Assembly: GCA_965218705.1 (NCBI GenBank)
Contig: OZ244652.1
Location: forward strand, 192,327 to 256,326
Direction of reading: 5' to 3'
Length of the DNA stretch: 64,000 nt
Source: Chthoniobacterales bacterium
GTDB lineage: Bacteria; Verrucomicrobiota; Verrucomicrobiia; Chthoniobacterales; UBA10450
Shown: positions 1 to 64,000 of the stretch, one piece after another
Layout of the letters: every line of letters starts with the position of its first letter
Position numbering within the stretch: the first letter of the stretch is position 1
The notes under the pieces: model-generated
Told to the model about the DNA's origin: nothing
Databases searched by the model: none
The model's input: the letters and a program-made list of their open reading frames with translations, nothing else
Position numbers and translations under genes: made by a program

Positions 1-276
1 TTTTTTTGCGCTACTCAGAGAAGAACGGCCTCAGAGTGAAGCGAGTTGTCTCGATCATCGCAGTGTGTTCCGTAAATATGGCAGAAAAATCATTTTTGGG
101 CGGCGCATGCTATCCATGACATTGTCGCGCCAGTGATCCGCCAAACACGCAGAAAAGGATGCGCGCAGAGGAGAAAAAATAGCTGGAGCGCGTAGACCAC
201 GCGGATCAAAGCCGCGTGAGTTGCGGCTCCCGGTCATGAAAAACAAAGAGTGTCTGCCTTCGGCGGTCTCGGGCGA

Positions 277-873
277 TTATCGCACCCACCAAGGGGCCGG
301 CGCGTAGCGGCGAGAGTCGTTAGGCGAATATTCTGGGCGCGAGCGCTGTTGCAGGCGCGCTTCTCCCATTTCCCGACCGCGCGGGGTGCGACCAAACACC
401 GTCACCAGCGTTCCCACCTCGACGGCCTTGAAAAAGGCGATCGCCTTTTGCTCCGGCAGGCGCACACAGCCGTGCGACGCAGGATAGCCCGGCAGGTAGC
501 CGGCATGCATGCCGATCGCGTTATCGAACCGCACAAAATAACGCATCGGAGCGGGCACAAATCTCCCGCCGCGCGGCACTTTCATATCGGAATCGGCGTC
601 GGCCACGATGGTGTTGCCGCGCGCATCCTCGATCCGGCCGTAGAGAGTGGAGAAGTGGTTGCGCTCTTTTTCCATGACCCGGAATGAACCGGTGTCCGTG
701 AGATGCCCGTAACGGCCGGAGCAGATCGGGGTGGAGAGAACGGCGCGGCCGTTTCGGATGAGATAGGCTTTCTGATCCCGCAGGTCGATCTCGATCGAGG
801 TCAAGGGCGTCCCGGCAAAAACCGAAGCGGCGGTCAAGACCGCGACAAAAGGAAGGAAAGAAGCGCGCAGCAT
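277..873 (-). CDS. L,D-transpeptidase (YkuD fold), secreted
   Basis: 198-aa ORF with a hydrophobic N-terminal signal-like segment and the catalytic ASHGCVRLP (His-Gly-Cys) motif of YkuD-type L,D-transpeptidases. Confidence 0.85.
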   Translation of the reverse strand: MLRASFLPFVAVLTAASVFAGTPLTSIEIDLRDQKAYLIRNGRAVLSTPICSGRYGHLTDTGSFRVMEKERNHFSTLYGRIEDARGNTIVADADSDMKVPRGGRFVPAPMRYFVRFDNAIGMHAGYLPGYPASHGCVRLPEQKAIAFFKAVEVGTLVTVFGRTPRGREMGEARLQQRSRPEYSPNDSRRYAPAPWWVR

Positions 874-965
874 AAAGAAACAAAATTAGCCGAAACTCGT
901 GAAGCATCTCTTCGACGGGGCGGAGAGCGAAGATATTCAGAATTGCGGCGCGGCGGCTGACCGCG

Positions 966-1354
966 CTAGGGCGGTTTAGGTGAAACGGGTAGGGTGGGCG
1001 TCTCGCCCGCCGGCAAAGGCATCTTGCCTTTGCGAACTTTTATCCCGCTGCGCACTCAAAAAAAGATTGTTTCGGCAAGGTATTTGTTTAGCGCCGAGCT
1101 CGCGCCTAAAGCTGAGCGAAGGAGGCGAGGCGCTGGAGGGACGACCGCCGTGTCGTCCGGGTGTGATGAAACACGGACGGGACAGCGCCCGTCCCTCCAA
1201 AAGGAGCCAATGACGCTAAACAGCTACTCGGCAAGATGCCGCCGTAACGCAGGGCGGGAGCCCGAGGCCGGGCTTTAAAACCGGCGGGCGAGACGCCCAC
1301 CCTACCCGAGGGTTCCCGCCCGCGCGGCTATGACTTTTTTTAAACCGCCCTAAC
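966..1354. repeat. Non-coding element (~390 bp) bounded by inverted repeats, MITE/REP-cluster-like
   Basis: tagggcggttta (967-978) pairs with taaaccgcccta (1341-1352). gggtagggtgggcgtctcgcccgccgg (988-1014) pairs with its reverse complement at 1280-1306. An inner hairpin unit, ctggagggacg...cgtccctccaa (1133-1200), recurs at 32918-33005. Confidence 0.7.
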
Positions 1355-1356
1355 TC

Positions 1357-1821
1357 TCAGCTGCGAGCCGGAGGGGTTGTGGCTACGAGCAGCCCGGCGA
1401 GGAAAATAGTCACGGCGGCGGAGAACAGGCAATAGCGGCAGTATTGGTGCAGGACAAATGTCTGCAGGTAGATAAACCAAAGGCTGGCGAGAAACATGAG
1501 GGTGACCGTAAGATTAAGAAGCAGGCGGGCGCGCCTGCCACCAAAAGCAGCGAAGACTGCGCTGCTAAAAACGGTGAAATAAGCGAGCAGCCCGAGCCCC
1601 GCGACGGGGATCGGGCCGAGATGAGAGTATTTGCTCGAGAGAACCTGCGAGCAACTAGCCGAGCCGCCACAGATGGCGGCCTGCCCGGTGAGATCGAGGA
1701 CGGTGAGGTAAAGAGCGTCGGCTACTCCGAGAAGGGCGAGGAAAGCAGCCAGCGAATAAACGATGGTGCTCGCGTCTGGCCGGGAGGAGGCAAGGGCTGG
1801 TTGTTTTTGTCGCCGCGCCAT
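1357..1821 (-). CDS. Vitamin K epoxide reductase (VKOR) family membrane protein
   Basis: 154 aa, about 4 TM segments, a loop Cys pair (CGGSASC), an SKYS motif and a CRYC (CxxC) motif in the last TM. The 4-nt overlap with the upstream DsbA-like gene suggests coupling. Confidence 0.8.
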   Translation of the reverse strand: MARRQKQPALASSRPDASTIVYSLAAFLALLGVADALYLTVLDLTGQAAICGGSASCSQVLSSKYSHLGPIPVAGLGLLAYFTVFSSAVFAAFGGRRARLLLNLTVTLMFLASLWFIYLQTFVLHQYCRYCLFSAAVTIFLAGLLVATTPPARS

Positions 1822-2486
1822 TATGGTTGTGCCGGGATTTCGGCCAGCGCAGCCTCAACCGCGGTGCGCACGCCGGCCTTGCCCAGCGCGCGGCCGGTCA
1901 AAGATTTGCCATTGACGAAAATCGTCGGCGTCACCGTGACCCCGAGTTTGGCGGCCCGGTTTTGGTCCGACGCGAGGCGCTCTTTCACTTCCGTGCTGTG
2001 CATGGCCTGACGAAACTTTTCCGGATCGAGCCCGAGGGTTTTGGCATATCCGACAAATAATCCAGCCGGCGCCGCTGCTTTGCTCCAGACTTCCTGTTGC
2101 CGATAGAGCAGGTCGTGCATCTCCCAGAAGCGATTCTGCAAACCCGCCGCTTCGGCGGCTTGGGCGGCGGGCCGGGCGTTAGGATGGATGGAGAGGGGGT
2201 AATGGCGGAAGATAATTTTCACTTTGCCCGCAAAATCGTGCTCAATCTGATTCAGCGGCTCCGACAACTGGCCACAGGGCGGGCATTGGAAATCGCCGAA
2301 CTCCTCGATCGTAATCGGCGCCCGGGCCGCGCCGCGCATATGCGCCAAGGAGGGATTGCCGGGCTCCGTCGCGCCCGAGGTCGCCGTCAGTGACGGAGCT
2401 TTCATCGCCTGGTAAAGAACCACCCCCACGGCCGTCGTGATGAGACCAACGGTGGCGACGATCAGGAGCGGCAGCCAGCGTTTCAT
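1821..2486 (-). CDS. DsbA-family thiol:disulfide oxidoreductase (thioredoxin fold)
   Basis: 221 aa with an N-terminal TM/signal segment and a CPPC active-site motif (FGDFQCPPCG). Sits next to VKOR. Confidence 0.85.
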   Translation of the reverse strand: MKRWLPLLIVATVGLITTAVGVVLYQAMKAPSLTATSGATEPGNPSLAHMRGAARAPITIEEFGDFQCPPCGQLSEPLNQIEHDFAGKVKIIFRHYPLSIHPNARPAAQAAEAAGLQNRFWEMHDLLYRQQEVWSKAAAPAGLFVGYAKTLGLDPEKFRQAMHSTEVKERLASDQNRAAKLGVTVTPTIFVNGKSLTGRALGKAGVRTAVEAALAEIPAQP

Positions 2487-2599
2487 GGGCCAATTAAGTA
2501 GACGGAAGTGCTGTCGCCTTCAAGGCTCAGGTTTTTTTGATCGGACGGATCGTCCCGCCCGATTTGCCAAGGGGAGTCAGGCGCTGCAATCTCTCCACC

Positions 2600-3220
2600 A
2601 TGCGCCACAACTTCCTTAGCGTTACCCGTCGCATTTCACAGTTTAGTTTCCCCGGCGCACGGCCCTTGATCGCCGCCTCCTTCCTCGCTGCGAGTTTGCT
2701 TGGGCCCGCCGCTTGTGATCAGAGCACGGTGAAACGAACGGCCCTCCCCCCGGGAGAAACGCCTGCCGCCCCCGGCGATCTCTGTGCGCTGCTCAGAGCC
2801 GAAGAGCTGGAACGTATTTTCGGCGAAAAGCCCGCTAAGACCACAAAGAGCGAGAACATCAGTAGCGGTTTCCTCATTTCGCAGTGCGTTTTTCATTTTT
2901 CTACCCCCAGCAATTCCATTGTCGTCTCGGTGACCCGTCGCGCGTCGGGGCCGGGCGGTCGTGACCCCCGAGCGTTTCTGCAAGGGAAGATCGAAGAGCG
3001 CGAGCGGGGCGAAGGGGGAGAGAATGAATCTGAGAAGCCGCTCGATTTCGTCCCGGACGTGGGCGACAGGGCGATCTGGATAGGGACCTCGGTGGGCGGC
3101 ACCTTTTACGTGTTGAAGGACCATCTCTACCTGCAAATCGGCGTAGGCACGACCAAAGACCCCGCCAGCCGACGAGAGAAAACAATTGAGCTGGGCAAGC
3201 TGATAGCGGCCAGGCTGTAG
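2600..3220 (+). CDS. Hypothetical lipoprotein
   Basis: The ORF track frame starts at 2537. The internal Met at 2600 gives a signal peptide with a lipobox-like LLGPAAC. No recognisable domain. Confidence 0.5.
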   Translation: MRHNFLSVTRRISQFSFPGARPLIAASFLAASLLGPAACDQSTVKRTALPPGETPAAPGDLCALLRAEELERIFGEKPAKTTKSENISSGFLISQCVFHFSTPSNSIVVSVTRRASGPGGRDPRAFLQGKIEERERGEGGENESEKPLDFVPDVGDRAIWIGTSVGGTFYVLKDHLYLQIGVGTTKDPASRREKTIELGKLIAARL

Positions 3221-3383
3221 GCGAAAAAAGAACTAAGAAGGCCTCGCGCCAACGGGCCGTTATCCTCCCCCCTGGCACGGTTCCAAGACAGAGAGAGTGC
3301 GCCTTTGTGGCAACTGGATAAACCACAACGCGCTCGCTCCGTTTCCAGAGCGAGCGCGTAGGCAAGAGCCAAGAGGGCTTGGG

Positions 3384-6300
3384 CTAAGGCAGGGCCGTGC
3401 CGGATTTGGATTTCACCAAGCCGATGTCAGCGCTGTTGAGCGTCCCGTCGACGGTCACGTCGTTGCGGAAGTTTCCGCTGTCCACTACCTGGCCAGATCG
3501 CGATTTAGTCTGGCCGATATCGGCTGAATTGACCGAGCCATCGATCGTAGTGTCGCCGAGAAGCACATCCATCGGGGCGGCCAGCGCACCGAGAGTGGTA
3601 CCTCCGGCAATCGCCCCATTAAGGGTCACGATGACGTGCTCCGCGTTTGGTATCCCGGAGAGGGTGACAATGACCTGGGTCGGATCGCTCCCGTCCACCG
3701 CCGCAGTCCCGCTCCCCGAGGGCGAGACACTGACTGTGCCGGCATTAGTGACGGTCGCGCCGAGACTGTAGACCAAGGTATGCGTGCCGCCCCGCGGTTC
3801 GACCGCCGCCGTGACGGCAGACGGCAGACTTCCGCCTTTTCGGCGCTTTCCACCGCCCCGACTGGGTGCGGGCGGCGGAGGCTGAGGAACCAGCGTGATA
3901 TCGAAAACGCCCGCCGAGCCATGAGTCCGACGAGAGACGACAGTGAACAATCCACAGGCGGTGTTGTTATCCACCACGGTATAGCCTCCGGCGAAGGCCA
4001 GACTGTCTGGCGCCTGATCGTAGAGCGCTGTCGCAGCGACGCCGACTCCCACTGGGTCCGTGGTCTGCGACGTAGCCGACAGGAAACCGGTGATGACGCT
4101 TCCAACCGGCAAATCCAAATCGCTTGCCTTCACGATAATGGTGATGGTCCCGGAAGGTCCATCGTAGTTGCTGCCAGGTTCGGCTGGTTTCTCCGAGCCG
4201 GACTCGACAAAACGTCCATCAACTCCACCCGAATTGTTCGGGCTCGGAGTGTATGACTCAAACGTTTCGTTGGGCTTATAGGCCATCCGAACAGCGCGAT
4301 AATAAACCGTCTCCACCGCCGTGGTGGTCGGATCGTCGCCGTTAATCTTCATCGCGACATAGGCAGCGAATCCTGGTGCTTCCGTGTCGGTCGCGTTGGG
4401 ATCGGTCTTGATCGTAAAGACCAAGCGCGGAACGCCATCGTTTTGATACGGCTGCGCCAGTTGGATGGTGGCCAGGTCGGCTCCCGGAGGGGCTGGGGTC
4501 GTAACGATGCCTAGAGCGGAGCTGGTATCGCCGAGAGGATCGACCAAAAGAGTGACCCCGGGAACATCGCAGGGGCTCGCCACCGGCGGCGGGATAACGA
4601 TCTGGAGGTCGATCTCATTACTGAGCGGACCTTCACCTTGACCATTCACGGCCAAGACCCGGTAGAAGAGATCAGGATCGTTCGGCGGATTCTGATCTCG
4701 GTAGTTGGTGCTCGCATCAGCAGTCTGGCCGATGAAGACTTCATTGCCAGCCGTGTTACTGCGATAAATTTTGTAAAAGATGATGTCCGCCCCCCCGTTA
4801 TCGGGTGCTCTCCAATTCAGAATGACCTCGGAAGGACTGCGGGTGCCGGAGAGGCACGGTGGCTTGGGCAGGACCGGTTCGGCTGGATTTGGGTCGAATT
4901 GGCTGAAGAGCGGTTTGCCCCCGAACTGCCGCGCGACCCGCATGAAGGCGGTGTAGTCGTTAGGCGCGGTGCCATTGACGCAGCCGTCACTAGTGCAACC
5001 ATCGCTGTAGCCGTAAAGAACCCGACCTTTGGCATCGACCGTGATTTCATTAAAATCGAGCAAGTTGCGATCGCGTTCGCCGCCGCCTTTCTGCCAGATG
5101 CCGGTCATTTTCTGAATCGGATCGTTGGGCGTGGCATTGACGGTGACCCAAGTGCGGCCTTCATCGTAGGTGGTAGCGATAAACGAGTACCAATTGCCGG
5201 AGAAATCCTCCGCTTCATAATCACCGGGTTTATTCGTCCCGAAGAACCCGCAAGCGGCGCGACCCGAGGTGCCGCCGATGGCTTCGGGATGAGCGGCATT
5301 GATGATTCCGTGGCCGATGCCGACATCGACGTCACGAATCCAGTTGATCTTCGTGGGATCAGTCAGGTCGTTTCTTTTGCCGACCGCTACGTGCACGTGG
5401 CCTTCATTTCCGTTGGCCTCGTTATTGACATAGCAGAAGTAGGCAGTGCTGTCGGAGTCGAGCGCGATCGAAGGATCGGCGCCATCGGCTTGCGGAGTCG
5501 TGGTGAACGGCTGTCCGTTGATGTCATTCGTCCCACTGACCGAAAATTCCGTCCATATTGTCGTGCTTGCATCCAAGGTGATCGCGCCGCCTTGTTTGTC
5601 AGTGCAGGACTTATCGGGCAACCAGGCGGTTCCATCAGGAGCCACGCGGACGTGGCCATGCAAGCCACCGCAACCTTGGGAATTGTTTGCACCCGGTCCG
5701 GTCGCGACTACGCCGGGTCCGTAAAGACTGCCCAGGGTATCGCTTCGTTGGCAGTTGGCTCCCAGCAGATCTTGGGAGCAATAGAGGACATATTGGCCTT
5801 GATTGAGAGGTGTGGTGAGACTCGCCAAGGATGCGGGATATGGTCCGGTTCCAATCGTCTGATGGTCCGCTCCGTCCACGGGCGCTGCGCTGACTGGATT
5901 CCAGAACTCGCCATCGTCGTCAGTGTAGGCGTAGATACCAGAGGCGCCCTGAGTCGAGTTTGAGGCGAAGGTCCGCCCTGTAACTTGATCAGTAAAAAGG
6001 ATCGGATCGAGCCCAGTGTCCGTGACAGTGGAGGAACGATCCTGCCAGAGAGCCTCACAACATTCGGGCTGTGCGGGAGTCAGATTCTCCGGAGTGGTCA
6101 GGCGCCAGATCGGACCGAAATTCATGGTCATGATATGGCCAGTAGCCGGATTGAAGCCGATGTTGAACTCGCCGCTGCTGGCCTGTGCTGAGGTGCCGGC
6201 AGGCGCATAAAAGTTTTGATATCGGGGATTGCCCGGGACGGTCGGATCTGCATCACCGAAAGGAGGTGGCGGCGTCCCACCACCACCGCCGCCGTCGGCA

Positions 6301-6902
6301 CCTTCCAAGAGCTCGACGCTGACGTTAACGATTTCGCCGGTCGCGGTGTAGGGCACGATAACGATGGTGTATTTCTGCGTTCCCGCTACTAGCGGAAAGA
6401 TGCTGGCGATTTCAGGATTCGCGCCGCTGGCCGACTGATAGTTCGCGGTCTGCGTGCCGTCGGTCTCGGTGCAATCGTCGGGGTTGCAATCGGACCGAGG
6501 ATTTTTGAAAACGTAAAGATCGTAATCCGAATTGCCGCTACCGGTATCAGTCCACGAAGCGGTCACCTTGATTGAAGCGTTTGGATGAGCGGCGACATAG
6601 CCGGAGGAGATGTTGGCGGTGAGCGCATAGTCGTCACAAGGCTGTGCTTGTTTGCCCCCCGGAACTCCCGCCGCATGGCACTCCGGACCACTGTCGACTT
6701 CGATCACCGGCGTCGGATTGGAAACATTAAACGGGCCGGCGGTGTAACTAAGGGATGTCGCCCCAGTGTCGGAGATTGTCCCGAGCGCTGGCTTAGCGGC
6801 AAAACTAAACATGGCGAGCCAAGCGCCTGCGGAGCAAAGCAGAAAGGCGCAAAAGATGCGTGGATTGAAGAAGCCGGATTCGGAGACGCGATATTTGTGC
6901 AT
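3384..6902 (-). CDS. Large secreted multidomain protein (Asp-box/BNR-like core, FN3, C-terminal dockerin-like repeats)
   Basis: 1172 aa with an N-terminal signal/TM. DYDLYVF resembles a PPC-like motif and YDEGRTW an Asp-box. An FN3-like segment is present (VILNWRAPDNGG...FYRVLAVNGQGEGPLS). The C-terminus carries two dockerin-type repeats, DTTIDGSVNSADIG and DVTVDGTLNSADIG. Confidence 0.7.
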   Translation of the reverse strand: MHKYRVSESGFFNPRIFCAFLLCSAGAWLAMFSFAAKPALGTISDTGATSLSYTAGPFNVSNPTPVIEVDSGPECHAAGVPGGKQAQPCDDYALTANISSGYVAAHPNASIKVTASWTDTGSGNSDYDLYVFKNPRSDCNPDDCTETDGTQTANYQSASGANPEIASIFPLVAGTQKYTIVIVPYTATGEIVNVSVELLEGADGGGGGGTPPPPFGDADPTVPGNPRYQNFYAPAGTSAQASSGEFNIGFNPATGHIMTMNFGPIWRLTTPENLTPAQPECCEALWQDRSSTVTDTGLDPILFTDQVTGRTFASNSTQGASGIYAYTDDDGEFWNPVSAAPVDGADHQTIGTGPYPASLASLTTPLNQGQYVLYCSQDLLGANCQRSDTLGSLYGPGVVATGPGANNSQGCGGLHGHVRVAPDGTAWLPDKSCTDKQGGAITLDASTTIWTEFSVSGTNDINGQPFTTTPQADGADPSIALDSDSTAYFCYVNNEANGNEGHVHVAVGKRNDLTDPTKINWIRDVDVGIGHGIINAAHPEAIGGTSGRAACGFFGTNKPGDYEAEDFSGNWYSFIATTYDEGRTWVTVNATPNDPIQKMTGIWQKGGGERDRNLLDFNEITVDAKGRVLYGYSDGCTSDGCVNGTAPNDYTAFMRVARQFGGKPLFSQFDPNPAEPVLPKPPCLSGTRSPSEVILNWRAPDNGGADIIFYKIYRSNTAGNEVFIGQTADASTNYRDQNPPNDPDLFYRVLAVNGQGEGPLSNEIDLQIVIPPPVASPCDVPGVTLLVDPLGDTSSALGIVTTPAPPGADLATIQLAQPYQNDGVPRLVFTIKTDPNATDTEAPGFAAYVAMKINGDDPTTTAVETVYYRAVRMAYKPNETFESYTPSPNNSGGVDGRFVESGSEKPAEPGSNYDGPSGTITIIVKASDLDLPVGSVITGFLSATSQTTDPVGVGVAATALYDQAPDSLAFAGGYTVVDNNTACGLFTVVSRRTHGSAGVFDITLVPQPPPPAPSRGGGKRRKGGSLPSAVTAAVEPRGGTHTLVYSLGATVTNAGTVSVSPSGSGTAAVDGSDPTQVIVTLSGIPNAEHVIVTLNGAIAGGTTLGALAAPMDVLLGDTTIDGSVNSADIGQTKSRSGQVVDSGNFRNDVTVDGTLNSADIGLVKSKSGTALP

Positions 6903-7276
6903 AATTGGGAGTCTGTTTGTTAGATCAGGTTAAAGCAGCAGCGTTTTTACGGGATTATCTGCAGAAGATCGCGCAGTTAAGCGAAGTCGGCCGTAAAATT
7001 CAAGGCTTTTCAAAAAAGATTACAGAAAAGTTAGTTTCTGACGTGCGGTTTATCCCGACGCTTTCTTTCTCCGCCGGGCCGGTCCGAAGAGGTGCGTGCC
7101 CAGATGAAAAATTCTTCGAGTAGCGAAACCATCCAGGATCGATTTGTAGGGGAATATTGCTCGGAACCTAAAGCGCTGAGCTGAGTAAGGCCAAGGTTCA
7201 CCGCGGAGGACGCAGAGCACCCCGACAGATGTTGGTATCGTGCTTGTGCTCGAATCTGCAGGGGATTGAGCAAGAT

Positions 7277-7350
7277 CAGGAGCAGGAGCAGGAGCAGGAG
7301 TTAGTGAGAGTCCTAAAACCTCTGCGATCTCTGCGTCCTCTGCGGTAAAT
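7277..7350. repeat. REP-like elements: (CAGGAG)4 tract plus a CTCTGCG-type unit
   Basis: caggagcaggagcaggagcaggag at 7277-7300. aaaacctctgcgatctctgcgtcctctgcggtaaat at 7315-7350 is related to 8171-8208 and 13714-13737. Confidence 0.7.
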
Positions 7351-7376
7351 CAGCCCGGCGAGATCGCAGCTGCGAG

Positions 7377-7972
7377 CTATCGCACCCACCAAGGCGCCGG
7401 GTAGGAGGCGCGCGGGTCATTAGGCGGGAACGCCGGACGTTGCCGTTGTAAGCGTGCTTCGCCCAATTCCCGTCCGCGCGGCGTGCGGCCAAACGCCGTG
7501 ACTGGCGTACCGACCGCGACGGCATTGAAGATGGCGATCGCCTTCTGCTCCGGCAGCCGGACGCAGCCATGCGAAGCCGATAGCCAGGCAGGTAGCCGGC
7601 GTGCATGCCGATCGCGTTATTGAAGCGCACGAAATAACGCATCGGCGCGGGGACAAAGCGGCCGCCGCGCGGAACCTTCATGTCGGAATCCGCGTCGGCC
7701 ACAACCGTGTTGCCGCGCGCGTCCTCGATCCGGCCATAGAGGGTCGAGAAATGATTGCGTTCCTTTTCCATGACCTGGAAAGACCCCGTCGCAGTAAGAT
7801 GACCATAGCGGCCTGAAGAAATGGGAGTCGAAAGAACGGCGCGTCCGTTGCGAATGAGATAAGCTTTTTGTTCCTGGAGATCGATCTCGATTGAAGTCGG
7901 AGGAGTTTGAGCGAGAGCCGCGGTCACCAGCGCCGCCGAGGCGAGAAGGAAGAGAAACGCTTGCGCCATCAT
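7377..7972 (-). pseudogene. L,D-transpeptidase paralog with a 1-nt frameshift just before the catalytic HGC motif
   Basis: The N-terminal 130 aa align with the 277-873 product. At about 7579 one base is missing relative to that copy (GGCTATC-GGCTTCGCATGGCTGC). Restoring it gives GYPASHGCVRLPEQK... open to a stop at 7377, the same relative end as the paralog. Confidence 0.75.
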
Positions 7973-8090
7973 AAAAACCGAAATCTTTTTGACGCTTGGA
8001 GCAAGAAAATATTCGGCCGGCGAACAATGACCGCAGAGAGCGCAGACGACTGTAGAGAATCCCGGGCGGAGCGTTGTCGTCCTTATGCGC

Positions 8091-8208
8091 GTAGCCGGGG
8101 GACAGCGTCCTCGGCTACAGTCGCACGAGCACGAGCAGGATCGCGAACCCTGCTGCAAATATGACGATCTCCAACCTCTGCGATCTCGGCGCCCTCTGCG
8201 GTAAAATT
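8091..8208. repeat. Composite REP cluster
   Basis: A gtagccgggggacagcgtcctcggctac hairpin and a (GAGCAC/GAGCAG) tract are followed by ccaacctctgcgatctcggcgccctctgcggtaaaatt (8171-8208), in the same orientation as 7315-7350. Confidence 0.65.
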
Positions 8209-8299
8209 CTGGGACCGCCAGCGGATGACGGTCGCTTGACGTTGGGTGCACAACTCCGGGGCGCGCTCGGCCGGGGAGAGGGTCCCCGCTACAACGCTC

Positions 8300-9094
8300 T
8301 TAGACCGCGATCGGGGCTCTGATCGCGGGATGCGGGTCGTAGCCGGTGAGAGTAAAATCTTCGAACCGGAAGTCGTGGATATCGCGAATGGCCGGATTCA
8401 GCTCCATGCGTGGAAGTGGACGCGGCTCGCGCCTCAGCTGTTCGCGGGCCTGGTCGAGATGGTTTCGGTAGAGATGGAGATCGCCAAAGGTATGGACGAA
8501 ATCGCCGCTCGTTAGGCCACAGACCTGCGCGACCATCCGAGTGAGGAGCGCATAGCTGGCGATATTAAAGGGGACGCCCAGAAAGAGATCGGCGCTACGC
8601 TGGTAAAGCTGGCAACTGAGCGCGCCATCCTGTACGTGGAACTGGAAAAGCGCGTGGCAAGGGGGCAGGGCCATGGCATCGACTTCTGCCGGGTTCCAGG
8701 CGGTGACCATGAGGCGGCGGCTATTCGGGTTGGTCTTGATCTGTTCGATCACGCGCTCGATCTGGTCGATGTGTTCATCGTTAGGCCCGCGCCAGTCCCG
8801 CCATTGCGCGCCATAAACGCGGCCGAGGTTGCCCGCTTCGTCCGCCCATTCATTCCAGATCGTGACCCCGCGTTCCTGCAGGTAGCCGACATTGGTGTCC
8901 CCGCGCAGAAACCAAAGCAGCTCGTGAATGATCGATTTGAGATGCAGTTTTTTGGTCGTGAGGAGTGGGAAAGTATGCCGCAAATCGAAGCGCGCCTGTG
9001 CCCCGAAAATCGAAAGCGTGCCGGTGCCGGTGCGATCCTCTTTCGCCTGGCCCTTTTCGAGCACGAGCCGGAGAAGATCCTGGTATGGCTGCAT
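8300..9094 (-). CDS. thyA: Thymidylate synthase
   Basis: 264 aa with the canonical ThyA sequence (MQPYQDLLR..., [15 protein letters not shown]). Confidence 0.97.
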
Positions 9095-9127
9095 ATTACC
9101 GAAATCTCTCGATCCGAATCTTCTGTG

Positions 9128-9820
9128 CTACATGATGCGCCACTTGGGCGTCTTGCCATCAGTCTCGTTCTCCCAAAGCCGCAGACCTCCGGGGTAAACG
9201 TTGCGATTGTGGCCCAGCTCGACGCCCTCGGGCAGTTTCTCGAGCAGGCGCGCGTTTCCGCCCCCTAGGACGACATAATCGGCGATGACGGACATCTTCA
9301 GCTGCTTGATCGCGCGCGTTGTTTCCCGTTGCCAATCCTTCTTGCCCAGTTTCTCCATCCCTTCGTCCCCGAGCCAATCTTCGATAATCCAATCTTCCTG
9401 ATACGGGAGATCGCCCAGTTCGAGGGAAAGGACGTGACCCTTCCAGACTAGCGCGGAACCCAGCCCCGTTCCGAGACCCAGGAAAAGCATGCGCCCATCG
9501 CCGTGATAGCTGCCCAAGGCCTGGAGGGCAGCGTCGTTGATCAGGCGCACCGGTTTGCCGAGGGCCTTGGCGAAGTCGAATCCGGCCCAGTTTTTGCCGA
9601 GATGTTTTGGGTCTTTCGCGATCTTCCCGTCGCGGACGGGCGCGGGGATTCCCAGCGCGATGGCGTCAAAATCCCACTCTTTTGTCTCTTGCTTGATCTC
9701 AGTCACAGCTTCATCCGGGGTTAGCTTGGGACCGGACTTGAACTTGCGCCGCTTTTCCTCGGCGGAAATCATCATTTTAACGTTGGAACCGCCGACATCG
9801 ATGACGAGAATCTTCTTCAT
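9128..9820 (-). CDS. ROK-family sugar kinase, polyphosphate-glucokinase-like
   Basis: 230 aa with an N-terminal VIDVGGSNVK phosphate-1 motif, plus LINDAALQALG and LGLGTGLGSAL motifs. Lies immediately downstream of ppk. Confidence 0.7.
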   Translation of the reverse strand: MKKILVIDVGGSNVKMMISAEEKRRKFKSGPKLTPDEAVTEIKQETKEWDFDAIALGIPAPVRDGKIAKDPKHLGKNWAGFDFAKALGKPVRLINDAALQALGSYHGDGRMLFLGLGTGLGSALVWKGHVLSLELGDLPYQEDWIIEDWLGDEGMEKLGKKDWQRETTRAIKQLKMSVIADYVVLGGGNARLLEKLPEGVELGHNRNVYPGGLRLWENETDGKTPKWRIM

Positions 9821-9951
9821 TTGCGATCGTTAGGGAGATTGATCAATAAAATCGATTCAGAGTTTAACCACGGATTATGCGGATGGCACGGATTGAATGC
9901 CCGGCCCGCCTGATCGCGCCTGCTTTTTATCGGGGGTGAAGTTGGCTTTCG

Positions 9952-12186
9952 CTAGGTCCGACGCTTTGCTTCGCCAGGCATTTTCTTGATGGGGGCCAGG
10001 CGCATGCGTGAGGTTTTTTGCTTCTCCGCCAGTTTTTTCGCCTGCCGCCGGGAATGCTCGCGGAATTGCAACTGCGCCTGCGAACGGGGCGCGCCACCTT
10101 CGGGTCTTAGCCGCACGTAGCTGCCATCCGCCTGCAGCTCGCGCGCTTTGCCGTAATCGGTCAGGAAACGTGGTAGCACTTCGTTAATGATCTCGTTCCG
10201 CACATGCGGTGCCTCGATCGGGAAAGCGATCTCGACGCGTCGATAGAAGTTCCGTGGCATCCAGTCGGCGCTGGCCAGGTAGAGATCGGGAGTCCCTGCG
10301 TTCTCGAAATAATAAACGCGGCTATGCTCGAGGAAGCGGCCCACGATGCTGATGACGCGGATGTTTTCGCTCAAGCCCGGCAGCTTGGGACGGAGCGAAC
10401 AGATTCCGCGCACGATCAGATCGATTTTCACGCCCGCGCAGGAAGCTTCATAGAGTTTCTCGATCACTTCCTGGTCGACTAACGAATTAAGCTTGGCCAC
10501 GATGCGGGCCGCTTTGCCTTCCCGGGCGTGGTCGCGTTCGCGTTCGATCATATCGATCAGGCGGGTATGCAGATCGAAGGGTGCGACCAGCAGTTTTTTC
10601 AGGCCCGGGTAACCAGCCAGCCCAGTCAGGGTATTGAAAACAATGGCGACTTCTTCGGTCAATTCTGGCGCCGTCGTGAGGAGACTGAAGTCGGTGTAAA
10701 TCCGCGCGGTTTTGGGATGGTAATTTCCCGTCCCCAGGTGGACATATTGCCGCAGCCGATCCGGATCGCGCCGCACGATGAGAAGCGTCTTACAGTGAGT
10801 CTTTAAGCCGACCACGCCGTAAACCACGTGCGCGCCGGCTTCCTCGAGGCGCCGCGCCCATTGGATATTGGCCGCCTCGTCAAAGCGGGCTCGCAATTCG
10901 ACCAGGGCGGTGACCTGCTTGCCGGCGGCGGCGGCATCGATGAGCGCTTCTACGATGGGCGAATCTCCGCTCGTGCGGTAGAGCGTGATTTTCATGGCGA
11001 GGACGAGCGGATCGCGCGCCGCGCCTTCCACCAGCTCGACCACCTGATCGTAGCTCTCGTAGGGGTGATGCAGCAAAATATCCTGCTTGCGCATCGCCTC
11101 GAAAATATCCGTGTGCGGCGGCAGGGCGGGATCGCGCGTAGGTTGAAAGACCCGATCCTTTAACTTGGCAAAAGCATCGGTCGCCAGGAGCGGCGCGAGA
11201 TGCGTCATGGAGAGAGGACCGTTGAGCCGGTAAAGATCGGGTGGCGCGAGCTGAAAAAAATCGAGGAGCAGATCGGCGAAATCGTTAGGACAATCGGCCT
11301 CCACCTCCAGGCGCACGGCGTTCCCGCGACTGGACCGGCGTAGCTCCTGTTCGATGCTGCGAAGGAGGTTATCGGCCTCTTCGTCGTCGACATAGAGATC
11401 GCTGTTGCGGGTCACACGGAAGGCGTGTACGCCGTCCAGAATGAGGCCGGGGAAAAGATCGGCCACGTGCTGTTTGATGAGCGAAGCGAGATAGATGTAG
11501 TTCCAACTGTCGTCGCCTTTCTCGCCCCGCGGCATGTGGATGAGGCGCGAGACCGCCCGCGGCACCTGTACAATGGCGTGCATCGGCTCGGCCCCTTTCC
11601 TGGCCCGTGCCCGCACGAGCAGGTTGTGGCTCCTATTGAGGAGTTGCGGAAAAGGATGGCTCGCATCCACGGCCAGCGGCGTCAGCATCGGGAAGACTTC
11701 CTGCTGGAAATATCGCCGCGCCCAGGCCGCCCGCTTGGCGCTGAGCTGATCGACGTTGTGGAGGAAAATGTTGTTCTCGCGCAGGAGCGGCTCGATCTGG
11801 TTGTTCCAGAGCGCGTATTGGTCCGCCACCATCGCGTGCACGACGCGCTCGATCGCTTCGAAGGTTTCCGTCGGGCTCATCCCGTCCGGCCCGACGTCGC
11901 TCGTTTCACTCGCAATCTGCTGTTTGATGCCTGCAACGCGGATCTCGAAAAACTCATCGAGATTCGAACTCACGATCGCGAGAAATTTGACGCGTTCGAG
12001 GAGCGGCTGAGCCGAGTCCTGTGCTTCCTCGAGGACGCGGCGATTGAATTCGAGCCAACTCAGTTCGCGATTGATGAAATTCTTCGGCGCCGAGAAATTG
12101 GGCGGGGCGTTCTCGTCGTTAGGCAACGGCATCGGCACGACATTGTCCGGCGGAGGAGCGGCGGAAGAGGTGGCGCGGGAAGGCAT
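9952..12186 (-). CDS. ppk: Polyphosphate kinase 1
   Basis: Full-length PPK1 similarity (FINRELSWLEFNRRVLEEA..., two PLD-like C-terminal domains). I chose the Met at 12186; the ORF-track start at 12318 runs through a REP element. Confidence 0.93.
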   Translation of the reverse strand: MPSRATSSAAPPPDNVVPMPLPNDENAPPNFSAPKNFINRELSWLEFNRRVLEEAQDSAQPLLERVKFLAIVSSNLDEFFEIRVAGIKQQIASETSDVGPDGMSPTETFEAIERVVHAMVADQYALWNNQIEPLLRENNIFLHNVDQLSAKRAAWARRYFQQEVFPMLTPLAVDASHPFPQLLNRSHNLLVRARARKGAEPMHAIVQVPRAVSRLIHMPRGEKGDDSWNYIYLASLIKQHVADLFPGLILDGVHAFRVTRNSDLYVDDEEADNLLRSIEQELRRSSRGNAVRLEVEADCPNDFADLLLDFFQLAPPDLYRLNGPLSMTHLAPLLATDAFAKLKDRVFQPTRDPALPPHTDIFEAMRKQDILLHHPYESYDQVVELVEGAARDPLVLAMKITLYRTSGDSPIVEALIDAAAAGKQVTALVELRARFDEAANIQWARRLEEAGAHVVYGVVGLKTHCKTLLIVRRDPDRLRQYVHLGTGNYHPKTARIYTDFSLLTTAPELTEEVAIVFNTLTGLAGYPGLKKLLVAPFDLHTRLIDMIERERDHAREGKAARIVAKLNSLVDQEVIEKLYEASCAGVKIDLIVRGICSLRPKLPGLSENIRVISIVGRFLEHSRVYYFENAGTPDLYLASADWMPRNFYRRVEIAFPIEAPHVRNEIINEVLPRFLTDYGKARELQADGSYVRLRPEGGAPRSQAQLQFREHSRRQAKKLAEKQKTSRMRLAPIKKMPGEAKRRT

Positions 12187-12323
12187 GGCGTAAGGGCGCC
12201 CGCGGAGGGCGGACGCGCGAGCAGAAGAAAACCTCACCCGCCGCTTCGCGCAAATCCTCGAATTTGACCTAACGAACAACCCGACAATCGGATTCGGTGA
12301 CCCTTCCGGGGTAGACAAGTCCC

Positions 12324-12351
12324 GCTGCCGGGGACAGCGTCCCCCGGCTCC
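12324..12351. repeat. REP unit (GCCGGGGACAGCGTCCCCGGC type)
   Basis: The gctgccggggacagcgtcccccggctcc hairpin is of the same family as 8091-8120 and 18836-18966. Confidence 0.6.
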
Positions 12352-12392
12352 AGGATTGACGCGCGGCGCGCTTCTCGCACACTCTCCTGTCT

Positions 12393-13703
12393 ATGGCACG
12401 CGAAAGGAAAAAGACAGGCGACAAATGGTGGAACCTCGAAGCGATGGAATGGGTCGCCGTGGCGCTCGCCTTTTTCGGGATTGTGGCGGTCTTCTGCATC
12501 TTTTTCATTCGACGCCACGTCCTCGATTATCACATGGAGCACACCTACGGGGTGAACGATCCTGAGTTCTTCGGCTCCGCTCTCGCCTTGTCCGATCCGT
12601 ATCCGATCCCGGGTAATCGCATCACCCTGCTCCAGAATGGCGACGAATATTTCCCGGCCATGCTGGAAGCCATTCGCGGAGCCAAAAAGACGGTCAATTT
12701 TCAGGCTTACATTGTTTATTCCGACCCCACCGGCCAGGCCTTTCGTGACGCCTTGAGCGAGCGGGCCCGAGCCGGTGTCCAGGTGCGCGTTCTGCTCGAC
12801 GGCGTGGGCAGCGGTTGGAGTCTGGATAATTCCGACGTTAAAATGATGAAGGAAGCGGGCTGTAAGTTTTCCTATTACCATCCACTGCTTTCCTGGCGGA
12901 TCGATCGCACGAATCGCCGCTCGCATCGCCGCGTCCTGGTGGTGGATGGCAAGCTCGGCTTCACCGGCGGCGTCGGCTTTGCCGAACAATGGTCGGGCCA
13001 CGCGCAGGATCCGAAGCACTGGCACGACGTGCAGGCGAAGGTGGAAGGCCCGCTCGTCGGGCAACTCCAAAATGCGTTCGAGGAGCATTGGATCAAAACC
13101 TTTGGCGAAACTCTGAGCGGAGCCGATCAATTCCCGGCCCTGCCGCCGGCAGGCGAAATGAACGCGCAGGTTATTGCCTCGCATTCCTTTTCCATGGCGC
13201 CGGTCCCTTTGACGCAGGCGGTCGCCTTTGCCGCGGCGGAAAAGCGCGTCTGGATTACGAACGCCTACTGCACGCCCAGCGATGCGCAGGTGGATCTGCT
13301 GGTCAAGGCCGTGCAGCGAGGAGTGGACGTGCGCTTCATCGTGCCCGGGGAGAATAACGACCAGCCTCTCACTAAGAGCGCCGGTCGCGCCGCTTACGGA
13401 AAATTACTCGAGGGCGGCGTGAAGATTTTCGAATACAACCCGACCATGATTCACACCAAGGGGATGGTCATCGACAGCCTCTTTTCGATCATCGGTTCGT
13501 CGAATTTCGATCCACGCTCCTCGGAGATTAATGAGGAACTGGATTTGGCGGTTTATGACCGCGAGTTCGCGCGCAAAATGGAAGAGATGTTTGAGAACGA
13601 TCTCAAGAGTTCGACCCAATACACCTACGAACAATTCAAGAGCCGCTCGCTCTGGGAACGAGTCACTGAAGAGGTCATGCTGCCGTTTCGCTCGCAGCTT
13701 TAA
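12393..13703 (+). CDS. cls: Cardiolipin synthase (phospholipase D superfamily)
   Basis: 436 aa with an N-terminal TM and two PLD-type motifs. The first is variant (HRRVLVVDG...GG, Arg in place of Lys) and the second canonical (HTKGMVID...GSSNFD). Confidence 0.88.
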   Translation: MARERKKTGDKWWNLEAMEWVAVALAFFGIVAVFCIFFIRRHVLDYHMEHTYGVNDPEFFGSALALSDPYPIPGNRITLLQNGDEYFPAMLEAIRGAKKTVNFQAYIVYSDPTGQAFRDALSERARAGVQVRVLLDGVGSGWSLDNSDVKMMKEAGCKFSYYHPLLSWRIDRTNRRSHRRVLVVDGKLGFTGGVGFAEQWSGHAQDPKHWHDVQAKVEGPLVGQLQNAFEEHWIKTFGETLSGADQFPALPPAGEMNAQVIASHSFSMAPVPLTQAVAFAAAEKRVWITNAYCTPSDAQVDLLVKAVQRGVDVRFIVPGENNDQPLTKSAGRAAYGKLLEGGVKIFEYNPTMIHTKGMVIDSLFSIIGSSNFDPRSSEINEELDLAVYDREFARKMEEMFENDLKSSTQYTYEQFKSRSLWERVTEEVMLPFRSQL

Positions 13704-13713
13704 GGGCGTTGGA

Positions 13714-13846
13714 TTTAACCGCAGAGGACGCAGAGAAAAGAGGACGAGTTGATGCTTCGTTAGGTCGCTTCTGGAGGGGCCGGCCGATCTCAGCCGGCCT
13801 AACAAATTCTCGTCGCGTTCGTTGCGCTGCGTTCTCTGCGGTTAAT
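13714..13846. repeat. Inverted pair of TTAACCGCAGAG-type REP units between convergent genes
   Basis: tttaaccgcagaggacgcagagaa (13714-13737) faces ttgcgctgcgttctctgcggttaat (13822-13846). The right arm contains the nagA stop codon. Confidence 0.7.
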
Positions 13847-14975
13847 TTCCACCCACAAAAGTGCGGAGCATTTTCAGATCGGGGGAGAGTACGACAAGGT
13901 CCGCATCCCGGCCCACTTCCAGCAATCCTTTCTCGTTCCAGCCCATGGCGCGAGCCGGCGTTTCCGTGGCCATGCGGACCGCTTCGTGCAGCGGGATTCC
14001 CACGACCTCGATCATTTGCCTAACGAGATCGATCATGCGCGCCGCACTGCCGGCCAGAGCGGAGCCGTCCGCCATCCAGCAGGCGCCGTCGCGCACCAGG
14101 CAATCCGCTCCACCAAGATCAAAATGGCTATGGTTAGGTAAGCCCGCTCCCGCGGTCGCGTCGGTCACCAGGCAGATGCCCTGCGCGCCTTTAGCTCGGT
14201 AAAGCAGACGCATCAAGGTGGGGCCGACGTGATGACCATCCGCGATCAGTTCGCAAAAGATCTCCGGCTCGCTCAAGGCAAACTCGAGCAACCCGGCCGT
14301 GCGTTCGCCGTTGCGGCGTCCCATGGAGGACATGCAATTGAAGGTGTGTGTGACTTGGCGCATGCCCCGCTCAAAGCCGGCGCGGGCTTCATCATCCCAG
14401 GCCGCGCTATGTCCTCCGCTGGCGGCGATGCCAGATTCCGTGAGGCGAGAAATCAGCTCCAGCGCGCCCGGTCGTTCGGGGGCCAGGGTGACGCGCCGGA
14501 TGCCTTCGGAGCGGGCGAGTAATTCAGCCGCCCATTTTTCGGTTGGCTCGCGGATGAAGGCGAGCGGTTGCGCGCCGCGTTTGGTCGGCGCGATAAAGGG
14601 CCCTTCCACGTGCGCCCCGCGCAGTTGGGGAAGAGCAGCTTGCGCGGCTCCGATTTGCCTAACGACGCGCACGACCTGGTCGAGTGGTGCTGTCACGGTG
14701 GTGAGGAGCAGCGAAGTGGTCCCACCGCCGGCGTGGTAAGCGCAGATGGCGCGGAAGGCGTCGAGCGTTCCTTCCATCGTGTCACGTCCCATCGCTCCAT
14801 GCAGATGGAGGTCGATAAAGCCCGGGGCGAGGAAGTGGCCGGCCAGATCGATCGCTTCGTCGCCGGGCGCCGGCGCTGCGCGCGTGAGTTCCACGATCTT
14901 GCCCTGCGCAATGCGTAGCGTGAGTCCCTCCTCGATGCGGTCGGGGAAAATCAGGCGTCCATTGGTTAGGATCAT
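13842..14975 (-). CDS. nagA: N-acetylglucosamine-6-phosphate deacetylase
   Basis: Amidohydrolase with FIDLHLHG and NagA-like length and motifs. I chose the Met at 14975 (MILTNGRLIF...) over the extended ORF-track start. Confidence 0.88.
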   Translation of the reverse strand: MILTNGRLIFPDRIEEGLTLRIAQGKIVELTRAAPAPGDEAIDLAGHFLAPGFIDLHLHGAMGRDTMEGTLDAFRAICAYHAGGGTTSLLLTTVTAPLDQVVRVVRQIGAAQAALPQLRGAHVEGPFIAPTKRGAQPLAFIREPTEKWAAELLARSEGIRRVTLAPERPGALELISRLTESGIAASGGHSAAWDDEARAGFERGMRQVTHTFNCMSSMGRRNGERTAGLLEFALSEPEIFCELIADGHHVGPTLMRLLYRAKGAQGICLVTDATAGAGLPNHSHFDLGGADCLVRDGACWMADGSALAGSAARMIDLVRQMIEVVGIPLHEAVRMATETPARAMGWNEKGLLEVGRDADLVVLSPDLKMLRTFVGGN

Positions 14976-15025
14976 CGGCGGGACATCATTGCGTTTCCTG
15001 GGGCGGCAGTCCATCATCCTCCTGC

Positions 15026-16564
15026 ATGAACCCGGAGTTCGATGTCGCGATTTTGGGGGGCGCATTCTCGGGCGCCGCCACCGCGCTGCTGCTGAAACGC
15101 CGCCGCCCGCAGACGCGTATTCTCATCCTCGAAAAAGCGACTGAGTTCGATCGCAAGGTGGGGGAATCCACCACCGAAGTCAGCAGTTGTTTCATGACCA
15201 AGATTCTTGGCCTCACGAGTTATCTTGGTCACGAGCAACTGGTCAAACAGGGTCTGCGTCTCTGGTTCAACAATCGGCCCGAGCAGCCTTTCGATGATTG
15301 TGTCGAGATCGGGGCGCGCTATCAGGCGCGGCTGCCGACCTTCCAGGTCGATCGGTCGAAGCTGGACTCTCATCTGCTTGGTCTGGCCGCGGCGGCTGGG
15401 TGCGAGGTTTGGCAACCGGCCAAGGTGACGCGCTGCGAGCTTAACGGCACGAAAGGGCAGTCGTTAGGCGTGCGCGTCGGAGAAGAGGAACGGCAGGTGG
15501 CTTGCCGCTGGGTGATCGATGCCACGGGACGAGCTTCGTTTCTGGCGCGTAAGCTGGGGCATTTTCGGCCCAACCCGGAGCATCCCATTAACGCGGTTTG
15601 GGCGCGGTTCACCGGGCTGAAGGATTGGGATAGCTACGAGTGGCGAGAGAGATTTCCCGACTACGCGGCCGCCTCCCGAACCGGCCGCGCCTGGGCGACC
15701 AACCACCTCATGGGAGAAGGCTGGTGGTGCTGGATCATTCCGCTCAAAGGCGGTGATTTCAGCGCGGGGCTGGTTTACGACAGTCGTCTTTTTAGTTTGC
15801 CACCGGGCGCGAATCTCGCTGAGCGATTGCATCACCACATCCTCCAGCATCCGGTGGGGCGAGAGATCTTCCTCGATGCCAAAGTGGTCGAGCACGATAC
15901 GCGCGGCTTCTCGGCCCTGCCGTATTCCGTCGACCAAGTCTGCGACGAAGGGTGGGCAATCACGGGCGACGCGGCTGGGTTTATCGATCCTCTCTACAGT
16001 CCGGGTCTCGATTTTTGTTCCTACACGAGCACAGTGGTGAGCGATCTGGTGGCACGCGCGCTCGACGGTGAAGACATGGCGGAACGACGGCGCTATTACA
16101 ACGAGCAATTTGCCATCACTTACCGGTTCTGGTTCGAGACGCTCTACCAAGACAAATACTTTTACATGGGCGAAGCCGATCTGATGTCGGCGGCTCTGCT
16201 CCTCGATGTCGGCACTTATTTCATCGGCCTCGTTAGGCCAGTTTATGCTGATCCCGAGACTGCTTTTCTGGCTTTGCCTTTCGAGGGGTTACCGGGCCGG
16301 ATTTTTGGTGAGATGATGAAGTTCTATAACCGGCGCCTGAGCGCGCTGGCCAAAAATCGCATGGCCCACGGGACGTGCGGTCAACACAATGCGGGCTGGC
16401 GGGAGCTTTACGACGGTTTTGTGCCCGACTTCCGTCTCCACAAACTGATTCGGAAAGGCTTGTTCCGTTGGTGGAAAGCAGAGCTCTTCAATCTGCGCTT
16501 CCTCTTTGCGCGCAGGAAGCAATCACTCGGCGCGCCCTCCCCCGCGGCGGCGGAAGCCTCGTAG
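15026..16564 (+). CDS. FAD-dependent oxidoreductase, flavin-dependent-halogenase-like
   Basis: 512 aa with an N-terminal DVAILGGAFSGA dinucleotide-binding motif, GDAAGFIDPLYSPG, and a WCWIIP match to the WxWxIP motif of flavin-dependent halogenases. Confidence 0.75.
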   Translation: MNPEFDVAILGGAFSGAATALLLKRRRPQTRILILEKATEFDRKVGESTTEVSSCFMTKILGLTSYLGHEQLVKQGLRLWFNNRPEQPFDDCVEIGARYQARLPTFQVDRSKLDSHLLGLAAAAGCEVWQPAKVTRCELNGTKGQSLGVRVGEEERQVACRWVIDATGRASFLARKLGHFRPNPEHPINAVWARFTGLKDWDSYEWRERFPDYAAASRTGRAWATNHLMGEGWWCWIIPLKGGDFSAGLVYDSRLFSLPPGANLAERLHHHILQHPVGREIFLDAKVVEHDTRGFSALPYSVDQVCDEGWAITGDAAGFIDPLYSPGLDFCSYTSTVVSDLVARALDGEDMAERRRYYNEQFAITYRFWFETLYQDKYFYMGEADLMSAALLLDVGTYFIGLVRPVYADPETAFLALPFEGLPGRIFGEMMKFYNRRLSALAKNRMAHGTCGQHNAGWRELYDGFVPDFRLHKLIRKGLFRWWKAELFNLRFLFARRKQSLGAPSPAAAEAS

Positions 16565-16579
16565 AGAGGTGCCTATTTT

Positions 16580-16672
16580 CTCGTGCTCCTGCTCGTGATC
16601 GTAATCGAAGCTGAACGGGCTAGGGGAATCTCGAGCAGGAGCACGATTACGAGCAGGAGCAGGAGCAGGAGT
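16580..16672. repeat. Hexamer-periodic palindromic REP element
   Basis: ctcgtgctcctgctcgtgatcgtaatcg ... cgattacgagcaggagcaggagcaggag; imperfect hairpin just after the stop at 16564. Confidence 0.7.
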
Positions 16673-16677
16673 CGACG

Positions 16678-17610
16678 GTGGCGGGCCGGGGCAATTCGAT
16701 GACTGTTTTGCGCGGCTGGCTTCGGCACTTCGGAGTGCGGGCTGTCCTTTGGCGCCATTATTTGGATTTTGGGATCACCAACATTCCGCTCTACCTGCTG
16801 CCGGTGATTCTTTCCTTTTGGACGACCTTCTTTTATTTCTTCGCGGCTCCGGCCCGGCGTGCGGTGCTGAGCAATCTGCGAATTATTTTCCCAGGCTCCC
16901 ATCCGATCCTCAATCGCCTGCGCACCTGGCGCACGCTTTATAACTTCGCCTGGACGATCGCCGACGCCGCCGATCACCGATTGGCCAAACAAGAGTTTGT
17001 TTACGAACTCGAAGGCGAGGAGATCCTCGACCAATTGGCCGCGTCCCAGGGCGCGATCCTGCTCACCGCGCACATGGGCAGCTACGACCTCGGGGCAGCC
17101 GTCTTCGCGGAAAGATTCCACCGCCAAATTCGGATGGTCCGCGCGCCGGAGGCCGATGCGAAGACCGCCCGACATCTCGATGACTCCCTCCACCGGGCGG
17201 GAGCCGGCGCGCTCAAGGTGGCCTACAACACGTCGAGCATGGCGCTTCCCGTGGAGCTGCTCAACGCCATCCGCCAGGGCGAAATCGTTTCCATCCAAGG
17301 CGATCGCCCTTTGCCCCATATCTCGCAACGCGCGACCCGGCTCTTCGGGGAAGATGTGCAACTGCCGGATGGACCATTCGTGCTCGCCTGTGTCGCGCAG
17401 GTCCCGATTTATCCTGTCTTCATCGTGCGAACTTCGTTTCGGCGTTACAAAATCATCGCGCGGCAGCCGATCGAATGCCGGCGCGCGGGGGGCGACCGGG
17501 AGACGGCCATGGCCGAGGCCATGCTGCGCTGGAGCCGGACGCTGGAAAGCGTAATCGCCGCTCATTGGTCGCAGTGGTTTTCGCTCGTCCCGATTTTCCC
17601 GCGGCGATGA
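16678..17610 (+). CDS. LpxL/HtrB-family lysophospholipid/lipid A acyltransferase
   Basis: 310 aa with an N-terminal TM and an ILLTAHMGSYDL match to the HX4D acyltransferase motif. GTG start; an alternative ATG lies at 16699. Confidence 0.75.
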   Translation: MAGRGNSMTVLRGWLRHFGVRAVLWRHYLDFGITNIPLYLLPVILSFWTTFFYFFAAPARRAVLSNLRIIFPGSHPILNRLRTWRTLYNFAWTIADAADHRLAKQEFVYELEGEEILDQLAASQGAILLTAHMGSYDLGAAVFAERFHRQIRMVRAPEADAKTARHLDDSLHRAGAGALKVAYNTSSMALPVELLNAIRQGEIVSIQGDRPLPHISQRATRLFGEDVQLPDGPFVLACVAQVPIYPVFIVRTSFRRYKIIARQPIECRRAGGDRETAMAEAMLRWSRTLESVIAAHWSQWFSLVPIFPRR

Positions 17611-18083
17611 AATACGGAGCCGAACCAGGGTACGCCTATGCCTTGCCGCGCTTGCTCGCGCGCCTGACTGGCCCGCCGGTGCGACGGGCCGAGCTTTGCC
17701 GATGGGAATTATATGGGCTCGGTTTGCTCGTCCTGGCCATCTGGCTTGTCTTTGGCGGCCATCTGTTTTGTCTTTTCGTTAGGCCGCTTCCTTTACGTCT
17801 CCTTTGGCTGCTCGTCTTGCCGGTGGTGGCTTGGATCGCTTTTCTCCTGCTGGCTTACGTAAATGCACTCGTCCTCCGCGTCTTGCGGCGGCTCGGCCTT
17901 TATCACGAGATCACCAACAAACCGTTCCAAAGTCTTGTCCTTCTCGCGCTCACCACGGTGGTGGCGACCTTGCTGCTCCGGGAAGAATCAACCCTGATGT
18001 GTTCGTTAGGTACGCTCTGGCTGGGACTGCTCCTGCTCAATCTGGCGGCTGGCGTCCTGCTCAGAATCCTGGGGGAAAAGTGA
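17607..18083 (+). CDS. Small integral membrane protein
   Basis: 158 aa, about 4 TM. ATGA overlap with the upstream gene and GTGA overlap with the downstream gene. Confidence 0.55.
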   Translation: MKYGAEPGYAYALPRLLARLTGPPVRRAELCRWELYGLGLLVLAIWLVFGGHLFCLFVRPLPLRLLWLLVLPVVAWIAFLLLAYVNALVLRVLRRLGLYHEITNKPFQSLVLLALTTVVATLLLREESTLMCSLGTLWLGLLLLNLAAGVLLRILGEK

Positions 18084-18838
18084 GCAGGCGTCGCTTCCTC
18101 CTTGGCTTCGCTCTTTTGGCCGCCCTCACTTTTTTGGGGCTGGTCGCTTTTCATCCCTTCCTCGCGCTCGGCCTTCTTTTTGTCTCCCACATGCTCATTC
18201 TCTACCCGACCCTGGTGGCCAATGGCCAATGGTGGGGCCCGGTGGTGACACATTTCGAGACGCCGCAGCGGGAAGTCTGGCTCACGCTCGATGATGGCCC
18301 TGACCCTCTGCATACGCCACGCATGTTGGAGATCTTGCGGCGTTTTGAAGCCCAAGCGACCTTCTTCGTCATCGGTCGCCGAGCCGCCCAGTTTCCGCAA
18401 CTCATCGAGGCGATCCGCGCGGCCGGTCACACCATCGCGAATCACACTGCGTCTCATCCAAGCGGATCGTTCTGGTGCCTGCCGCCGGGCCAGATCGCTG
18501 CGGAAATCGATGGATGCCCGGTGGACTCCCGTTATTTTCGCGCGCCTGCCGGATTAAAAAATTTCTTCGTCCATCCCGCGCTGGAGCGCCGTCAGCTGAG
18601 ACTGGTGGGATGGACGGTGCGCGGCCTCGATACGATCAGCCGGGATCCGCATGCGGTCGTCGGGCGCATCATGCGTAAGGTGAGACCGGGAGCGATCGTT
18701 CTCTTGCACGAAGGACATCGAACGGCGACGGACCCGGATTTTCATCCGCGCTGCCTCGAGTTGACGCTCGCTGCCCTTACGAAAGCGAATTACCGCTGCG
18801 TCCTTCCTGACGAGGGGAAGCTCCAACCACGGTTGTAG
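18080..18838 (+). CDS. Polysaccharide deacetylase (NodB homology domain)
   Basis: LTLDDGPDP, ATFFVIG and NHTASHP motifs. GTG start at 18080 overlaps the previous stop. Confidence 0.82.
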   Translation: MSRRRFLLGFALLAALTFLGLVAFHPFLALGLLFVSHMLILYPTLVANGQWWGPVVTHFETPQREVWLTLDDGPDPLHTPRMLEILRRFEAQATFFVIGRRAAQFPQLIEAIRAAGHTIANHTASHPSGSFWCLPPGQIAAEIDGCPVDSRYFRAPAGLKNFFVHPALERRQLRLVGWTVRGLDTISRDPHAVVGRIMRKVRPGAIVLLHEGHRTATDPDFHPRCLELTLAALTKANYRCVLPDEGKLQPRL

Positions 18839-18966
18839 CCGGGAACGCTGCCCCGGCCGAATGTCTCACCGGTGGCCGAACGATCACGGACGATCGCTGC
18901 AGGGGAGATGGAATTCCCGCTGCGCAACCTTTAGCCTGTCGCGGCCGGGGACAACGTCCCCGGCTG
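18836..18966. repeat. Inverted pair of GCCGGGGAC..GTCCCCGGC REP units between convergent genes
   Basis: tagccgggaacgctgccccggc (18836-18857) faces gccggggacaacgtccccggct (about 18945-18966). The right unit encodes the C-terminal tail of the methyltransferase ORF. Confidence 0.65.
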
Positions 18967-19665
18967 CAACGGCCGTCGCCGGAAAATGAAGAGGTGATTA
19001 TTAAATGGCGTTCCTCCCCAGAGCGGCTCGATCGTGCTGGAAAATTCTTCGCGAGGGAAGGCGGCCAGGATGCGTTCGCGGCTGGGAAAATGGAGAGGCG
19101 TGGAGAGATTCCAACTGATGGCCTGCGCGAAACGTTCCGCCGTTTGCGTGAGCCAAAAACGCGTGTTGCAGTCCTTCGGGCAATCGCGAATCACCAGCAT
19201 CCCGCCCGGCGCGACGCGGGCGGCCAGACTTCGCAGGAGGTCGGACTGTTCGTGAGGCGAAAGATAATGGAGGAGATCGAAGAGAACGAGCGTCCCGGTC
19301 TGCTCGATGGGTGAGCGGACATCCTGTTCGCCGAAATCGAGGTCATGATAGGACGCGCCTGCCACGGCCCGGGCTCGCGCGATTTTGCGGCCATCGCGGT
19401 CGAGTCCGATAATCGGAGGCAGAAAGTGGCGCTCACGTAGATAAAAAGCGAGCAACCCGACACCGCAGCCGACATCGATGAGCGGCTGCTCGGAACCGCT
19501 CAGTAGCTTCCAGGCGGCCGGGAAAACCGGATCGCTCCGCAGCTTGCGCCCAGCGTAGATGCGCAGCCAGCGTTCGCGAAAACGCGCCGCGACTCGCTGA
19601 CAGGCGTCCTCATGCCCGGGCACAAGCGATCCTATTTTCATTGCGTGGTTCCGCGGCGCTGGCAA
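18931..19665 (-). CDS. Class I SAM-dependent methyltransferase
   Basis: [13 protein letters not shown] motif I and about 240 aa length; the start is either 19665 or 19641. Confidence 0.8.
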
Positions 19666-19666
19666 A

Positions 19667-21124
19667 ATGAATGTTCCAATGGCCGACCTTTTCTCCGACT
19701 ACGAGGTCGACGATTTCTTCGACGAGATGTTTTCCGCTTCCGGGGAGGCGCGTCCTCATTACAGCAGGTTACTCGCGAGCTTCAAGGAAATGGGCCCGGC
19801 CGACTTCGAGCGGAAGCGCGACCTGGCGGCCGCTAGTTTTCTCACACAGGGCGTCACTTTCACGGTCTACAACGACGACCAGGGCACGGAGCGGATTTTT
19901 CCTTTCGACCTCATCCCGCGCATCATCCCCGAACGGGAATGGGAAAAGGTAGAACGCGGTCTCGTCCAACGCATCACTGCGCTCAACCTTTTTCTGCACG
20001 ACATCTATCACGGCCAAAACATCCTGCGCGACGGAGTCATCCCGAAGCAGATCGTCTGGCAGGCCGCCCATTTCCGGCCGGAGTTCATGCACTTCGATGT
20101 GCCACGGAACATCTACATTCACATCTGCGGCACAGACCTTATCCGCGACCGCGAGGGTAACTATCTGGTTCTGGAAGATAACGCCCGTTGTCCTTCCGGC
20201 GTTTCGTATGTGCTGGAAAACCGCCAGGCCATGAAGCGGGTCTTCCCGCACTTATTTGGCGAATACCGAGTGCGCCCCGTGGAAAGCTACGCCCAGGAGC
20301 TTCTTAACGTTCTCCGTTATATCGCACCGGACGGGAGCCAGGAGCCAACCGTCGTTCTGCTCACTCCTGGGGTGTATAACTCCGCCTACTACGAGCACTC
20401 CTTTCTCGCTCGCTCCATGGGTATCGAGATTGTGGAAGGCCGAGACCTGGTCATGCAGGATGGTTGTATCTACATGCGCACCACCAAAGGGCTGAAGAAG
20501 GTCGATGTTATCTATCGGCGGATTAATGATGACTTCCTGGATCCACGAATCTTTCGCAAAGATTCTGGTCTGGGCGTCCCAGGTTTGGTTGACGCCCATC
20601 GTCGTGGCTGTGTCAGCCTGGCCAATTCGATCGGAACCGGTGTAGCCGATGATAAGGTGGTCTATCACTACGTGCCGAAGATGATCCGCTACTATCTAAA
20701 GCAGGATCCGATTCTCGAAAACGTCCCGACCTACCTGGCGTCCGAGCCGAGCGACCTGAAGTATATCCTCGAGCACTTGCCGGAATTAGTCATTAAGTCG
20801 GCCAACGAGAGCGGCGGTTACGGGATGTTGATCGGTTCCCAGGCGAGCGCGAGCGAGCTGGAAGACTTTGCCGCGCGTTTACGTCAAGATCCGCGTAACT
20901 ATGTCGCGCAACCAATTATCGCCCTCTCCCGCTCTCCCAGTTTTTGCGAGGGCTCCGTCCAGGGAAGGCATGTCGATCTCAGGCCCTATATCCTCTCGGG
21001 AGAGAAGGTCACCATCATCCCCGGTGGACTGACACGGGTGGCATTACGCGAAGGCTCGCTCGTTGTTAACTCTTCGCAAGGTGGGGGAAGCAAGGATACG
21101 TGGGTGGTGGAGGGGGAGGAATAG
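19667..21124 (+). CDS. Circularly permuted type-2 ATP-grasp protein (COG2308 type)
   Basis: 485 aa with the typical family N-terminus (FDEM...GEARPHY..L) and length. Followed by an alpha-E domain gene as in the known conserved pair. Confidence 0.8.
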
Positions 21125-21142
21125 TGACTCGTCACTCTTTTT

Positions 21143-22105
21143 ATGCTAAGCCGAGTCGCTGATTCTCTTTACTGGATGAGCCGCTACATCGAGCGGGCAG
21201 AAAATGACGCTCGTATTCTCGATGTGAACCTCCAGCTGCTTCTCGACCTCGGAGGCGAGGCGGATGCCATGCAGCACTGGGCGCCGGTCATCGCCTCGCT
21301 CGAGGAAACCGATCTCTTTGATTCGCTTTATGAGGCAGCCGATGAGCAATCGGTGACTGAGTTCCTGAGCCTGCAGAAAAAGAACCCGAATTCGATTATC
21401 TCCTGTCTTACGCTGGCGCGCGAGAATGCCCGCACCACGCGAGAACAGATTTCCAGTGAGATGTGGGAAGAGATCAACGGTCTCTATCTCTTTGTCCAGA
21501 GCAAGGAAGCCAGGGAATTGCTGCAAACGAGCTCGCATGAATTTTTTAAGCGAGTGATTACCGACTCACATCTATTTCAGGGTGTAACCAGCGCAACCAT
21601 GACTCAGGGCGAGGGCTGGGAGTTTATTCGCATCGGCACTTTGCTCGAGCGGGCTGATTGCACTTCTCGCATTCTGGACGTGAAGTATCACATCTTGCTT
21701 CCCTCCGGCGAAAACGTCGGCGGGAACGTCGATACCATTCAATGGATGGCTGTCCTAAAGTCTTGCAGCGCGCTAGAGGCTTACTGCAAACTCTACGTTA
21801 GTCAGGTAGCGCCCTGGAAGGTGACGGAGTTTCTGATTACCCATCAGGAATTCCCGCGTTCCATTCGCTATTGCATCGACTTGCTCGATGAGTCCCTTCA
21901 TCGCATCTCGGGGGTGGACGAAAGCCGTTACGGAAATGAAGCGGAACGCCTCTCCGGCCGTCTGCGTTCGGATGTCGATTATGCGACGATCGGGGAGATC
22001 TTTGAATACGGCCTGCATGAATATCTGGAGGAGATCCAAAAGCGTCTCGTCGAGGTCAGCAACGCCATGCATGCGACCTATTGCGCAAGCCTGAGCACGA
22101 CCTAG
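21143..22105 (+). CDS. Alpha-E domain protein (COG2307 type)
   Basis: 320 aa with the MLSRVADSLYWMSRYIERAEN N-terminus characteristic of the family. Confidence 0.8.
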   Translation: MLSRVADSLYWMSRYIERAENDARILDVNLQLLLDLGGEADAMQHWAPVIASLEETDLFDSLYEAADEQSVTEFLSLQKKNPNSIISCLTLARENARTTREQISSEMWEEINGLYLFVQSKEARELLQTSSHEFFKRVITDSHLFQGVTSATMTQGEGWEFIRIGTLLERADCTSRILDVKYHILLPSGENVGGNVDTIQWMAVLKSCSALEAYCKLYVSQVAPWKVTEFLITHQEFPRSIRYCIDLLDESLHRISGVDESRYGNEAERLSGRLRSDVDYATIGEIFEYGLHEYLEEIQKRLVEVSNAMHATYCASLSTT

Positions 22106-22137
22106 GAATCATTTCATAGGCCGGCATCCTACTCCTA

Positions 22138-22204
22138 CTCGTCCTCGTCCTCGTCCTCGAACGGCAGAGGAGCATCGAGGACGAGGACGAGGGACGAGGA
22201 CGAG
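22138..22204. terminator. Long GC-rich hairpin (hexamer-periodic REP) between convergent genes
   Basis: ctcgtcctcgtcctcgtcctcga (22138-22160) pairs with tcgaggacgaggacgag(g)gacgag (22175-22198). 14-nt loop and no T-run; abuts the stop at 22205. Confidence 0.5.
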
Positions 22205-22711
22205 TCAGAGCTTACGAGAATCGTAAGCCCAATGTAAGAGCGCCTGGCGCTGTCTCGGCCGGCAATTTAAATCTCCGCGACGACAATGTTTCTTGAGCTG
22301 GGCTATATGCCGCCGGACGGCGCGCCAGCGTTTGATCTGGCGTTGATCATCCGGGCAGCGTCGTCCCATATAATAGCGACAGTACCATTGAAACCATCCG
22401 CGCGGATCCTCCTCGTAAAGCCAGCCTTTCTCACGCCAGACAGCTAAAGGTTGCGAAGCATTGACCTTAAAGCAGTTCAAAGCCGGGTTGTGGCGTTCCG
22501 GGCAGAGCTTGGCGCGCGCAAACCAGCCATCCGGGAATTCGCCCTGACAATCCGTCATGTACCGCCCGCCAAAGTCACCCAGCCGGAGCATCTGTTCGGG
22601 AGTGAGCTCGGGCTTGAAGCCCAGCGCAAAGTCTTTGCCGGCAGGCTTGGTCAAGAGATACTCGTAACCTGTCTGCATTCGGTCGTTAACGTTGATTCGC
22701 TTCGGTTTCAT
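22205..22711 (-). CDS. Conserved hypothetical Cys/Trp-rich cytosolic protein
   Basis: Met at 22711 (MKPKRINV...). Upstream of that the ORF-track frame overlaps the neighbouring membrane-protein gene. No family assignable from memory. Confidence 0.55.
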   Translation of the reverse strand: MKPKRINVNDRMQTGYEYLLTKPAGKDFALGFKPELTPEQMLRLGDFGGRYMTDCQGEFPDGWFARAKLCPERHNPALNCFKVNASQPLAVWREKGWLYEEDPRGWFQWYCRYYMGRRCPDDQRQIKRWRAVRRHIAQLKKHCRRGDLNCRPRQRQALLHWAYDSRKL

Positions 22712-22749
22712 TCGCTGAACAAATAGGTCGATGACGGCGGTGCGCCCCG

Positions 22750-23301
22750 TTAGGGTGGACCGGATTGTTCGATGTTCATCAATCTCGGGCCAACCCTTTG
22801 CCCGACGTATTTGATGGATTGGAAGAGCATCCAGTAGAAGAGTCCCACTGCGACTACCGTGATAGCGGCGGTCGCCCAATGCACAGTGCGCATGCGAGCC
22901 AGGGTCGGCGCGAAGGCAATCACACCGAAAAGGCTCAGTAGCACGATGACGGCGTCGAAACTGGCTCGTTGCCAATAACCGCCCCCCAGGTGCAGCCACA
23001 TGCCGAATTCATCGAAAGTCAGCGCCATGCCCAGGCCGTAGAGCACCGCGCAAACTTGCCGCATCCAGCTGCTGGGCCGGCCCGTGAAGACCAGCACTCC
23101 ACCCACCGCGGAGAGGAGAAAGATCCCATAGTTCAGGTGATGCACGTGCGTTCCGCCCAGGTGTAGGAAGAAGTCTGGGATTCGTCGCGTCATGATCAGG
23201 ATGACGAGGACGCGGGAAGCGATAAAAGTGAGGAGAAAGGTCGTGAAGGTGACTCGGGCGAGCCGGCGCATCGGGATGTTTGGTGGGGTAGTCGGACTCA
23301 T
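22750..23301 (-). CDS. Integral membrane protein (about 5 TM), unknown function
   Basis: Hydrophobic helices run throughout. I chose the Met at 23301. Confidence 0.55.
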   Translation of the reverse strand: MSPTTPPNIPMRRLARVTFTTFLLTFIASRVLVILIMTRRIPDFFLHLGGTHVHHLNYGIFLLSAVGGVLVFTGRPSSWMRQVCAVLYGLGMALTFDEFGMWLHLGGGYWQRASFDAVIVLLSLFGVIAFAPTLARMRTVHWATAAITVVAVGLFYWMLFQSIKYVGQRVGPRLMNIEQSGPP

Positions 23302-23305
23302 CGCT

Positions 23306-23746
23306 TCAATTCGGAATTTTGGCAGTGGGGCTGGCCCTGGGCGAAGGGGTGGGCGACGAGGTCGGGGCTTCACCCGATCCGAAAGGAGTTGACTCCGGCT
23401 GGGCCTTTAGCCTTTCGCTGATTTGCGCGGCCAGCCGCCGTGTCTTGGCTTTGTCGGATCCATTTTTGGTGGCTTTAACGAAGTCATCCGTCTCGCGCCT
23501 CAACGCCGCATCCGTCTGCTGGCACAGCGCTTCGATCTTTGCTTTTAACCCGGCTGTGGCTTCCTCCTCGTTTTCGGCGCGACTTTCAGGAAAACCCTCG
23601 GGCGGCATAACGCCCTCTGCAATTTTCTCCGGCCAGGTCGGCATTTTCCAAATCGGGCTCGGTGCAGGCGTCGGGGTTGTCACCGGAGCGGCGAGCAACG
23701 GACTAACGAGGGCGAATATGATTGGGGCGAGGCAGCGTCGTGACAT
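23306..23746 (-). CDS. Hypothetical secreted protein
   Basis: Signal-like MSRRCLAPIIFALVSPLLAAP followed by a low-complexity remainder. Confidence 0.4.
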   Translation of the reverse strand: MSRRCLAPIIFALVSPLLAAPVTTPTPAPSPIWKMPTWPEKIAEGVMPPEGFPESRAENEEEATAGLKAKIEALCQQTDAALRRETDDFVKATKNGSDKAKTRRLAAQISERLKAQPESTPFGSGEAPTSSPTPSPRASPTAKIPN

Positions 23747-23844
23747 CCTGGTCTTTCCGTTCAGGCTACACAAAGCGGCGCGCGCCAGCCAGCCCAGTCC
23801 TTGCCCAAGCCGCCCGCGGATGCCATCTTTGCCGCCTCGCGCGC

Positions 23845-23916
23845 GCCGAAGTAGCTCAGTGGTAGAGCAGCTGATTCGTAATCAGCAGGTCGCGGGTTCA
23901 ATCCCCGCCTTCGGCT
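23845..23916 (+). tRNA. tRNA-Thr (anticodon CGU)
   Basis: Manual cloverleaf: acceptor gccgaag/cttcggc, D arm gctc-agtggta-gagc, anticodon arm gctga-ttCGTaa-tcagc, variable loop aggtc, T arm gcggg-ttcaatc-cccgc, discriminator t. 72 nt, CCA not encoded. Confidence 0.9.
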
Positions 23917-23926
23917 CTCCGACTTC

Positions 23927-24494
23927 ATGAATCCTTCCGAGCTGGAAACTGGCGTGGCCACCATCGCGCGGCGTTTGCGGCGTGGCCCGGAGATTCCGCC
24001 TGGCGTTTATCTCGCGCCCACCGCAACCGTTCTTGGAGAGGTATTGTTAGGCGAGGAAGCCAGCGTCTGGTTCGGCGCGGTCTTGCGGGGCGATATCAAC
24101 CGGATCGCGGTGGGCACGCGCAGCAACATCCAGGATAACGCCATCGTGCACGTCTCGGGGCGAATTCCCTGCTCTCATTGGCGAGTTGGTCACGGTGGGG
24201 CACGGCGCCATCGTTCATGCCTGCACGGTTGGGAACGAAGTGCTTGTCGGCATGGGCGCGATCATTCTCGACGGCGCGGAGATCGGGGAGCGTTCCATCA
24301 TTGGCGCTCAGGCTCTCGTGACGGCGAGAACCAGGATACCGCCCGGATCGCTCGTGCTGGGGTCTCCCGGCAAGGTCGTCCGGCAATTGGACACGGCGGA
24401 GCAGGAAAGAATCGCGCATTGGGCCCATAAATATGTCGAGGTTGCCCGGGCCTTTACCGCCGAGCGGCCGGCCCGCCCCGGGAGCGAATCCTAG
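23927..24494 (+). pseudogene. Gamma-class carbonic anhydrase / hexapeptide-repeat protein (YrdA/PaaY-like), frameshifted
   Basis: The N-terminal frame reads ...NIQDNAIVHVSG and the C-terminal frame ...GEFPALIGELVTVGHGAIVHAC.... The two join if one G of the GGGG run at 24157-24160 is removed. Confidence 0.75.
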
Positions 24495-25583
24495 CGCAGA
24501 CGCAGAGCGAGCTCGCGCGCGCGGGTTCCGAGTAGGGAGGACGTTTCGCGAAAGTCCAGGCTCAAATCATCCAGCGTGAGGACAGCATCGAAGAGCGAAC
24601 GCACGTCGGGTTGATTCGTGGCCTGCCCTACGATCGCGTAAACGGGTTTGCCCAGTTCCCGCGCCAGCCGGGCGACCCCGGCAGGCGCTTTGCCGGCCGG
24701 AGTTTGACCATCCAGTTTGCCCTCGCCCGTGACCACGAAGTCGGCGCGCTCGATTTTTTCTCGTAGACCGACGGCTTCCGCTACGACATCAAAACCGGGC
24801 CTTAGCTCGGCGTGGGCGAAAGCCGCGAGACCGAAGCCAAGACCACCGGCCGCTCCCGCTCCGGGCGCAGCACGGTGATCGCGACCGATGGTTTGTGCCG
24901 CGATCTCGGCGAGACGCAGCAGGGCGCGTTCGAGAATTTCGATCTCTGCGGGGCCAGCCCCTTTTTGCGGACCGAACACGCGGGTTGCTCCCTCGGGTCC
25001 GAGCAGGGGATTGCTGACATCATAGGCGGCCACCACAGACGGAAGATCGAGGTCGTTAGGCGGGACGATTTGATCTAAATTCGTTAGGGCGGACACCTCC
25101 TCCGCAAGGTTGTGCCCCGCCCGATCGAGAAAGCGGAAACCGAGCGCACGCGCGAGGCCGAAGCCGCCGTCGTTGGTCGCGCTGCCGCCGAGGCCGACGA
25201 CAATCTGGGCGCAACCCTGCGCCGCGGCATGCCGCAACATTCCGCCCACCCCGAAGGTGGAGAGCTGAAGCGGCTGCCGTTCCTCCGGCGCAAGCAGGCC
25301 TCCGCCGGCCGCCGCGCTCATTTCGATAATGGCCTAACGAATCAATCCAGGCGTAGCGAGCTTCGATCGCGTGGCCGTGCGCGTCGTGCGTCGGACAGTA
25401 TTTCCGGGTTCCGCCTTGCGCCAGGGCGATGACCCCCGCGGTGCCTTCGCCGCCATCTGCAACCGGCACGATCTCGAGCTCGGCCGTCGGGGAAACGGCT
25501 CGCCACCCCGTCGCGATGGCCTGCGCGACCGCTTCCGCGCCTAACGCACCCTTGAACTTGTCCGGCGCGATCAGAATGCGCAT
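24491..25583 (-). pseudogene. glxK: Glycerate kinase, frameshifted
   Basis: The N-terminal frame is MRILIAPDKFKG...PVADGGEGT...ARYAWIDSLG. The C-terminal frame is AIIEMSAAAGGGLL...GGSATNDGG...ITGEG. The shift falls at about 25329-25333, directly beside a GGCCTAACGA copy. Confidence 0.8.
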
Positions 25584-25723
25584 ATCACATTCATCTCACG
25601 AGCGGCCGAGACCTGCGACTCCGGTCTGCGCTCGCCGATGGGACGAGGACGGGCTATCTCACTGCGAAGCGGGCGGCGGCTCGCTCGTTCCCCGTCCGGT
25701 TCGGAAGATCCGCAATTCCATCC

Positions 25724-27076
25724 GTGCACACTTTGGCATCTTATACTTTCGTTAGGCGACTGAGTCGCGAAGCCAGGTTGACGGCTGCGCTGGCGCTCCC
25801 GCTCGCAGCGGGGCAAGTCAGCCAGATTTTCATCTCGCTGGCCGACACGCTCATGGTGGGGCGGCTTGGGGTGCTCCCGCTGGCTGCGGCCACTTTCGCT
25901 AATAACGTCCTCTACGTGCCCTTTATTTTTGGTCTCGGGTTTTCCATGGCCATTTCTATTCGTGTCTCGCAAGCGCGCGGGGCTGGAGACAGACCGGCCG
26001 CGCGGGCGGCCCTGCGGCACGGTCTCTATCTCGCGCTGGGACTCGGCGTTTTCATCGTCATGGGCGGTTGGGCCTTGCAACCTTTCCTGGGAATTTTTAG
26101 GCAGGCTCCGGGGGTGGTCGAGTCGGTCCCGCGCTATTTCAATCTCGTCGCCGTTTCGATGATCCCGGCGCTGGGGACGATGGCGGTCAAGAATCACGCC
26201 GACGCGATGAACCGGCCGTGGACGCCGTTTTGGATCATGCTGGCGGCGGGCGCGCTGAATGTTCTCTTTAACTGGATCTTCATTTATGGAAAGTTCGGTG
26301 CGCCGCGCATGGGACTGGACGGTGCGGGAGTGGCGACGTTGCTCTCACGAGTGCTGATGTTCGCTGCCATCATTTGGTGGTGTCGGCGGGCCCAGACGGT
26401 GCGCGATTGGGTGCCGGTCCATTGGTTCCGCACGCCGGAATGGCCGGCGGTGCGTGATCTCGTTCGGGTAGGTTGGCCAGCGAGTCTGCAATTGCTCGCG
26501 GAAGTGAGTGCGTTTGTCATGGTGGCACTCCTCATCGGCACGCTCGGCCCGGCCGCGCTCGCCTCGCACCAGGTGGCGATGACTTGCGCCGCGACCATCT
26601 TTATGGTGCCGCTCGGTCTTTCCATGGCGCTTACCGTGAGAATGGGCGAAGCCTGGGGCGCGCACGAGTTTGAGCGCTTGCGCGCCATTCTGGTTAGCGG
26701 TTGGGGGCTAGTGCTGGCGTTTACCCTCTGCAGCGCGCAGGCCTTTCTCTTTTTCAATCACACCATCGCCAGTTGGTTCCTGACAGAGCCGACGGCCGCG
26801 TCGTTGGCGGCCAGTCTGCTCTTAATTTCAGCGGCCTTTCAAGTGAGCGACGCGATGCAGGTCTCGGCGGGCGGGGCTTTGCGTGGTTTGGGCGATGTCA
26901 AAGTGCCGGCCTGGCTGGCTTTCGTGGCCTACTGGGTCGTCGCCATCCCCTTGGGCTGGTGGCTCGCCTTCCGCGCGGCCTGGGGCGTGGCTGGGATGTG
27001 GTGGGGTATCACTTTCGGTCTCACTTTCACCGCGCTCGCTCTCGGCGTGCGAGTTTGGCGCAAGACCGCTGCTTGA
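25724..27076 (+). CDS. MATE-family efflux transporter
   Basis: 450 aa, 12 TM, NorM-like N-terminus (AALALPLAAGQVSQ...MVGRLG). GTG start. Confidence 0.88.
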   Translation: MHTLASYTFVRRLSREARLTAALALPLAAGQVSQIFISLADTLMVGRLGVLPLAAATFANNVLYVPFIFGLGFSMAISIRVSQARGAGDRPAARAALRHGLYLALGLGVFIVMGGWALQPFLGIFRQAPGVVESVPRYFNLVAVSMIPALGTMAVKNHADAMNRPWTPFWIMLAAGALNVLFNWIFIYGKFGAPRMGLDGAGVATLLSRVLMFAAIIWWCRRAQTVRDWVPVHWFRTPEWPAVRDLVRVGWPASLQLLAEVSAFVMVALLIGTLGPAALASHQVAMTCAATIFMVPLGLSMALTVRMGEAWGAHEFERLRAILVSGWGLVLAFTLCSAQAFLFFNHTIASWFLTEPTAASLAASLLLISAAFQVSDAMQVSAGGALRGLGDVKVPAWLAFVAYWVVAIPLGWWLAFRAAWGVAGMWWGITFGLTFTALALGVRVWRKTAA

Positions 27077-27105
27077 CTCCGCCCCTTTCTGCCGAATCGA
27101 TAGGG

Positions 27106-27909
27106 ATGACGCCCATCGCCAGGTCGATTCCCTATTTCGAGGTCTTTGCCTTTACCCAGCGCATGTTCGCGGGGAATCCGGCGGCGGTTTGTCTTCTGGA
27201 AGAATGGTTGCCTAACGATCAACTGCAGGCCATCGCCGCGCAGAACGATCTTCCCGAAACCGCCTTCCTGCTCGCGCGCCACGATCATTACGAGTTGCGC
27301 TGGATGACGCCTACGATCGAGGTGGAACTGTGTGGTCACGCAACCCTGGCTTCGGCGCACGTTCTCTTTCACCACTTGGGTGATACGGGCGAGACGATTT
27401 GTTTTCGCACGCAGAGCGGCGAGCTGCAGGTTGAGCGAAACGGCGACCGCCTCGTGCTCGACTTTCCTTCGCGTCCCGCCCGAGAAGTCGAGCCTAACGA
27501 AGAAGTCAACGCGGCCTTGGGTGGCGCGGAGCCCATCCAGATGTTGCGTGAGCGTGATTACTGCGCGGTCTTTGCCTCCGAGGCAGAGGTCGCTGCCCTT
27601 CAGCCGAATTTTGAAAAACTGGCGCGCCTCGACACGCAAGGCGTCCTGGTGACTGCGCCGGGGAAAGATTGCGATTTTGTCTCCCGTTACTTCGCGCCGG
27701 CGGCGGGCATTCCGGAAGATCCGGTCACCGGCTCGACCCACTGCACGCTCATCCCTTACTGGTCAGAGCAACTTGGAAAAAAGGAACTGCACGCGCGGCA
27801 AATTTCTCTGCGCGGCGGCGAGCTCTTCTGCGAAGATCGCGGCGACCGGGTCGGCATCGGCGGTCACGCGCTTAGCTATGTCGAAGGCAAACTCTACTTT
27901 TCTGCCTAA
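27106..27909 (+). CDS. PhzF-family isomerase/epimerase
   Basis: 267 aa from the Met at 27106, with FEVFAF...FAGNPAAV, ETAFL and a second-half GTHC-like STHC. The upstream part of the 402-aa ORF is an alternate frame of the MATE gene. Confidence 0.85.
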   Translation: MTPIARSIPYFEVFAFTQRMFAGNPAAVCLLEEWLPNDQLQAIAAQNDLPETAFLLARHDHYELRWMTPTIEVELCGHATLASAHVLFHHLGDTGETICFRTQSGELQVERNGDRLVLDFPSRPAREVEPNEEVNAALGGAEPIQMLRERDYCAVFASEAEVAALQPNFEKLARLDTQGVLVTAPGKDCDFVSRYFAPAAGIPEDPVTGSTHCTLIPYWSEQLGKKELHARQISLRGGELFCEDRGDRVGIGGHALSYVEGKLYFSA

Positions 27910-27924
27910 CGAAACTCAGTATTC

Positions 27925-28365
27925 CTATAGTTTCTTTCCGGTGAAATGCTGCAGACGTTCAGCGAGGTCAGGGGAGGCGACAAACACGAAGGCGCGCCCG
28001 CTCTTCCTGGACTCGAGGAATCGTTGATCGACCAAGTCCAACAAGTCGGTCCGGGCGGTCTGGTAGACGACGCGGTGGCTGCGGCGATGGCCACCGATGG
28101 TGTAACGATAACCGGGATGTCGTAAGGCGTGAGCCAGAAGCGTCTGCTGGCGAAGGTTGAGACCCGCCTCCCTCAGGAGAATATCCGTTTCGCGCAGCTC
28201 ATCGCTCTTATGTTGGATGTAATCGTGCAGCGACTGGATCGCCCGCCGAATGACGTCGCACTGATAGCGGAGAAAATAAGTGGATTTTCGGCAAGCGCCA
28301 AAACCTGCTGCTGGCAGTGGAGGGTTGGAGTCGTAAACCGACCCTAGAACACTAATTTAATACTA
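27925..28365 (-). pseudogene. 3' remnant of a Fic/DOC-family gene (C-terminal winged-helix part only)
   Basis: Open frame of 146 codons with no Met or other start. It reads ...LREAGLNLRQQTLLAHALRHPGYRYTIGGHRRSHRVVYQTARTDLLDLVDQRFLESRKSGRAFVF.... The HPFxxGNGR core is absent and the frame opens directly after a TAA inside the AT-rich patch. Confidence 0.55.
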
Positions 28366-28450
28366 ACAGATACTAAATTAGTATTTCGTCCCACAGTAAG
28401 TTACTAATTTAATAACTCTTAGTAAATGGTTTACATTTCAGATCTGGGCG
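28350..28450. repeat. AT-rich patch with phased ACTAA repeats and a 15-bp palindrome
   Basis: ACTAA at 28360, 28371, 28381 and 28412, with TTAGT at 28387 and 28428. The 12-mer ACTAATTTAATA occurs at 28360 and 28412. Palindrome atactaaattagtat at 28379-28393. Local GC is far below the window average. Confidence 0.7.
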
Positions 28451-28505
28451 ATTCACGCACGATATGGGAGATAATCCGCTGAGTACGCTATTAGGCGCGG
28501 CGCCC

Positions 28506-31442
28506 TTACTCCATCGGTGGGCAGGTGCAGAAGAGGTTGCGATCGCCGTAGACGCTGTCGATGCGGGCGACGGCTGGCCAGAACTTTTGCTGGCGCGTCC
28601 AGCTGGCCGGCCAGGCGGCTTGCTCGCGGGTGTAGGGATGATCCCACGTGTCGGACGTGACTTGCTCGACGGTGTGCGGGGCGTTTTTGAGCAGATTATT
28701 TTTGCGGTCGGCGCCCTCCTGGCCGAGCGCGTCGATCTCGCCGCGGATCGCGATCATCGCTTCGCAAAAACGGTCGAGCTCTTCTTTAGCTTCGCTTTCG
28801 GTCGGCTCGATCATGACTGTGCCCGGAACGGGCCAGGAAACGGTCGGCGCGTGAAAGCCGTAATCCATCAGCCGCTTCGCTACATCTTCGACTTCGACGC
28901 CGGCGCTTTTGCAAGGTCGCAGGTCGAGAATGCATTCGTGCGCGACGAGGCCGTTCTTACCTTTGAACAAAACCGGGAAGTGCGGGTCGAGGCGCTGGGC
29001 GATGTAGTTGGCGTTCAAGATCGCGACCTTCGTCGCTTTTGTTAGGCCAGCCGCGCCCATCATGCGGATATACATCCAGGAGATGGTGAGGATGCTCGCG
29101 CTGCCGTAAGGCGCGGCGGAGACGGGTCCCGCCATCAGCTCGTCCTCGTCCCTCGTCCTCGGCGTCTTTTTAGAGAACGAGTAGGAGGCGTGGCTCGGGA
29201 GAAACCGCGCCAGGTGTTCCGAGACTCCGATCGGGCCCACGCCTGGACCCCCACCGCCGTGCGGGATGCAGAAAGTCTTGTGCAGATTCAGATGGCAAAC
29301 ATCGGCGCCGATATCGCCGGGGCGGCAAAGACCGACCTGCGCGTTCATATTTGCGCCGTCCATGTAGACCTGCCCGCCGTATTCATGCACGATCTCGCAA
29401 ATTTCGCGGATGGTGGTTTCGAAAACGCCGTGGGTTGAGGGATAAGTGACCATGAGCGCGGCCAGATCCTTGGCCTGTTCTTCGGCTTTGGTGCGCAGAT
29501 CGCCCAGGTCGATATCGCCATCTTCCAGGCAGCGCACCGGCACCACCCGGAAACCAGCCATGACCGCGCTGGCCGGGTTGGTTCCGTGGGCGGAAGTGGG
29601 AATGAGGCAGACGTTGCGATGCGCCTCGCCCCGCGCCGCGTGATAGCCGCGAATGGCCAGAAGCCCCGCGTATTCACCCTGGGAACCGGCGTTCGGCTGC
29701 AAGGAGACCGCTGCGAAACCGGTAATCTCGGCCAGCCAGCGTTCGAGCTGTTCGCACATCGCACGATAGCCGGCGAGTTGGTCGTTAGGCGCAAACGGAT
29801 GGAGGCGCGCAAATTCCGGCCAGGAAACCGGAAACATTTCCGCAGTCGCGTTCAGCTTCATGGTGCAGGAGCCGAGCGGGATCATGGAATGACAGAGGGA
29901 AAGGTCGCGCGACTCGAGGCGACGCAGGTAGCGCAGCATTTCGGTCTCGCTGTGATGCGTATTGAAAACCGGGTGGGTCAGGAAATCGGATTTACGATTG
30001 GCGATCTGCGACTTGCGACAAGCTGGCATCGAACCCGGGAGCAGTGCGCGGTTCTCGCTGAAGATGGCGCGCAGGTTCTCGATGTCTTCGTTGGTGGTGG
30101 CTTCGTCGAGGGAAATGGCGAGGCGATGCGGCCCAAGGACCCGCAGGTTGCAATTGCGCTGTAACGCGCGGCGCATGAATTCCGTGCTGCTCCTTTTGCC
30201 AAGCTCGACGTGGATGGTGTCGAAGAATTCCTCGTGCACGATTGTGTAACCGAGTTGCGCGAGACTCTCGGCCAGACAGCAGGTGCGATCGTGAATGCGG
30301 CGCGCGATGTTCCGCAAACCCTCCGGCCCATGATAAACGGCGTACATCGACGCCATGACCGCGAGCAGGACCTGGGCGGTGCAGATGTTACTGGTCGCTT
30401 TGTCGCGCCGGATGTGTTGTTCGCGCGTCTGCAGAGCGAGCCGATAAGCGGGGCGCCCGGCGGCGTCGTGTGAGACGCCCACCAGCCGGCCAGGCATGTG
30501 GCGTTTATACTGGTCGCGCGTCGCGAAATACGCGGCATGCGGCCCGCCGCAGCCTAACGGCACCCCGAACCGTTGTGTGGTTCCGACCGCCACGTCGGCG
30601 CCCATTTCGCCGGGCGGCCGAATCAGGGTGAGGGCGAGCAGGTCGGCCGCTACGATGGCCAGCGCGCCCGCGTCGTGGGCGGCCTGGATGAGCGGTGCGT
30701 AGTCGATGATGGCGCCGTCTGTGGTCGGATATTGCAGGAGAACGCCGAAGATCTTTTCGGTGAACTCGAACTTATCGTGTGCACCGATCGTGACCTTGAG
30801 GCCGAGCGGCTGCGCGCGCGTCTGCACGACCGCGATGGTTTGCGGGTGACAACTTTCCGAGACGAAAAACGTATCGCGTCCACCGCCGACCACTGCGTGG
30901 CAGAGTGCCATGGCTTCGGCTGCGGCCGTGGCCTCGTCGAGGAGCGAAGCGTTGGCGATGTCGAGCGCGGTCAGGTCGGTGACCATGGTTTGAAAATTGA
31001 GCAAAGCCTCCAGTCGACCCTGCGCAATCTCGGCCTGGTAAGGCGTATAAGCGGTGTACCAACCGGGATTCTCGAGGATATTGCGCTGGATGACAGGCGG
31101 CACCACGCAATCGGAATAACCGGCACCGATAAAGTTGTGCAGGACCTTATTCTGCTGGGCGAGGCCGCGCAGTTCGGCGAGCGCTTCCTGTTCGGATTTG
31201 CCCGCGGGAAGATCGAGTAAAGTCGTTAGGCGGATGTCTTTCGGCACACTCGCGGCGATCAGTTGATCGAGATCGGGGAAGCCGACTGTCTCCAGCATGG
31301 CCTCGATTTCCTCGTCGTTAGGCCCGATGTGACGGGCCACGAAACGGCTGAGCTCTTCGGTTTCCTGCGGAGGTGAAGCGGGCGATTTGGGGGCCCGGGC
31401 AGCGGTCTCTTTTTCCAGCACTTCAGTCTCGACTGAATCCAT
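28506..31442 (-). CDS. gcvP: Glycine dehydrogenase (decarboxylating), single-chain P protein
   Basis: 978 aa with full-length GcvP similarity, including the PLP-lysine region [16 protein letters not shown]. Confidence 0.96.
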
Positions 31443-31552
31443 GGCAAAACCCTACGAGGGAACGTTAGCGTTTCAAGGCAGGCGCTGGAGGGTCGAACAC
31501 CGTCTCGTCCCCCGATTCTGAAACTGGGATGGGACGACGCTCGCCCCTCCCA

Positions 31553-32782
31553 TCATCGGTTCATGGAAGTCTTGACCCCGTGTTCCTCCAGACGCGCGAG
31601 GAGCTCGTCGAGATGCGAGCGGTCACGGGTTTCAACCGTGCAAAGAACGTTGACGGCCGAGACGTCGGAGCTGGCAAAAGCCCGATCGTGCACGACCTGT
31701 TTGACGCTGGCTCCGATGGCTGCGATCTGGGAAGTGAGATCGGCCAGCCCGCCGGGACGATCGCTGATCGTGGCGGTGAAACGGGAGAGCCGGCCATCGG
31801 CCACCAGCCCTCGTTCAATGACGCGGCTGAGGACGTTGGGATCGATGTTGCCGCCACAGAGCAAGAGTACGACGCGCTTCCCGGCCAGCTCGGGCAATTG
31901 ACCGGAAAGACAGGCGGCCAACGGAGTCGCGGCGGCCCCTTCCACGACGCCTTTCTCCAACTCGACCAGGCGCAGGATGGCGAGCGCGATTTGTTCTTCG
32001 TTCACGATCACGACTCTGTCGGTGCACTCGCGCGCGACGGCGAAGGCGTTGCCGCCCACTTGGGCAATGGCGAGGCCATCCGCCAGCGTCGGCCGCATCT
32101 CGGCGCGCACGGGTTTGCCGGCTGCCAGCGCGGCCGAGTAGCTGGCCACATGATCGCCTTCCACCGCGATGACTTTGACCTCAGGCCGGAGTGTTTTGAC
32201 CGCCAACGAAACACCGGCGAGCAAACCTCCACCGCCGACGGGGACCACGACCGCATCGAGGTCGGGAACCTGCGCCACGATCTCGAGCCCAGCCGTTCCC
32301 TGGCCGGCGATGATAGCGGGATCGTCGTAGCCATCGATGTAGGCGTAACCTTTTTCCGCTCCGATCTCATGAGCGCGTGCTTTGGCGGCGGCAAAATCGT
32401 TCCCTTCGAGCACGACGGTGGCGCCGAGTTTCTGGCAATTGTTGATTTTAATGAGAGGCGCGAACTTTGGCATCACCACCGTGGCCGGTACGCCTAACAA
32501 TCGTCCCTGGTAAGCGAGCGCCTGAGCGTGATTGCCGGCGGAGGCCGCGATGACGCCTTTCTTTTTTTGCTCGTCGGAAAGCTGCGAGAGAGCGTTGCGC
32601 GCGCCGCGTTCCTTGAAGCTGCCGGTGCGCTGCAGGTTGTCGAGCTTACAGAAAATATCCATCCCCGTCAGCTCGCTGAGCGGGATGGACTGCGGGCAAG
32701 GCGACTCGTAGACCGCGCCTTTGATGCGGCCGGCGGCGGCTTCGATGTCTTGGAAAGTAACGGGAAGATTGGACGTTTTAAT
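31553..32782 (-). CDS. ilvA: Threonine ammonia-lyase (PLP-dependent, one C-terminal ACT-like domain); start unresolved
   Basis: LQRTGSFKERGA PLP motif and a GGGGL loop. Conserved N-terminal residues (VTFQDIEAAAGRIKGAVYESP...) are encoded upstream of the first Met (32662). No ATG, GTG or TTG lies in frame below the stop at 32795-32797, leaving ATT at 32782 as the only candidate. Confidence 0.8.
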   Translation of the reverse strand: MKTSNLPVTFQDIEAAAGRIKGAVYESPCPQSIPLSELTGMDIFCKLDNLQRTGSFKERGARNALSQLSDEQKKKGVIAASAGNHAQALAYQGRLLGVPATVVMPKFAPLIKINNCQKLGATVVLEGNDFAAAKARAHEIGAEKGYAYIDGYDDPAIIAGQGTAGLEIVAQVPDLDAVVVPVGGGGLLAGVSLAVKTLRPEVKVIAVEGDHVASYSAALAAGKPVRAEMRPTLADGLAIAQVGGNAFAVARECTDRVVIVNEEQIALAILRLVELEKGVVEGAAATPLAACLSGQLPELAGKRVVLLLCGGNIDPNVLSRVIERGLVADGRLSRFTATISDRPGGLADLTSQIAAIGASVKQVVHDRAFASSDVSAVNVLCTVETRDRSHLDELLARLEEHGVKTSMNR

Positions 32783-32917
32783 GGCAGCTGCAGCCTAACG
32801 TCATTCCGTGGTGGCGGGCAAGCTCCGAAAGGGTTCGCGAACAAGCACGCACATGTCGCCAGGGCGGCGTGAGGTCGAGAGTGCGCATCACCTTTCCGTG
32901 TGCGCCACGGTGTTGAT

Positions 32918-33005
32918 CTGGAGGGACGGGCGCTGTCCCGTCCCCGTTTTTCTGGCAGGGCATTTCCTCGCAGCCAGTTGGACGGGACTGCGCCCGTCCC
33001 TCCAA
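32918..33005. repeat. REP element (paired GGACGGG..CCCGTCC hairpins)
   Basis: ctggagggacgggcgctgtcccgtcc (32918-32943) faces ggacgggactgcgcccgtccctccaa (32980-33005). Same family as 1133-1200. Confidence 0.7.
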
Positions 33006-33040
33006 CGTGCCTGCGCGTGAAGCTCCGACCAGCTGAGCGC

Positions 33041-34717
33041 CTAACCGGCCCGTTTTTCGTCCAGTACCATCCGCACTTTGCTGGCCAGGGTGACGGCGTC
33101 GAAGGGCTTGGCCAGGAAATGCATGTCGGGCTCGCCGCGATCGTGCGGTAGGAGCGACTCAGCCAGATAGCCCGAGATGAAGATGACTTTCGTTTGCGGG
33201 CTCGTCTGGTGCAGCCAATCGGCAAAATGGCGTCCGCTGATTTCCGGCATGACCATATCGGCCAGGAGGAGATCGACGTTCGGCGCGCCGCGACTCGCCA
33301 GGAATCGTTTAGCATCTTCGCCATGGGCAGCTTCCAGGACTTCATAGCCGAGTTCGCGCAGGATGCGCACGGCCAGATGGCGCACGCTCGTTTCGTCTTC
33401 CAGCACGAGAATCGTTTCGGTCCCGACGAGACTTTTGTGAGCGGGGCTTCTCTTGTAACGCGCCGTGGGAGGCGCCGGGACGCGGGGCAGGAAAATGCGA
33501 AAAGTCGTGCCTTGGCCCTGGACGCTCTCGACCAGAATATCGCCCCCGCTCTGCCTCACGATGCCGTAACTGGTCGCCAGCCCGAGCCCGCTGTTATGGG
33601 CTTCTTTCGTCGTGAAGAAAGGCTCGAAAAGATGGGTTTTGACCTCGTCGGTCATGCCGGGCCCGTCATCGCTCACCGCGATGACGACGTACGCGCCGGC
33701 AGGGAGCGTGCTGCTGGCGGCCGTTGCAGTCCCGGCATTCGCTTCGAGGACCACCGTCGAGAGACCAATCGTGAGGCGACCCCCATCGGACATGGCATCC
33801 CGGGCATTCACGGCCAGATTAAGCAGAATCTGAGTGAGCTGGCCGGCGTCGACTTTCAGGTGCGCCGCTTCCTTGGGCGAGTGAAGCTTGCATTCGATCG
33901 AAATATGATCGCCGAGGAGGCGAAGGAGCGACCTTTCCAGGTTGGCGATAAAACCGTTGACCTCGAAGACGGTCGGCTCGAGTGCCTGGCGTCGGCTAAA
34001 CGCGAGGAGCTGATTAGTGAGAGAAGAGGCACGGGTGGCGGCGGCCCGAATCTCTTTGATATGCCCCGAAACCCGCCCCTTGACGCTGCCATCGGACAAA
34101 AGGAGATCGCTATAACCCAGGATGGTCGTGAGGAAGTTGTTGAAATCATGCGCGACTCCGCCAGCGAGCTGGCCAAAGGCTTCCATGCGCTGCGAGCGAC
34201 AAGCTTGCGCCTGCAGTTGCTTGCGGCGACTCACGTCCATCATCGGCCCCGCCAGCCGGACGGCGACGCCTGCGTGGTCGCGCAAGATGACGGCGCGATC
34301 GAGAATATGGCGGTATTCACCATCCGCGTGTTGAAAAAGGTATTCGCCTTCCCAGCGGTCGACGGTGCTGCCGAAGGCCTGGCGCAAACTTTCCTGAATG
34401 CGTGGTCGATCGTCGGGATGGAGGCGGCGCAGCCAGAAACCGAGGTCGCGGCATTCATCGGGATTCGTAAAGCCCAGCAAGCTTTCCAAGCCCCGAGGCC
34501 AGGTGAGCGTGCCGTTGGCTACATCCCAATCCCGAATCGCATCGTGCGTAGCCTGGGCAACGACTTCCAGATAATCAGCATTCGTTGCTGGAACGATTTC
34601 GAGTAAAGAGCGAGCCTTCTTTTCAGCGCCGGTTTCATCAGCTTTTTCGTGCAAAGGAGAGTTCGAATGATCAGTTGCGGTTGGCATTGCGGACACGGCC
34701 GCGGCCGCGTCTCCCAA
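33041..34717 (-). CDS. Hybrid sensor histidine kinase (PAS, HisKA, HATPase_c, C-terminal receiver)
   Basis: H-box GGVAHDFNNFL, an N/G-box region, and a C-terminal ILVLEDE...LLLADMVMPEISG...FISGY receiver. Confidence 0.9.
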   Translation of the reverse strand: MGDAAAAVSAMPTATDHSNSPLHEKADETGAEKKARSLLEIVPATNADYLEVVAQATHDAIRDWDVANGTLTWPRGLESLLGFTNPDECRDLGFWLRRLHPDDRPRIQESLRQAFGSTVDRWEGEYLFQHADGEYRHILDRAVILRDHAGVAVRLAGPMMDVSRRKQLQAQACRSQRMEAFGQLAGGVAHDFNNFLTTILGYSDLLLSDGSVKGRVSGHIKEIRAAATRASSLTNQLLAFSRRQALEPTVFEVNGFIANLERSLLRLLGDHISIECKLHSPKEAAHLKVDAGQLTQILLNLAVNARDAMSDGGRLTIGLSTVVLEANAGTATAASSTLPAGAYVVIAVSDDGPGMTDEVKTHLFEPFFTTKEAHNSGLGLATSYGIVRQSGGDILVESVQGQGTTFRIFLPRVPAPPTARYKRSPAHKSLVGTETILVLEDETSVRHLAVRILRELGYEVLEAAHGEDAKRFLASRGAPNVDLLLADMVMPEISGRHFADWLHQTSPQTKVIFISGYLAESLLPHDRGEPDMHFLAKPFDAVTLASKVRMVLDEKRAG

Positions 34718-34809
34718 AAAGCTAGTTCTGTGCCCGGTTTGTCATTCCGTTGCAGGGATTTCCCTTGCCTTTCGATGAGACCGAAATATGGCGGCATTCA
34801 AAGCCATGA

Positions 34810-34974
<165 letters not shown>

Positions 34975-35014
34975 CGGTTGCCGGAGGCGCCGCCGCCGGT
35001 TACATCATCCAGCA

Positions 35015-36022
35015 ATGACCGTGACGGTGCGAGAACTGGCGGAATTGTGCTCCGGCGAACTGCAGGGCGACGCTAGCCTAACGATTTCTGGCGCCGCTTC
35101 CCTGGCGGAGGCGACCGCCGACGAAATCACCTTTTACGGCGATCCGCGCTATCTCGCTGCCTTTCGTAAAAGCCGCGCCGCGGCCGCTTTTGTCCCGCAG
35201 GATTTCCAGGAGCAGATTGTTTCGGTCCAGATTCGGGTAGCCCATCCCTCCAAGGCGTTCGAGCAGGTTGTCTTAAAATTTGCGCCCCCGCCCCTTAAAT
35301 ATCCATCCGGTGTGCATCCGACGGCGGTCATTGCGCCCGAGGCTTCGTTAGGCGAGAACGTCTCCGTAGGTGCCTACGCCGTCGTGGAGCCCGGCGCGCA
35401 GATCGGAGCTGGGACTCGACTCGGTCCGCATAGTTACGTGGGGCACGAAGCGGTCCTGGGCGCTGCTTGTCTCATCTATCCGCAGGTCACGGTGCGCGAG
35501 AGGTGTCGCCTCGGGGATCGGGTCATCGTGCATAGCGGCACCGTTATCGGGTCGGATGGTTTCGGTTTTGAAATGGCGACAGGCGGACACAGAAAAGTGC
35601 CGCAGATCGGTATCGTGCAGATCGATCACGATGTCGAGATTGGCGCCAACACCACGATCGATCGCGCCCGCTTCGGCCGCACTTGGATCCAGGAAGGAGT
35701 GAAGATAGATAACCTGGTCCAGATCGCGCATAACGTCGTCATCGGGAAGCATTCGATCATCGTCGCGCAGGTCGGGATCGCTGGCAGCGTGCGGATCGGC
35801 GCCGGCGTCGTCATCGGCGGTCAGGCGGGGATCATCGGCCATATCGAGATTGACGATGGCACGATGATCGGCGCCCAGACCGGCGTCTCGAAAAGTCTGC
35901 GAGGCGGGACATGGTGGGCCACGCCGAGCGTGCCTCTCAAGGAAGCCATGGAACACCTCGCCTGGGTTCGGCGGCTCGGAAAGCTTTACGCGCGGGTCAA
36001 GGCCTTAGAGAACAAGCTGTGA
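35015..36022 (+). CDS. lpxD: UDP-3-O-acylglucosamine N-acyltransferase
   Basis: 335 aa with the LpxD N-terminal domain and left-handed beta-helix hexapeptide repeats. Confidence 0.92.
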   Translation: MTVTVRELAELCSGELQGDASLTISGAASLAEATADEITFYGDPRYLAAFRKSRAAAAFVPQDFQEQIVSVQIRVAHPSKAFEQVVLKFAPPPLKYPSGVHPTAVIAPEASLGENVSVGAYAVVEPGAQIGAGTRLGPHSYVGHEAVLGAACLIYPQVTVRERCRLGDRVIVHSGTVIGSDGFGFEMATGGHRKVPQIGIVQIDHDVEIGANTTIDRARFGRTWIQEGVKIDNLVQIAHNVVIGKHSIIVAQVGIAGSVRIGAGVVIGGQAGIIGHIEIDDGTMIGAQTGVSKSLRGGTWWATPSVPLKEAMEHLAWVRRLGKLYARVKALENKL

Positions 36023-36094
36023 CTGTAGGTAGACCCTTTCCTCTGGGAAGCGCGGGCGTGCGTGTCTCTTGAAATAGCGGCGCCCAAAAAGCCC

Positions 36095-36625
36095 CTACGG
36101 AACGAGAAAAATTTTCCCGCTGTAGGGGTCCTTCACCTTTTGCCCCGGGTTATAACCCGTCACGTCCACATAGCCACCGCTCTGGTCGTAGGGGCTGAAA
36201 ACGTAGCCCGGTTTTCCCGGGACAGGTTTCGCGTAAGGCAACTCTGAAGGGGCGGAAGCGGTCGAGCGGGTCGGCGGCGTTTCCTCCTCTTTGGCCACGG
36301 CCTCGCGCTGGGTCACGCGCGGCGGCGGGGTCGGCTCCGCTTCAGTGGGCGCCTGCTCTCGGGTGGTGACGACGCGACGTTCCGTGCGGGCGGGTGGCTG
36401 TTGCTGCACCGGGTAGGGTTGTTGGGGAGCATTCGGATCCGCGTAGACATTGGTTTGTGTCGTGGTGGTCGTAGTGGTGTCGGACTCATCCACTCCCAGC
36501 GCCCGTCGGACAAGTTGATGCGGGGCGTCGACGACGCGGAAGGTAGTGACTGCCGCGTCATGCATCGTCCGGCAGGAGGGCAGCACAAAGAGCGCGATGA
36601 GCAGTGGAAGAAGAGGCCGTTTCAT
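36095..36625 (-). CDS. Hypothetical proline-rich lipoprotein
   Basis: The Met at 36625 gives MKRPLLPLLIALFVLPSC (lipobox). The C-terminus contains GYVFSPYDQSGGYVDVTGY. Confidence 0.55.
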   Translation of the reverse strand: MKRPLLPLLIALFVLPSCRTMHDAAVTTFRVVDAPHQLVRRALGVDESDTTTTTTTQTNVYADPNAPQQPYPVQQQPPARTERRVVTTREQAPTEAEPTPPPRVTQREAVAKEEETPPTRSTASAPSELPYAKPVPGKPGYVFSPYDQSGGYVDVTGYNPGQKVKDPYSGKIFLVP

Positions 36626-36680
36626 AATGTGACGTTTATTAAAAATTCGAGCGATCTGGCGTAGGCGGGTGGGTAAAACT

Positions 36681-38039
36681 TCATCTTCCCGAGGGAGCTG
36701 GGTAAACTGCCGGGCTGCGATTTCCATCCTTATCGATCGCCGCCAAGCCAAAGATGTAGTTATCCTTGGAGACTTTGGGGACGGTAAAACGCGTCGCTTT
36801 GCCTGCAGACATGCCCTCCTGCCAGAGCGGGGCCGTCGTCTCCCGCCAGAGCACTTCATAGCCGGCGATGTCGGGCTCCTTGTTTGCCTGCCAGGTGAGC
36901 GTGGTGTCGTTAGTCAGTTCTTTGGTTTCAAGCTCGACTCCGTCCGGCGCGGCTGGGGCCAGGGCGAGGCTGCCTAACGCGGCCGCATTGATGCGCGCAA
37001 CCTGCGCGACGTATTTGAAATCGACAAACTCAGGCAAATCGCCGTACTGCACGTCGCCCTCCTTGCGCACGTCCTGGTGTTGGTGCCGGTAATCCTCGTT
37101 AGGTTCGGTCATCCGCACGGCCGGGTAACCCGCTTCCAGAAAGGGCGAGTGATCGCCTCCGCGCAGGTAACGATCCTTGCGATAGATGATGGTAACGGTC
37201 ATACCCGGCACATAAAGTTCGCCGGTTGTCTTGATGGTACGGGCCAGCTCCCGGGCGCGAGAATCGTTCTCGCCTCCGGTTTTGATTTGGCGTAGGAGCG
37301 GTTCGGGCATTTGCAGCCAGGGCGGCACGCCTTCCGCAAAGAGACGGACGTGCTTGTCGTCCACGTGGCCATCGTCTGCATGGGAGCTGCCGATGATGTC
37401 GTTGGTGATCATGCCGGCGATGTTCCATTTTTTCTGCTTCGCCGAGCGCGCCCACTGGCTGGAGCCGTAGAGGCCTTGTTCTTCACCGGCCACGGCCATG
37501 AAGACGAGGGTGGCGTCCCACTTCTGCCTGGACATGACGCGCGCTAGTTCGAGGACGGCGGCCACTCCGGAAGCATCGTCGTTCGCCCCGGGCGCGTCGG
37601 CCTGGGCATTCAGCGGATCGGTTACCCGCGAGTCGTAGTGTCCGCTCACGACGTAGATGCGGTCGCGCGATTCCGGCTGCTCGCCGGGTAGCGTGGCGAC
37701 CACGTTGACCACTTCGGTCAGGTTCGGGTTGCGCTCGTCCGGCGGCTGGTTGAACGCTTCCAAGGCTACTTTCAGGCGGCCGTCCGAATCTTTGCTGTAG
37801 CGGTCAAATTCCGCTTTTAGCCAGCGCCGCGCGGCGCCGATTCCGCGCGTTTCGCTCTTCGTCTGGGAGAGAGTGTGCCGGGTGCCGAAGCCGACCAGTC
37901 TGCGAATGTTGGTCTCAATATTTTCCGCCGAGATTTCCTTTACCACGTTAGCGATCTGCGGATTCGGGGAGGGGCTGGGCAAAGGCGCGGCAGCCGCGGC
38001 GCTGGCGAAGAGAAGGAGGAGTATGGAACGGCCAATCAT
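36681..38039 (-). CDS. M28-family aminopeptidase with a C-terminal FN3-like domain
   Basis: Signal peptide, GANDDASGVAAVLELAR and AGEEQGLYGS metal-ligand motifs. Confidence 0.87.
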   Translation of the reverse strand: MIGRSILLLLFASAAAAAPLPSPSPNPQIANVVKEISAENIETNIRRLVGFGTRHTLSQTKSETRGIGAARRWLKAEFDRYSKDSDGRLKVALEAFNQPPDERNPNLTEVVNVVATLPGEQPESRDRIYVVSGHYDSRVTDPLNAQADAPGANDDASGVAAVLELARVMSRQKWDATLVFMAVAGEEQGLYGSSQWARSAKQKKWNIAGMITNDIIGSSHADDGHVDDKHVRLFAEGVPPWLQMPEPLLRQIKTGGENDSRARELARTIKTTGELYVPGMTVTIIYRKDRYLRGGDHSPFLEAGYPAVRMTEPNEDYRHQHQDVRKEGDVQYGDLPEFVDFKYVAQVARINAAALGSLALAPAAPDGVELETKELTNDTTLTWQANKEPDIAGYEVLWRETTAPLWQEGMSAGKATRFTVPKVSKDNYIFGLAAIDKDGNRSPAVYPAPSGR

Positions 38040-38079
38040 TCAGATAAGGCTAGGCCGGGTTTCGGCGCGCGCCAGTCTT

Positions 38080-38156
38080 ACTCCTGCTCATGATTACCCT
38101 CGTCATCGTCCTTTTGAGCGTCGATTAAGAGCACGAGTACAAGCAGGAGCAGGAGT
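38080..38156. repeat. Hexamer-periodic palindromic REP element
   Basis: actcctgctc (38080-38089) pairs with gagcaggagt (38147-38156). The interior is CTCGTC/GAGCAC-like and the end motif gagcaggagcaggagtcga is shared with 16655-16677. Confidence 0.65.
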
Positions 38157-38159
38157 CGA

Positions 38160-38849
38160 TTAGCCCTGCTGGGTGACCCACTGAGTGGCGTATCGGACGA
38201 CCTCGCGAGCGCTCGGGACGCCCAGCTTTTCCTTAATATTGGCCCGGTGGGCTTCGACGGTTTTCTTGCTCAAGTGCAGTCCGCGCGCGATCTCGTGCAT
38301 GTCCTGGCCTTCTCCGATTAACTGGAAGACTTCCAGCTCGCGATCGGTCAGACGGTCGACTGCGGAACGCGCTTCCCCGCTGCCATTGATGTGATCGAAG
38401 AGCATCCGCTTCGTCATGGTAGGGCTGATATACATCTCTCCGTTGATGACGCTGCGAACGGCCTGGAGGATCGATTCAAGCGCTTCACGTTTCATGACGT
38501 AGCCGCGGGCCCCCGCCCGCAGCGCCCGCTCGGCATAGAGCGCCTCGTCGTGCATCGAAACGACGAGGACCGGCAGCTCCGGGCATTCGGCTTTGATCGC
38601 CTTCGTCAGTTCGATCCCATTCGCGCCACTGCCCAATCCGATGTCCACCACGGCCAGATCGAAGCTCTGCGATCGAATGGCATCGAGCGCGCTTCCGCCA
38701 TTATCGGCCTCCGCCCGTATCTGGAGATCACTCTGCGAATCGAGCAGCTCCGTCATCCCTTTGCGGAAAAGCGGGTGGTCATCCACGAGCAAAATTGTGC
38801 GGCGCCGCAATTTGGTGCCTGTTGCCGTAGCCGTCTCCGATTTTGACAT
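38160..38849 (-). CDS. NarL/LuxR-family response regulator
   Basis: REC domain (ILLVDDHPLFRKG) plus a C-terminal LuxR HTH (LTDRELEVFQLIGEG). Confidence 0.93.
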   Translation of the reverse strand: MSKSETATATGTKLRRRTILLVDDHPLFRKGMTELLDSQSDLQIRAEADNGGSALDAIRSQSFDLAVVDIGLGSGANGIELTKAIKAECPELPVLVVSMHDEALYAERALRAGARGYVMKREALESILQAVRSVINGEMYISPTMTKRMLFDHINGSGEARSAVDRLTDRELEVFQLIGEGQDMHEIARGLHLSKKTVEAHRANIKEKLGVPSAREVVRYATQWVTQQG

Positions 38850-38940
38850 ATCCTAAACTGGTGGCGACCCGCGGCTCTCGCGAGGTAAGACCAGCCCAGT
38901 TATATCGCGTCCCCCCGACCGAAAAGATGCCTCCTATTTT

Positions 38941-40584
38941 TCAGCTCACTGGGCAAAAAGGTCGGGACCGCGTTGGCTTCGATCCCTGGCCCTCCCGGCG
39001 TCGTGTTAACCCCTCTTTGCGCGCCAGAGTACAGCTGACCCGGGTGCCGCGGTCAATCTTGGAATCCACTTCGAGGGCGCCGCCGATGATGTCGGCGCGA
39101 TATTTCATCATGTGGATGCCCATTCCCTTCGTCCGACGCTGCACCGAAAAGCCACGGCCGTCGTCTTCGATGGTGAGGACGAGTTTTCCGCGGTCGCGCC
39201 GGAGTGAGACGATGATGTTTTTCGCCTGCGCACTCTTGATCGCGTTGTTCATCGCCTCCTGGGCGATGCGGTAAAGGTGCAACGCGAGGGCGTCGTTCTG
39301 CACGCGGACGGCGCGAGGGCAATCCAGGAGGCAACGGGTCGGCCCTTGATTGTAGCGGTAAGCGAGCTCGCGCAGGGCATTGGCGAGGCCGGAAGCGCTC
39401 AATTCCACAGGATAAAGGCCCCGCGCCAGATCGCGCGCCACGCCTACATTGTCATTCACGATGCGCGCGGCCTCGGAGAGGACATCGGCGCCGGCCGGGT
39501 TGCGGCCTTTGATCTTGTGGGCGGCTGATTGCAGGAAAAAAGCGGCGGCCGCCAACTCCTGGCAGAGTCCATCGTGCAGATCCTGGCCGATCCCGCGTTT
39601 TTCGCGTTCGCTAATGAGCAGAATTTCCTCTTCAAGCTGGGCGCGCTGCTTGATTTCGGCCTGCAGTTCGCGGTTGGCGTGGCTGAGCTCTGCGGTGCGC
39701 TCGCGCACCCGATGTTCCAGCAGGCGGTGGGATTTGCGTAGCTCTTGCTCGGCCGTGCGCCGATCGGTCGCATCGCAGGCGACCTTGGCAAAACCGCGCA
39801 GGTTACCCTGCTCATCGTCGAGCCGGCGCATGACGCCATCGACCCAGAGGCGTGAGCCATCCTTGCGGATGTGCCAGCGTCGATCGCTGGCCGAACCGTC
39901 GCGCAGAGCGATGGCCAACTCCTTCTCCTCCTGCTTCACCGCGCAGTCTTCGGGGGTAAAAATAAGCCGGCCGTTCCGGCCCAAGGCCTCGTCGGCCGTC
40001 CAGCCGAAATTGCGTTCCGCGCCCGCGCTCCAGTAGATGATGCGGTTGCCCGGATCGAGCTGGAAGATGGCGTAATCCCGGGCGCCATCGACGAGCAGAC
40101 GGAAGCGTTCTTCGCTCGTGGCCAGCGCCTCGGAACGATGTCTCTCCTGGGTCACGTCCTGGGCCACCCCGGCGACGCGGGAGATCTTCCCCTGCTCGTC
40201 ACGGATGACGAAGCCGGTGTCACGAATCCAGCGGGCCGCGCCGTCGCTCGGCCGAATGATTCGATATTCCGCTGTGCTGCTCCGGCCCGCCAGAAGCCGC
40301 GGCATGGCTTGCCGAGCTTCCTCCCGATCGTCCGGGTGCACGAGTTCGAGCCAGCGCTCTATATTGGCCATGACCGGCTTCCGTGGCTCGCCCATGATCT
40401 TTTCGTAGACCGGGTTGAGATATTCGAGCTGGCCGGTCTTTCCGTCTACGATCCAGAAAATCTCGGATGAGTTCTCCGCAAACTGGTGAAAGCGTTCCTC
40501 TCTTTTCAGCAGGTCCTGCTTCCTGGCGGTGATCGGGACCCGCTTTTTCGAGCGGTCGCGGGCGGCGTTCAGTTTGGTGGCCAT
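38941..40584 (-). CDS. Sensor histidine kinase (tandem PAS, HisKA_3, HATPase_c)
   Basis: H-box GIGQDLHDGLCQEL of the NarX/DegS type, with PAS segments upstream. I chose the Met at 40584. Confidence 0.88.
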   Translation of the reverse strand: MATKLNAARDRSKKRVPITARKQDLLKREERFHQFAENSSEIFWIVDGKTGQLEYLNPVYEKIMGEPRKPVMANIERWLELVHPDDREEARQAMPRLLAGRSSTAEYRIIRPSDGAARWIRDTGFVIRDEQGKISRVAGVAQDVTQERHRSEALATSEERFRLLVDGARDYAIFQLDPGNRIIYWSAGAERNFGWTADEALGRNGRLIFTPEDCAVKQEEKELAIALRDGSASDRRWHIRKDGSRLWVDGVMRRLDDEQGNLRGFAKVACDATDRRTAEQELRKSHRLLEHRVRERTAELSHANRELQAEIKQRAQLEEEILLISEREKRGIGQDLHDGLCQELAAAAFFLQSAAHKIKGRNPAGADVLSEAARIVNDNVGVARDLARGLYPVELSASGLANALRELAYRYNQGPTRCLLDCPRAVRVQNDALALHLYRIAQEAMNNAIKSAQAKNIIVSLRRDRGKLVLTIEDDGRGFSVQRRTKGMGIHMMKYRADIIGGALEVDSKIDRGTRVSCTLARKEGLTRRREGQGSKPTRSRPFCPVS

Positions 40585-40872
40585 GGCAATGGTAGGCAGC
40601 CGTGCAATCTGCCCCTCCGCCCAGCTTGTGCCCCTTAGAGGAACGAAACCGGCCCGAGGAACGGTCGGGTTTTTCCAATGTAGACGCTTTCTTCGGGGGA
40701 GCGCGGGCCTGAGTTCCAATGCAAACTGCTCCTGCGTCGCGCAGAGGGCAAGGTTCACATCGCACGCTTGTCCCCGCGACAGGAGGCAGGCTCGGCTCAA
40801 AGAAAAGTTTGGTTCCGCCAGACAAAACCGGCAGTTGGCGGCGTCTCATTTTTAAAAGACCGTGAAGAACCA

Positions 40873-41367
40873 ATGGCAAGCTCTCTTACCGAGGAGGATT
40901 GGAAAACCTGTTTCACCCAATGGGGACCAGCACTCCTTCTCTTCGCCCGACGCTGGACCAACTCCCGCGCGGAGGCCGAGGACGTCGTGCAGGACGCTTT
41001 TATTCGGTTCTGGCGCCAGCAGTATTCGATCGAAAATCGTGCTCTGTTGTATGCTACCATTCGCACGACGGCGCTCGATCGCTGGCGCAGCAACCAGCGG
41101 CGCGTCCGGCGGGAGGCAGCGGTCGCGCTGGAATGCGACCCCCATTTGGAACCGCACTTCGCCGAGCTGGATGAAAGCCAGCAACTTCTGGCAGCCGCGG
41201 TGGAACGTTTGCCTAACGAACAACGGGAAGTCGTTACTTTGAAAATCTGGAACGAACTCACCTTCGCCGAGATTGCGGAAGTCCTGGAGATCTCGCCCAA
41301 TACCGCCGCCTCGCGCTATCGCTACGCCCTCGGCGCTCTCCGCAAAACCCTGCAACCCCATGAATGA
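40873..41367 (+). CDS. ECF-type RNA polymerase sigma factor
   Basis: Region 2 (AEDVVQDAFIRFW) and region 4 (LPNEQREVVTLKIWNELTFAEIAEVLEISPNTAASRY). Met at 40873. Confidence 0.88.
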   Translation: MASSLTEEDWKTCFTQWGPALLLFARRWTNSRAEAEDVVQDAFIRFWRQQYSIENRALLYATIRTTALDRWRSNQRRVRREAAVALECDPHLEPHFAELDESQQLLAAAVERLPNEQREVVTLKIWNELTFAEIAEVLEISPNTAASRYRYALGALRKTLQPHE

Positions 41368-41860
41368 ATTTCCCGAACTCGAAGCCGAGCTGAAGAAACT
41401 GCGGCCGGCGCCGGTTTCCGACGCGCTGATGGCCCGGGTGGAGCAGGCTCTGCTCCCGGGCAACCAAACGCCGACCGCCGGCGTGCTCCCGCAGCGATCC
41501 CGGTCCCTTGGCTGGTGGTCGCTCGGCCTCGGCTTGAGCGCGGCCGCGGCCTTGGTTTTTATTGCTCTGACTTGGCTCGCCCAGCCGGCGCCCGTCACGC
41601 CTGCGGTGGCTCAGACGACCCCGTCGGTCCGAGCCGAGGTCGAGAGCGGCGGGTTGCAACCTTCGGCCCTCACTCGCGTCGTCTATCATCGGCGCGATGA
41701 AGGTCTCATTTTCTCGCCTAACCAATCGGAGCGTCCGCTCCGGCGGGTCCGCTACGACACCCGCGAAACGATGCAGTGGCGCAACCCCCAGACCGGGGCG
41801 TCGCTGCGCGTTTCCTATCCGGCGGAGCAGGTCGTCCTCACGCCGGTCTCCTTTCAATAA
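41360..41860 (+). CDS. Putative anti-sigma factor (single-pass membrane protein)
   Basis: Overlaps the sigma gene stop. 166 aa with one TM (WWSLGLGLSAAAALVFIALTWLA). Confidence 0.55.
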   Translation: MNEFPELEAELKKLRPAPVSDALMARVEQALLPGNQTPTAGVLPQRSRSLGWWSLGLGLSAAAALVFIALTWLAQPAPVTPAVAQTTPSVRAEVESGGLQPSALTRVVYHRRDEGLIFSPNQSERPLRRVRYDTRETMQWRNPQTGASLRVSYPAEQVVLTPVSFQ

Positions 41861-41873
41861 AACAAACCAAGCC

Positions 41874-42956
41874 ATGAAAAAATCCGTTATTCTTACAAGT
41901 GCTCTGAGCACTCTTTTACCTCTGGCGGCGCTAGCCCAGACCCCCAGCTCCACTGCATCTCCCACGGTGTCTGCCACTCAATCCATTCCCCAAACGCCTG
42001 CGGTCGCGCCCGTCGCTCCCGCGCCCGCTGTGCCGCCCGCCCCTCCTGCTCCTCCCGCGCCGCCGCACCGGCATTCCGATAGCGACGAGCCCAAAGGACC
42101 GGTCACCTTCCTGGGAGTCGAGACTTCCGAAGTGCCGCGGGTGCTCTCGGAACAAATGGACCTGCCGCGCGGTTTTGGCGTGGTGGTTGACTATATCGTC
42201 CCGAAGAGTGCCGCCGAGGCAGGCGGCCTGCAGCAAAGCGATGTCATTCGCATGTTGAACGACCAGCAGATCGTGAATCCCAGCCAGCTGGGCAAATTGG
42301 TTCGGAGTTTTCCGGAAGGTTCTTCGGTCGATTTTACCATCATGCGCAAAGGCAAGGAGATGAAATTGAACATTAAACTCGGAAAGAAAGAAGGATCGGC
42401 TGGGCGCAGTCGCTACGGCTTTAAGCAGAAGTGGGACTTCGACGATTTTGATAAGAACTTTAATTTCGAGGCACCGGATATAACCTCGGTGCGCGAAGCG
42501 GTGGCCCTGGCCAAAGCCCAGGCCGGCAAGGCGCGCGCCGAGGCGGAAAAAGCCGTGCGTGGTCTCCGGATTGTGACGAGCGACGAAGGCCTGACCAAAT
42601 CAACCCGCATCGACTTGGGGAAGGCCACCATCACTTTCTCCAATGACCAGGGCGAACTCCAGATCGAAAACGTGAATGGTCGCAAGATGCTGACGGCCAA
42701 AGACGCGGAAGGTAAGACGCTTTACAACGGGCCGATCGAGACTCCGGAAGACCGGGCCAAACTGCCGGATAACGTGCGCCAGCGTCTCCAAAAATTGGAA
42801 CGTCAGGAATTGCCCGAGGCGCCCGAACCTCCGGAACCCCCTGAGGCCCCGGAAGCGCCCGGGGCGAACCAGTCAGCTCAAATGAAGAGCGCGCAACGAG
42901 CCGTCTACGCCCCTAACGAGCGCTCCGGCTGGCGTCGCAGCACCTTCGCCCTGTAA
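41874..42956 (+). CDS. Secreted PDZ-domain protein with Pro-rich termini
   Basis: Signal peptide MKKSVILTSALSTLLPLAALA and a PDZ-like GVVVDYIVPKSAAEAGGLQQSDVIRMLNDQQI. Confidence 0.7.
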   Translation: MKKSVILTSALSTLLPLAALAQTPSSTASPTVSATQSIPQTPAVAPVAPAPAVPPAPPAPPAPPHRHSDSDEPKGPVTFLGVETSEVPRVLSEQMDLPRGFGVVVDYIVPKSAAEAGGLQQSDVIRMLNDQQIVNPSQLGKLVRSFPEGSSVDFTIMRKGKEMKLNIKLGKKEGSAGRSRYGFKQKWDFDDFDKNFNFEAPDITSVREAVALAKAQAGKARAEAEKAVRGLRIVTSDEGLTKSTRIDLGKATITFSNDQGELQIENVNGRKMLTAKDAEGKTLYNGPIETPEDRAKLPDNVRQRLQKLERQELPEAPEPPEPPEAPEAPGANQSAQMKSAQRAVYAPNERSGWRRSTFAL

Positions 42957-42969
42957 CCGGTGCGCAACC

Positions 42970-43071
42970 GGGAGGGCGAGACTCGGTCGAGCCGGGGAGA
43001 GCGGTTCTTTCGTCGTGGTGGGTCTTCCCCCCCCCCCCCCCCCCCCCGGCTCGACCGAGTCTCGCCCTCCC
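42970..43071. repeat. Perfect 28-bp inverted repeat enclosing a 21-nt poly-C tract
   Basis: gggagggcgagactcggtcgagccgggg (42970-42997) pairs with ccccggctcgaccgagtctcgccctccc (43044-43071). The C run spans 43027-43047. Confidence 0.9.
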
Positions 43072-43109
43072 AACGCGTTTGCGAGAGGGGCATCTCCCCC
43101 TAGAGTCTG

Positions 43110-44483
43110 GTGCGCTCGGGTTGCCGCGCGCGCCAGATGCCCGAGCTAAACCCGTCCGAGACGCCGCGCGATCCTTACGCGGCTTTTCGTTTCTCCGGAT
43201 TCGCTTTTTACACCCTTGGGAATTTCATCTCCATCACCGGTCGGCAGATGCTGACCATCGCGATCGAGTGGGAGGTCTACGCTCGCACCCACTCGGCCAC
43301 GGCCCTCGGCCTGGTGGGCCTCGTCGCCGCTCTCCCCATCGTCACGCTCTCGCTCCCGGCCGGTCACGTAGCCGATCGTTTCCGCCGCAAATCGATCATC
43401 CTCTGGACGCAAGCGGCCAGCGCCCTCTGCTCGCTCTGCCTGGCACTGGTCTCGTGGCGGCATCTGAGTATTCCGCGCCTCGGCATTTTGGTCTGGGTTA
43501 ACGATGGACTGCGCTCGATCGCCACCGTTTTCGAACGTCATGTTTCTTTCCACTTCGACGATCTTTCCCTGCCGCTGCTTTATCTCCTCATGTTTTTAGC
43601 TGCGACCATCCGCACCTTTGGCTGGGCCGCGCGGGCTTCCTTTGTCCCGACCCTCGTGCCGCGTGAAACCTTCGCCAACGCCGTTACCTGGAATAGCAGC
43701 ATCTTTCAAATCAGTTCCGTGCTCGGCCCGGCGTTAGGTGGTTTTTTGATCGTTAGGCAGGGATTCCCTTTTGTTTACGCGCTGGATGCTGCCTGCGCGC
43801 TGGGGTTTTTCTGCATGGTTCTGCCCATTCAAAAAATCCGCGAGAGCCGCCGCGTCCTGACCGGCGCCTGGCACAGTCTGGCCGAGGGAATTCGTTTCGT
43901 CTGGAGCAGAGAGATCATCCTCGCCACCATCACGCTTGATTTGTTTGCGGTGCTCCTGGGGGGTGCGACCGCGTTGCTCCCGATTTTTGCCGATCAGATT
44001 TTGCATTGCGGACCGATTGGTCTCGGCTGGCTCCGCGCCGCCCCAGCCATCGGCGCCTTTTTTATGGCGCTGGTCATCGCTTATCTGCCGCCGATGCGAC
44101 GAGCCGGCCGCACGCTGCTCTGGTCCGTGAGCGGCTTTGGCGCGGCCACCATCGTCTTTGGCGCTTCGCACTGGTTCTGGCTCTCGCTCCTCATGCTCTT
44201 CCTGACGGGTCTGTTCGACAGCGTCAGCATGGTCGTTAGGCAAACGCTCGTGCAGTTGCTCACGCCCGATGAGATGCGGGGCCGGGTTTCAGCCGTGAAC
44301 AATATTTTCATCGGCACTTCCAACGAGTTCGGTGCGCTCGAATCGGGTCTGACGGCAGCTCTCTTCGGCCCCGTCGTCTCCGTCATCGCCGGTGGCATCG
44401 GAACGATCCTGGTGGTCGCGGCGGTTGCCGTCAAATGGCCTGCGACGCGCAGGATCGGTGCGCTGGACAAGACTCTGGCCTAA
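43110..44483 (+). CDS. MFS transporter
   Basis: 457 aa, about 12 TM; an alternative Met lies at 43137. The TAA stop is inside a GCCTAACGA copy. Confidence 0.85.
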   Translation: MRSGCRARQMPELNPSETPRDPYAAFRFSGFAFYTLGNFISITGRQMLTIAIEWEVYARTHSATALGLVGLVAALPIVTLSLPAGHVADRFRRKSIILWTQAASALCSLCLALVSWRHLSIPRLGILVWVNDGLRSIATVFERHVSFHFDDLSLPLLYLLMFLAATIRTFGWAARASFVPTLVPRETFANAVTWNSSIFQISSVLGPALGGFLIVRQGFPFVYALDAACALGFFCMVLPIQKIRESRRVLTGAWHSLAEGIRFVWSREIILATITLDLFAVLLGGATALLPIFADQILHCGPIGLGWLRAAPAIGAFFMALVIAYLPPMRRAGRTLLWSVSGFGAATIVFGASHWFWLSLLMLFLTGLFDSVSMVVRQTLVQLLTPDEMRGRVSAVNNIFIGTSNEFGALESGLTAALFGPVVSVIAGGIGTILVVAAVAVKWPATRRIGALDKTLA

Positions 44484-44503
44484 CGAATTCTACCTAGAAT
44501 TCG
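44484..44503. terminator. Short palindrome spanning the gap between convergent stop codons
   Basis: cgaattcta-cc-tagaattcg, with 9-nt arms and no T-run. Confidence 0.3.
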
Positions 44504-45423
44504 CCATGGAGCGTGAGTGCGCCGTAGGGAGCGCCGCTCTCGTAGTGGTAACGCACCTCGGTGCGGTGATAATCGAACTGCCGATAAGGGACGTAGCCCC
44601 CTTCCAGCGTGAGGGTGAGCGAAGCATTGATTTTCCAAGCCGCGCCCACGCCGGCACGAATTTCTTCGTAGCTCAGCCAGGCATTGTTCAAGCCGGTATC
44701 GTCGTGATTGTCGCCGAAGTGGTCGTCGGTGCGGAAGGTGTTGGCCTTGATGTCGGCGCCGGCAAAGAGGGTGAGATTGCGATTGGGGCTATACTCGAGG
44801 CGCGGGGTGGGCAGAACGGCGCTGAGGACCCAATCGGGGGCAAATTTCCAGCGGATACCCCCGCCCGGCAAGACGGGAAAACGACTCTGGAAATTGACGC
44901 CTACGCCGAAGACGAGCTGCACTTCCGGGCTGTAAATATAAGTGCCGCCGAGGACGAACGGGACGTTGAATGCATCCCCATCGAGTTGATCGAACGATGT
45001 GCCGTACAAACCTGGCTGCGCTTCGAAGCGGACCAGGATCGAGTCGGAGAATTTCGTGTCGAGACCAACGATGGAGTTAAAGCTCTGCAGCGTGTTGGGC
45101 AACTGCTGACCGCCATTGGGAAAGCCAAAGGAGTAGCGCTCCCACTGTGCGCCCAAACGCAGAATTCCAAAGGCCACCCGCGGCGTGTAGATAAATGAGA
45201 CATTCGAATAGTATTCGTCGAAGTCGCTTACGACTCGATTGCCCCGCTGGACGTCGGCGTCGCCGAGATAGGCTTGCTCGACCGTGAACTCGGCCGAAAA
45301 ACGGTAGGGAACTTCTTCGATCATGGCTTGCTCGGTGGCGGTAAGCTGCTTGCCCTCCCCGGCCAAAAGCGGAGTCGCCAGCGTGAGCAGAAGAAGACTG
45401 GACAGGAAAAAGCGAGGAATCAT
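44494..45423 (-). CDS. Predicted outer-membrane beta-barrel protein (module A)
   Basis: Signal peptide, alternating amphipathic strands and a C-terminal ...LTLHGEF ending in Phe. Paralog of 49950-50870. Confidence 0.65.
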   Translation of the reverse strand: MIPRFFLSSLLLLTLATPLLAGEGKQLTATEQAMIEEVPYRFSAEFTVEQAYLGDADVQRGNRVVSDFDEYYSNVSFIYTPRVAFGILRLGAQWERYSFGFPNGGQQLPNTLQSFNSIVGLDTKFSDSILVRFEAQPGLYGTSFDQLDGDAFNVPFVLGGTYIYSPEVQLVFGVGVNFQSRFPVLPGGGIRWKFAPDWVLSAVLPTPRLEYSPNRNLTLFAGADIKANTFRTDDHFGDNHDDTGLNNAWLSYEEIRAGVGAAWKINASLTLTLEGGYVPYRQFDYHRTEVRYHYESGAPYGALTLHGEF

Positions 45424-46418
45424 CGGGAACCTTCGCGCTGAAAGAGCGTAGCTGCTCTTAAAATATCTTTGCGCATGGCAGATTCCGAGGCCAGGCGCTC
45501 GATCCCATGCAATTCGCCCAGCGAATTAGCGGAAACCAAATCGCCGCGCCACACCAGGGTGGAAGCGCGTCCGCCGATTTCGACCGGCCAGAGTTGGTAA
45601 AGCGTGAGCGCGACGTTGAAGCCGCCGCTCGCGTAGTAGAGCCCGTCCGCGATCATCGTCCCCTCCCCGGAGGCAGAGCGCTGGTAGGACGCCCCGAGCG
45701 TGAGGACGCCCTCGTCTTCCACCTCGAGTAATTCCCAATACAGGTCTGGCCGGATCGAGCCTTTGCCTCCGACCAGGCCGGTGGAGTCAAGGAAACGGCC
45801 GAACTGTCGCTGAAGTTTGCCTTGTTGCCTAACGAGGCTTGAAAATTCCTTCCCGGGCTGCGCGGGATTGGGGCTGTGATCGTAGGCTGCTTCCGCGCTG
45901 GCCCCGCCTTCCGTAAAAGCCTGGGCGCGTTTGGCCAGGACGCGAACCCAAAAACCAAAGACCGGTTCGCCCGCCGAAAAACTCTTCGCTTCGTCCTGGC
46001 TAAGCTGCAGTTGCGGCGACATTTTTTGGGTCGCGGCTTCGAGCGATTTGACCGCGCCATTCCCTGGCGGGTCGTTCAGTTTCGAGAAATTCGGCGCCGA
46101 AGGCGCGGCCGGCAGGTCGGAATGCAGATAAACTTTGAGCTCGCGATGGGCGGTCGGATCGAACCGTTTCATGGCGGCGATGACCTGCGCGGGCGGTTTG
46201 GGGATCACGAAGCAGCTTTGCGCCGAGAGGTGGCGCGGATTGCTCATGGGCGCGCCGGTGGCTGTCTTGATCTCGCCCTTGGCCAGTTCGTTCAGGTCCA
46301 CTTTTCCGAAGACGGAAAATGACGCCATTTCCGAAACGGGATCGGCTGCTTGGCTCGACGGATGGCCGAGGGCGAGGACGAGGAGGAGAACGAGGACGAA
46401 AGAGCGAGCCGGTTTCAT
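45420..46418 (-). CDS. Secreted protein of unknown function (module A)
   Basis: Signal peptide MKPARSFVLVLLLVLALG. Paralog of 48935-49936 (shared blocks QSCFVIPKP/QSCYFIRAP and LTLYQLWPVE..TLVWRGDLVSA/LDLTQLWPVEGGTLVWQVGFVSA). ATGA overlap with the barrel gene. Confidence 0.65.
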   Translation of the reverse strand: MKPARSFVLVLLLVLALGHPSSQAADPVSEMASFSVFGKVDLNELAKGEIKTATGAPMSNPRHLSAQSCFVIPKPPAQVIAAMKRFDPTAHRELKVYLHSDLPAAPSAPNFSKLNDPPGNGAVKSLEAATQKMSPQLQLSQDEAKSFSAGEPVFGFWVRVLAKRAQAFTEGGASAEAAYDHSPNPAQPGKEFSSLVRQQGKLQRQFGRFLDSTGLVGGKGSIRPDLYWELLEVEDEGVLTLGASYQRSASGEGTMIADGLYYASGGFNVALTLYQLWPVEIGGRASTLVWRGDLVSANSLGELHGIERLASESAMRKDILRAATLFQREGSR

Positions 46419-46542
46419 ATGGTGGTTTTAGTTTTCGGTGGATGCAGCCTCTGTCAACGTCCAGCTGCAGGTTGCGCCTTGAAATAGGGGCCGTTTTCCT
46501 TAGTGAGAAGCGGATGAAGTCACGCCGGACGAAAGCAAGAGA

Positions 46543-47496
46543 ATGAGCGAATCGATCATCTCTCTGCGTGGTCTTACGAAATCGTACGGCGACCTCAAGG
46601 CGGTGCGCGATTTGTCGCTGGAGGTAAAGCGCGGAGAAATTTTCGGTTTTTTGGGGGCCAACGGCGCCGGCAAGACGACCACCATGCGAATGCTCTGCGG
46701 GCTCCTGCGCCCGACCGCTGGCCAGGCCACCATCGAGGGAGCCGATGTCTGGCGCGATCGCTACGCCGTGCGAGCCAAGTTTGGCTACATGGCGCAAAAG
46801 TTCAGTCTCTATCCCGATCTCACGGTGCTGGAAAACCTGCGCTTCTTCGCCGGAGCTTACCGGGTCGCGCCGCGCGAAGTGGAAAGCCGGATCGACCGTT
46901 TGCTCAAGCAAATGGATTTGATCCAGAAGCGGGAGGCCGCCGCGGGCAGTCTTTCCGGTGGGATGCGGCAATTGCTCGCGCTGAGTTGCGCTCTAGTGCA
47001 CGAGCCGCCTCTCCTTTTTCTCGATGAACCGACCTCGGGTCTCGACCCCGTCCATCGCCAGCAAATGTGGGATTTGCTTTACGATCTGAGCGACAGCGGC
47101 ATCACGATTTTTGTGACGACCCATTACATGGATGAAGCGGAACGCTGCACGGAAGTCGGCTTCCTGCACGAGGGCCGGCTTCTGGCCAAGGCTTCGCCTC
47201 GCAAGCTGAAGGCCACCTTCAAGGCGCGCCTGCTGGAGCTGGAAGTCAAACCGACCATGCCCGCGCTCGTTAGGCTGCGCGAAACCTCCGGCATTTTGGG
47301 CGTGTCGCTACGCAGCGGCAGTTTGCGGCTTTATGCGCCGGAGGCGGAATCCCTGCTGGCTCAGTGGGAAAAGGAATGGCCTTTCTCCGATATTCGGTTG
47401 CTGGGACATCGTTGGGCGGAGCCGGACATGGAGGATGTCTTCACCGCTTACTCGCAGGGTTATGACGCGATGCTGGAAGAGGAGGCGCTCAACTGA
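46543..47496 (+). CDS. ABC transporter ATP-binding protein (ABC-2 type)
   Basis: Walker A GANGAGKTT, signature LSGGMRQ, Walker B LLFLDEP, plus a C-terminal accessory domain. Confidence 0.94.
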   Translation: MSESIISLRGLTKSYGDLKAVRDLSLEVKRGEIFGFLGANGAGKTTTMRMLCGLLRPTAGQATIEGADVWRDRYAVRAKFGYMAQKFSLYPDLTVLENLRFFAGAYRVAPREVESRIDRLLKQMDLIQKREAAAGSLSGGMRQLLALSCALVHEPPLLFLDEPTSGLDPVHRQQMWDLLYDLSDSGITIFVTTHYMDEAERCTEVGFLHEGRLLAKASPRKLKATFKARLLELEVKPTMPALVRLRETSGILGVSLRSGSLRLYAPEAESLLAQWEKEWPFSDIRLLGHRWAEPDMEDVFTAYSQGYDAMLEEEALN

Positions 47497-48680
47497 TGCG
47501 CCTCCCATCCCTGCAAGCCATCCGCAGCGTGGCGGTCAAAGAGCTCATCCACATTTATCGTGATTGGCGCATCCTCGTGCTGCTGCTCATTCTGCCGCCG
47601 GTCTTTACCCTTATTTTCGGGCACGCCTTTGAAGTCGGCGGTGCCAGCAATGTGCCGGCCCTGCTCGAAAACCGCGACCATTCGCCAGCCAGCGCGCAGT
47701 TCGTCGCGCAACTCAAAGAGGGCACCACCTTTCGCTGGAAAACCGGGGGCAAGATCGGACGCGATCCCCAGCTTTTGCAGAATCACGTGCGGGCCGCCCT
47801 GGTCATTCCGGAGGGGTGGGGGACGAGCTTAAAGAACGGCGATCCTACTCCGCTCCAGCTCTACCTCGACGGCAGCGACACTAATACTGCGAGCGAGTTG
47901 GAAGGCCGCATGCAGGAAAGCCTGGGCGAATTTCAAAAAAAACAGCTCGAAGCCACTGTCCAGAATCTGCCGGATAAAGTCATCGACCTGGCCAAGGAAT
48001 TGCCTGTGACGGTGCGGAAGGAGTTTGTCTCCGCCATGAGCCAATGGGACGTGAAAACGCACATTCTCTATAACCCGCGCCAGCGTTTTATCGATTACGT
48101 CGTCCCGGGGATTATCGGGCTCATTTTGCAATTGCTCACCGTGACTTTGACAGCCTGCACGATCGCGCGTGAACGAGAGTCCGGCACGCTTTACCAACTC
48201 ATGGTCACGACGCTCCGGCGCGGCGAAATTGTGATCGGCAAAATCCTGCCTTATCTGGCTATTTCGGTTCTCCTCATCCTGGTCGTCTTCTTTGTGGCCG
48301 GCTGGCATTTCCAGGTGCAATTCCACCAGCACCTCATGCTGGGACTGATTTGCCTGCTCTTTTTGCTTTGTTCGTTAGGCTTAGGCGTGCTGATCTCGGC
48401 GTTTTCCCGGACGCAGACCCAGGCCATTCAGCTATCTGTTTTCTTCCTGTTGCCGGTCTTTGTTTTGTCGGGCGCGTTTGCCCCGCTCGAGCAATTGCCG
48501 CGGGCGATTCGATATCTCTCGGAATGTTTTCCGCTGACTCATTTCTGCCGGGCTTTTCGGTTGGTAAATCTTTATCGGGCTGACGTGGGGTTTTACAGTA
48601 ACGACTTGATCTTTCTCTGCCTTGGAGCGGTGGTGACATTTTTTGGCGCGGCCATTTTGCTCAAACGAATCCAGGAATAA
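47496..48680 (+). CDS. ABC-2 family permease with a large N-terminal extracytoplasmic loop
   Basis: 394 aa with one N-terminal TM, a loop of about 170 aa, then 5 TM. ATGA overlap with the ATPase gene. Confidence 0.88.
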   Translation: MRLPSLQAIRSVAVKELIHIYRDWRILVLLLILPPVFTLIFGHAFEVGGASNVPALLENRDHSPASAQFVAQLKEGTTFRWKTGGKIGRDPQLLQNHVRAALVIPEGWGTSLKNGDPTPLQLYLDGSDTNTASELEGRMQESLGEFQKKQLEATVQNLPDKVIDLAKELPVTVRKEFVSAMSQWDVKTHILYNPRQRFIDYVVPGIIGLILQLLTVTLTACTIARERESGTLYQLMVTTLRRGEIVIGKILPYLAISVLLILVVFFVAGWHFQVQFHQHLMLGLICLLFLLCSLGLGVLISAFSRTQTQAIQLSVFFLLPVFVLSGAFAPLEQLPRAIRYLSECFPLTHFCRAFRLVNLYRADVGFYSNDLIFLCLGAVVTFFGAAILLKRIQE

Positions 48681-48690
48681 GCGCCCGGCG

Positions 48691-48905
48691 GTTGTCGACG
48701 CTTCGCTCTGCGCAGCGCGGGTGTGAGCGCGATTCCAAACGTGCGTTCGTTGGGCCAAAAGGCGCCGGTAGCGTGGGAGGCCGTCGCCACGCTTAAGAAC
48801 ACAAAAGACGAAATGGGGCCTATCGGGCTGGGGCTTGAGCGATATGCGAAATTCCCTGACCGGACTAACTCACACCCGCGTTCCGCAAAGCGAAAACGTC
48901 TACAT
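48691..48905. repeat. MITE-like element bounded by ~37-bp inverted repeats (TGTAGACG..CGGGTGTGAG family)
   Basis: gttgtcgacgcttcgctctgcgcagcgcgggtgtgagcgc (48691-48730) faces actcacacccgcgttccgcaaagcgaaaacgtctaca (48868-48904). Same family as 59668-59802. Confidence 0.7.
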
Positions 48906-48934
48906 GCTTGGAGGCGGCGGATGAACTGCCGCAG

Positions 48935-49936
48935 CTAATGCGACTTCTCGACCGCGGCCCGGAAGGTCTTGATGGTCTTGATGGTTTCTTCGGTCATCAA
49001 CTTACCCGCCACGAAACGATCGACTCCTCCGAGATAAGTGCGGAAAGGCGCGGAAACAAAACCGACCTGCCAAACCAGCGTACCGCCTTCGACCGGCCAA
49101 AGTTGCGTCAGATCAAGGGACATAAAGTAAGTGTCCGACGGATAGTAAACGCAGTCGATCAACTGCCACGAATCGGCGTTTTTCTGGGCTGCGAAAAATC
49201 CGAGCTGCAAAGTGAGATGATCGCGCACCTTGGTCGCTTCCCAGTATGCCACCGTTTCACTGGCGGCCGGGCCGCCGGCAGCGAGCGGTCGGGTCTTGAG
49301 AATGGGCTGAAAATGTTCGGCCGCTTTGGGGTCCAACGTGAGCAGACCGCGAAATTCAGTGCCGGGCGAAACGCTGCCCTCGCTCCGATACGGCGCGACG
49401 GCGGCCACGCCGCCTCGAGCCAGCGCGCTGCTCCGACCTTGCAAAATTTCGCGCCAAGCCTCGCTCGGCGATTTCTGGCCGAGCAAGGCCGTTTCTTCCC
49501 TGGTCAAATGCAGATCGCCGACCGCCTTTCCTCGCCCGGCTTGGGTGCTGCGCTGGAGCAGCCACGTGTCGCCATCGAAGGCGGTCTCGAGACGCAGATT
49601 TTGAAAGTCGCTCAGGCTGCCGGGCAGTCCGTATTCTCGATAAAGACGAACGTCGGCATCGCGCCGTTTGACCGGATCCCAATGGAGCAACGCATTCCCC
49701 ACCACGGCCAGGGGAGCGCGGATGAAATAGCAGGATTGCAGGTGAACGCCGCGCGGGAATTGGCCGACGGGCCCGCGCTCGACTACGATCTCGCCGCGCT
49801 GCAATTTCGCCAAATCCAAGGGCGGCAGGATGGAGCTCGAACGCAGGCGCTCGAAGGGCGCCTCGGCGAGGGCCGCAGTGTTCAGGGCCCCGGCCAGCAA
49901 AAGGCCCAGGACAAACCTGCCTAACGAAAACCGCAC
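48935..49936 (-). CDS. Secreted protein of unknown function (module B)
   Basis: Signal peptide MRFSLGRFVLGLLLAGALNTAALA. Paralog of 45420-46418. Confidence 0.65.
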   Translation of the reverse strand: MRFSLGRFVLGLLLAGALNTAALAEAPFERLRSSSILPPLDLAKLQRGEIVVERGPVGQFPRGVHLQSCYFIRAPLAVVGNALLHWDPVKRRDADVRLYREYGLPGSLSDFQNLRLETAFDGDTWLLQRSTQAGRGKAVGDLHLTREETALLGQKSPSEAWREILQGRSSALARGGVAAVAPYRSEGSVSPGTEFRGLLTLDPKAAEHFQPILKTRPLAAGGPAASETVAYWEATKVRDHLTLQLGFFAAQKNADSWQLIDCVYYPSDTYFMSLDLTQLWPVEGGTLVWQVGFVSAPFRTYLGGVDRFVAGKLMTEETIKTIKTFRAAVEKSH

Positions 49937-49949
49937 GGTGCGTGCACCC

Positions 49950-50870
49950 CTAGAAGGCCGCCTTCAAGGCTACCTTCACGTAAGGTGACGGATCGGTCCG
50001 ATAATTTTCGCCGGCCCGCCCAAATTTGAAATGCCGTTGGATCGAATAGCCCGCGGCGAAGTCAAAAGAGCATTGTTTTGAGATAGCGTAAGTGACTCCC
50101 AGGCCCGCCCGATAATCGCTAAAATCCACCTGAGTTCCGTTGAGTTTGGTTGGTTGGATGTTGTCATTGCGATCCGTGCGAAAAGATCCACCCACGAGCG
50201 AGCCGCCGAGGTAAAGATCGAGATTTTTCGTCGGCGAATAGATGATCCTGGGGTCGGGCAAAACGCCCATGAAGCGAATCTTGTCATTGGGAATCCAGAT
50301 CACGCCCGCCAGGGGAAGGACCGGGAAACCGCTCCGCAAGAACGACGCGTAAACGCCGCCGAAGATGTAAAGGTGATCGGGTTGAAGCACAAAAATCCGC
50401 CCTGCCGTAATCGGAATATCGAAGGATGAGATGCCGAAATTACTTTGCGTATAAAAGCCGGGGCGCACCTGAAAAAACGCTCCCACATCTTTACCGTGCA
50501 TGTAGTCGATCCCGAAGATGCCCGCGAGATCCTGCAGGTGATTAGGGACGGGCGCGGCGGTGCTGCCAAAGTCATAACGATCGTAGGCGAGGCCGACGTG
50601 GACATAGAAGTTTCCCTGCAATAGGAAGCGATGGCCGTACTCGAATTCATTCTGCAATTCGTCCTGCTTCCCAAAGCTGCCGCCGTGGTTCAGGTCGCTT
50701 TCGAAGACGTAGCCGGACTCGATTTTTAGAATATCGAGCGGGACAGCTTCCACGGTCGGCGCCGCCGGGGTGGGGACGATCGCCTTGGCTTCCTGCTCGG
50801 TGCCTCCCCTAACGAGCGAGGTCATGAGAAGGGCCGTCAGAGAGACGACGAAACAAAGAGATTTTTTCAT
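49950..50870 (-). CDS. Predicted outer-membrane beta-barrel protein (module B)
   Basis: Signal peptide and a C-terminal ...VALKAAF. Shares FPVLP..G.I.....D......VLP.PR..YSP..NL.L..G block with 44494-45423. Confidence 0.65.
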   Translation of the reverse strand: MKKSLCFVVSLTALLMTSLVRGGTEQEAKAIVPTPAAPTVEAVPLDILKIESGYVFESDLNHGGSFGKQDELQNEFEYGHRFLLQGNFYVHVGLAYDRYDFGSTAAPVPNHLQDLAGIFGIDYMHGKDVGAFFQVRPGFYTQSNFGISSFDIPITAGRIFVLQPDHLYIFGGVYASFLRSGFPVLPLAGVIWIPNDKIRFMGVLPDPRIIYSPTKNLDLYLGGSLVGGSFRTDRNDNIQPTKLNGTQVDFSDYRAGLGVTYAISKQCSFDFAAGYSIQRHFKFGRAGENYRTDPSPYVKVALKAAF

Positions 50871-51004
50871 AGAATGGCGATTCCTAACTCAGATTGGCCG
50901 AACACACAAAGACGAACCTGCGGTCTTGATAAGATATCTTACGCAATTTCTGGGCCGGAAACGCCTTCTGATCTCGAAGCGGTGACGAGGACTTTCGCTC
51001 CTCG

Positions 51005-51403
51005 CTAGCCCGTCGCGGCCGCTGCCTTGGGCGGCTCCATCGCGGCGGTGCGATCCCGAACGTTTCCACGAACTCGAGTTTCCTTTTGCTCGGCGGCTTC
51101 TTTCATTTCGCGGGAGAGCTTCTCCACGCGCTGCCGCATCACTTTGCCGGCTTTAAATTTTACCGTGGCCCTTGGGGGGATAACAAAGCTGCTGCCGGGC
51201 TGGTTGGGGTTGCGTCCCACGCGCGGCTTGGTCAGCCGGGGCTGAAAAACCCCAAAATTGCGCAACTCGACGGTCACGTTCCGGGCCAAACTGTCGGTAA
51301 TATGGTCGAGCGTGCGCTGCACAACATCGAACACCTGGTGTTGGACCATCCCCGTTTGATTGCTGATCGACACGACGATGTCGCGCTTGGTGAGCTTGCT
51401 CAT
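51005..51403 (-). CDS. HU/IHF-family DNA-binding protein with a basic C-terminal extension
   Basis: RVGRNPNQPGSSFVIPPRATVKFKAGK arm motif and 132 aa length. Confidence 0.85.
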   Translation of the reverse strand: MSKLTKRDIVVSISNQTGMVQHQVFDVVQRTLDHITDSLARNVTVELRNFGVFQPRLTKPRVGRNPNQPGSSFVIPPRATVKFKAGKVMRQRVEKLSREMKEAAEQKETRVRGNVRDRTAAMEPPKAAAATG

Positions 51404-51525
51404 GTTACCAGAATCGTGCCCCGACGGTCGGACGAGCGGATGAAAACTAAAATTTTCCGCAGCACCCGTGAAAGGGTTGACGCATTGGAAACGCTTCGTT
51501 GCCTGCGGGTTCCGCCTGGAAAACC

Positions 51526-51960
51526 CTAGCGGACAGGCACTTTCCGCCCAAAAAGACGGGTAAAAAAAGCGCTCATCGCGCCTTGGTTAATCAGCTCGCG
51601 GCGTTTCGCTTTTAACTGGCCTTGGAGGAGGCCCATCTTTGTGAAAACGGCATTCCAGTCGATTTCCAGCCGGCGAGCCTCTTCTGGGCCAAGTTCGCGC
51701 ACGCCCCGAAGGGAGGTGGCGCGTTGCAGGACATTCATTGTTTTACCGGAAAGCTCGGCGATTAAGCCTAGCTCAGTGAAGACGTGCTCGCTCTCCTGGA
51801 GGAGAACCGAACGGACTTCGGTGAACTGACGTTCCTGCTCGGCCGAGACAATCGGCTTCGCCTTATCGAGCGCGTAAGTGACGTAATCGTGCAGCTTTTT
51901 CCAACTTTCGATTTGAAGCGTCAGCAAGCGCAGTTGGGTGTCGACGGTGGTATCTCTCAT
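51526..51960 (-). CDS. Hypothetical protein
   Basis: 144 aa, helical and charged. ATGA overlap with the upstream DUF4388 gene. Confidence 0.5.
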   Translation of the reverse strand: MRDTTVDTQLRLLTLQIESWKKLHDYVTYALDKAKPIVSAEQERQFTEVRSVLLQESEHVFTELGLIAELSGKTMNVLQRATSLRGVRELGPEEARRLEIDWNAVFTKMGLLQGQLKAKRRELINQGAMSAFFTRLFGRKVPVR

Positions 51961-52700
51961 GAACGTCCTGTGGCGCTGACCAGTTCCATGGTCTCATCAA
52001 GTTTTTGCAGGTTATCGATGAGCAGGTGGGCCCAAGGCCGATTGACTGTTTGCACCTGGCTGATGATTCCTTCTTCAAAGTAGAAACGGCCTTGCCGCCA
52101 GCGGAAAACTTCGGCGACGGCCACTTCCCCTTCGATCGAACCGTAAATGGCGTGGCGCATCATCCCGTGATGTAGATAAATCTCGCAGTTGCCCCGCCCG
52201 GATTTGAAAGTGAAACGACCGCTCCGCTGGCTCATGCAGCTCATCTGCAGAATCTCGGCTGCGGAAAACTGGTTCAGGTTACCAATCAGAGAATGGCATG
52301 GGTCGATCCCCTCGGCCGCCGGCAGAGACTTCCGCTGAAAAGCCGAAACTGCTTCTCGCAGTTGTTGGCGCAGCCGGGAATCGCTGCAATCAGTGGTGAG
52401 CACGTCGATATTCTGATCGGTCGCCTGCTCGCCGCTGCGGGTCTCGATCGTCTCGGGTGTCAGGCAGAGGATCCTAAGTGAAGGGAAATGCTGGCGGGTG
52501 TTAATGGCCCATTCCAGGATGACGGAGGTCTCGCCTTCGACCACGAAGAGGTCGAAGTCTTCCCGCATCAGGACGTGAATGGCGTCGGAAAGAGTCCGGA
52601 CGACGCGCGTCTCCGTGTCCCGCATCATCGCATCGAACATGGCTAACACCCGGTCTTCAAAGACAGGATCGAGGTTAAGGATGAGCAGTCTGGTCTCCAC
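51957..52700 (-). CDS. Receiver-like domain plus DUF4388 domain protein
   Basis: The N-terminus has CheY-like topology without an obvious DD pair. The C-terminus, GNLNQFSAAEILQM...SGRFTFKSGRGNCEIYLHHGMMRHA...GEVAVAEVFRWRQGRFYFEEG, is typical of DUF4388. Confidence 0.65.
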   Translation of the reverse strand: METRLLILNLDPVFEDRVLAMFDAMMRDTETRVVRTLSDAIHVLMREDFDLFVVEGETSVILEWAINTRQHFPSLRILCLTPETIETRSGEQATDQNIDVLTTDCSDSRLRQQLREAVSAFQRKSLPAAEGIDPCHSLIGNLNQFSAAEILQMSCMSQRSGRFTFKSGRGNCEIYLHHGMMRHAIYGSIEGEVAVAEVFRWRQGRFYFEEGIISQVQTVNRPWAHLLIDNLQKLDETMELVSATGRS

Positions 52701-52766
52701 GGCCGTTCATCTTAAGAGCAGGAAGCTTGCCGTCGATGGGGCGCCCACGAGCGCCGATTTGGCCTT

Positions 52767-53729
52767 CTATTTTCGCCATTCTCGCCGAGGCGGCGGGGCG
52801 GCGTAATAATCAGGGGCAATCTCATGGGCTGTGCGGAAATGGACCTTGGCGAAGCGGCGAAGCGCTTCCGCGCCCCCCGTCTCGACGAGTTGACGGGCCG
52901 TCTCTTTGACTCCCGCGGAAACCCCGCGACCCAGCGTCAAACCACTGCGCTTCCCGTGACGTTCCAGCCAATCAATGAACGACTCGCGCGCCAGGATCGA
53001 CGCCGCCGCCACCGCAAAATCGGATTCCGCTTTCGTCCGCTGCTCGACCTCGATGTTCTGGCCGTGCTGCATGAGGGAACGCTCGACCACGCGCGAGTCG
53101 GCAAATTTATCCGAGAGCGCGCGGGGACAATCGGGTCGGAGCGCGAGGAGATTCTCGATGACCCGGGCGTGGCCCCAGCCGAGGAGACTGTTCAGGTTAC
53201 CGAATTTTTCGTAGAGATCGTTATACCGTTCCGGTCCGATCTGCACCACTTCGAGCGCGACACCCGGAGTTTCGCGAATCATCCTGGCGAGGGCGCGAAT
53301 CTTGGCGTCGGACCCGATCCGTTTGCTGTCCTGGATTCCATTCTCGAGGAAAGTGCGCGCGATCTCGCGATCGGTATAAACACCGGCGATGACGAGCGGC
53401 CCGAAGAAATCGCCTTTGCCGCTTTCATCGATCCCGAAGTGCGGCTCAAACATTTCCGGCGCGTGCACTTCCTCATAACCGAGCTTCGCCTCGCCCAGGA
53501 TCTTCGGTTCCAACTCAAAACTCACGAAGTCTTCGATCCCTTTGCCCTGCAGGAGAAGCTTCGGCCCCTTCTCATAAACCGCCGCGCTCAGCTTCTCTTT
53601 GCGCGCGAAATAGATGGTGTAGGGCTTGGGCGAGAACTCGAATCCGGAGCCTTCCAAAAGGTGCCGAAGAGCGGTGACCTGGTCGCCGGTGAGCGGCGCG
53701 GTGTAGGTATTTAAGGGCGGCGCAGGCAT
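52767..53729 (-). CDS. rnhC: Ribonuclease HIII
   Basis: N-terminal RNase HIII-specific domain and a catalytic GIDESGKGDFFGPLVIAGV. Met at 53729. Confidence 0.85.
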   Translation of the reverse strand: MPAPPLNTYTAPLTGDQVTALRHLLEGSGFEFSPKPYTIYFARKEKLSAAVYEKGPKLLLQGKGIEDFVSFELEPKILGEAKLGYEEVHAPEMFEPHFGIDESGKGDFFGPLVIAGVYTDREIARTFLENGIQDSKRIGSDAKIRALARMIRETPGVALEVVQIGPERYNDLYEKFGNLNSLLGWGHARVIENLLALRPDCPRALSDKFADSRVVERSLMQHGQNIEVEQRTKAESDFAVAAASILARESFIDWLERHGKRSGLTLGRGVSAGVKETARQLVETGGAEALRRFAKVHFRTAHEIAPDYYAAPPPRREWRK

Positions 53730-53891
53730 GGAGGCTTGTCCCAAACACGGATACATGACTCTCTTCTCGCAGCGAGGACTTTCGCGCGGCGCCGCACGAC
53801 CGCCTCCAGACAATCGCACCGCATTTTTTACAATGATTTGCAGCGCAACTGGCTTGGGGTTTTTGTGACTCGTGGCATCATTCCCGCACGC

Positions 53892-54896
53892 ATGGGGGGA
53901 CAAACACGATCGGGCCATCCTCAAGATCGCGCAGCGGACTTCCGCCGTGAACTGATCCGATGGTATCGCTGCGAGGGCCGCGACCTGCCTTGGAGACGCA
54001 CGGGCGATCCCTACGCGATCCTGGTTTCGGAGTTCATGCTCCAGCAAACGCAGGTGGCGACCGTCATACCTTATTACCAGCGTTGGCTGGAACGGTTTCC
54101 CGACTTTGCCACCCTGGCCCAAGCCGAGGAGTCCGATGTTTTGCACGCCTGGCAGGGACTGGGCTACTACAGTCGTGCTCGTAATATCCAGGCGGCGGCG
54201 AGGATGGTGCAGGAGGTGTTCGACGGAGAACTTCCCGCGGATGCCGTCAAGATCGCGCAATTGCCCGGGGTCGGTCGATATACGGCGGGTGCGATCGCCA
54301 GTTTTGGATTCGATTTACCCGAGCCGATCGTCGACGCCAACATCGCACGCGTTTTGGCTCGCCTGACGAATTGGCGGCAGCCGATCGATTCCTCCGCCGG
54401 GCAAAAGCAGCTCTGGCGGACCGCGGCGGCGCTCGTTCCGCCCAAAGGAGCGCGCTCCTTTAATTCCGCCCTCATGGATCTCGGCGCGACCATCTGCCTG
54501 CCCCACCGGCCGCGTTGTCTCGAATGTCCGGTGCGCGATTTCTGCCAGGCCGCCGACCCGGCGACGCTCCCTGTGAAACGAAAGAAGCCGGCTACGATTC
54601 ATCTCACGGAATGCCATGCTTTCGCCCGCCGTCGGGGCCGGCTCCTGCTTGAACAATCAAATAGCCGTTGGCAGGGAATGTGGATTCTACCTCGGCTCGC
54701 GACTCAACCGGCGCGATCAGCCATCTTGCGCCTCGATTTTCCGTTTACCCACCATCGCATCACCCTGGTTGTCTTCCCGGGCGACGACGTTCGGCCCGGC
54801 GAGCGCCAACGCTGGTTCCCGGTGCGCGCGATCGACGATCTGCCTGTCCCCTCTCCCCATCGACGCGCGCTGGCGCAGCTCCTGCCTAACGACTAG
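53892..54896 (+). CDS. mutY: A/G-specific adenine DNA glycosylase
   Basis: LPWR...PY.ILVSEFMLQQTQV, GLGYYSRARN, an Fe-S Cys cluster (CLPHRPRCLECPVRDFC) and a C-terminal NUDIX-like domain. Confidence 0.92.
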   Translation: MGGQTRSGHPQDRAADFRRELIRWYRCEGRDLPWRRTGDPYAILVSEFMLQQTQVATVIPYYQRWLERFPDFATLAQAEESDVLHAWQGLGYYSRARNIQAAARMVQEVFDGELPADAVKIAQLPGVGRYTAGAIASFGFDLPEPIVDANIARVLARLTNWRQPIDSSAGQKQLWRTAAALVPPKGARSFNSALMDLGATICLPHRPRCLECPVRDFCQAADPATLPVKRKKPATIHLTECHAFARRRGRLLLEQSNSRWQGMWILPRLATQPARSAILRLDFPFTHHRITLVVFPGDDVRPGERQRWFPVRAIDDLPVPSPHRRALAQLLPND

Positions 54897-54910
54897 AGTA
54901 GACTTATTCC

Positions 54911-55621
54911 ATGTTACACGGCCAAAAAATAGTGGTGGTGATGCCGGCTTACAATGCCGCTCGCACTTTGCGCAAGACTTATGACGAAGTGATGGCCCAC
55001 GGGATCGTGGATCACGTGATTTTGGTGGATGACGCGAGTACGGACGAAACCGCCGCCATGGCTCGCACGCTCCCAAGTGTCCAGGTAGAAGTTCATCCCA
55101 AGAACCGGGGCTACGGCGCCAATCAAAAGACCTGCTATCGACTTGCGCTCGCCGCCGGCGCGGATGTGATCATCATGATCCACCCCGATTATCAGTACAC
55201 GCCCGCCCTCATCCCGGCCATGGCGTCCCTCGTCACGAGTGGCCTTTATCCTTGCGTGCTCGGCTCGCGCATTCTCGGTGGCGGTGCGCTGCGCGGTGGA
55301 ATGCCATGGTGGAAGTATGTGTCTAACCGCGGCCTGACCTTCTTGGAAAACCTTTTACTGGGGGCCAAACTGTCGGAATACCACACCGGTTATCGTGCTT
55401 TTTCCCGACCCCTCCTAAAGCGCTTACCGTTGGAGGAAAACTCCGATGACTTTATCTTTGATAACCAGGTCCTGGCCCAGATCGTCGGTCTGGGTTGTCC
55501 TATTGGGGAAATCACATGTCCAACCAAATACTTCCCGGAAGCGTCGTCGATTGGTTTTGTCGCCAGTCTTCGTTATGGCCTGGGTTGCCTTCGGACGGCG
55601 CTGGCCTTCCGCCTTAAATGA
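54911..55621 (+). CDS. GT2-family glycosyltransferase (polyprenol-phosphate sugar synthase-like)
   Basis: VVMPAYNAARTL and VILVDDASTDET motifs; 236 aa. Confidence 0.88.
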   Translation: MLHGQKIVVVMPAYNAARTLRKTYDEVMAHGIVDHVILVDDASTDETAAMARTLPSVQVEVHPKNRGYGANQKTCYRLALAAGADVIIMIHPDYQYTPALIPAMASLVTSGLYPCVLGSRILGGGALRGGMPWWKYVSNRGLTFLENLLLGAKLSEYHTGYRAFSRPLLKRLPLEENSDDFIFDNQVLAQIVGLGCPIGEITCPTKYFPEASSIGFVASLRYGLGCLRTALAFRLK

Positions 55622-57243
55622 GTCGAGGCAAGAAAAGATCTGGAGCAAAGAAGAGCCGAAAATTTCTCCATCTCGGTTGGTGGATTCTTTTTGCCTTGGC
55701 ATTGACCGTAATGATCTGCATTCGGATTCGTTTGCTCACGATTCCGCTGGAACGCGACGAAGGAGAGTATGCGTATGCGGGCCAACTGCTCCTAGAAGGC
55801 ATCCCGCCCTACAAGCTTGCCTATAACATGAAATTTCCGGGGATCTATGCGGCTTACTCCGTGGTAATGGCTGCCTTTGGTCAAACCCCGGCCGGCGTGC
55901 ATCTAGGACTTCTGCTCGTTAACCTGATAACAGTCATCTTGCTTTACCTGGTGGGGCGTATGCTTTTCGGTGAAGCAGGGGGCGCGGCTGCCGGCAGCGC
56001 CTATGCCATACTCGCGCTCAGCCCATCCGTGCTCGGGTTCGCCGCGCATGCGACTCACTTCGTCGTTCTTCCGGTAATGGGAGCTACTTTGATTTGTCTT
56101 CGCCCTCCCGAAAAGCGTACTCCGCCGATGCTTAGTAGTGCGGGCGCTCTCCTGGGCACGGCCATCCTGATGAAACAGCCTGGTTTGTTCTTTGCGGTTT
56201 TCGGAGGGATCTATTTGCTCTGGACTGATCTCCAGGCCCGCCTATCCTGGAAGACGACCCTTGGCAGAAGTCTCGCGTTTTTAGCTGGAATCGTCATCAC
56301 TCTTGCGCTGGCCCTGTTCTATCTCTGGTGGGCGGGTGTTTTCGGCAAGTTCTGGTTTTGGACAGTCGACTACGCTTCCGCGTATGGCAGCCTCAATTCG
56401 TGGGATATAGGCCGGCAATACCTCGTTCGCAACTTCCCGCGGGTTGTGAGCTACGGCTGGCTGCTGTGGCTCCTGGCTGGCGTGGGAGTGACAGCATGTT
56501 TCTGGAACGAGACTGTGCGACGGCAGAGAGCGCTGCTGCTGGGATTACTGGGCGCCTCTCTGCTCGCCCTTTCGGCTGGCCTTTACTTCAGAGAGCATTA
56601 CTTCGTTCTTATTCTGCCAGCTATCTCTCTTCTGGCCGGTGCGGCCATCACAGCTTTGATTGATCTTTTGCCTGCGCGCCGCCAGCTCCGACGAGTGCTT
56701 CCTCTTCTGCTTTTGGCAGTGGCTCTGAGTCTGCCCTTGCTCGGCAACCGAGGCTTTTTCTTCTATCTTTCACCCAGCGCCGGTTTGCGCAAAATATGGT
56801 GGTCCAATCCCTTTTCCGAGTCTATCCCCATTGCGAAATTCCTCCGCGACCGAACGACAACCGAAGATTCGATTGCCGTGCTCGGTTCCGAGCCGCAAAT
56901 CTATTTTTACTCGCATCGCCATTCTGCCACCGGGTATATTTATACTTATGGTTTGATGGAAAAACATTCCTACGCGCGCCGAATGCAAGAGGAGATGATT
57001 CACGAGATCGAAGCAGCCCGGCCGAAGTTTGTTGTTTTTGTTTCCATCGAACCTTCCTGGATGCTTCTGCCGAAATCAGACCGGATGATCCTTGATTGGA
57101 TCAACACCTATCTACAGGCGAACTATGCGGGAGTCGGGCTGGTCAATGTGTTTCGGAACCGCCCGTCTGAGTATTATCTTCCGCTCGAGTCTGCCGTACC
57201 TCGACTTTCTCCTTCCCGTATACTGATCTATGAGCGGAAGTGA
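55618..57243 (+). CDS. GT-C-fold membrane glycosyltransferase (ArnT/PMT-like)
   Basis: 541 aa and more than 10 TM, with a first-loop acidic motif LERDEGEY and a soluble C-terminal domain. ATGA overlap with the GT2 gene. Confidence 0.7.
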   Translation: MSRGKKRSGAKKSRKFLHLGWWILFALALTVMICIRIRLLTIPLERDEGEYAYAGQLLLEGIPPYKLAYNMKFPGIYAAYSVVMAAFGQTPAGVHLGLLLVNLITVILLYLVGRMLFGEAGGAAAGSAYAILALSPSVLGFAAHATHFVVLPVMGATLICLRPPEKRTPPMLSSAGALLGTAILMKQPGLFFAVFGGIYLLWTDLQARLSWKTTLGRSLAFLAGIVITLALALFYLWWAGVFGKFWFWTVDYASAYGSLNSWDIGRQYLVRNFPRVVSYGWLLWLLAGVGVTACFWNETVRRQRALLLGLLGASLLALSAGLYFREHYFVLILPAISLLAGAAITALIDLLPARRQLRRVLPLLLLAVALSLPLLGNRGFFFYLSPSAGLRKIWWSNPFSESIPIAKFLRDRTTTEDSIAVLGSEPQIYFYSHRHSATGYIYTYGLMEKHSYARRMQEEMIHEIEAARPKFVVFVSIEPSWMLLPKSDRMILDWINTYLQANYAGVGLVNVFRNRPSEYYLPLESAVPRLSPSRILIYERK

Positions 57244-57249
57244 TAACCG

Positions 57250-59667
57250 GTGCGAGCCGTCGACGCGACCTCTAATGTCTTGGACGTGGCTAAACGAAAG
57301 GTAAAACCAACCCGCGGGTCAGATTGGCGGCAAGCCCCGGCCACAACAGGTAGAAAGCGTTCGTTTGAGCGCAGCTGGAAGGTTCCTGCGATTTATCTGG
57401 AATTAGTGGCGCTTACCTGGTTTGTGTTTGGCCGGACAGTTGGCTTTGGATTTTTTAATTACGACGACAGCTTCTATGTCTATCAAAATCACTACGTCAG
57501 CGATGGTTTGACGCGGGCTGGTTTCGTTAGGGCCTTTACGGACCCCTTGGTGGGAAACTGGCACCCCCTGACTTCTCTGTCTCTTATGCTTGATGCCCAG
57601 CTCTATGGGCTCAACCCTGGCGGGTATCACTTCGGAAACGTTTTATTTCATACCATCGCGGTCCTTCTGCTCTTCTTCGTTTTGCGAGCGATGACTGGTG
57701 CAATCTGGCGTAGCGCTATGGTGGCGGCCCTTTTCGCTATTCATCCTTTACGGGCAGAATCCGTGGTTTGGATTTCCGAACGCAAGGATGTGCTGAGCGC
57801 GGTTTTCTTCCTTCTGGGAGTAGGCGCTTATGGTCGATACTGCCGAAAGCCCGGCTGGACACGGTATCTGGTAGTTCTTGTCACGCTCACCCTGTGCCTC
57901 ATGTCCAAGGCGATGCTGGTAACCTTCCCGTTCCTGCTCCTGGTTTTAGATTACTGGCCCTTAAATCGTTTCTCTTTTTCACCGCGTCATAGCAGTGACG
58001 ACGAAGGGCAACCAAGGCGGACCGTGGGCCGGCTGGTGGCAGAAAAACTTCCACTACTTCTGCCGGTGATTGGCATTTCCCTGGCTACGCTCTGGGCACA
58101 GGGGCCGGCGATCGACGCCGCGCACAATTGGCCTCTCAGTTGGCGAGTTAGTAACGCTTTAGTCACTGTTTGGGTCTATCTCCGCCAAATGGTGTGGCCA
58201 AATCACCTGGCGGTGTTCTACCCGCATCCGCATGGAAGTCTGCCGCTCTGGCTGGTCGCGCTGGCCTTTCTCGCGCTCCTGGCGGTGTCGCTGGGAGCTT
58301 TCCTCTGGCGCCGGCGCTTTCCCTATCTGGTGACCGGATGGCTTTGGTACCTCGGGATGCTGGTGCCGGTGATCGGTTTGTTACAGGTCGGCTGGCAGGC
58401 GCACGCCGATCGCTACACTTATCTGCCGCTAATTGGAATCTATCTCGTAATCGTGTGGGGGGTCGCCGATCTGACCGCAGGTTGGCGCCGGCGTGGTGAG
58501 CTGCTGGTTGGATCGTCCGTCCTTGTGATCGTGACGCTCATGACTCTCTCCTGGCGGCAGGTTGGTTACTGGTCAGATACGGTCCGCCTTTGGTCGCATG
58601 CCCTGGCGGTCACGGAAAATAACGATGTGGCAGAGCGTGGGATCGGGACCGCTTTGTTAAGCCTGGGTCATGTCGACGAGGCGATCGCGCACGATCGTAA
58701 GGCCCTTCGCATCCGGCCCGGGGACGCCAATGCTTTGACCAATCTCGCCAACGCGCTCCTGCGCAAGAACGATTATCCCGAGGCCATCGAGTATTATCGC
58801 ACCGTTCTGAAGGCTCGGCCTAACGATGCCGAGATGCATCGCAACCTCGGGAAAGCGCTCTACCAAAGTGGCGCCGCGGATGAGGCCATGACTCAATTTC
58901 GCGAAGTCCTCAGGATTCACCCGACGGACTCCGATGCCGCCTACAGCTTGGGTAACGCCATGCTGGAGAAGGGTGAGGCGGAGGCCGCGATTCCTCATTT
59001 TCGTAAGGCAATCGCATCCGATCCCAAGAATATCGCAGCGCATTACAACCTTGGGATTGCGTTGCAGCGCATCGATCAGTTGGAAGAGGCCATGGCTGAG
59101 TTTCGGCAAACCCTGCAGCTCGATCCCAGGCATGTCGACGCCCATAATAATCTGGCCATCGCGCTGCTCAAGAAAGGCGAGTCGGCCGCGGCCATCGCAG
59201 AATGGCAAGCCGCCTTGCGGATCGAACCAGCCAACGCCGAGATGCATAATAATCTGGGCGTGGCGCTGCTGCGGGAGGGAAGAGCCGCTGAAGGCCTGCG
59301 GCAATGGCGCGAGACCTTGCGCCTGCAGCCCGGCAAACTGGGGACGCGCCTTAGCTTGAGCTGGATTCTTGCCACGGCGCCGGACGCTGGCGTCCGTGAT
59401 GGTCGGGCGGCGCTCGAATTTGCGCGCCAGGCTTTGCGCGCGGGCGCGGAGCCCAACCTGATGGCTTTTCGTGTGCTAGCCGCTGCGTCGGCTGAGACAG
59501 CGCAATTTCAAAATGCGATCAAAATCGCCACGGAAGGCGCGGAACGCGCCGAAGCGCAGGGAGCGTCGTCCTTGAACAATCTCCTGCAAGGCGATCTCGA
59601 GCTTTATCGGCAGAACATAGCGCTACGCGATCCGACCTACGGCGGGGTGGTCGTGGCCGCGCCCTAA
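57250..59667 (+). CDS. Membrane protein with a GT-C/TMTC-like N-terminal domain and C-terminal TPR repeats
   Basis: 805 aa with FNYDDSFYVYQNHYV after TM1, about 10 TM, then about 9 TPR units. GTG start. Confidence 0.75.
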   Translation: MRAVDATSNVLDVAKRKVKPTRGSDWRQAPATTGRKRSFERSWKVPAIYLELVALTWFVFGRTVGFGFFNYDDSFYVYQNHYVSDGLTRAGFVRAFTDPLVGNWHPLTSLSLMLDAQLYGLNPGGYHFGNVLFHTIAVLLLFFVLRAMTGAIWRSAMVAALFAIHPLRAESVVWISERKDVLSAVFFLLGVGAYGRYCRKPGWTRYLVVLVTLTLCLMSKAMLVTFPFLLLVLDYWPLNRFSFSPRHSSDDEGQPRRTVGRLVAEKLPLLLPVIGISLATLWAQGPAIDAAHNWPLSWRVSNALVTVWVYLRQMVWPNHLAVFYPHPHGSLPLWLVALAFLALLAVSLGAFLWRRRFPYLVTGWLWYLGMLVPVIGLLQVGWQAHADRYTYLPLIGIYLVIVWGVADLTAGWRRRGELLVGSSVLVIVTLMTLSWRQVGYWSDTVRLWSHALAVTENNDVAERGIGTALLSLGHVDEAIAHDRKALRIRPGDANALTNLANALLRKNDYPEAIEYYRTVLKARPNDAEMHRNLGKALYQSGAADEAMTQFREVLRIHPTDSDAAYSLGNAMLEKGEAEAAIPHFRKAIASDPKNIAAHYNLGIALQRIDQLEEAMAEFRQTLQLDPRHVDAHNNLAIALLKKGESAAAIAEWQAALRIEPANAEMHNNLGVALLREGRAAEGLRQWRETLRLQPGKLGTRLSLSWILATAPDAGVRDGRAALEFARQALRAGAEPNLMAFRVLAAASAETAQFQNAIKIATEGAERAEAQGASSLNNLLQGDLELYRQNIALRDPTYGGVVVAAP

Positions 59668-59802
59668 ATGTAGACGTTTCGCTCTGCGAAACGCGGGTGT
59701 GAGTCCGGCCATGGGAAGTGATCTTGCGGCATCGCTCACGCCCGCGTCTTCCAGAGGAAGACGTTTACAAGCATCACCCGCGCGCGAACGAACGTGAGTC
59801 GG
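59668..59802. repeat. REP/MITE-like inverted repeats (TGTAGACG..CGGGTGTGAG family)
   Basis: atgtagacgtttcgctctgcgaaacgcgggtgtgagtc (59668-59705) faces gctcacgcccgcgtcttccagaggaagacgtttaca (59734-59769). Confidence 0.7.
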
Positions 59803-59871
59803 GCCGTCCTTTAAAGCCAGTGACGCATTTGTATTTGTTATTCCGGTAGAATCTTTCGAAGCTGCAGCGCC

Positions 59872-60747
59872 ATGAGAAGCATGACCGGCTACGGACGCGG
59901 CGAGAGCGATCGCGACGGTGCGAAAATCAGCGTCGAAATCAACTCGGTGAATCGCAAGCAGAGCGACGTCGTCGTCAATCTGCCGCGAGAACTGAGCGCC
60001 CTGGAGCCGCGTGTTCGCCAGATCGTGAGCGAGCGAGTCGCGCGTGGACGCACCAACGTGGTGGTGTCTTATGACCCAGCCGCGCAAAACGCGCGGACCC
60101 TCGCCCTCGACACGGCGCTGGCCCGTTCTTACCACGACAACATGCGCGCGTTACAGAAGGAACTCGGAGTGGCGGGGGAGATTACCATCGGCATGATTTT
60201 GCAGGCTCCCGGCGTGATGCATTTTGCCGAGGACGGGCTTGCCCCTAACGATGCCTGGCCCGCTTTGCAGGAAGCTCTCAACCGGGCGCTCGAGGAATTG
60301 ATCAAGATGCGAGGCCGCGAGGGGAAACATCTGGCCAAAGATTTGATCGGCCGCCTCAAACTCCTGCGCAAAGCCCTTAAGGAGATCGGTAAACTGCACC
60401 CCGCCATGGCGGAGAAATATCGGGCCAGCCTGCTCGATCGCATTCACAAGGCTGGCCTCGAACTTGCCCCTAACGACGATCGCCTGATCAAGGAAGTCGC
60501 TTTTTTTGCCGATCGCTCCGATGTCTCGGAAGAGATCACCCGGCTGGAAAGTCATCTCTCGCAATTTGCGCATCACCTGCGCGGGGAAGAGCCGGTCGGG
60601 CGCACGCTCGAATTTATTACCCAGGAAATTTCACGGGAACTGAATACGCTAGGCGCGAAAGCTGGCGATGCGGAAATTTCGCGTCACGTCGTAGCCTGCA
60701 AGTCGGAGGTCGAGAAGATCCGCGAACAAATTCAAAATCTTGAATAA
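59872..60747 (+). CDS. yicC: YicC-family stress-induced protein
   Basis: MRSMTGYGRGE N-terminus and a C-terminal EEITRLESH...EFITQEISRELNT. Confidence 0.92.
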   Translation: MRSMTGYGRGESDRDGAKISVEINSVNRKQSDVVVNLPRELSALEPRVRQIVSERVARGRTNVVVSYDPAAQNARTLALDTALARSYHDNMRALQKELGVAGEITIGMILQAPGVMHFAEDGLAPNDAWPALQEALNRALEELIKMRGREGKHLAKDLIGRLKLLRKALKEIGKLHPAMAEKYRASLLDRIHKAGLELAPNDDRLIKEVAFFADRSDVSEEITRLESHLSQFAHHLRGEEPVGRTLEFITQEISRELNTLGAKAGDAEISRHVVACKSEVEKIREQIQNLE

Positions 60748-61351
60748 GGTCTTTAGTCGTTACGGCATCCTCTTCGTGGTTTCGGCGCCGTCCGGCGCGG
60801 GCAAGACAACGCTCTGCGATGCGCTCCGGCAGACATCCGATTTCGTTTATGCGGTCTCCTGCACCACCCGTCCGCCCCGCGCCGGGGAGATTGCGGACGA
60901 AGATTATCATTTCGTCTCCGCACCGGATTTCCTGGCTCGGGTCGAGGCGGGCGAGTTTCTGGAATACGCCGAGGTGCACGGCCAATATTACGGCACCTTG
61001 CGCGACCCTATTCTGAGTGATTTGCGCAAGGGCGTTGATGTCCTCATCGACATCGATACGCAGGGAGCCGGCGCCATTCGCGCCTATGACGATCCCTTTG
61101 TCCGGCAGGCGCTGGCCGATGTTTTTATCATGCCGCCTGATCTGGAGGAACTGCGCCGCCGCCTCACGAAGCGTGGGACCGAGACCTCGGCGCAGATCGA
61201 GTTACGTCTGCAGACTGCCGCCCGCGAAATGGAAAATTGGCGCGATTACCGCTATACCATTATCAGCCAGTCGATTGAGGAGGACTTGATGAAATTCCGC
61301 CAGATCATGGGGGCGGAACGCTACCTGAGCAGCCGCCTCATCATGGGATAA
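60740..61351 (+). CDS. gmk: Guanylate kinase
   Basis: P-loop SAPSGAGKTTL, plus TTR.PR.GE..G.DY.F and YYGT motifs. TTG start overlaps the yicC stop. Confidence 0.92.
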   Translation: MNKVFSRYGILFVVSAPSGAGKTTLCDALRQTSDFVYAVSCTTRPPRAGEIADEDYHFVSAPDFLARVEAGEFLEYAEVHGQYYGTLRDPILSDLRKGVDVLIDIDTQGAGAIRAYDDPFVRQALADVFIMPPDLEELRRRLTKRGTETSAQIELRLQTAAREMENWRDYRYTIISQSIEEDLMKFRQIMGAERYLSSRLIMG

Positions 61352-61403
61352 GCGATCAGGCCTCACGAAATGACGATTAACCAACAAGCAACGCTTCAAC
61401 CAT

Positions 61404-61509
61404 TTGTCATCCCGAGCGAAGCGAGGGATCTCGCAAACGGCGTTCGGTTTTTGTGTCAGCCTGTGCTCGGCTTGGCTTGCGAGGTTCTTCGCTGCGCTCA
61501 GGATGACAA
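61404..61509. repeat. Palindromic element (TTGTCATCC.GAGCG.AGCGA type arms)
   Basis: ttgtcatcccgagcgaagcgagggatctcgcaa (61404-61436) faces ttgcgaggttcttcgctgcgctcaggatgacaa (61477-61509). Confidence 0.7.
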
Positions 61510-61530
61510 GTTAAAGAAGACGCGCCGAAA

Positions 61531-62100
61531 ATGAGTTCGAAAAAACAACAGAACGTCGTTCTCGGAGTGACTGGCTCGATTGCCGCCTACAAAGCCGCGG
61601 AATTAACCAGCCTCCTCGTCAAACAAGGGCACGATGTCCACGTCGTCATGACGAAGGACGCGATCGAATTCATCACGCCCCTCACCTTACAAACGCTCTC
61701 CAAGAATGCGGTCACGACCAGTTTCTACGACGAGAAAGAGAGCTGGCATCCGGGCCACATCGCGCTGGCCGATCGCGCGAATCTCCTCCTCATCGCGCCC
61801 GCCACCGCGCACATCATCGCAGAGCTCGCGCAAGGGCTGGCCGGTCATCCCCTGGCCGCCATCGCGCTGGCCACTCGCGCGCCCATCTTACTGGCGCCAG
61901 CGATGAACGGGAAGATGTGGGAACATCCCGCCACGCAGGACAATGTGGCGACGTTAGGCACGCGTGGGGTCGAGTTCATCGGGCCCGAAGCCGGTTTGCT
62001 GGCCTGCGGCTACGAAGGTCTCGGCCGCCTCTGGAAAGTCGACGAGATCGCTTTCCGCGCGGAGTTTCTGCTCGCCCGCCAGGAAAATTTGATGACGTGA
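61531..62100 (+). CDS. coaC: Phosphopantothenoylcysteine decarboxylase (flavoprotein)
   Basis: VVLGVTGSIAAYKA and PAMN motifs; 189 aa. The stop overlaps the GTG of coaB. Confidence 0.88.
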   Translation: MSSKKQQNVVLGVTGSIAAYKAAELTSLLVKQGHDVHVVMTKDAIEFITPLTLQTLSKNAVTTSFYDEKESWHPGHIALADRANLLLIAPATAHIIAELAQGLAGHPLAAIALATRAPILLAPAMNGKMWEHPATQDNVATLGTRGVEFIGPEAGLLACGYEGLGRLWKVDEIAFRAEFLLARQENLMT

Positions 62101-62750
62101 AATTCGTCGTCACGGCCGGTCCCACCCGCGAGCCGCTCGACCCGGTCCGCTACCTGAGTAACCGCTCGTCGGGCAAAATGGGCTACGCCATCGCGGCGGC
62201 CGCCCTGGCCGCGGGCCACCACGCGACGCTCATCTCCGGGCCGGTCGCCTTGACCGCGCCGCCCGACGCCGAGTTGGTCCAGGTGACGACGAGCGACGAG
62301 ATGTTCGCCGCCGCCGCGTCGCATTTTAGGAACTGCGACGTCTTCGTCATGTGCGCAGCGGTTTGCGATTACAAACCGGTTGAGTATGCGCCGCAGAAAG
62401 TGCCCAAGCAGCGCGATCGATTTTCCCTCGCCTTGGAGCCGACGCGCGATCTGCTCGCTAGCCTAACGAGTGCTCCGCATGATTGTTTCGTGGTCGGCTT
62501 CGCCGCCGAAACCCAGGCTCTGCCCGAGAACGCGCGCCGTAAATTGAAGGAGAAAAATTGCGACCTGCTCGTGGCTAACGACGTTAGCCGAAGTGACGTC
62601 GGGATGGATTCTGACGAAAACGAGGTCGTTATTTTTAGTCGCGACGGTCGCGCGGAGAAGTTGCCGCGCGCGAAAAAAACGGAGCTGGCGCGCAGTTTGC
62701 TTAAAATAATTTTAGTCACGCGCGAAAATTGTTTGACAAAAAAAACATGA
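62097..62750 (+). CDS. coaB: Phosphopantothenate--cysteine ligase
   Basis: VTAGPTREPLDPVRYLSNRSSGKMG and AAVCDY motifs. GTG at 62097; the same frame also stays open upstream. Confidence 0.85.
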   Translation: MKFVVTAGPTREPLDPVRYLSNRSSGKMGYAIAAAALAAGHHATLISGPVALTAPPDAELVQVTTSDEMFAAAASHFRNCDVFVMCAAVCDYKPVEYAPQKVPKQRDRFSLALEPTRDLLASLTSAPHDCFVVGFAAETQALPENARRKLKEKNCDLLVANDVSRSDVGMDSDENEVVIFSRDGRAEKLPRAKKTELARSLLKIILVTRENCLTKKT

Positions 62751-62830
62751 CGATTAGTGACACGATGAAAGTGAAGTTATTCACAAACTGTTCACAGACC
62801 GCTTCTGCGGATTGAAAGGGGGGATTCCCT

Positions 62831-62929
62831 ATGCCAGCAAAGAAGAAAAAGGCTGCCGTCAAGAAAAAGGCACCCGCCAAGAAAAAGATGGCAACTAAGA
62901 AAAAAGCACCGGCCAAGAAAAAGAAATAA
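62831..62929 (+). CDS. Small lysine-rich basic protein (32 aa, histone H1-tail-like)
   Basis: MPAKKKKAAVKKKAPAKKKMATKKKAPAKKKK. A purine-rich aggggg sits about 9 nt upstream of the ATG and a canonical intrinsic terminator follows. Too short for the ORF track. Confidence 0.6.
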   Translation: MPAKKKKAAVKKKAPAKKKMATKKKAPAKKKK

Positions 62930-62987
62930 GGCCGACATCCACAGAAGGGCGGTGACAGAGCCGTTCTTCGTTCAAGTTAACTTTAAC

Positions 62988-63023
62988 CCGGGAGAAGGAT
63001 TCATTCTTCTCCCGGTTTTTTTT
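62988..63023 (+). terminator. Rho-independent terminator
   Basis: ccgggagaag (62988-62997) pairs with cttctcccgg (63006-63015), with an 8-nt loop and then T8 (63016-63023). Confidence 0.85.
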
Positions 63024-63069
63024 GCGAAAAATTTGGCGGCCTCGGTCTGGAATCAGGTAGCTTGGCACT

Positions 63070-63813
63070 GTGACAGACCATCTCAAAGTGGCTCAGGAAG
63101 CGGCCCGCGCGGCGGGTGATTTGCTCCGCATCCATTTCGCGCAACCGCGCGTCGTCAACGAAACGACGGCTCATGACATCAAACTCGAGGTCGATGTCCT
63201 CACCCAGGATCTGATCACGAAGATGCTGCTCGGCCGTTTTCCGGAGCACGCGCTTTACGGAGAGGAAGGAATCGTGGGAGACCAGTCGAGCGCACATCAA
63301 TGGGTGGTCGATCCGCTCGACGGAACGGTCAATTTCTTCTACGGCATTCCCCATTTTTGTGTTTCGATCGCGCTCCGGCTGCACCGAGAGGTCATCGTCG
63401 GAGTCATCTACGATCCCATCCGCGACGAGCTCTGGACCGGCGAGAAAGGGGAAGCGCCTTTGTTGAACGGGAAACCGTTTCGGGTAAGTCCGCGCCGCAC
63501 TTTGGCGGAAGCGGTCGTCTCCATTGGGCTGGCTAAAACGAGCGCGACGATCGAGGCGGGCTTGCCGTTGCTCGAACAAATGGCGCATCGCGTGCGCAAA
63601 TGTCGAATGTTAGGCAGCGCCGCGCTCGATATGGCTTACGTGGCCTGCGGCCGGCTCGACGCTTACATCGAACAGGGCATCAGCGTGTGGGACATCGCGG
63701 CTGGTTGGCTTTTGATCGAGTCCGCCGGCGGTCGCGTGGAAGTGGAGCCGCGCGCGGATATGCCGGATAAATTCCGGATCAAGGCCTCCAACGGCCTGCT
63801 CCAATTACCGTAG
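63070..63813 (+). CDS. suhB: Inositol monophosphatase family protein
   Basis: WVVDPLDGTVNF and WDIAAG motifs; GTG start. Confidence 0.9.
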   Translation: MTDHLKVAQEAARAAGDLLRIHFAQPRVVNETTAHDIKLEVDVLTQDLITKMLLGRFPEHALYGEEGIVGDQSSAHQWVVDPLDGTVNFFYGIPHFCVSIALRLHREVIVGVIYDPIRDELWTGEKGEAPLLNGKPFRVSPRRTLAEAVVSIGLAKTSATIEAGLPLLEQMAHRVRKCRMLGSAALDMAYVACGRLDAYIEQGISVWDIAAGWLLIESAGGRVEVEPRADMPDKFRIKASNGLLQLP

Positions 63814-63822
63814 CCTAACGAA

Positions 63823-64000
63823 ATGAATCGCTCCGGCATCGGTTACGACGCACATCGTTTTGCGGAGGGACGGAAACTCATCCTCGGCGGCGTCGAAATC
63901 GCGCATTCGCAGGGGCTCGAAGGACACTCCGACGCCGACGTGCTCAGTCATGCCATCGCCGACGCCTTGTTAGGGGCGATCGGGGAGCGCGATATCGGAC
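63823..64000 (+). CDS. ispF: 2-C-methyl-D-erythritol 2,4-cyclodiphosphate synthase (5' part, truncated by the window end)
   Basis: [50 protein letters not shown], the canonical IspF N-terminus. Confidence 0.9.

What the first reader, a model, noticed from the sequence alone, without database searches (positions are those of the whole stretch)
317..63821. Hyper-abundant 8/9-mer GCCTAACGA scattered through genes and spacers, resembling an uptake-sequence-like genomic signature
I count 45 exact copies of CCTAACGA/TCGTTAGG, 20 in one orientation and 25 in the other (coordinates are in the feature list). Assuming about 60% GC, the mononucleotide expectation is 0.3^4 x 0.2^4 x 128,000, or about 1-2 copies. 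At least 15 more sites differ by one base (for example 2176, 7417, 13798, 14963, 22747, 24044, 25540, 29039, 30553, 32493, 32794, 36973, 43731, 61951, 63967). The base 5' of the motif is G in roughly three quarters of copies. Flanks are otherwise unrelated, so this is not a larger dispersed repeat. Copies lie inside unrelated conserved genes (thyA, ppk, gcvP, lpxD, nagA, yicC, ABC, MFS and others) and in spacers. They are translated in every frame that avoids a stop: sense PN[DE] 17 times, sense LT 5, antisense SLG 6, antisense xVR 11. The stop-creating sense frame (GCC TAA CGA) appears only as the real stop codon of two genes, and the antisense TAG frame is absent from intact coding sequence. 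In thyA the motif replaces residues without changing length relative to E. coli ThyA, so copies seem to arise by substitution rather than insertion. Frame-independent, orientation-independent enrichment at about one copy per 1.4 kb is what the DNA uptake sequences of Neisseria (DUS) and Pasteurellaceae (USS) look like. I know of no such element described for this motif. Alternatives include a recombination hotspot or a binding site for an abundant DNA-binding protein.
Basis: partly seen in the sequence, partly recalled or inferred. Interest (0 to 1): 0.85.

Follow-up and report, generated by a model that had tools for sequence, protein, structure and literature searches.

The report
Hyper-abundant 9-mer in soil Verrucomicrobia
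One clade of uncultured soil Verrucomicrobia (order Chthoniobacterales) has the short DNA word GCCTAACGA written into its genes and spacers about once every 1.4 kb (roughly 45-fold over chance for the 8-base core, about 85-fold for the 9-mer), a pattern that most resembles the DNA uptake sequences known only from Neisseria and Haemophilus relatives, though its function is untested.

Summary
CCTAACGA occurs 45 times in the window (20+/25-) against about 1 expected. It is the commonest 8-mer in the window, and a G precedes it in 33 of 45 copies. The excess survives a synonymous-codon shuffle (38 in CDS vs 3.0). Flanks are unrelated, and no longer repeat or known RNA family is involved.

The window comes from a Chthoniobacterales genome. 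The word is hyper-abundant only in a monophyletic clade of five genomes (7-13.5 per 10 kb). It is weakly enriched in the sister group and absent beyond. Independent soil metagenome contigs show the same density (0.71/kb), orientation parity and -1 G preference.

Copies arise by substitution, both synonymous and amino-acid-changing. They sit at less conserved protein positions and are kept at orthologous positions (62% vs 17% for background 8-mers). They avoid stop-creating frames and show no replication-strand polarity (94:102). A sister subclade carries a different hyper-abundant word, AAGATCGACA.

The signature matches DUS/USS in most statistical respects. It differs in that copies are not in terminators or inverted pairs. 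No uptake test or whole-genome competence-gene survey was possible.

Best reading: an uptake-sequence-like DNA-level drive (about 0.4). Rivals: a HIP1-like or nucleoid-protein site, or a methylation/repair ratchet. The motif appears undescribed.

The parts
317..324 (-). motif copy, sense in YkuD L,D-transpeptidase gene, read as P-N-D
4957..4964 (-). motif copy, sense in large fn3-domain protein gene, P-N-D
8509..8516 (-). motif copy, sense in thyA, read as G-L-T-S
8778..8785 (-). motif copy, sense in thyA, P-N-D
9827..9834 (-). motif copy, intergenic between ppk1 stop and ROK-family gene start
11282..11289 (-). motif copy, sense in ppk1, P-N-D
12116..12123 (-). motif copy, sense in ppk1, P-N-D
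12268..12275 (+). motif copy, antisense in ppk1, read as F-V-R
13757..13764 (-). motif copy, intergenic between convergent PLD-family and amidohydrolase genes
14019..14026 (+). motif copy, antisense in amidohydrolase (NagA-like) gene, L-V-R
14658..14665 (+). motif copy, antisense in amidohydrolase gene, V-V-R
15461..15468 (-). motif copy, antisense in FAD-dependent halogenase-like gene, S-L-G
16230..16237 (-). motif copy, antisense in FAD-dependent halogenase-like gene, L-V-R; lies in a weak 5-bp hairpin
17776..17783 (-). motif copy, intergenic between lipid A acyltransferase and polysaccharide deacetylase genes
18003..18010 (-). motif copy, antisense in polysaccharide deacetylase gene, F-V-R
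25053..25060 (-). motif copy, sense in glycerate kinase (C-terminal fragment), P-N-D
25081..25088 (-). motif copy, sense in glycerate kinase (C-terminal fragment), A-L-T-N; 28 nt from the previous copy
25333..25340 (+). motif copy at the frame break of glycerate kinase; read S-L-G in the upstream frame, and its antisense TAG is the stop in the downstream frame; a 5-nt deletion relative to the intact L001/L003 orthologues lies next to it
25749..25756 (-). motif copy, antisense near the 5' end of the MatE gene, F-V-R
27211..27218 (+). motif copy, sense in PhzF-family gene, P-N-D
27493..27500 (+). motif copy, sense in PhzF-family gene, P-N-E
27905..27912 (+). motif copy whose TAA (27907-27909) is the stop codon of the PhzF-family gene
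29782..29789 (-). motif copy, sense in gcvP, P-N-D; same column in all five in-group genomes, out-groups have P-[A/G/R]-[D/E]
31223..31230 (-). motif copy, sense in gcvP, R-L-T-T; shared with L001, L003, L004; out-groups have R-L-D-R-type codons
31315..31322 (-). motif copy, sense in gcvP, P-N-D; shared with L001, L002, L004; out-groups have CCG AAC GAx (synonymous origin)
35077..35084 (+). motif copy, sense in lpxD, S-L-T-I; the pair with 35345 keeps its 268-nt spacing in L001, L003 and L004
35345..35352 (-). motif copy, antisense in lpxD, S-L-G
37096..37103 (-). motif copy, sense in M28 peptidase gene, P-N-E
41212..41219 (+). motif copy, antisense in hypothetical gene 40852-41598(-), F-V-R
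42912..42919 (+). motif copy, sense in PDZ-domain protein gene, P-N-E
43750..43757 (-). motif copy, antisense in MFS transporter gene, I-V-R
44233..44240 (-). motif copy, antisense in MFS transporter gene, V-V-R
44479..44486 (+). motif copy whose TAA (44481-44483) is the stop codon of the MFS transporter gene
45828..45835 (+). motif copy, antisense in hypothetical gene 45420-46418(-), L-V-R
47267..47274 (-). motif copy, antisense in ABC transporter ATPase gene, L-V-R
48372..48379 (-). motif copy, antisense in ABC-2 permease gene, S-L-G
49920..49927 (+). motif copy whose TAA (49922-49924) is the stop of ORF 48908-49924; lies in the tail of a terminator-like hairpin between convergent genes
50808..50815 (+). 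motif copy, antisense in hypothetical gene 49950-50870(-), L-V-R
54885..54892 (+). motif copy, sense at the 3' end of mutY, P-N-D
57524..57531 (-). motif copy, antisense in TPR protein gene, F-V-R
58819..58826 (+). motif copy, sense in TPR protein gene, P-N-D
60244..60251 (+). motif copy, sense in yicC, P-N-D
60469..60476 (+). motif copy, sense in yicC, P-N-D
62462..62469 (+). motif copy, sense in coaBC (CoaB part), S-L-T-S
63814..63821 (+). motif copy, non-coding, starts immediately after the TAG stop of the inositol monophosphatase gene

Best explanation
GCCTAACGA is a clade-specific 'self' word. A DNA-level, sequence-specific drive has written it into the chromosome by point substitution wherever the encoded protein or spacer tolerates it, and the same drive then maintains it. 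The most likely drive is the one that builds DUS in Neisseriaceae and USS in Pasteurellaceae. In that process a surface DNA receptor of the natural-transformation machinery preferentially binds double-stranded DNA carrying the word. Conspecific fragments with the word are taken up and recombined more often than fragments without it. Alleles that gain the word therefore spread, and alleles that lose it are replaced (molecular drive, possibly reinforced by selection for conspecific DNA). Shown here: hyper-abundance, substitution origin, DNA-level conservation, stop-frame avoidance, permissive placement, orientation parity and clade restriction. Inferred, not shown: that the agent reading the word is a DNA-uptake receptor, and that these bacteria are naturally transformable.
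For: Abundance and density are in the DUS/USS range. The window has 45 copies (0.70/kb) against about 1 expected and 38 against 3.0 under a codon-preserving null. An independent metagenome sample gives 0.71/kb. Both orientations are equally used (20:25 in the window; 48:42 in the independent sample), and there is no replication-strand polarity (94:102; L001 8:9, L003 11:11, L004 9:8). All four stop-free frames are used. The sense stop frame occurs only as genuine stop codons, and the antisense stop frame occurs only in a broken gene. Rare codons are recruited: 18% of all AGG codons lie in the motif. Copies arise by substitution without indels, some synonymous and some amino-acid-changing. Motif-encoded GcvP residues are less conserved in out-groups (0.69 vs 0.80, p=0.013). 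Sites are retained at orthologous positions in 62% of comparisons against 17% for background 8-mers. Within motif sites identity is 0.85 against 0.735 in the immediate flanks, with loss of the 3-base periodicity. One-off variants are moderately enriched (70 vs 26), and 34% of them align to a perfect copy in a relative, as expected for a balance between drive and decay. The word is restricted to a monophyletic clade, while a sister subclade carries a different hyper-abundant word, which parallels lineage-specific uptake words. Type IV filament pseudopilin genes occur on a motif-bearing relative's contig (weak, generic evidence).
Against: There is no functional evidence. The organisms are uncultured, natural transformation is not reported for Verrucomicrobia in the searched literature, and no competence genes lie in the 64-kb window. 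Whole genomes could not be surveyed. About half of DUS/USS copies lie in terminators, often as inverted pairs. Here 38 of 45 copies are inside CDS, at most 2 of 41 touch a terminator-like site, and none of 106 sites in the unbiased sample forms an inverted pair within 100 nt. Spacing is random (CV 1.00) rather than more even than random. Conservation at orthologous positions fits direct selection on a chromosomal function equally well, as argued for HIP1 in PMC5861425. The sister-clade word contains GATC, which is reminiscent of the methylation-linked HIP1. An orientation-versus-position trend in the window (p=0.003) remains unexplained.
Confidence: 0.4

Rival explanations
1. The word is the binding site of an abundant sequence-specific chromosomal protein, such as a nucleoid-associated or chromosome-organising factor. 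Selection maintains it for a genome-wide structural role, as has been proposed for HIP1 in cyanobacteria.
For: Positional conservation is well above background (62% vs 17%; local control). This is the same argument used to infer selection on HIP1 (PMC5861425). The over-representation is of HIP1-like magnitude. The word occurs in coding and non-coding DNA regardless of frame and strand. It is clade-specific, as a lineage-specific DNA-binding protein would be. Unlike DUS/USS, it shows no terminator association.
Against: Known nucleoid proteins bind degenerate sites, whereas here eight positions are invariant and one-off variants are only about 2.7-fold enriched. A structural role does not obviously require about 0.7 exact sites per kb at the cost of amino-acid changes and rare codons. 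Spacing is random. Periodicity at 10-90 kb cannot be assessed in 64 kb. No candidate protein was identified.
Confidence: 0.25
2. The word is a by-product of a neutral mutational ratchet. A clade-specific DNA methyltransferase (or other modification enzyme) recognises it, and strand-directed or very-short-patch-type repair resolves mismatches in favour of the recognised sequence, so sites accumulate without any function of their own. This is Elhai's model for HIP1.
For: Copies arise by substitution and are restored or retained at orthologous positions. The sister-clade word AAGATCGACA contains GATC, a classic methylation and repair-direction site. The most enriched one-off variant is CCTAACAA (6 vs 0.28). 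That corresponds to C-to-T change at the CpG cytosine of the complementary strand, as expected if that cytosine were methylated. The counts are small.
Against: The word is non-palindromic and contains no GATC, so the specific HIP1 model does not transfer. No methyltransferase with this specificity is known to me, and none is evident in the window; the one SAM methyltransferase gene (18931-19665) matches only generic small-molecule-type methyltransferase domains. A ratchet acting on a 9-bp site must be very strong to overcome protein-level selection. For HIP1, Xu et al. judged conservation of the kind seen here to argue against pure neutral replenishment.
Confidence: 0.15
3. The word is a polar recombination or segregation signal of the Chi, KOPS or AIMS type, read by RecBCD/AddAB or FtsK in one orientation.
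For: It is a non-palindromic octamer, like Chi and KOPS. Within the window its orientation changes with position (left 25 kb 14-:3+, right 23 kb 12+:5-, p=0.003).
Against: Across 196 sites in 24 loci there is no co-orientation with the G-rich strand (94:102). Three loci with uniform GC skew have 8:9, 11:11 and 9:8. The window has no GC-skew switch and no DnaA-box cluster. From general knowledge, the density and fold-enrichment are about 5-10 times higher than for Chi in E. coli.
Confidence: 0.03
4. The signal is not a discrete element. It would be a compositional, codon-usage or peptide effect, a fragment of a longer mobile repeat, or an assembly artefact.
For: PN[DE] is the commonest reading (16 of 38 coding copies). 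High-order Markov models appear to 'explain' the count.
Against: Four frames on two strands plus non-coding DNA are used. The codon-preserving null gives 3 against 38 observed. The word uses rare codons. Flanks are unrelated and no longer repeat includes it. High-order Markov expectations are circular because the sub-words are mostly motif copies. The motif recurs in independent MAGs and metagenome contigs assembled by different studies and pipelines, as their contig names indicate.
Confidence: 0.01

Closest known systems
USS of Pasteurellaceae (9-mer core AAGTGCGGT) and DUS of Neisseriaceae (GCCGTCTGAA and dialects), together called DUES
   Same: Both are short non-palindromic words at roughly 0.7-1 copy per kb, tens to hundreds of fold over expectation. 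Both orientations are equal and there is no replication polarity. Copies occur in genes and spacers, stop-creating frames are avoided, and copies sit at permissive protein positions. They are created by substitution, conserved between related species, and accompanied by a halo of one-off variants. Words are lineage-specific, with a strong core and a weaker 5' extension (G at -1 here; AT- in the 12-mer DUS).
   Different: There is no sequence similarity, and the host is a different phylum (Verrucomicrobiota, uncultured soil bacteria). About 84% of copies are inside coding sequence, in proportion to coding density. There is almost no association with terminators and no excess of inverted-repeat pairs. 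Spacing is random. The sister clade uses an unrelated word rather than a 1-2-nt dialect. Uptake preference, a receptor pilin (ComP or ComN) and competence are all undemonstrated.
HIP1 (GCGATCGC) of cyanobacteria
   Same: Both are hyper-abundant octamers (15- to 300-fold for HIP1). Both occur in coding and non-coding DNA and are conserved at orthologous positions beyond background. Both are lineage-restricted with variants in sublineages, and the function of each is unknown. My unbiased scan recovered HIP1 in the cyanobacterial control loci.
   Different: HIP1 is a perfect palindrome built around the GATC and CGATCG methylation sites. GCCTAACGA is asymmetric and has no known methylation core. 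HIP1 periodicity (10-90 kb) could not be examined here.
Chi, KOPS and other architecture-imparting octamers (AIMS)
   Same: All are non-palindromic 8-mers over-represented across the chromosome, including inside genes.
   Different: Those motifs are strongly co-oriented with replication and far less dense. This word has no polarity (94:102) and is about 5-10 times denser.
REP/BIME, MITEs and other dispersed repeats
   Same: All are many dispersed copies of one sequence.
   Different: Those are longer than 20 nt, usually palindromic, intergenic and spread by transposition or insertion. This word is 8-9 nt with unrelated flanks, lies mostly inside genes, and is created by substitution without any change in length.

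Membership tests
DNA uptake sequences (DUS/USS, DUES) | Preferential uptake of motif-bearing DNA by naturally competent cells | not testable with these tools
   Requires uptake or competition assays. The organisms are uncultured MAG lineages.
DNA uptake sequences (DUS/USS, DUES) | Cognate receptor (minor type IV pilin ComP or ComN) and competence machinery (ComEA, ComEC, DprA, PilQ) in the genome | tested here: inconclusive
   None in the 64-kb window. A pseudopilin cluster with an MshEN-domain protein lies on the weakly motif-bearing contig L161, but it could be type II secretion.
DNA uptake sequences (DUS/USS, DUES) | Non-palindromic 9-12-mer at about 1 per kb, far above compositional expectation | tested here: met
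   0.70/kb in the window. 45 vs 1.0 (8-mer) and 33 vs 0.4 (9-mer). 38 vs 3.0 under codon shuffle. 0.71/kb in independent contigs.
DNA uptake sequences (DUS/USS, DUES) | Both orientations equally frequent, with no replication-strand bias | tested here: met
   20:25 in the window, 48:42 in the independent sample, and 94:102 relative to local GC skew.
DNA uptake sequences (DUS/USS, DUES) | Intragenic copies avoid stop-creating frames and sit in permissive, poorly conserved protein positions | tested here: met
   The stop frames occur only as three real stop codons and in one broken gene. Conservation of GcvP motif columns in out-groups is 0.69 vs 0.80, p=0.013 (one protein only).
DNA uptake sequences (DUS/USS, DUES) | About half of copies in transcriptional terminators; frequent inverted-repeat pairs | tested here: not met
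   38 of 45 copies are inside CDS. At most 2 of 41 overlap terminator-like sites. 0 of 106 sites form inverted pairs within 100 nt. Inverted pairs exist in metagenomes but were selected for and lack T-runs. The criterion is taken from bioRxiv 10.1101/2025.10.24.684340.
DNA uptake sequences (DUS/USS, DUES) | Lineage-specific dialects among related taxa | tested here: inconclusive
   The word is confined to one monophyletic clade. A sister subclade has the unrelated word AAGATCGACA rather than a 1-2-nt variant.
DNA uptake sequences (DUS/USS, DUES) | Enrichment in genome-maintenance genes | tested here: inconclusive
   mutY has 1 copy, RNase HII 0, thyA 2 and gmk 0. The sample is far too small.
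HIP1-type highly iterated palindromes | Palindromic octamer containing GATC/CGATCG methylation sites | tested here: not met
   GCCTAACGA is asymmetric and lacks GATC (read directly from the sequence).
HIP1-type highly iterated palindromes | Hyper-abundance with conservation at orthologous sites above background | tested here: met
   using the test design of PMC5861425.
HIP1-type highly iterated palindromes | Co-occurring cognate orphan methyltransferases; 10-90 kb periodicity | not testable with these tools
   Needs complete genomes and methylome data.
Chi / KOPS / AIMS polar octamers | Strong co-orientation with the leading strand | tested here: not met
   94:102 relative to the G-rich strand. 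Near parity in loci with uniform GC skew.
REP/MITE dispersed repeats | Conserved unit of 20 nt or more, intergenic, spread by insertion | tested here: not met
   Information content is about 0 outside -1 to +8. No longer repeat family includes the motif. There are no indels at motif columns in gcvP.

The most novel reading that the evidence does not exclude
This would be an independently evolved DNA uptake-sequence system, the first outside Proteobacteria, operating in abundant uncultured soil Verrucomicrobia (Chthoniobacterales). Neighbouring clades would use different words (GCCTAACGA versus AAGATCGACA). That would imply that self-preferential natural transformation shapes the genomes of one of the dominant soil bacterial groups, and that uptake specificity can be replaced wholesale between sister lineages.
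Probability: 0.35. Interest if true: 0.85.

Novelty: new variant of a known kind. Interest (0 to 1): 0.72.

Why it matters
Hyper-abundant short genomic words are rare. Uptake sequences are known from only two proteobacterial families, and HIP1 only from cyanobacteria. After decades it is still debated whether these words are built by molecular drive, by selection for conspecific DNA, or by repair.

A third, unrelated case would give an independent natural replicate for testing those models. It comes from a different phylum, has a sister clade carrying a different word, and is already represented by several MAGs plus further metagenome contigs.

It would also be the first hint of sequence-specific natural transformation, or of a new genome-wide DNA-marking system, in soil Verrucomicrobia, a dominant but nearly uncultured group.

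There is a practical use too. The word is a sharp clade-specific signature for binning and for detecting foreign DNA in these genomes. If uptake is confirmed, it would be a handle for genetic manipulation.

Tried and rejected
1. Codon, peptide or composition artefact. Rejected by the synonymous-shuffle null, the use of four frames and non-coding DNA, and rare-codon recruitment.

2. High-order Markov 'explanation' (orders 4-5 and the maximal-order model). Rejected as circular, because 45 of 65 CCTAAC copies are motif copies.

3. Longer dispersed repeat or known RNA. Rejected.

4. Insertion footprint. Rejected, since there are no indels at motif columns.

5. Replication-polar signal, suggested by the window's orientation trend. 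Not replicated in other loci or in the pooled GC-skew test, and there is no DnaA-box cluster.

6. Motif-free 7-kb gap (18011-25052) as a foreign island. Not significant (P=0.21).

7. Exact-protein look-ups to find the source contig (GcvP, ThyA). Nothing on record.

8. Viral scan for motif-rich phages. Only same-orientation tandem or chance pairs.

9. Literature searches by motif string, by taxon and by competence terms. No description found.

10. Pooled k-mer scan of the sister tier. Some top words (for example ATGTACATCC) are just conserved GcvP codons counted once per locus, so I used only within-locus counts for word B.

11. Low-GC termite-gut hits in the metagenome scan. They have no additional motif copies beyond the hairpin pair, so I did not treat them as in-group.

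Full report
OBSERVATION. Dinucleotide-preserving shuffles give 1.03 copies, maximum 4. The 9-mer GCCTAACGA occurs 33 times against 0.39 expected. CCTAACGA is the single most frequent 8-mer in the window, even though it is AT-rich for a 60% GC sequence. Markov models of order 0-3 expect 1.0-1.7 copies. Orders 4-5 and the maximal-order model come close to the observed count only because sub-words such as CCTAAC (65 copies) are themselves mostly motif copies, so those models are circular. The flanks carry no information apart from G at -1 (33 of 45 in the window; 87 of 106 when pooled with relatives) and a weak avoidance of A at -4 and -3. No longer repeat family includes the motif and no Rfam family overlaps it.

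CODING CONTEXT. I built a gene model from codon-position GC and corrected it with Pfam. The genes are an ordinary housekeeping mix:
- two YkuD transpeptidases, VKOR and DsbA
- ThyA, Ppk1, a PLD-family enzyme and an amidohydrolase
- LpxD, GcvP, two sensor kinases, MatE and PhzF
- MFS and ABC transporters, RNase HII and MutY
- YicC, Gmk, CoaBC and an inositol monophosphatase

No competence or pilus gene lies in the window. Thirty-eight of the 45 copies lie wholly inside coding sequence, which makes up 88% of the window: 0.67/kb coding against 0.92/kb non-coding. They are read as P-N-[DE] (16), x-L-T-x (5), antisense S-L-G (4) and antisense x-V-R (13). The sense stop frame (GCC TAA CGA) occurs only as the genuine stop codon of three ORFs (27905, 44479, 49920). 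A fourth copy starts immediately after a TAG stop (63814).

A shuffle of synonymous codons within each gene, which keeps every protein and each gene's codon usage, gives 3.0 +/- 1.7 copies (max 8) against 38 observed. The word recruits rare codons: 18% of all AGG codons, 8% of CTA and 6% of TTA lie inside it.

The only copy in the antisense stop frame (25333) sits exactly at the frame break of a split glycerate kinase gene. There the window genome has a 5-nt deletion relative to the intact orthologues of two relatives.

ORGANISM AND DISTRIBUTION. GcvP relatives in one-genome-per-species contigs place the window in the Verrucomicrobiota, order Chthoniobacterales. The best matches (81-86% identity) are soil MAGs. 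I ran an unbiased per-locus scan for the most over-represented 8-mer:
- It recovered CCTAACGA as the top word in the four closest loci, L001-L004 (7.4-13.5 copies per 10 kb).
- It found nothing comparable in more distant Verrucomicrobia or other phyla.
- It recovered HIP1 (GCGATCGC) in the cyanobacterial loci, which serves as a positive control.

On a GcvP neighbour-joining tree the window and L001-L004 form one clade, sister to a large Udaeobacter-like group. That sister group retains a weak enrichment (GCCTAACGA 20 vs 1.3 expected in 377 kb, with the examined copies at different positions).

A metagenome scan for opposite-orientation motif pairs returned 120 contigs. About 25-37 of them (GC 0.53-0.67, soil and one microbial mat) are motif-rich in both orientations. 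With the seeding pairs removed, 19 of these contigs (128 kb) carry 90 further copies. That is 0.71/kb, orientation 48:42 and G at -1 in 76%, which replicates the window. A viral-contig scan found only same-orientation tandem or chance pairs and no motif-rich phage.

EVOLUTION OF THE SITES. In a 15-genome gcvP alignment the motif occupies the same columns in 3-5 of the 5 in-group genomes, although overall nucleotide divergence is about 20-25%. Out-groups have related or unrelated codons at those columns and there are no indels. Some copies needed only a synonymous change: out-group CCG AAC GAx became CCT AAC GAx. Others changed the protein: out-group P-[A/G/R]-[D/E] became P-N-D, and R-L-D-R became R-L-T-x. 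There are also lineage-specific gains and losses.

I applied the conservation test of Xu, Lawrence and Durand (PMC5861425) to all pairwise aligned blocks of the five genomes (about 76% identity). A motif site is exactly conserved in the partner in 62% of cases, against 17% for all other 8-mers and 18% for 8-mers of equal GC content. In 17 of 50 cases a one-off variant in one genome aligns to a perfect copy in the other.

A local control shows mean identity of 0.85 across the eight motif positions against 0.735 in the adjacent 24 nt on each side, with a drop to 0.56 at +1. The flanks show the 3-base periodicity of coding DNA and the motif does not. Synonymous positions inside the word are therefore held at the DNA level.

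Motif-encoded GcvP residues fall in columns that are less conserved among out-groups (0.69 vs 0.80, p=0.013). Pooled over 127 kb of the clade, the 9-mer is 87 vs 0.74 expected and all one-off 9-mers together are 70 vs 26. The pooled figure is inflated by shared orthologous sites.

ORIENTATION, SPACING, STRUCTURE. Orientation is balanced overall and is not tied to gene strand (Fisher p=0.35). Within the window, '-' copies cluster on the left and '+' copies on the right (Mann-Whitney p=0.003), which raised the possibility of a replication-polar signal. That did not replicate:
- L001, L003 and L004 have uniform GC skew and show 8:9, 11:11 and 9:8.
- The window has no GC-skew switch and no DnaA-box cluster.
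- Over 196 sites in 24 loci the word lies on the locally G-rich strand 94 times and on the C-rich strand 102 times.

I leave the trend in the window as unexplained. Spacing is indistinguishable from random (CV 1.00; largest gap 7 kb, P=0.21). No inverted pair within 100 nt exists among 106 sites in the unbiased sample. The metagenome scan was selected for inverted pairs. The pairs it found form 9-bp-stem hairpins, and about 60% lie where no frame is open, but they lack a T-run. At most 2 of 41 copies in 1-60 kb touch a terminator-like site, and that scan is itself barely above its shuffled background.

A SECOND WORD IN THE SISTER CLADE. In L006 (GcvP 74% identical to the window's) the word (A)AGATCGAC(A) occurs 19 times in 22.8 kb against 1.65 expected. 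It appears in both orientations, in several frames and in DNA with no open frame, with unrelated flanks. It is concentrated in the L005-L008 subclade and in a few other sister-group loci. Neighbouring lineages therefore carry different hyper-abundant words.

INTERPRETATION. The data show a DNA-level, sequence-specific process that creates the word by substitution wherever the product tolerates it and then preserves it. The process is symmetric with respect to strand, transcription and replication, and it is specific to one clade. Peptide, RNA, codon, transposon and polar-signal explanations fail the tests above.

The known process that produces exactly this combination is the molecular drive, with or without selection, associated with DNA uptake specificity in Neisseriaceae and Pasteurellaceae. 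Density, fold-enrichment, orientation parity, stop-frame avoidance, permissive placement, inter-species conservation, the halo of one-off variants and the lineage-specific words all match (criteria from bioRxiv 10.1101/2025.10.24.684340; copy numbers of USS and DUS from general knowledge).

Three points prevent filing it as a member of that family:
- The regular association of DUS/USS with terminators and inverted pairs is absent.
- Spacing is not more even than random.
- Uptake preference, a receptor and competence itself are untested.

Only generic type IV filament pseudopilin genes were seen, on one weakly motif-bearing contig. I found no report of transformation in Verrucomicrobia.

The main rival is a HIP1-like situation, in which a site for an abundant chromosomal protein is maintained by selection. 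The positional conservation is the very argument used for HIP1, and the lack of terminator association fits it better. Against it, known nucleoid proteins do not require an invariant 8-9-mer. A methyltransferase-plus-repair ratchet is a further possibility. It is hinted at by the GATC inside the sister-clade word and by the excess of the CpG-transition variant CCTAACAA, but the word itself is asymmetric and has no known methylation core.

I put the uptake-type drive at about 0.4, the binding-site model at about 0.25, the repair ratchet at about 0.15, the polar signal at about 0.03, artefact at about 0.01, and leave the remainder to mechanisms not yet imagined.

NOVELTY AND VERDICT. Full-text searches by motif string, taxon and function found no description of this word or of any uptake-sequence-like or HIP-like motif in Verrucomicrobia. 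A late-2025 comparative preprint treats uptake sequences as comprising DUS in Neisseriaceae and USS in Pasteurellaceae, and HIP1 abundance is reported only in cyanobacteria. This is therefore a new variant of a known kind of genome feature, the hyper-abundant short word. It occurs in a new phylum, has a distinctive anatomy (intragenic, non-terminator), and comes with an apparent word replacement in a sister clade.

Noticed in passing
L006:1-22823 (also L005, L007, L008, L017, L026, L028): A different hyper-abundant word, (A)AGATCGAC(A), occurs in a sister Chthoniobacterales subclade: 19 copies in 22.8 kb of L006 against 1.65 expected. It appears in both orientations, in several frames and in non-coding DNA, with unrelated flanks. 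It contains GATC.
   Followed up: partly
window:317-63821: Motif orientation correlates with position in the window ('-' copies on the left, '+' on the right; Mann-Whitney p=0.003). Gene strand does not explain it. It was not replicated in related loci or in the pooled GC-skew test.
   Followed up: partly
window:24491-25583: The glycerate kinase gene is split into two frames by a 5-nt deletion (relative to intact L001/L003 orthologues) directly next to a lineage-specific motif copy at 25333-25340. That copy's antisense TAG is the in-frame stop immediately upstream of the downstream (C-terminal) ORF. This may be a real pseudogene or an assembly error.
   Followed up: yes
window:61531-62750: coaBC is split across two frames. 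The CoaC part ends at a TGA near 62098, and the CoaB part continues in another frame from about 62070, near a GGAAAATTT run. The break is not at a motif copy. It could be a homopolymer sequencing error or a genuine frameshift.
   Followed up: partly
window:42970-43071: A 21-nt poly-C run (43027-43047) overlaps the right arm of a 35-nt, 91%-complementary inverted repeat, about 40 nt upstream of the MFS transporter ORF start (43110).
   Followed up: no
window:36028-36062, 40679-40713, 48693-48727, 48868-48895, 59669-59704: A REP-like repeat family of about 35 nt (TGTAGACG.TTCGCTCTGCGAAGCGCGGGTGTGAG) occurs in both orientations, mostly just outside ORF ends. It is unrelated to the 9-mer.
   Followed up: no
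window:1128-1200, 31480-31552, 32919-33005: A second dispersed hairpin-forming repeat (GGACGGGAC.GCGCCCGTCCCTCC) lies in spacers. One copy scores as a terminator-like site (32923-32944).
   Followed up: no
window:277-873 and 7313-8251: Two paralogous YkuD L,D-transpeptidase genes are about 82% identical over about 500 nt. One carries the exact motif (317) and the paralogue has the one-off TCATTAGG at the corresponding position (7417). This shows gain or decay within a duplicated gene.
   Followed up: partly
L005-L028, L030, L035 (377 kb pooled): The sister Udaeobacter-like group keeps a weak enrichment of GCCTAACGA (20 vs 1.3 expected), and the copies examined lie at different positions. It could be a decaying ancestral system, a weaker drive, or gene flow from the motif clade.
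   Followed up: partly
L161:7333-14056: A weakly motif-bearing soil contig carries a type IV filament cluster: three N-terminal-methylation pseudopilins, a 962-aa protein with no Pfam hit, and a divergently oriented MshEN-domain protein. It could be a pilus or a type II secretion system.
   Followed up: partly
L178:3330-8595 and L206:281-5450: Two related 66-67% GC contigs each carry two inverted GCCTAACGA...TCGTTAGGC pairs about 5.2 kb apart, inside open reading frames, with few other copies. This pattern differs from the dispersed one.
   Followed up: no
L124, L127, L130, L137, L140-L142, L149, L169 and others (GC 0.37-0.46): Many low-GC contigs, several sharing the same sample-ID prefixes, share an inverted pair of the 9-mer with a fixed gap of 24 or 12 nt and no other copies. 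It looks like one conserved hairpin element, unrelated to the Verrucomicrobia signal.
   Followed up: no
window:18011-25052: This is the longest motif-free stretch (7 kb). It holds a SAM methyltransferase, a circularly permuted ATP-grasp/Alpha-E operon with lower GC (0.54-0.56), several hypothetical ORFs and tRNA-Thr (23845-23917). It could be acquired DNA, but the gap is not statistically unusual (P=0.21).
   Followed up: partly
window:7268-7300, 16633-16671, 38144-38155: Short (GAGCAG)n hexamer arrays recur near gene boundaries.
   Followed up: no
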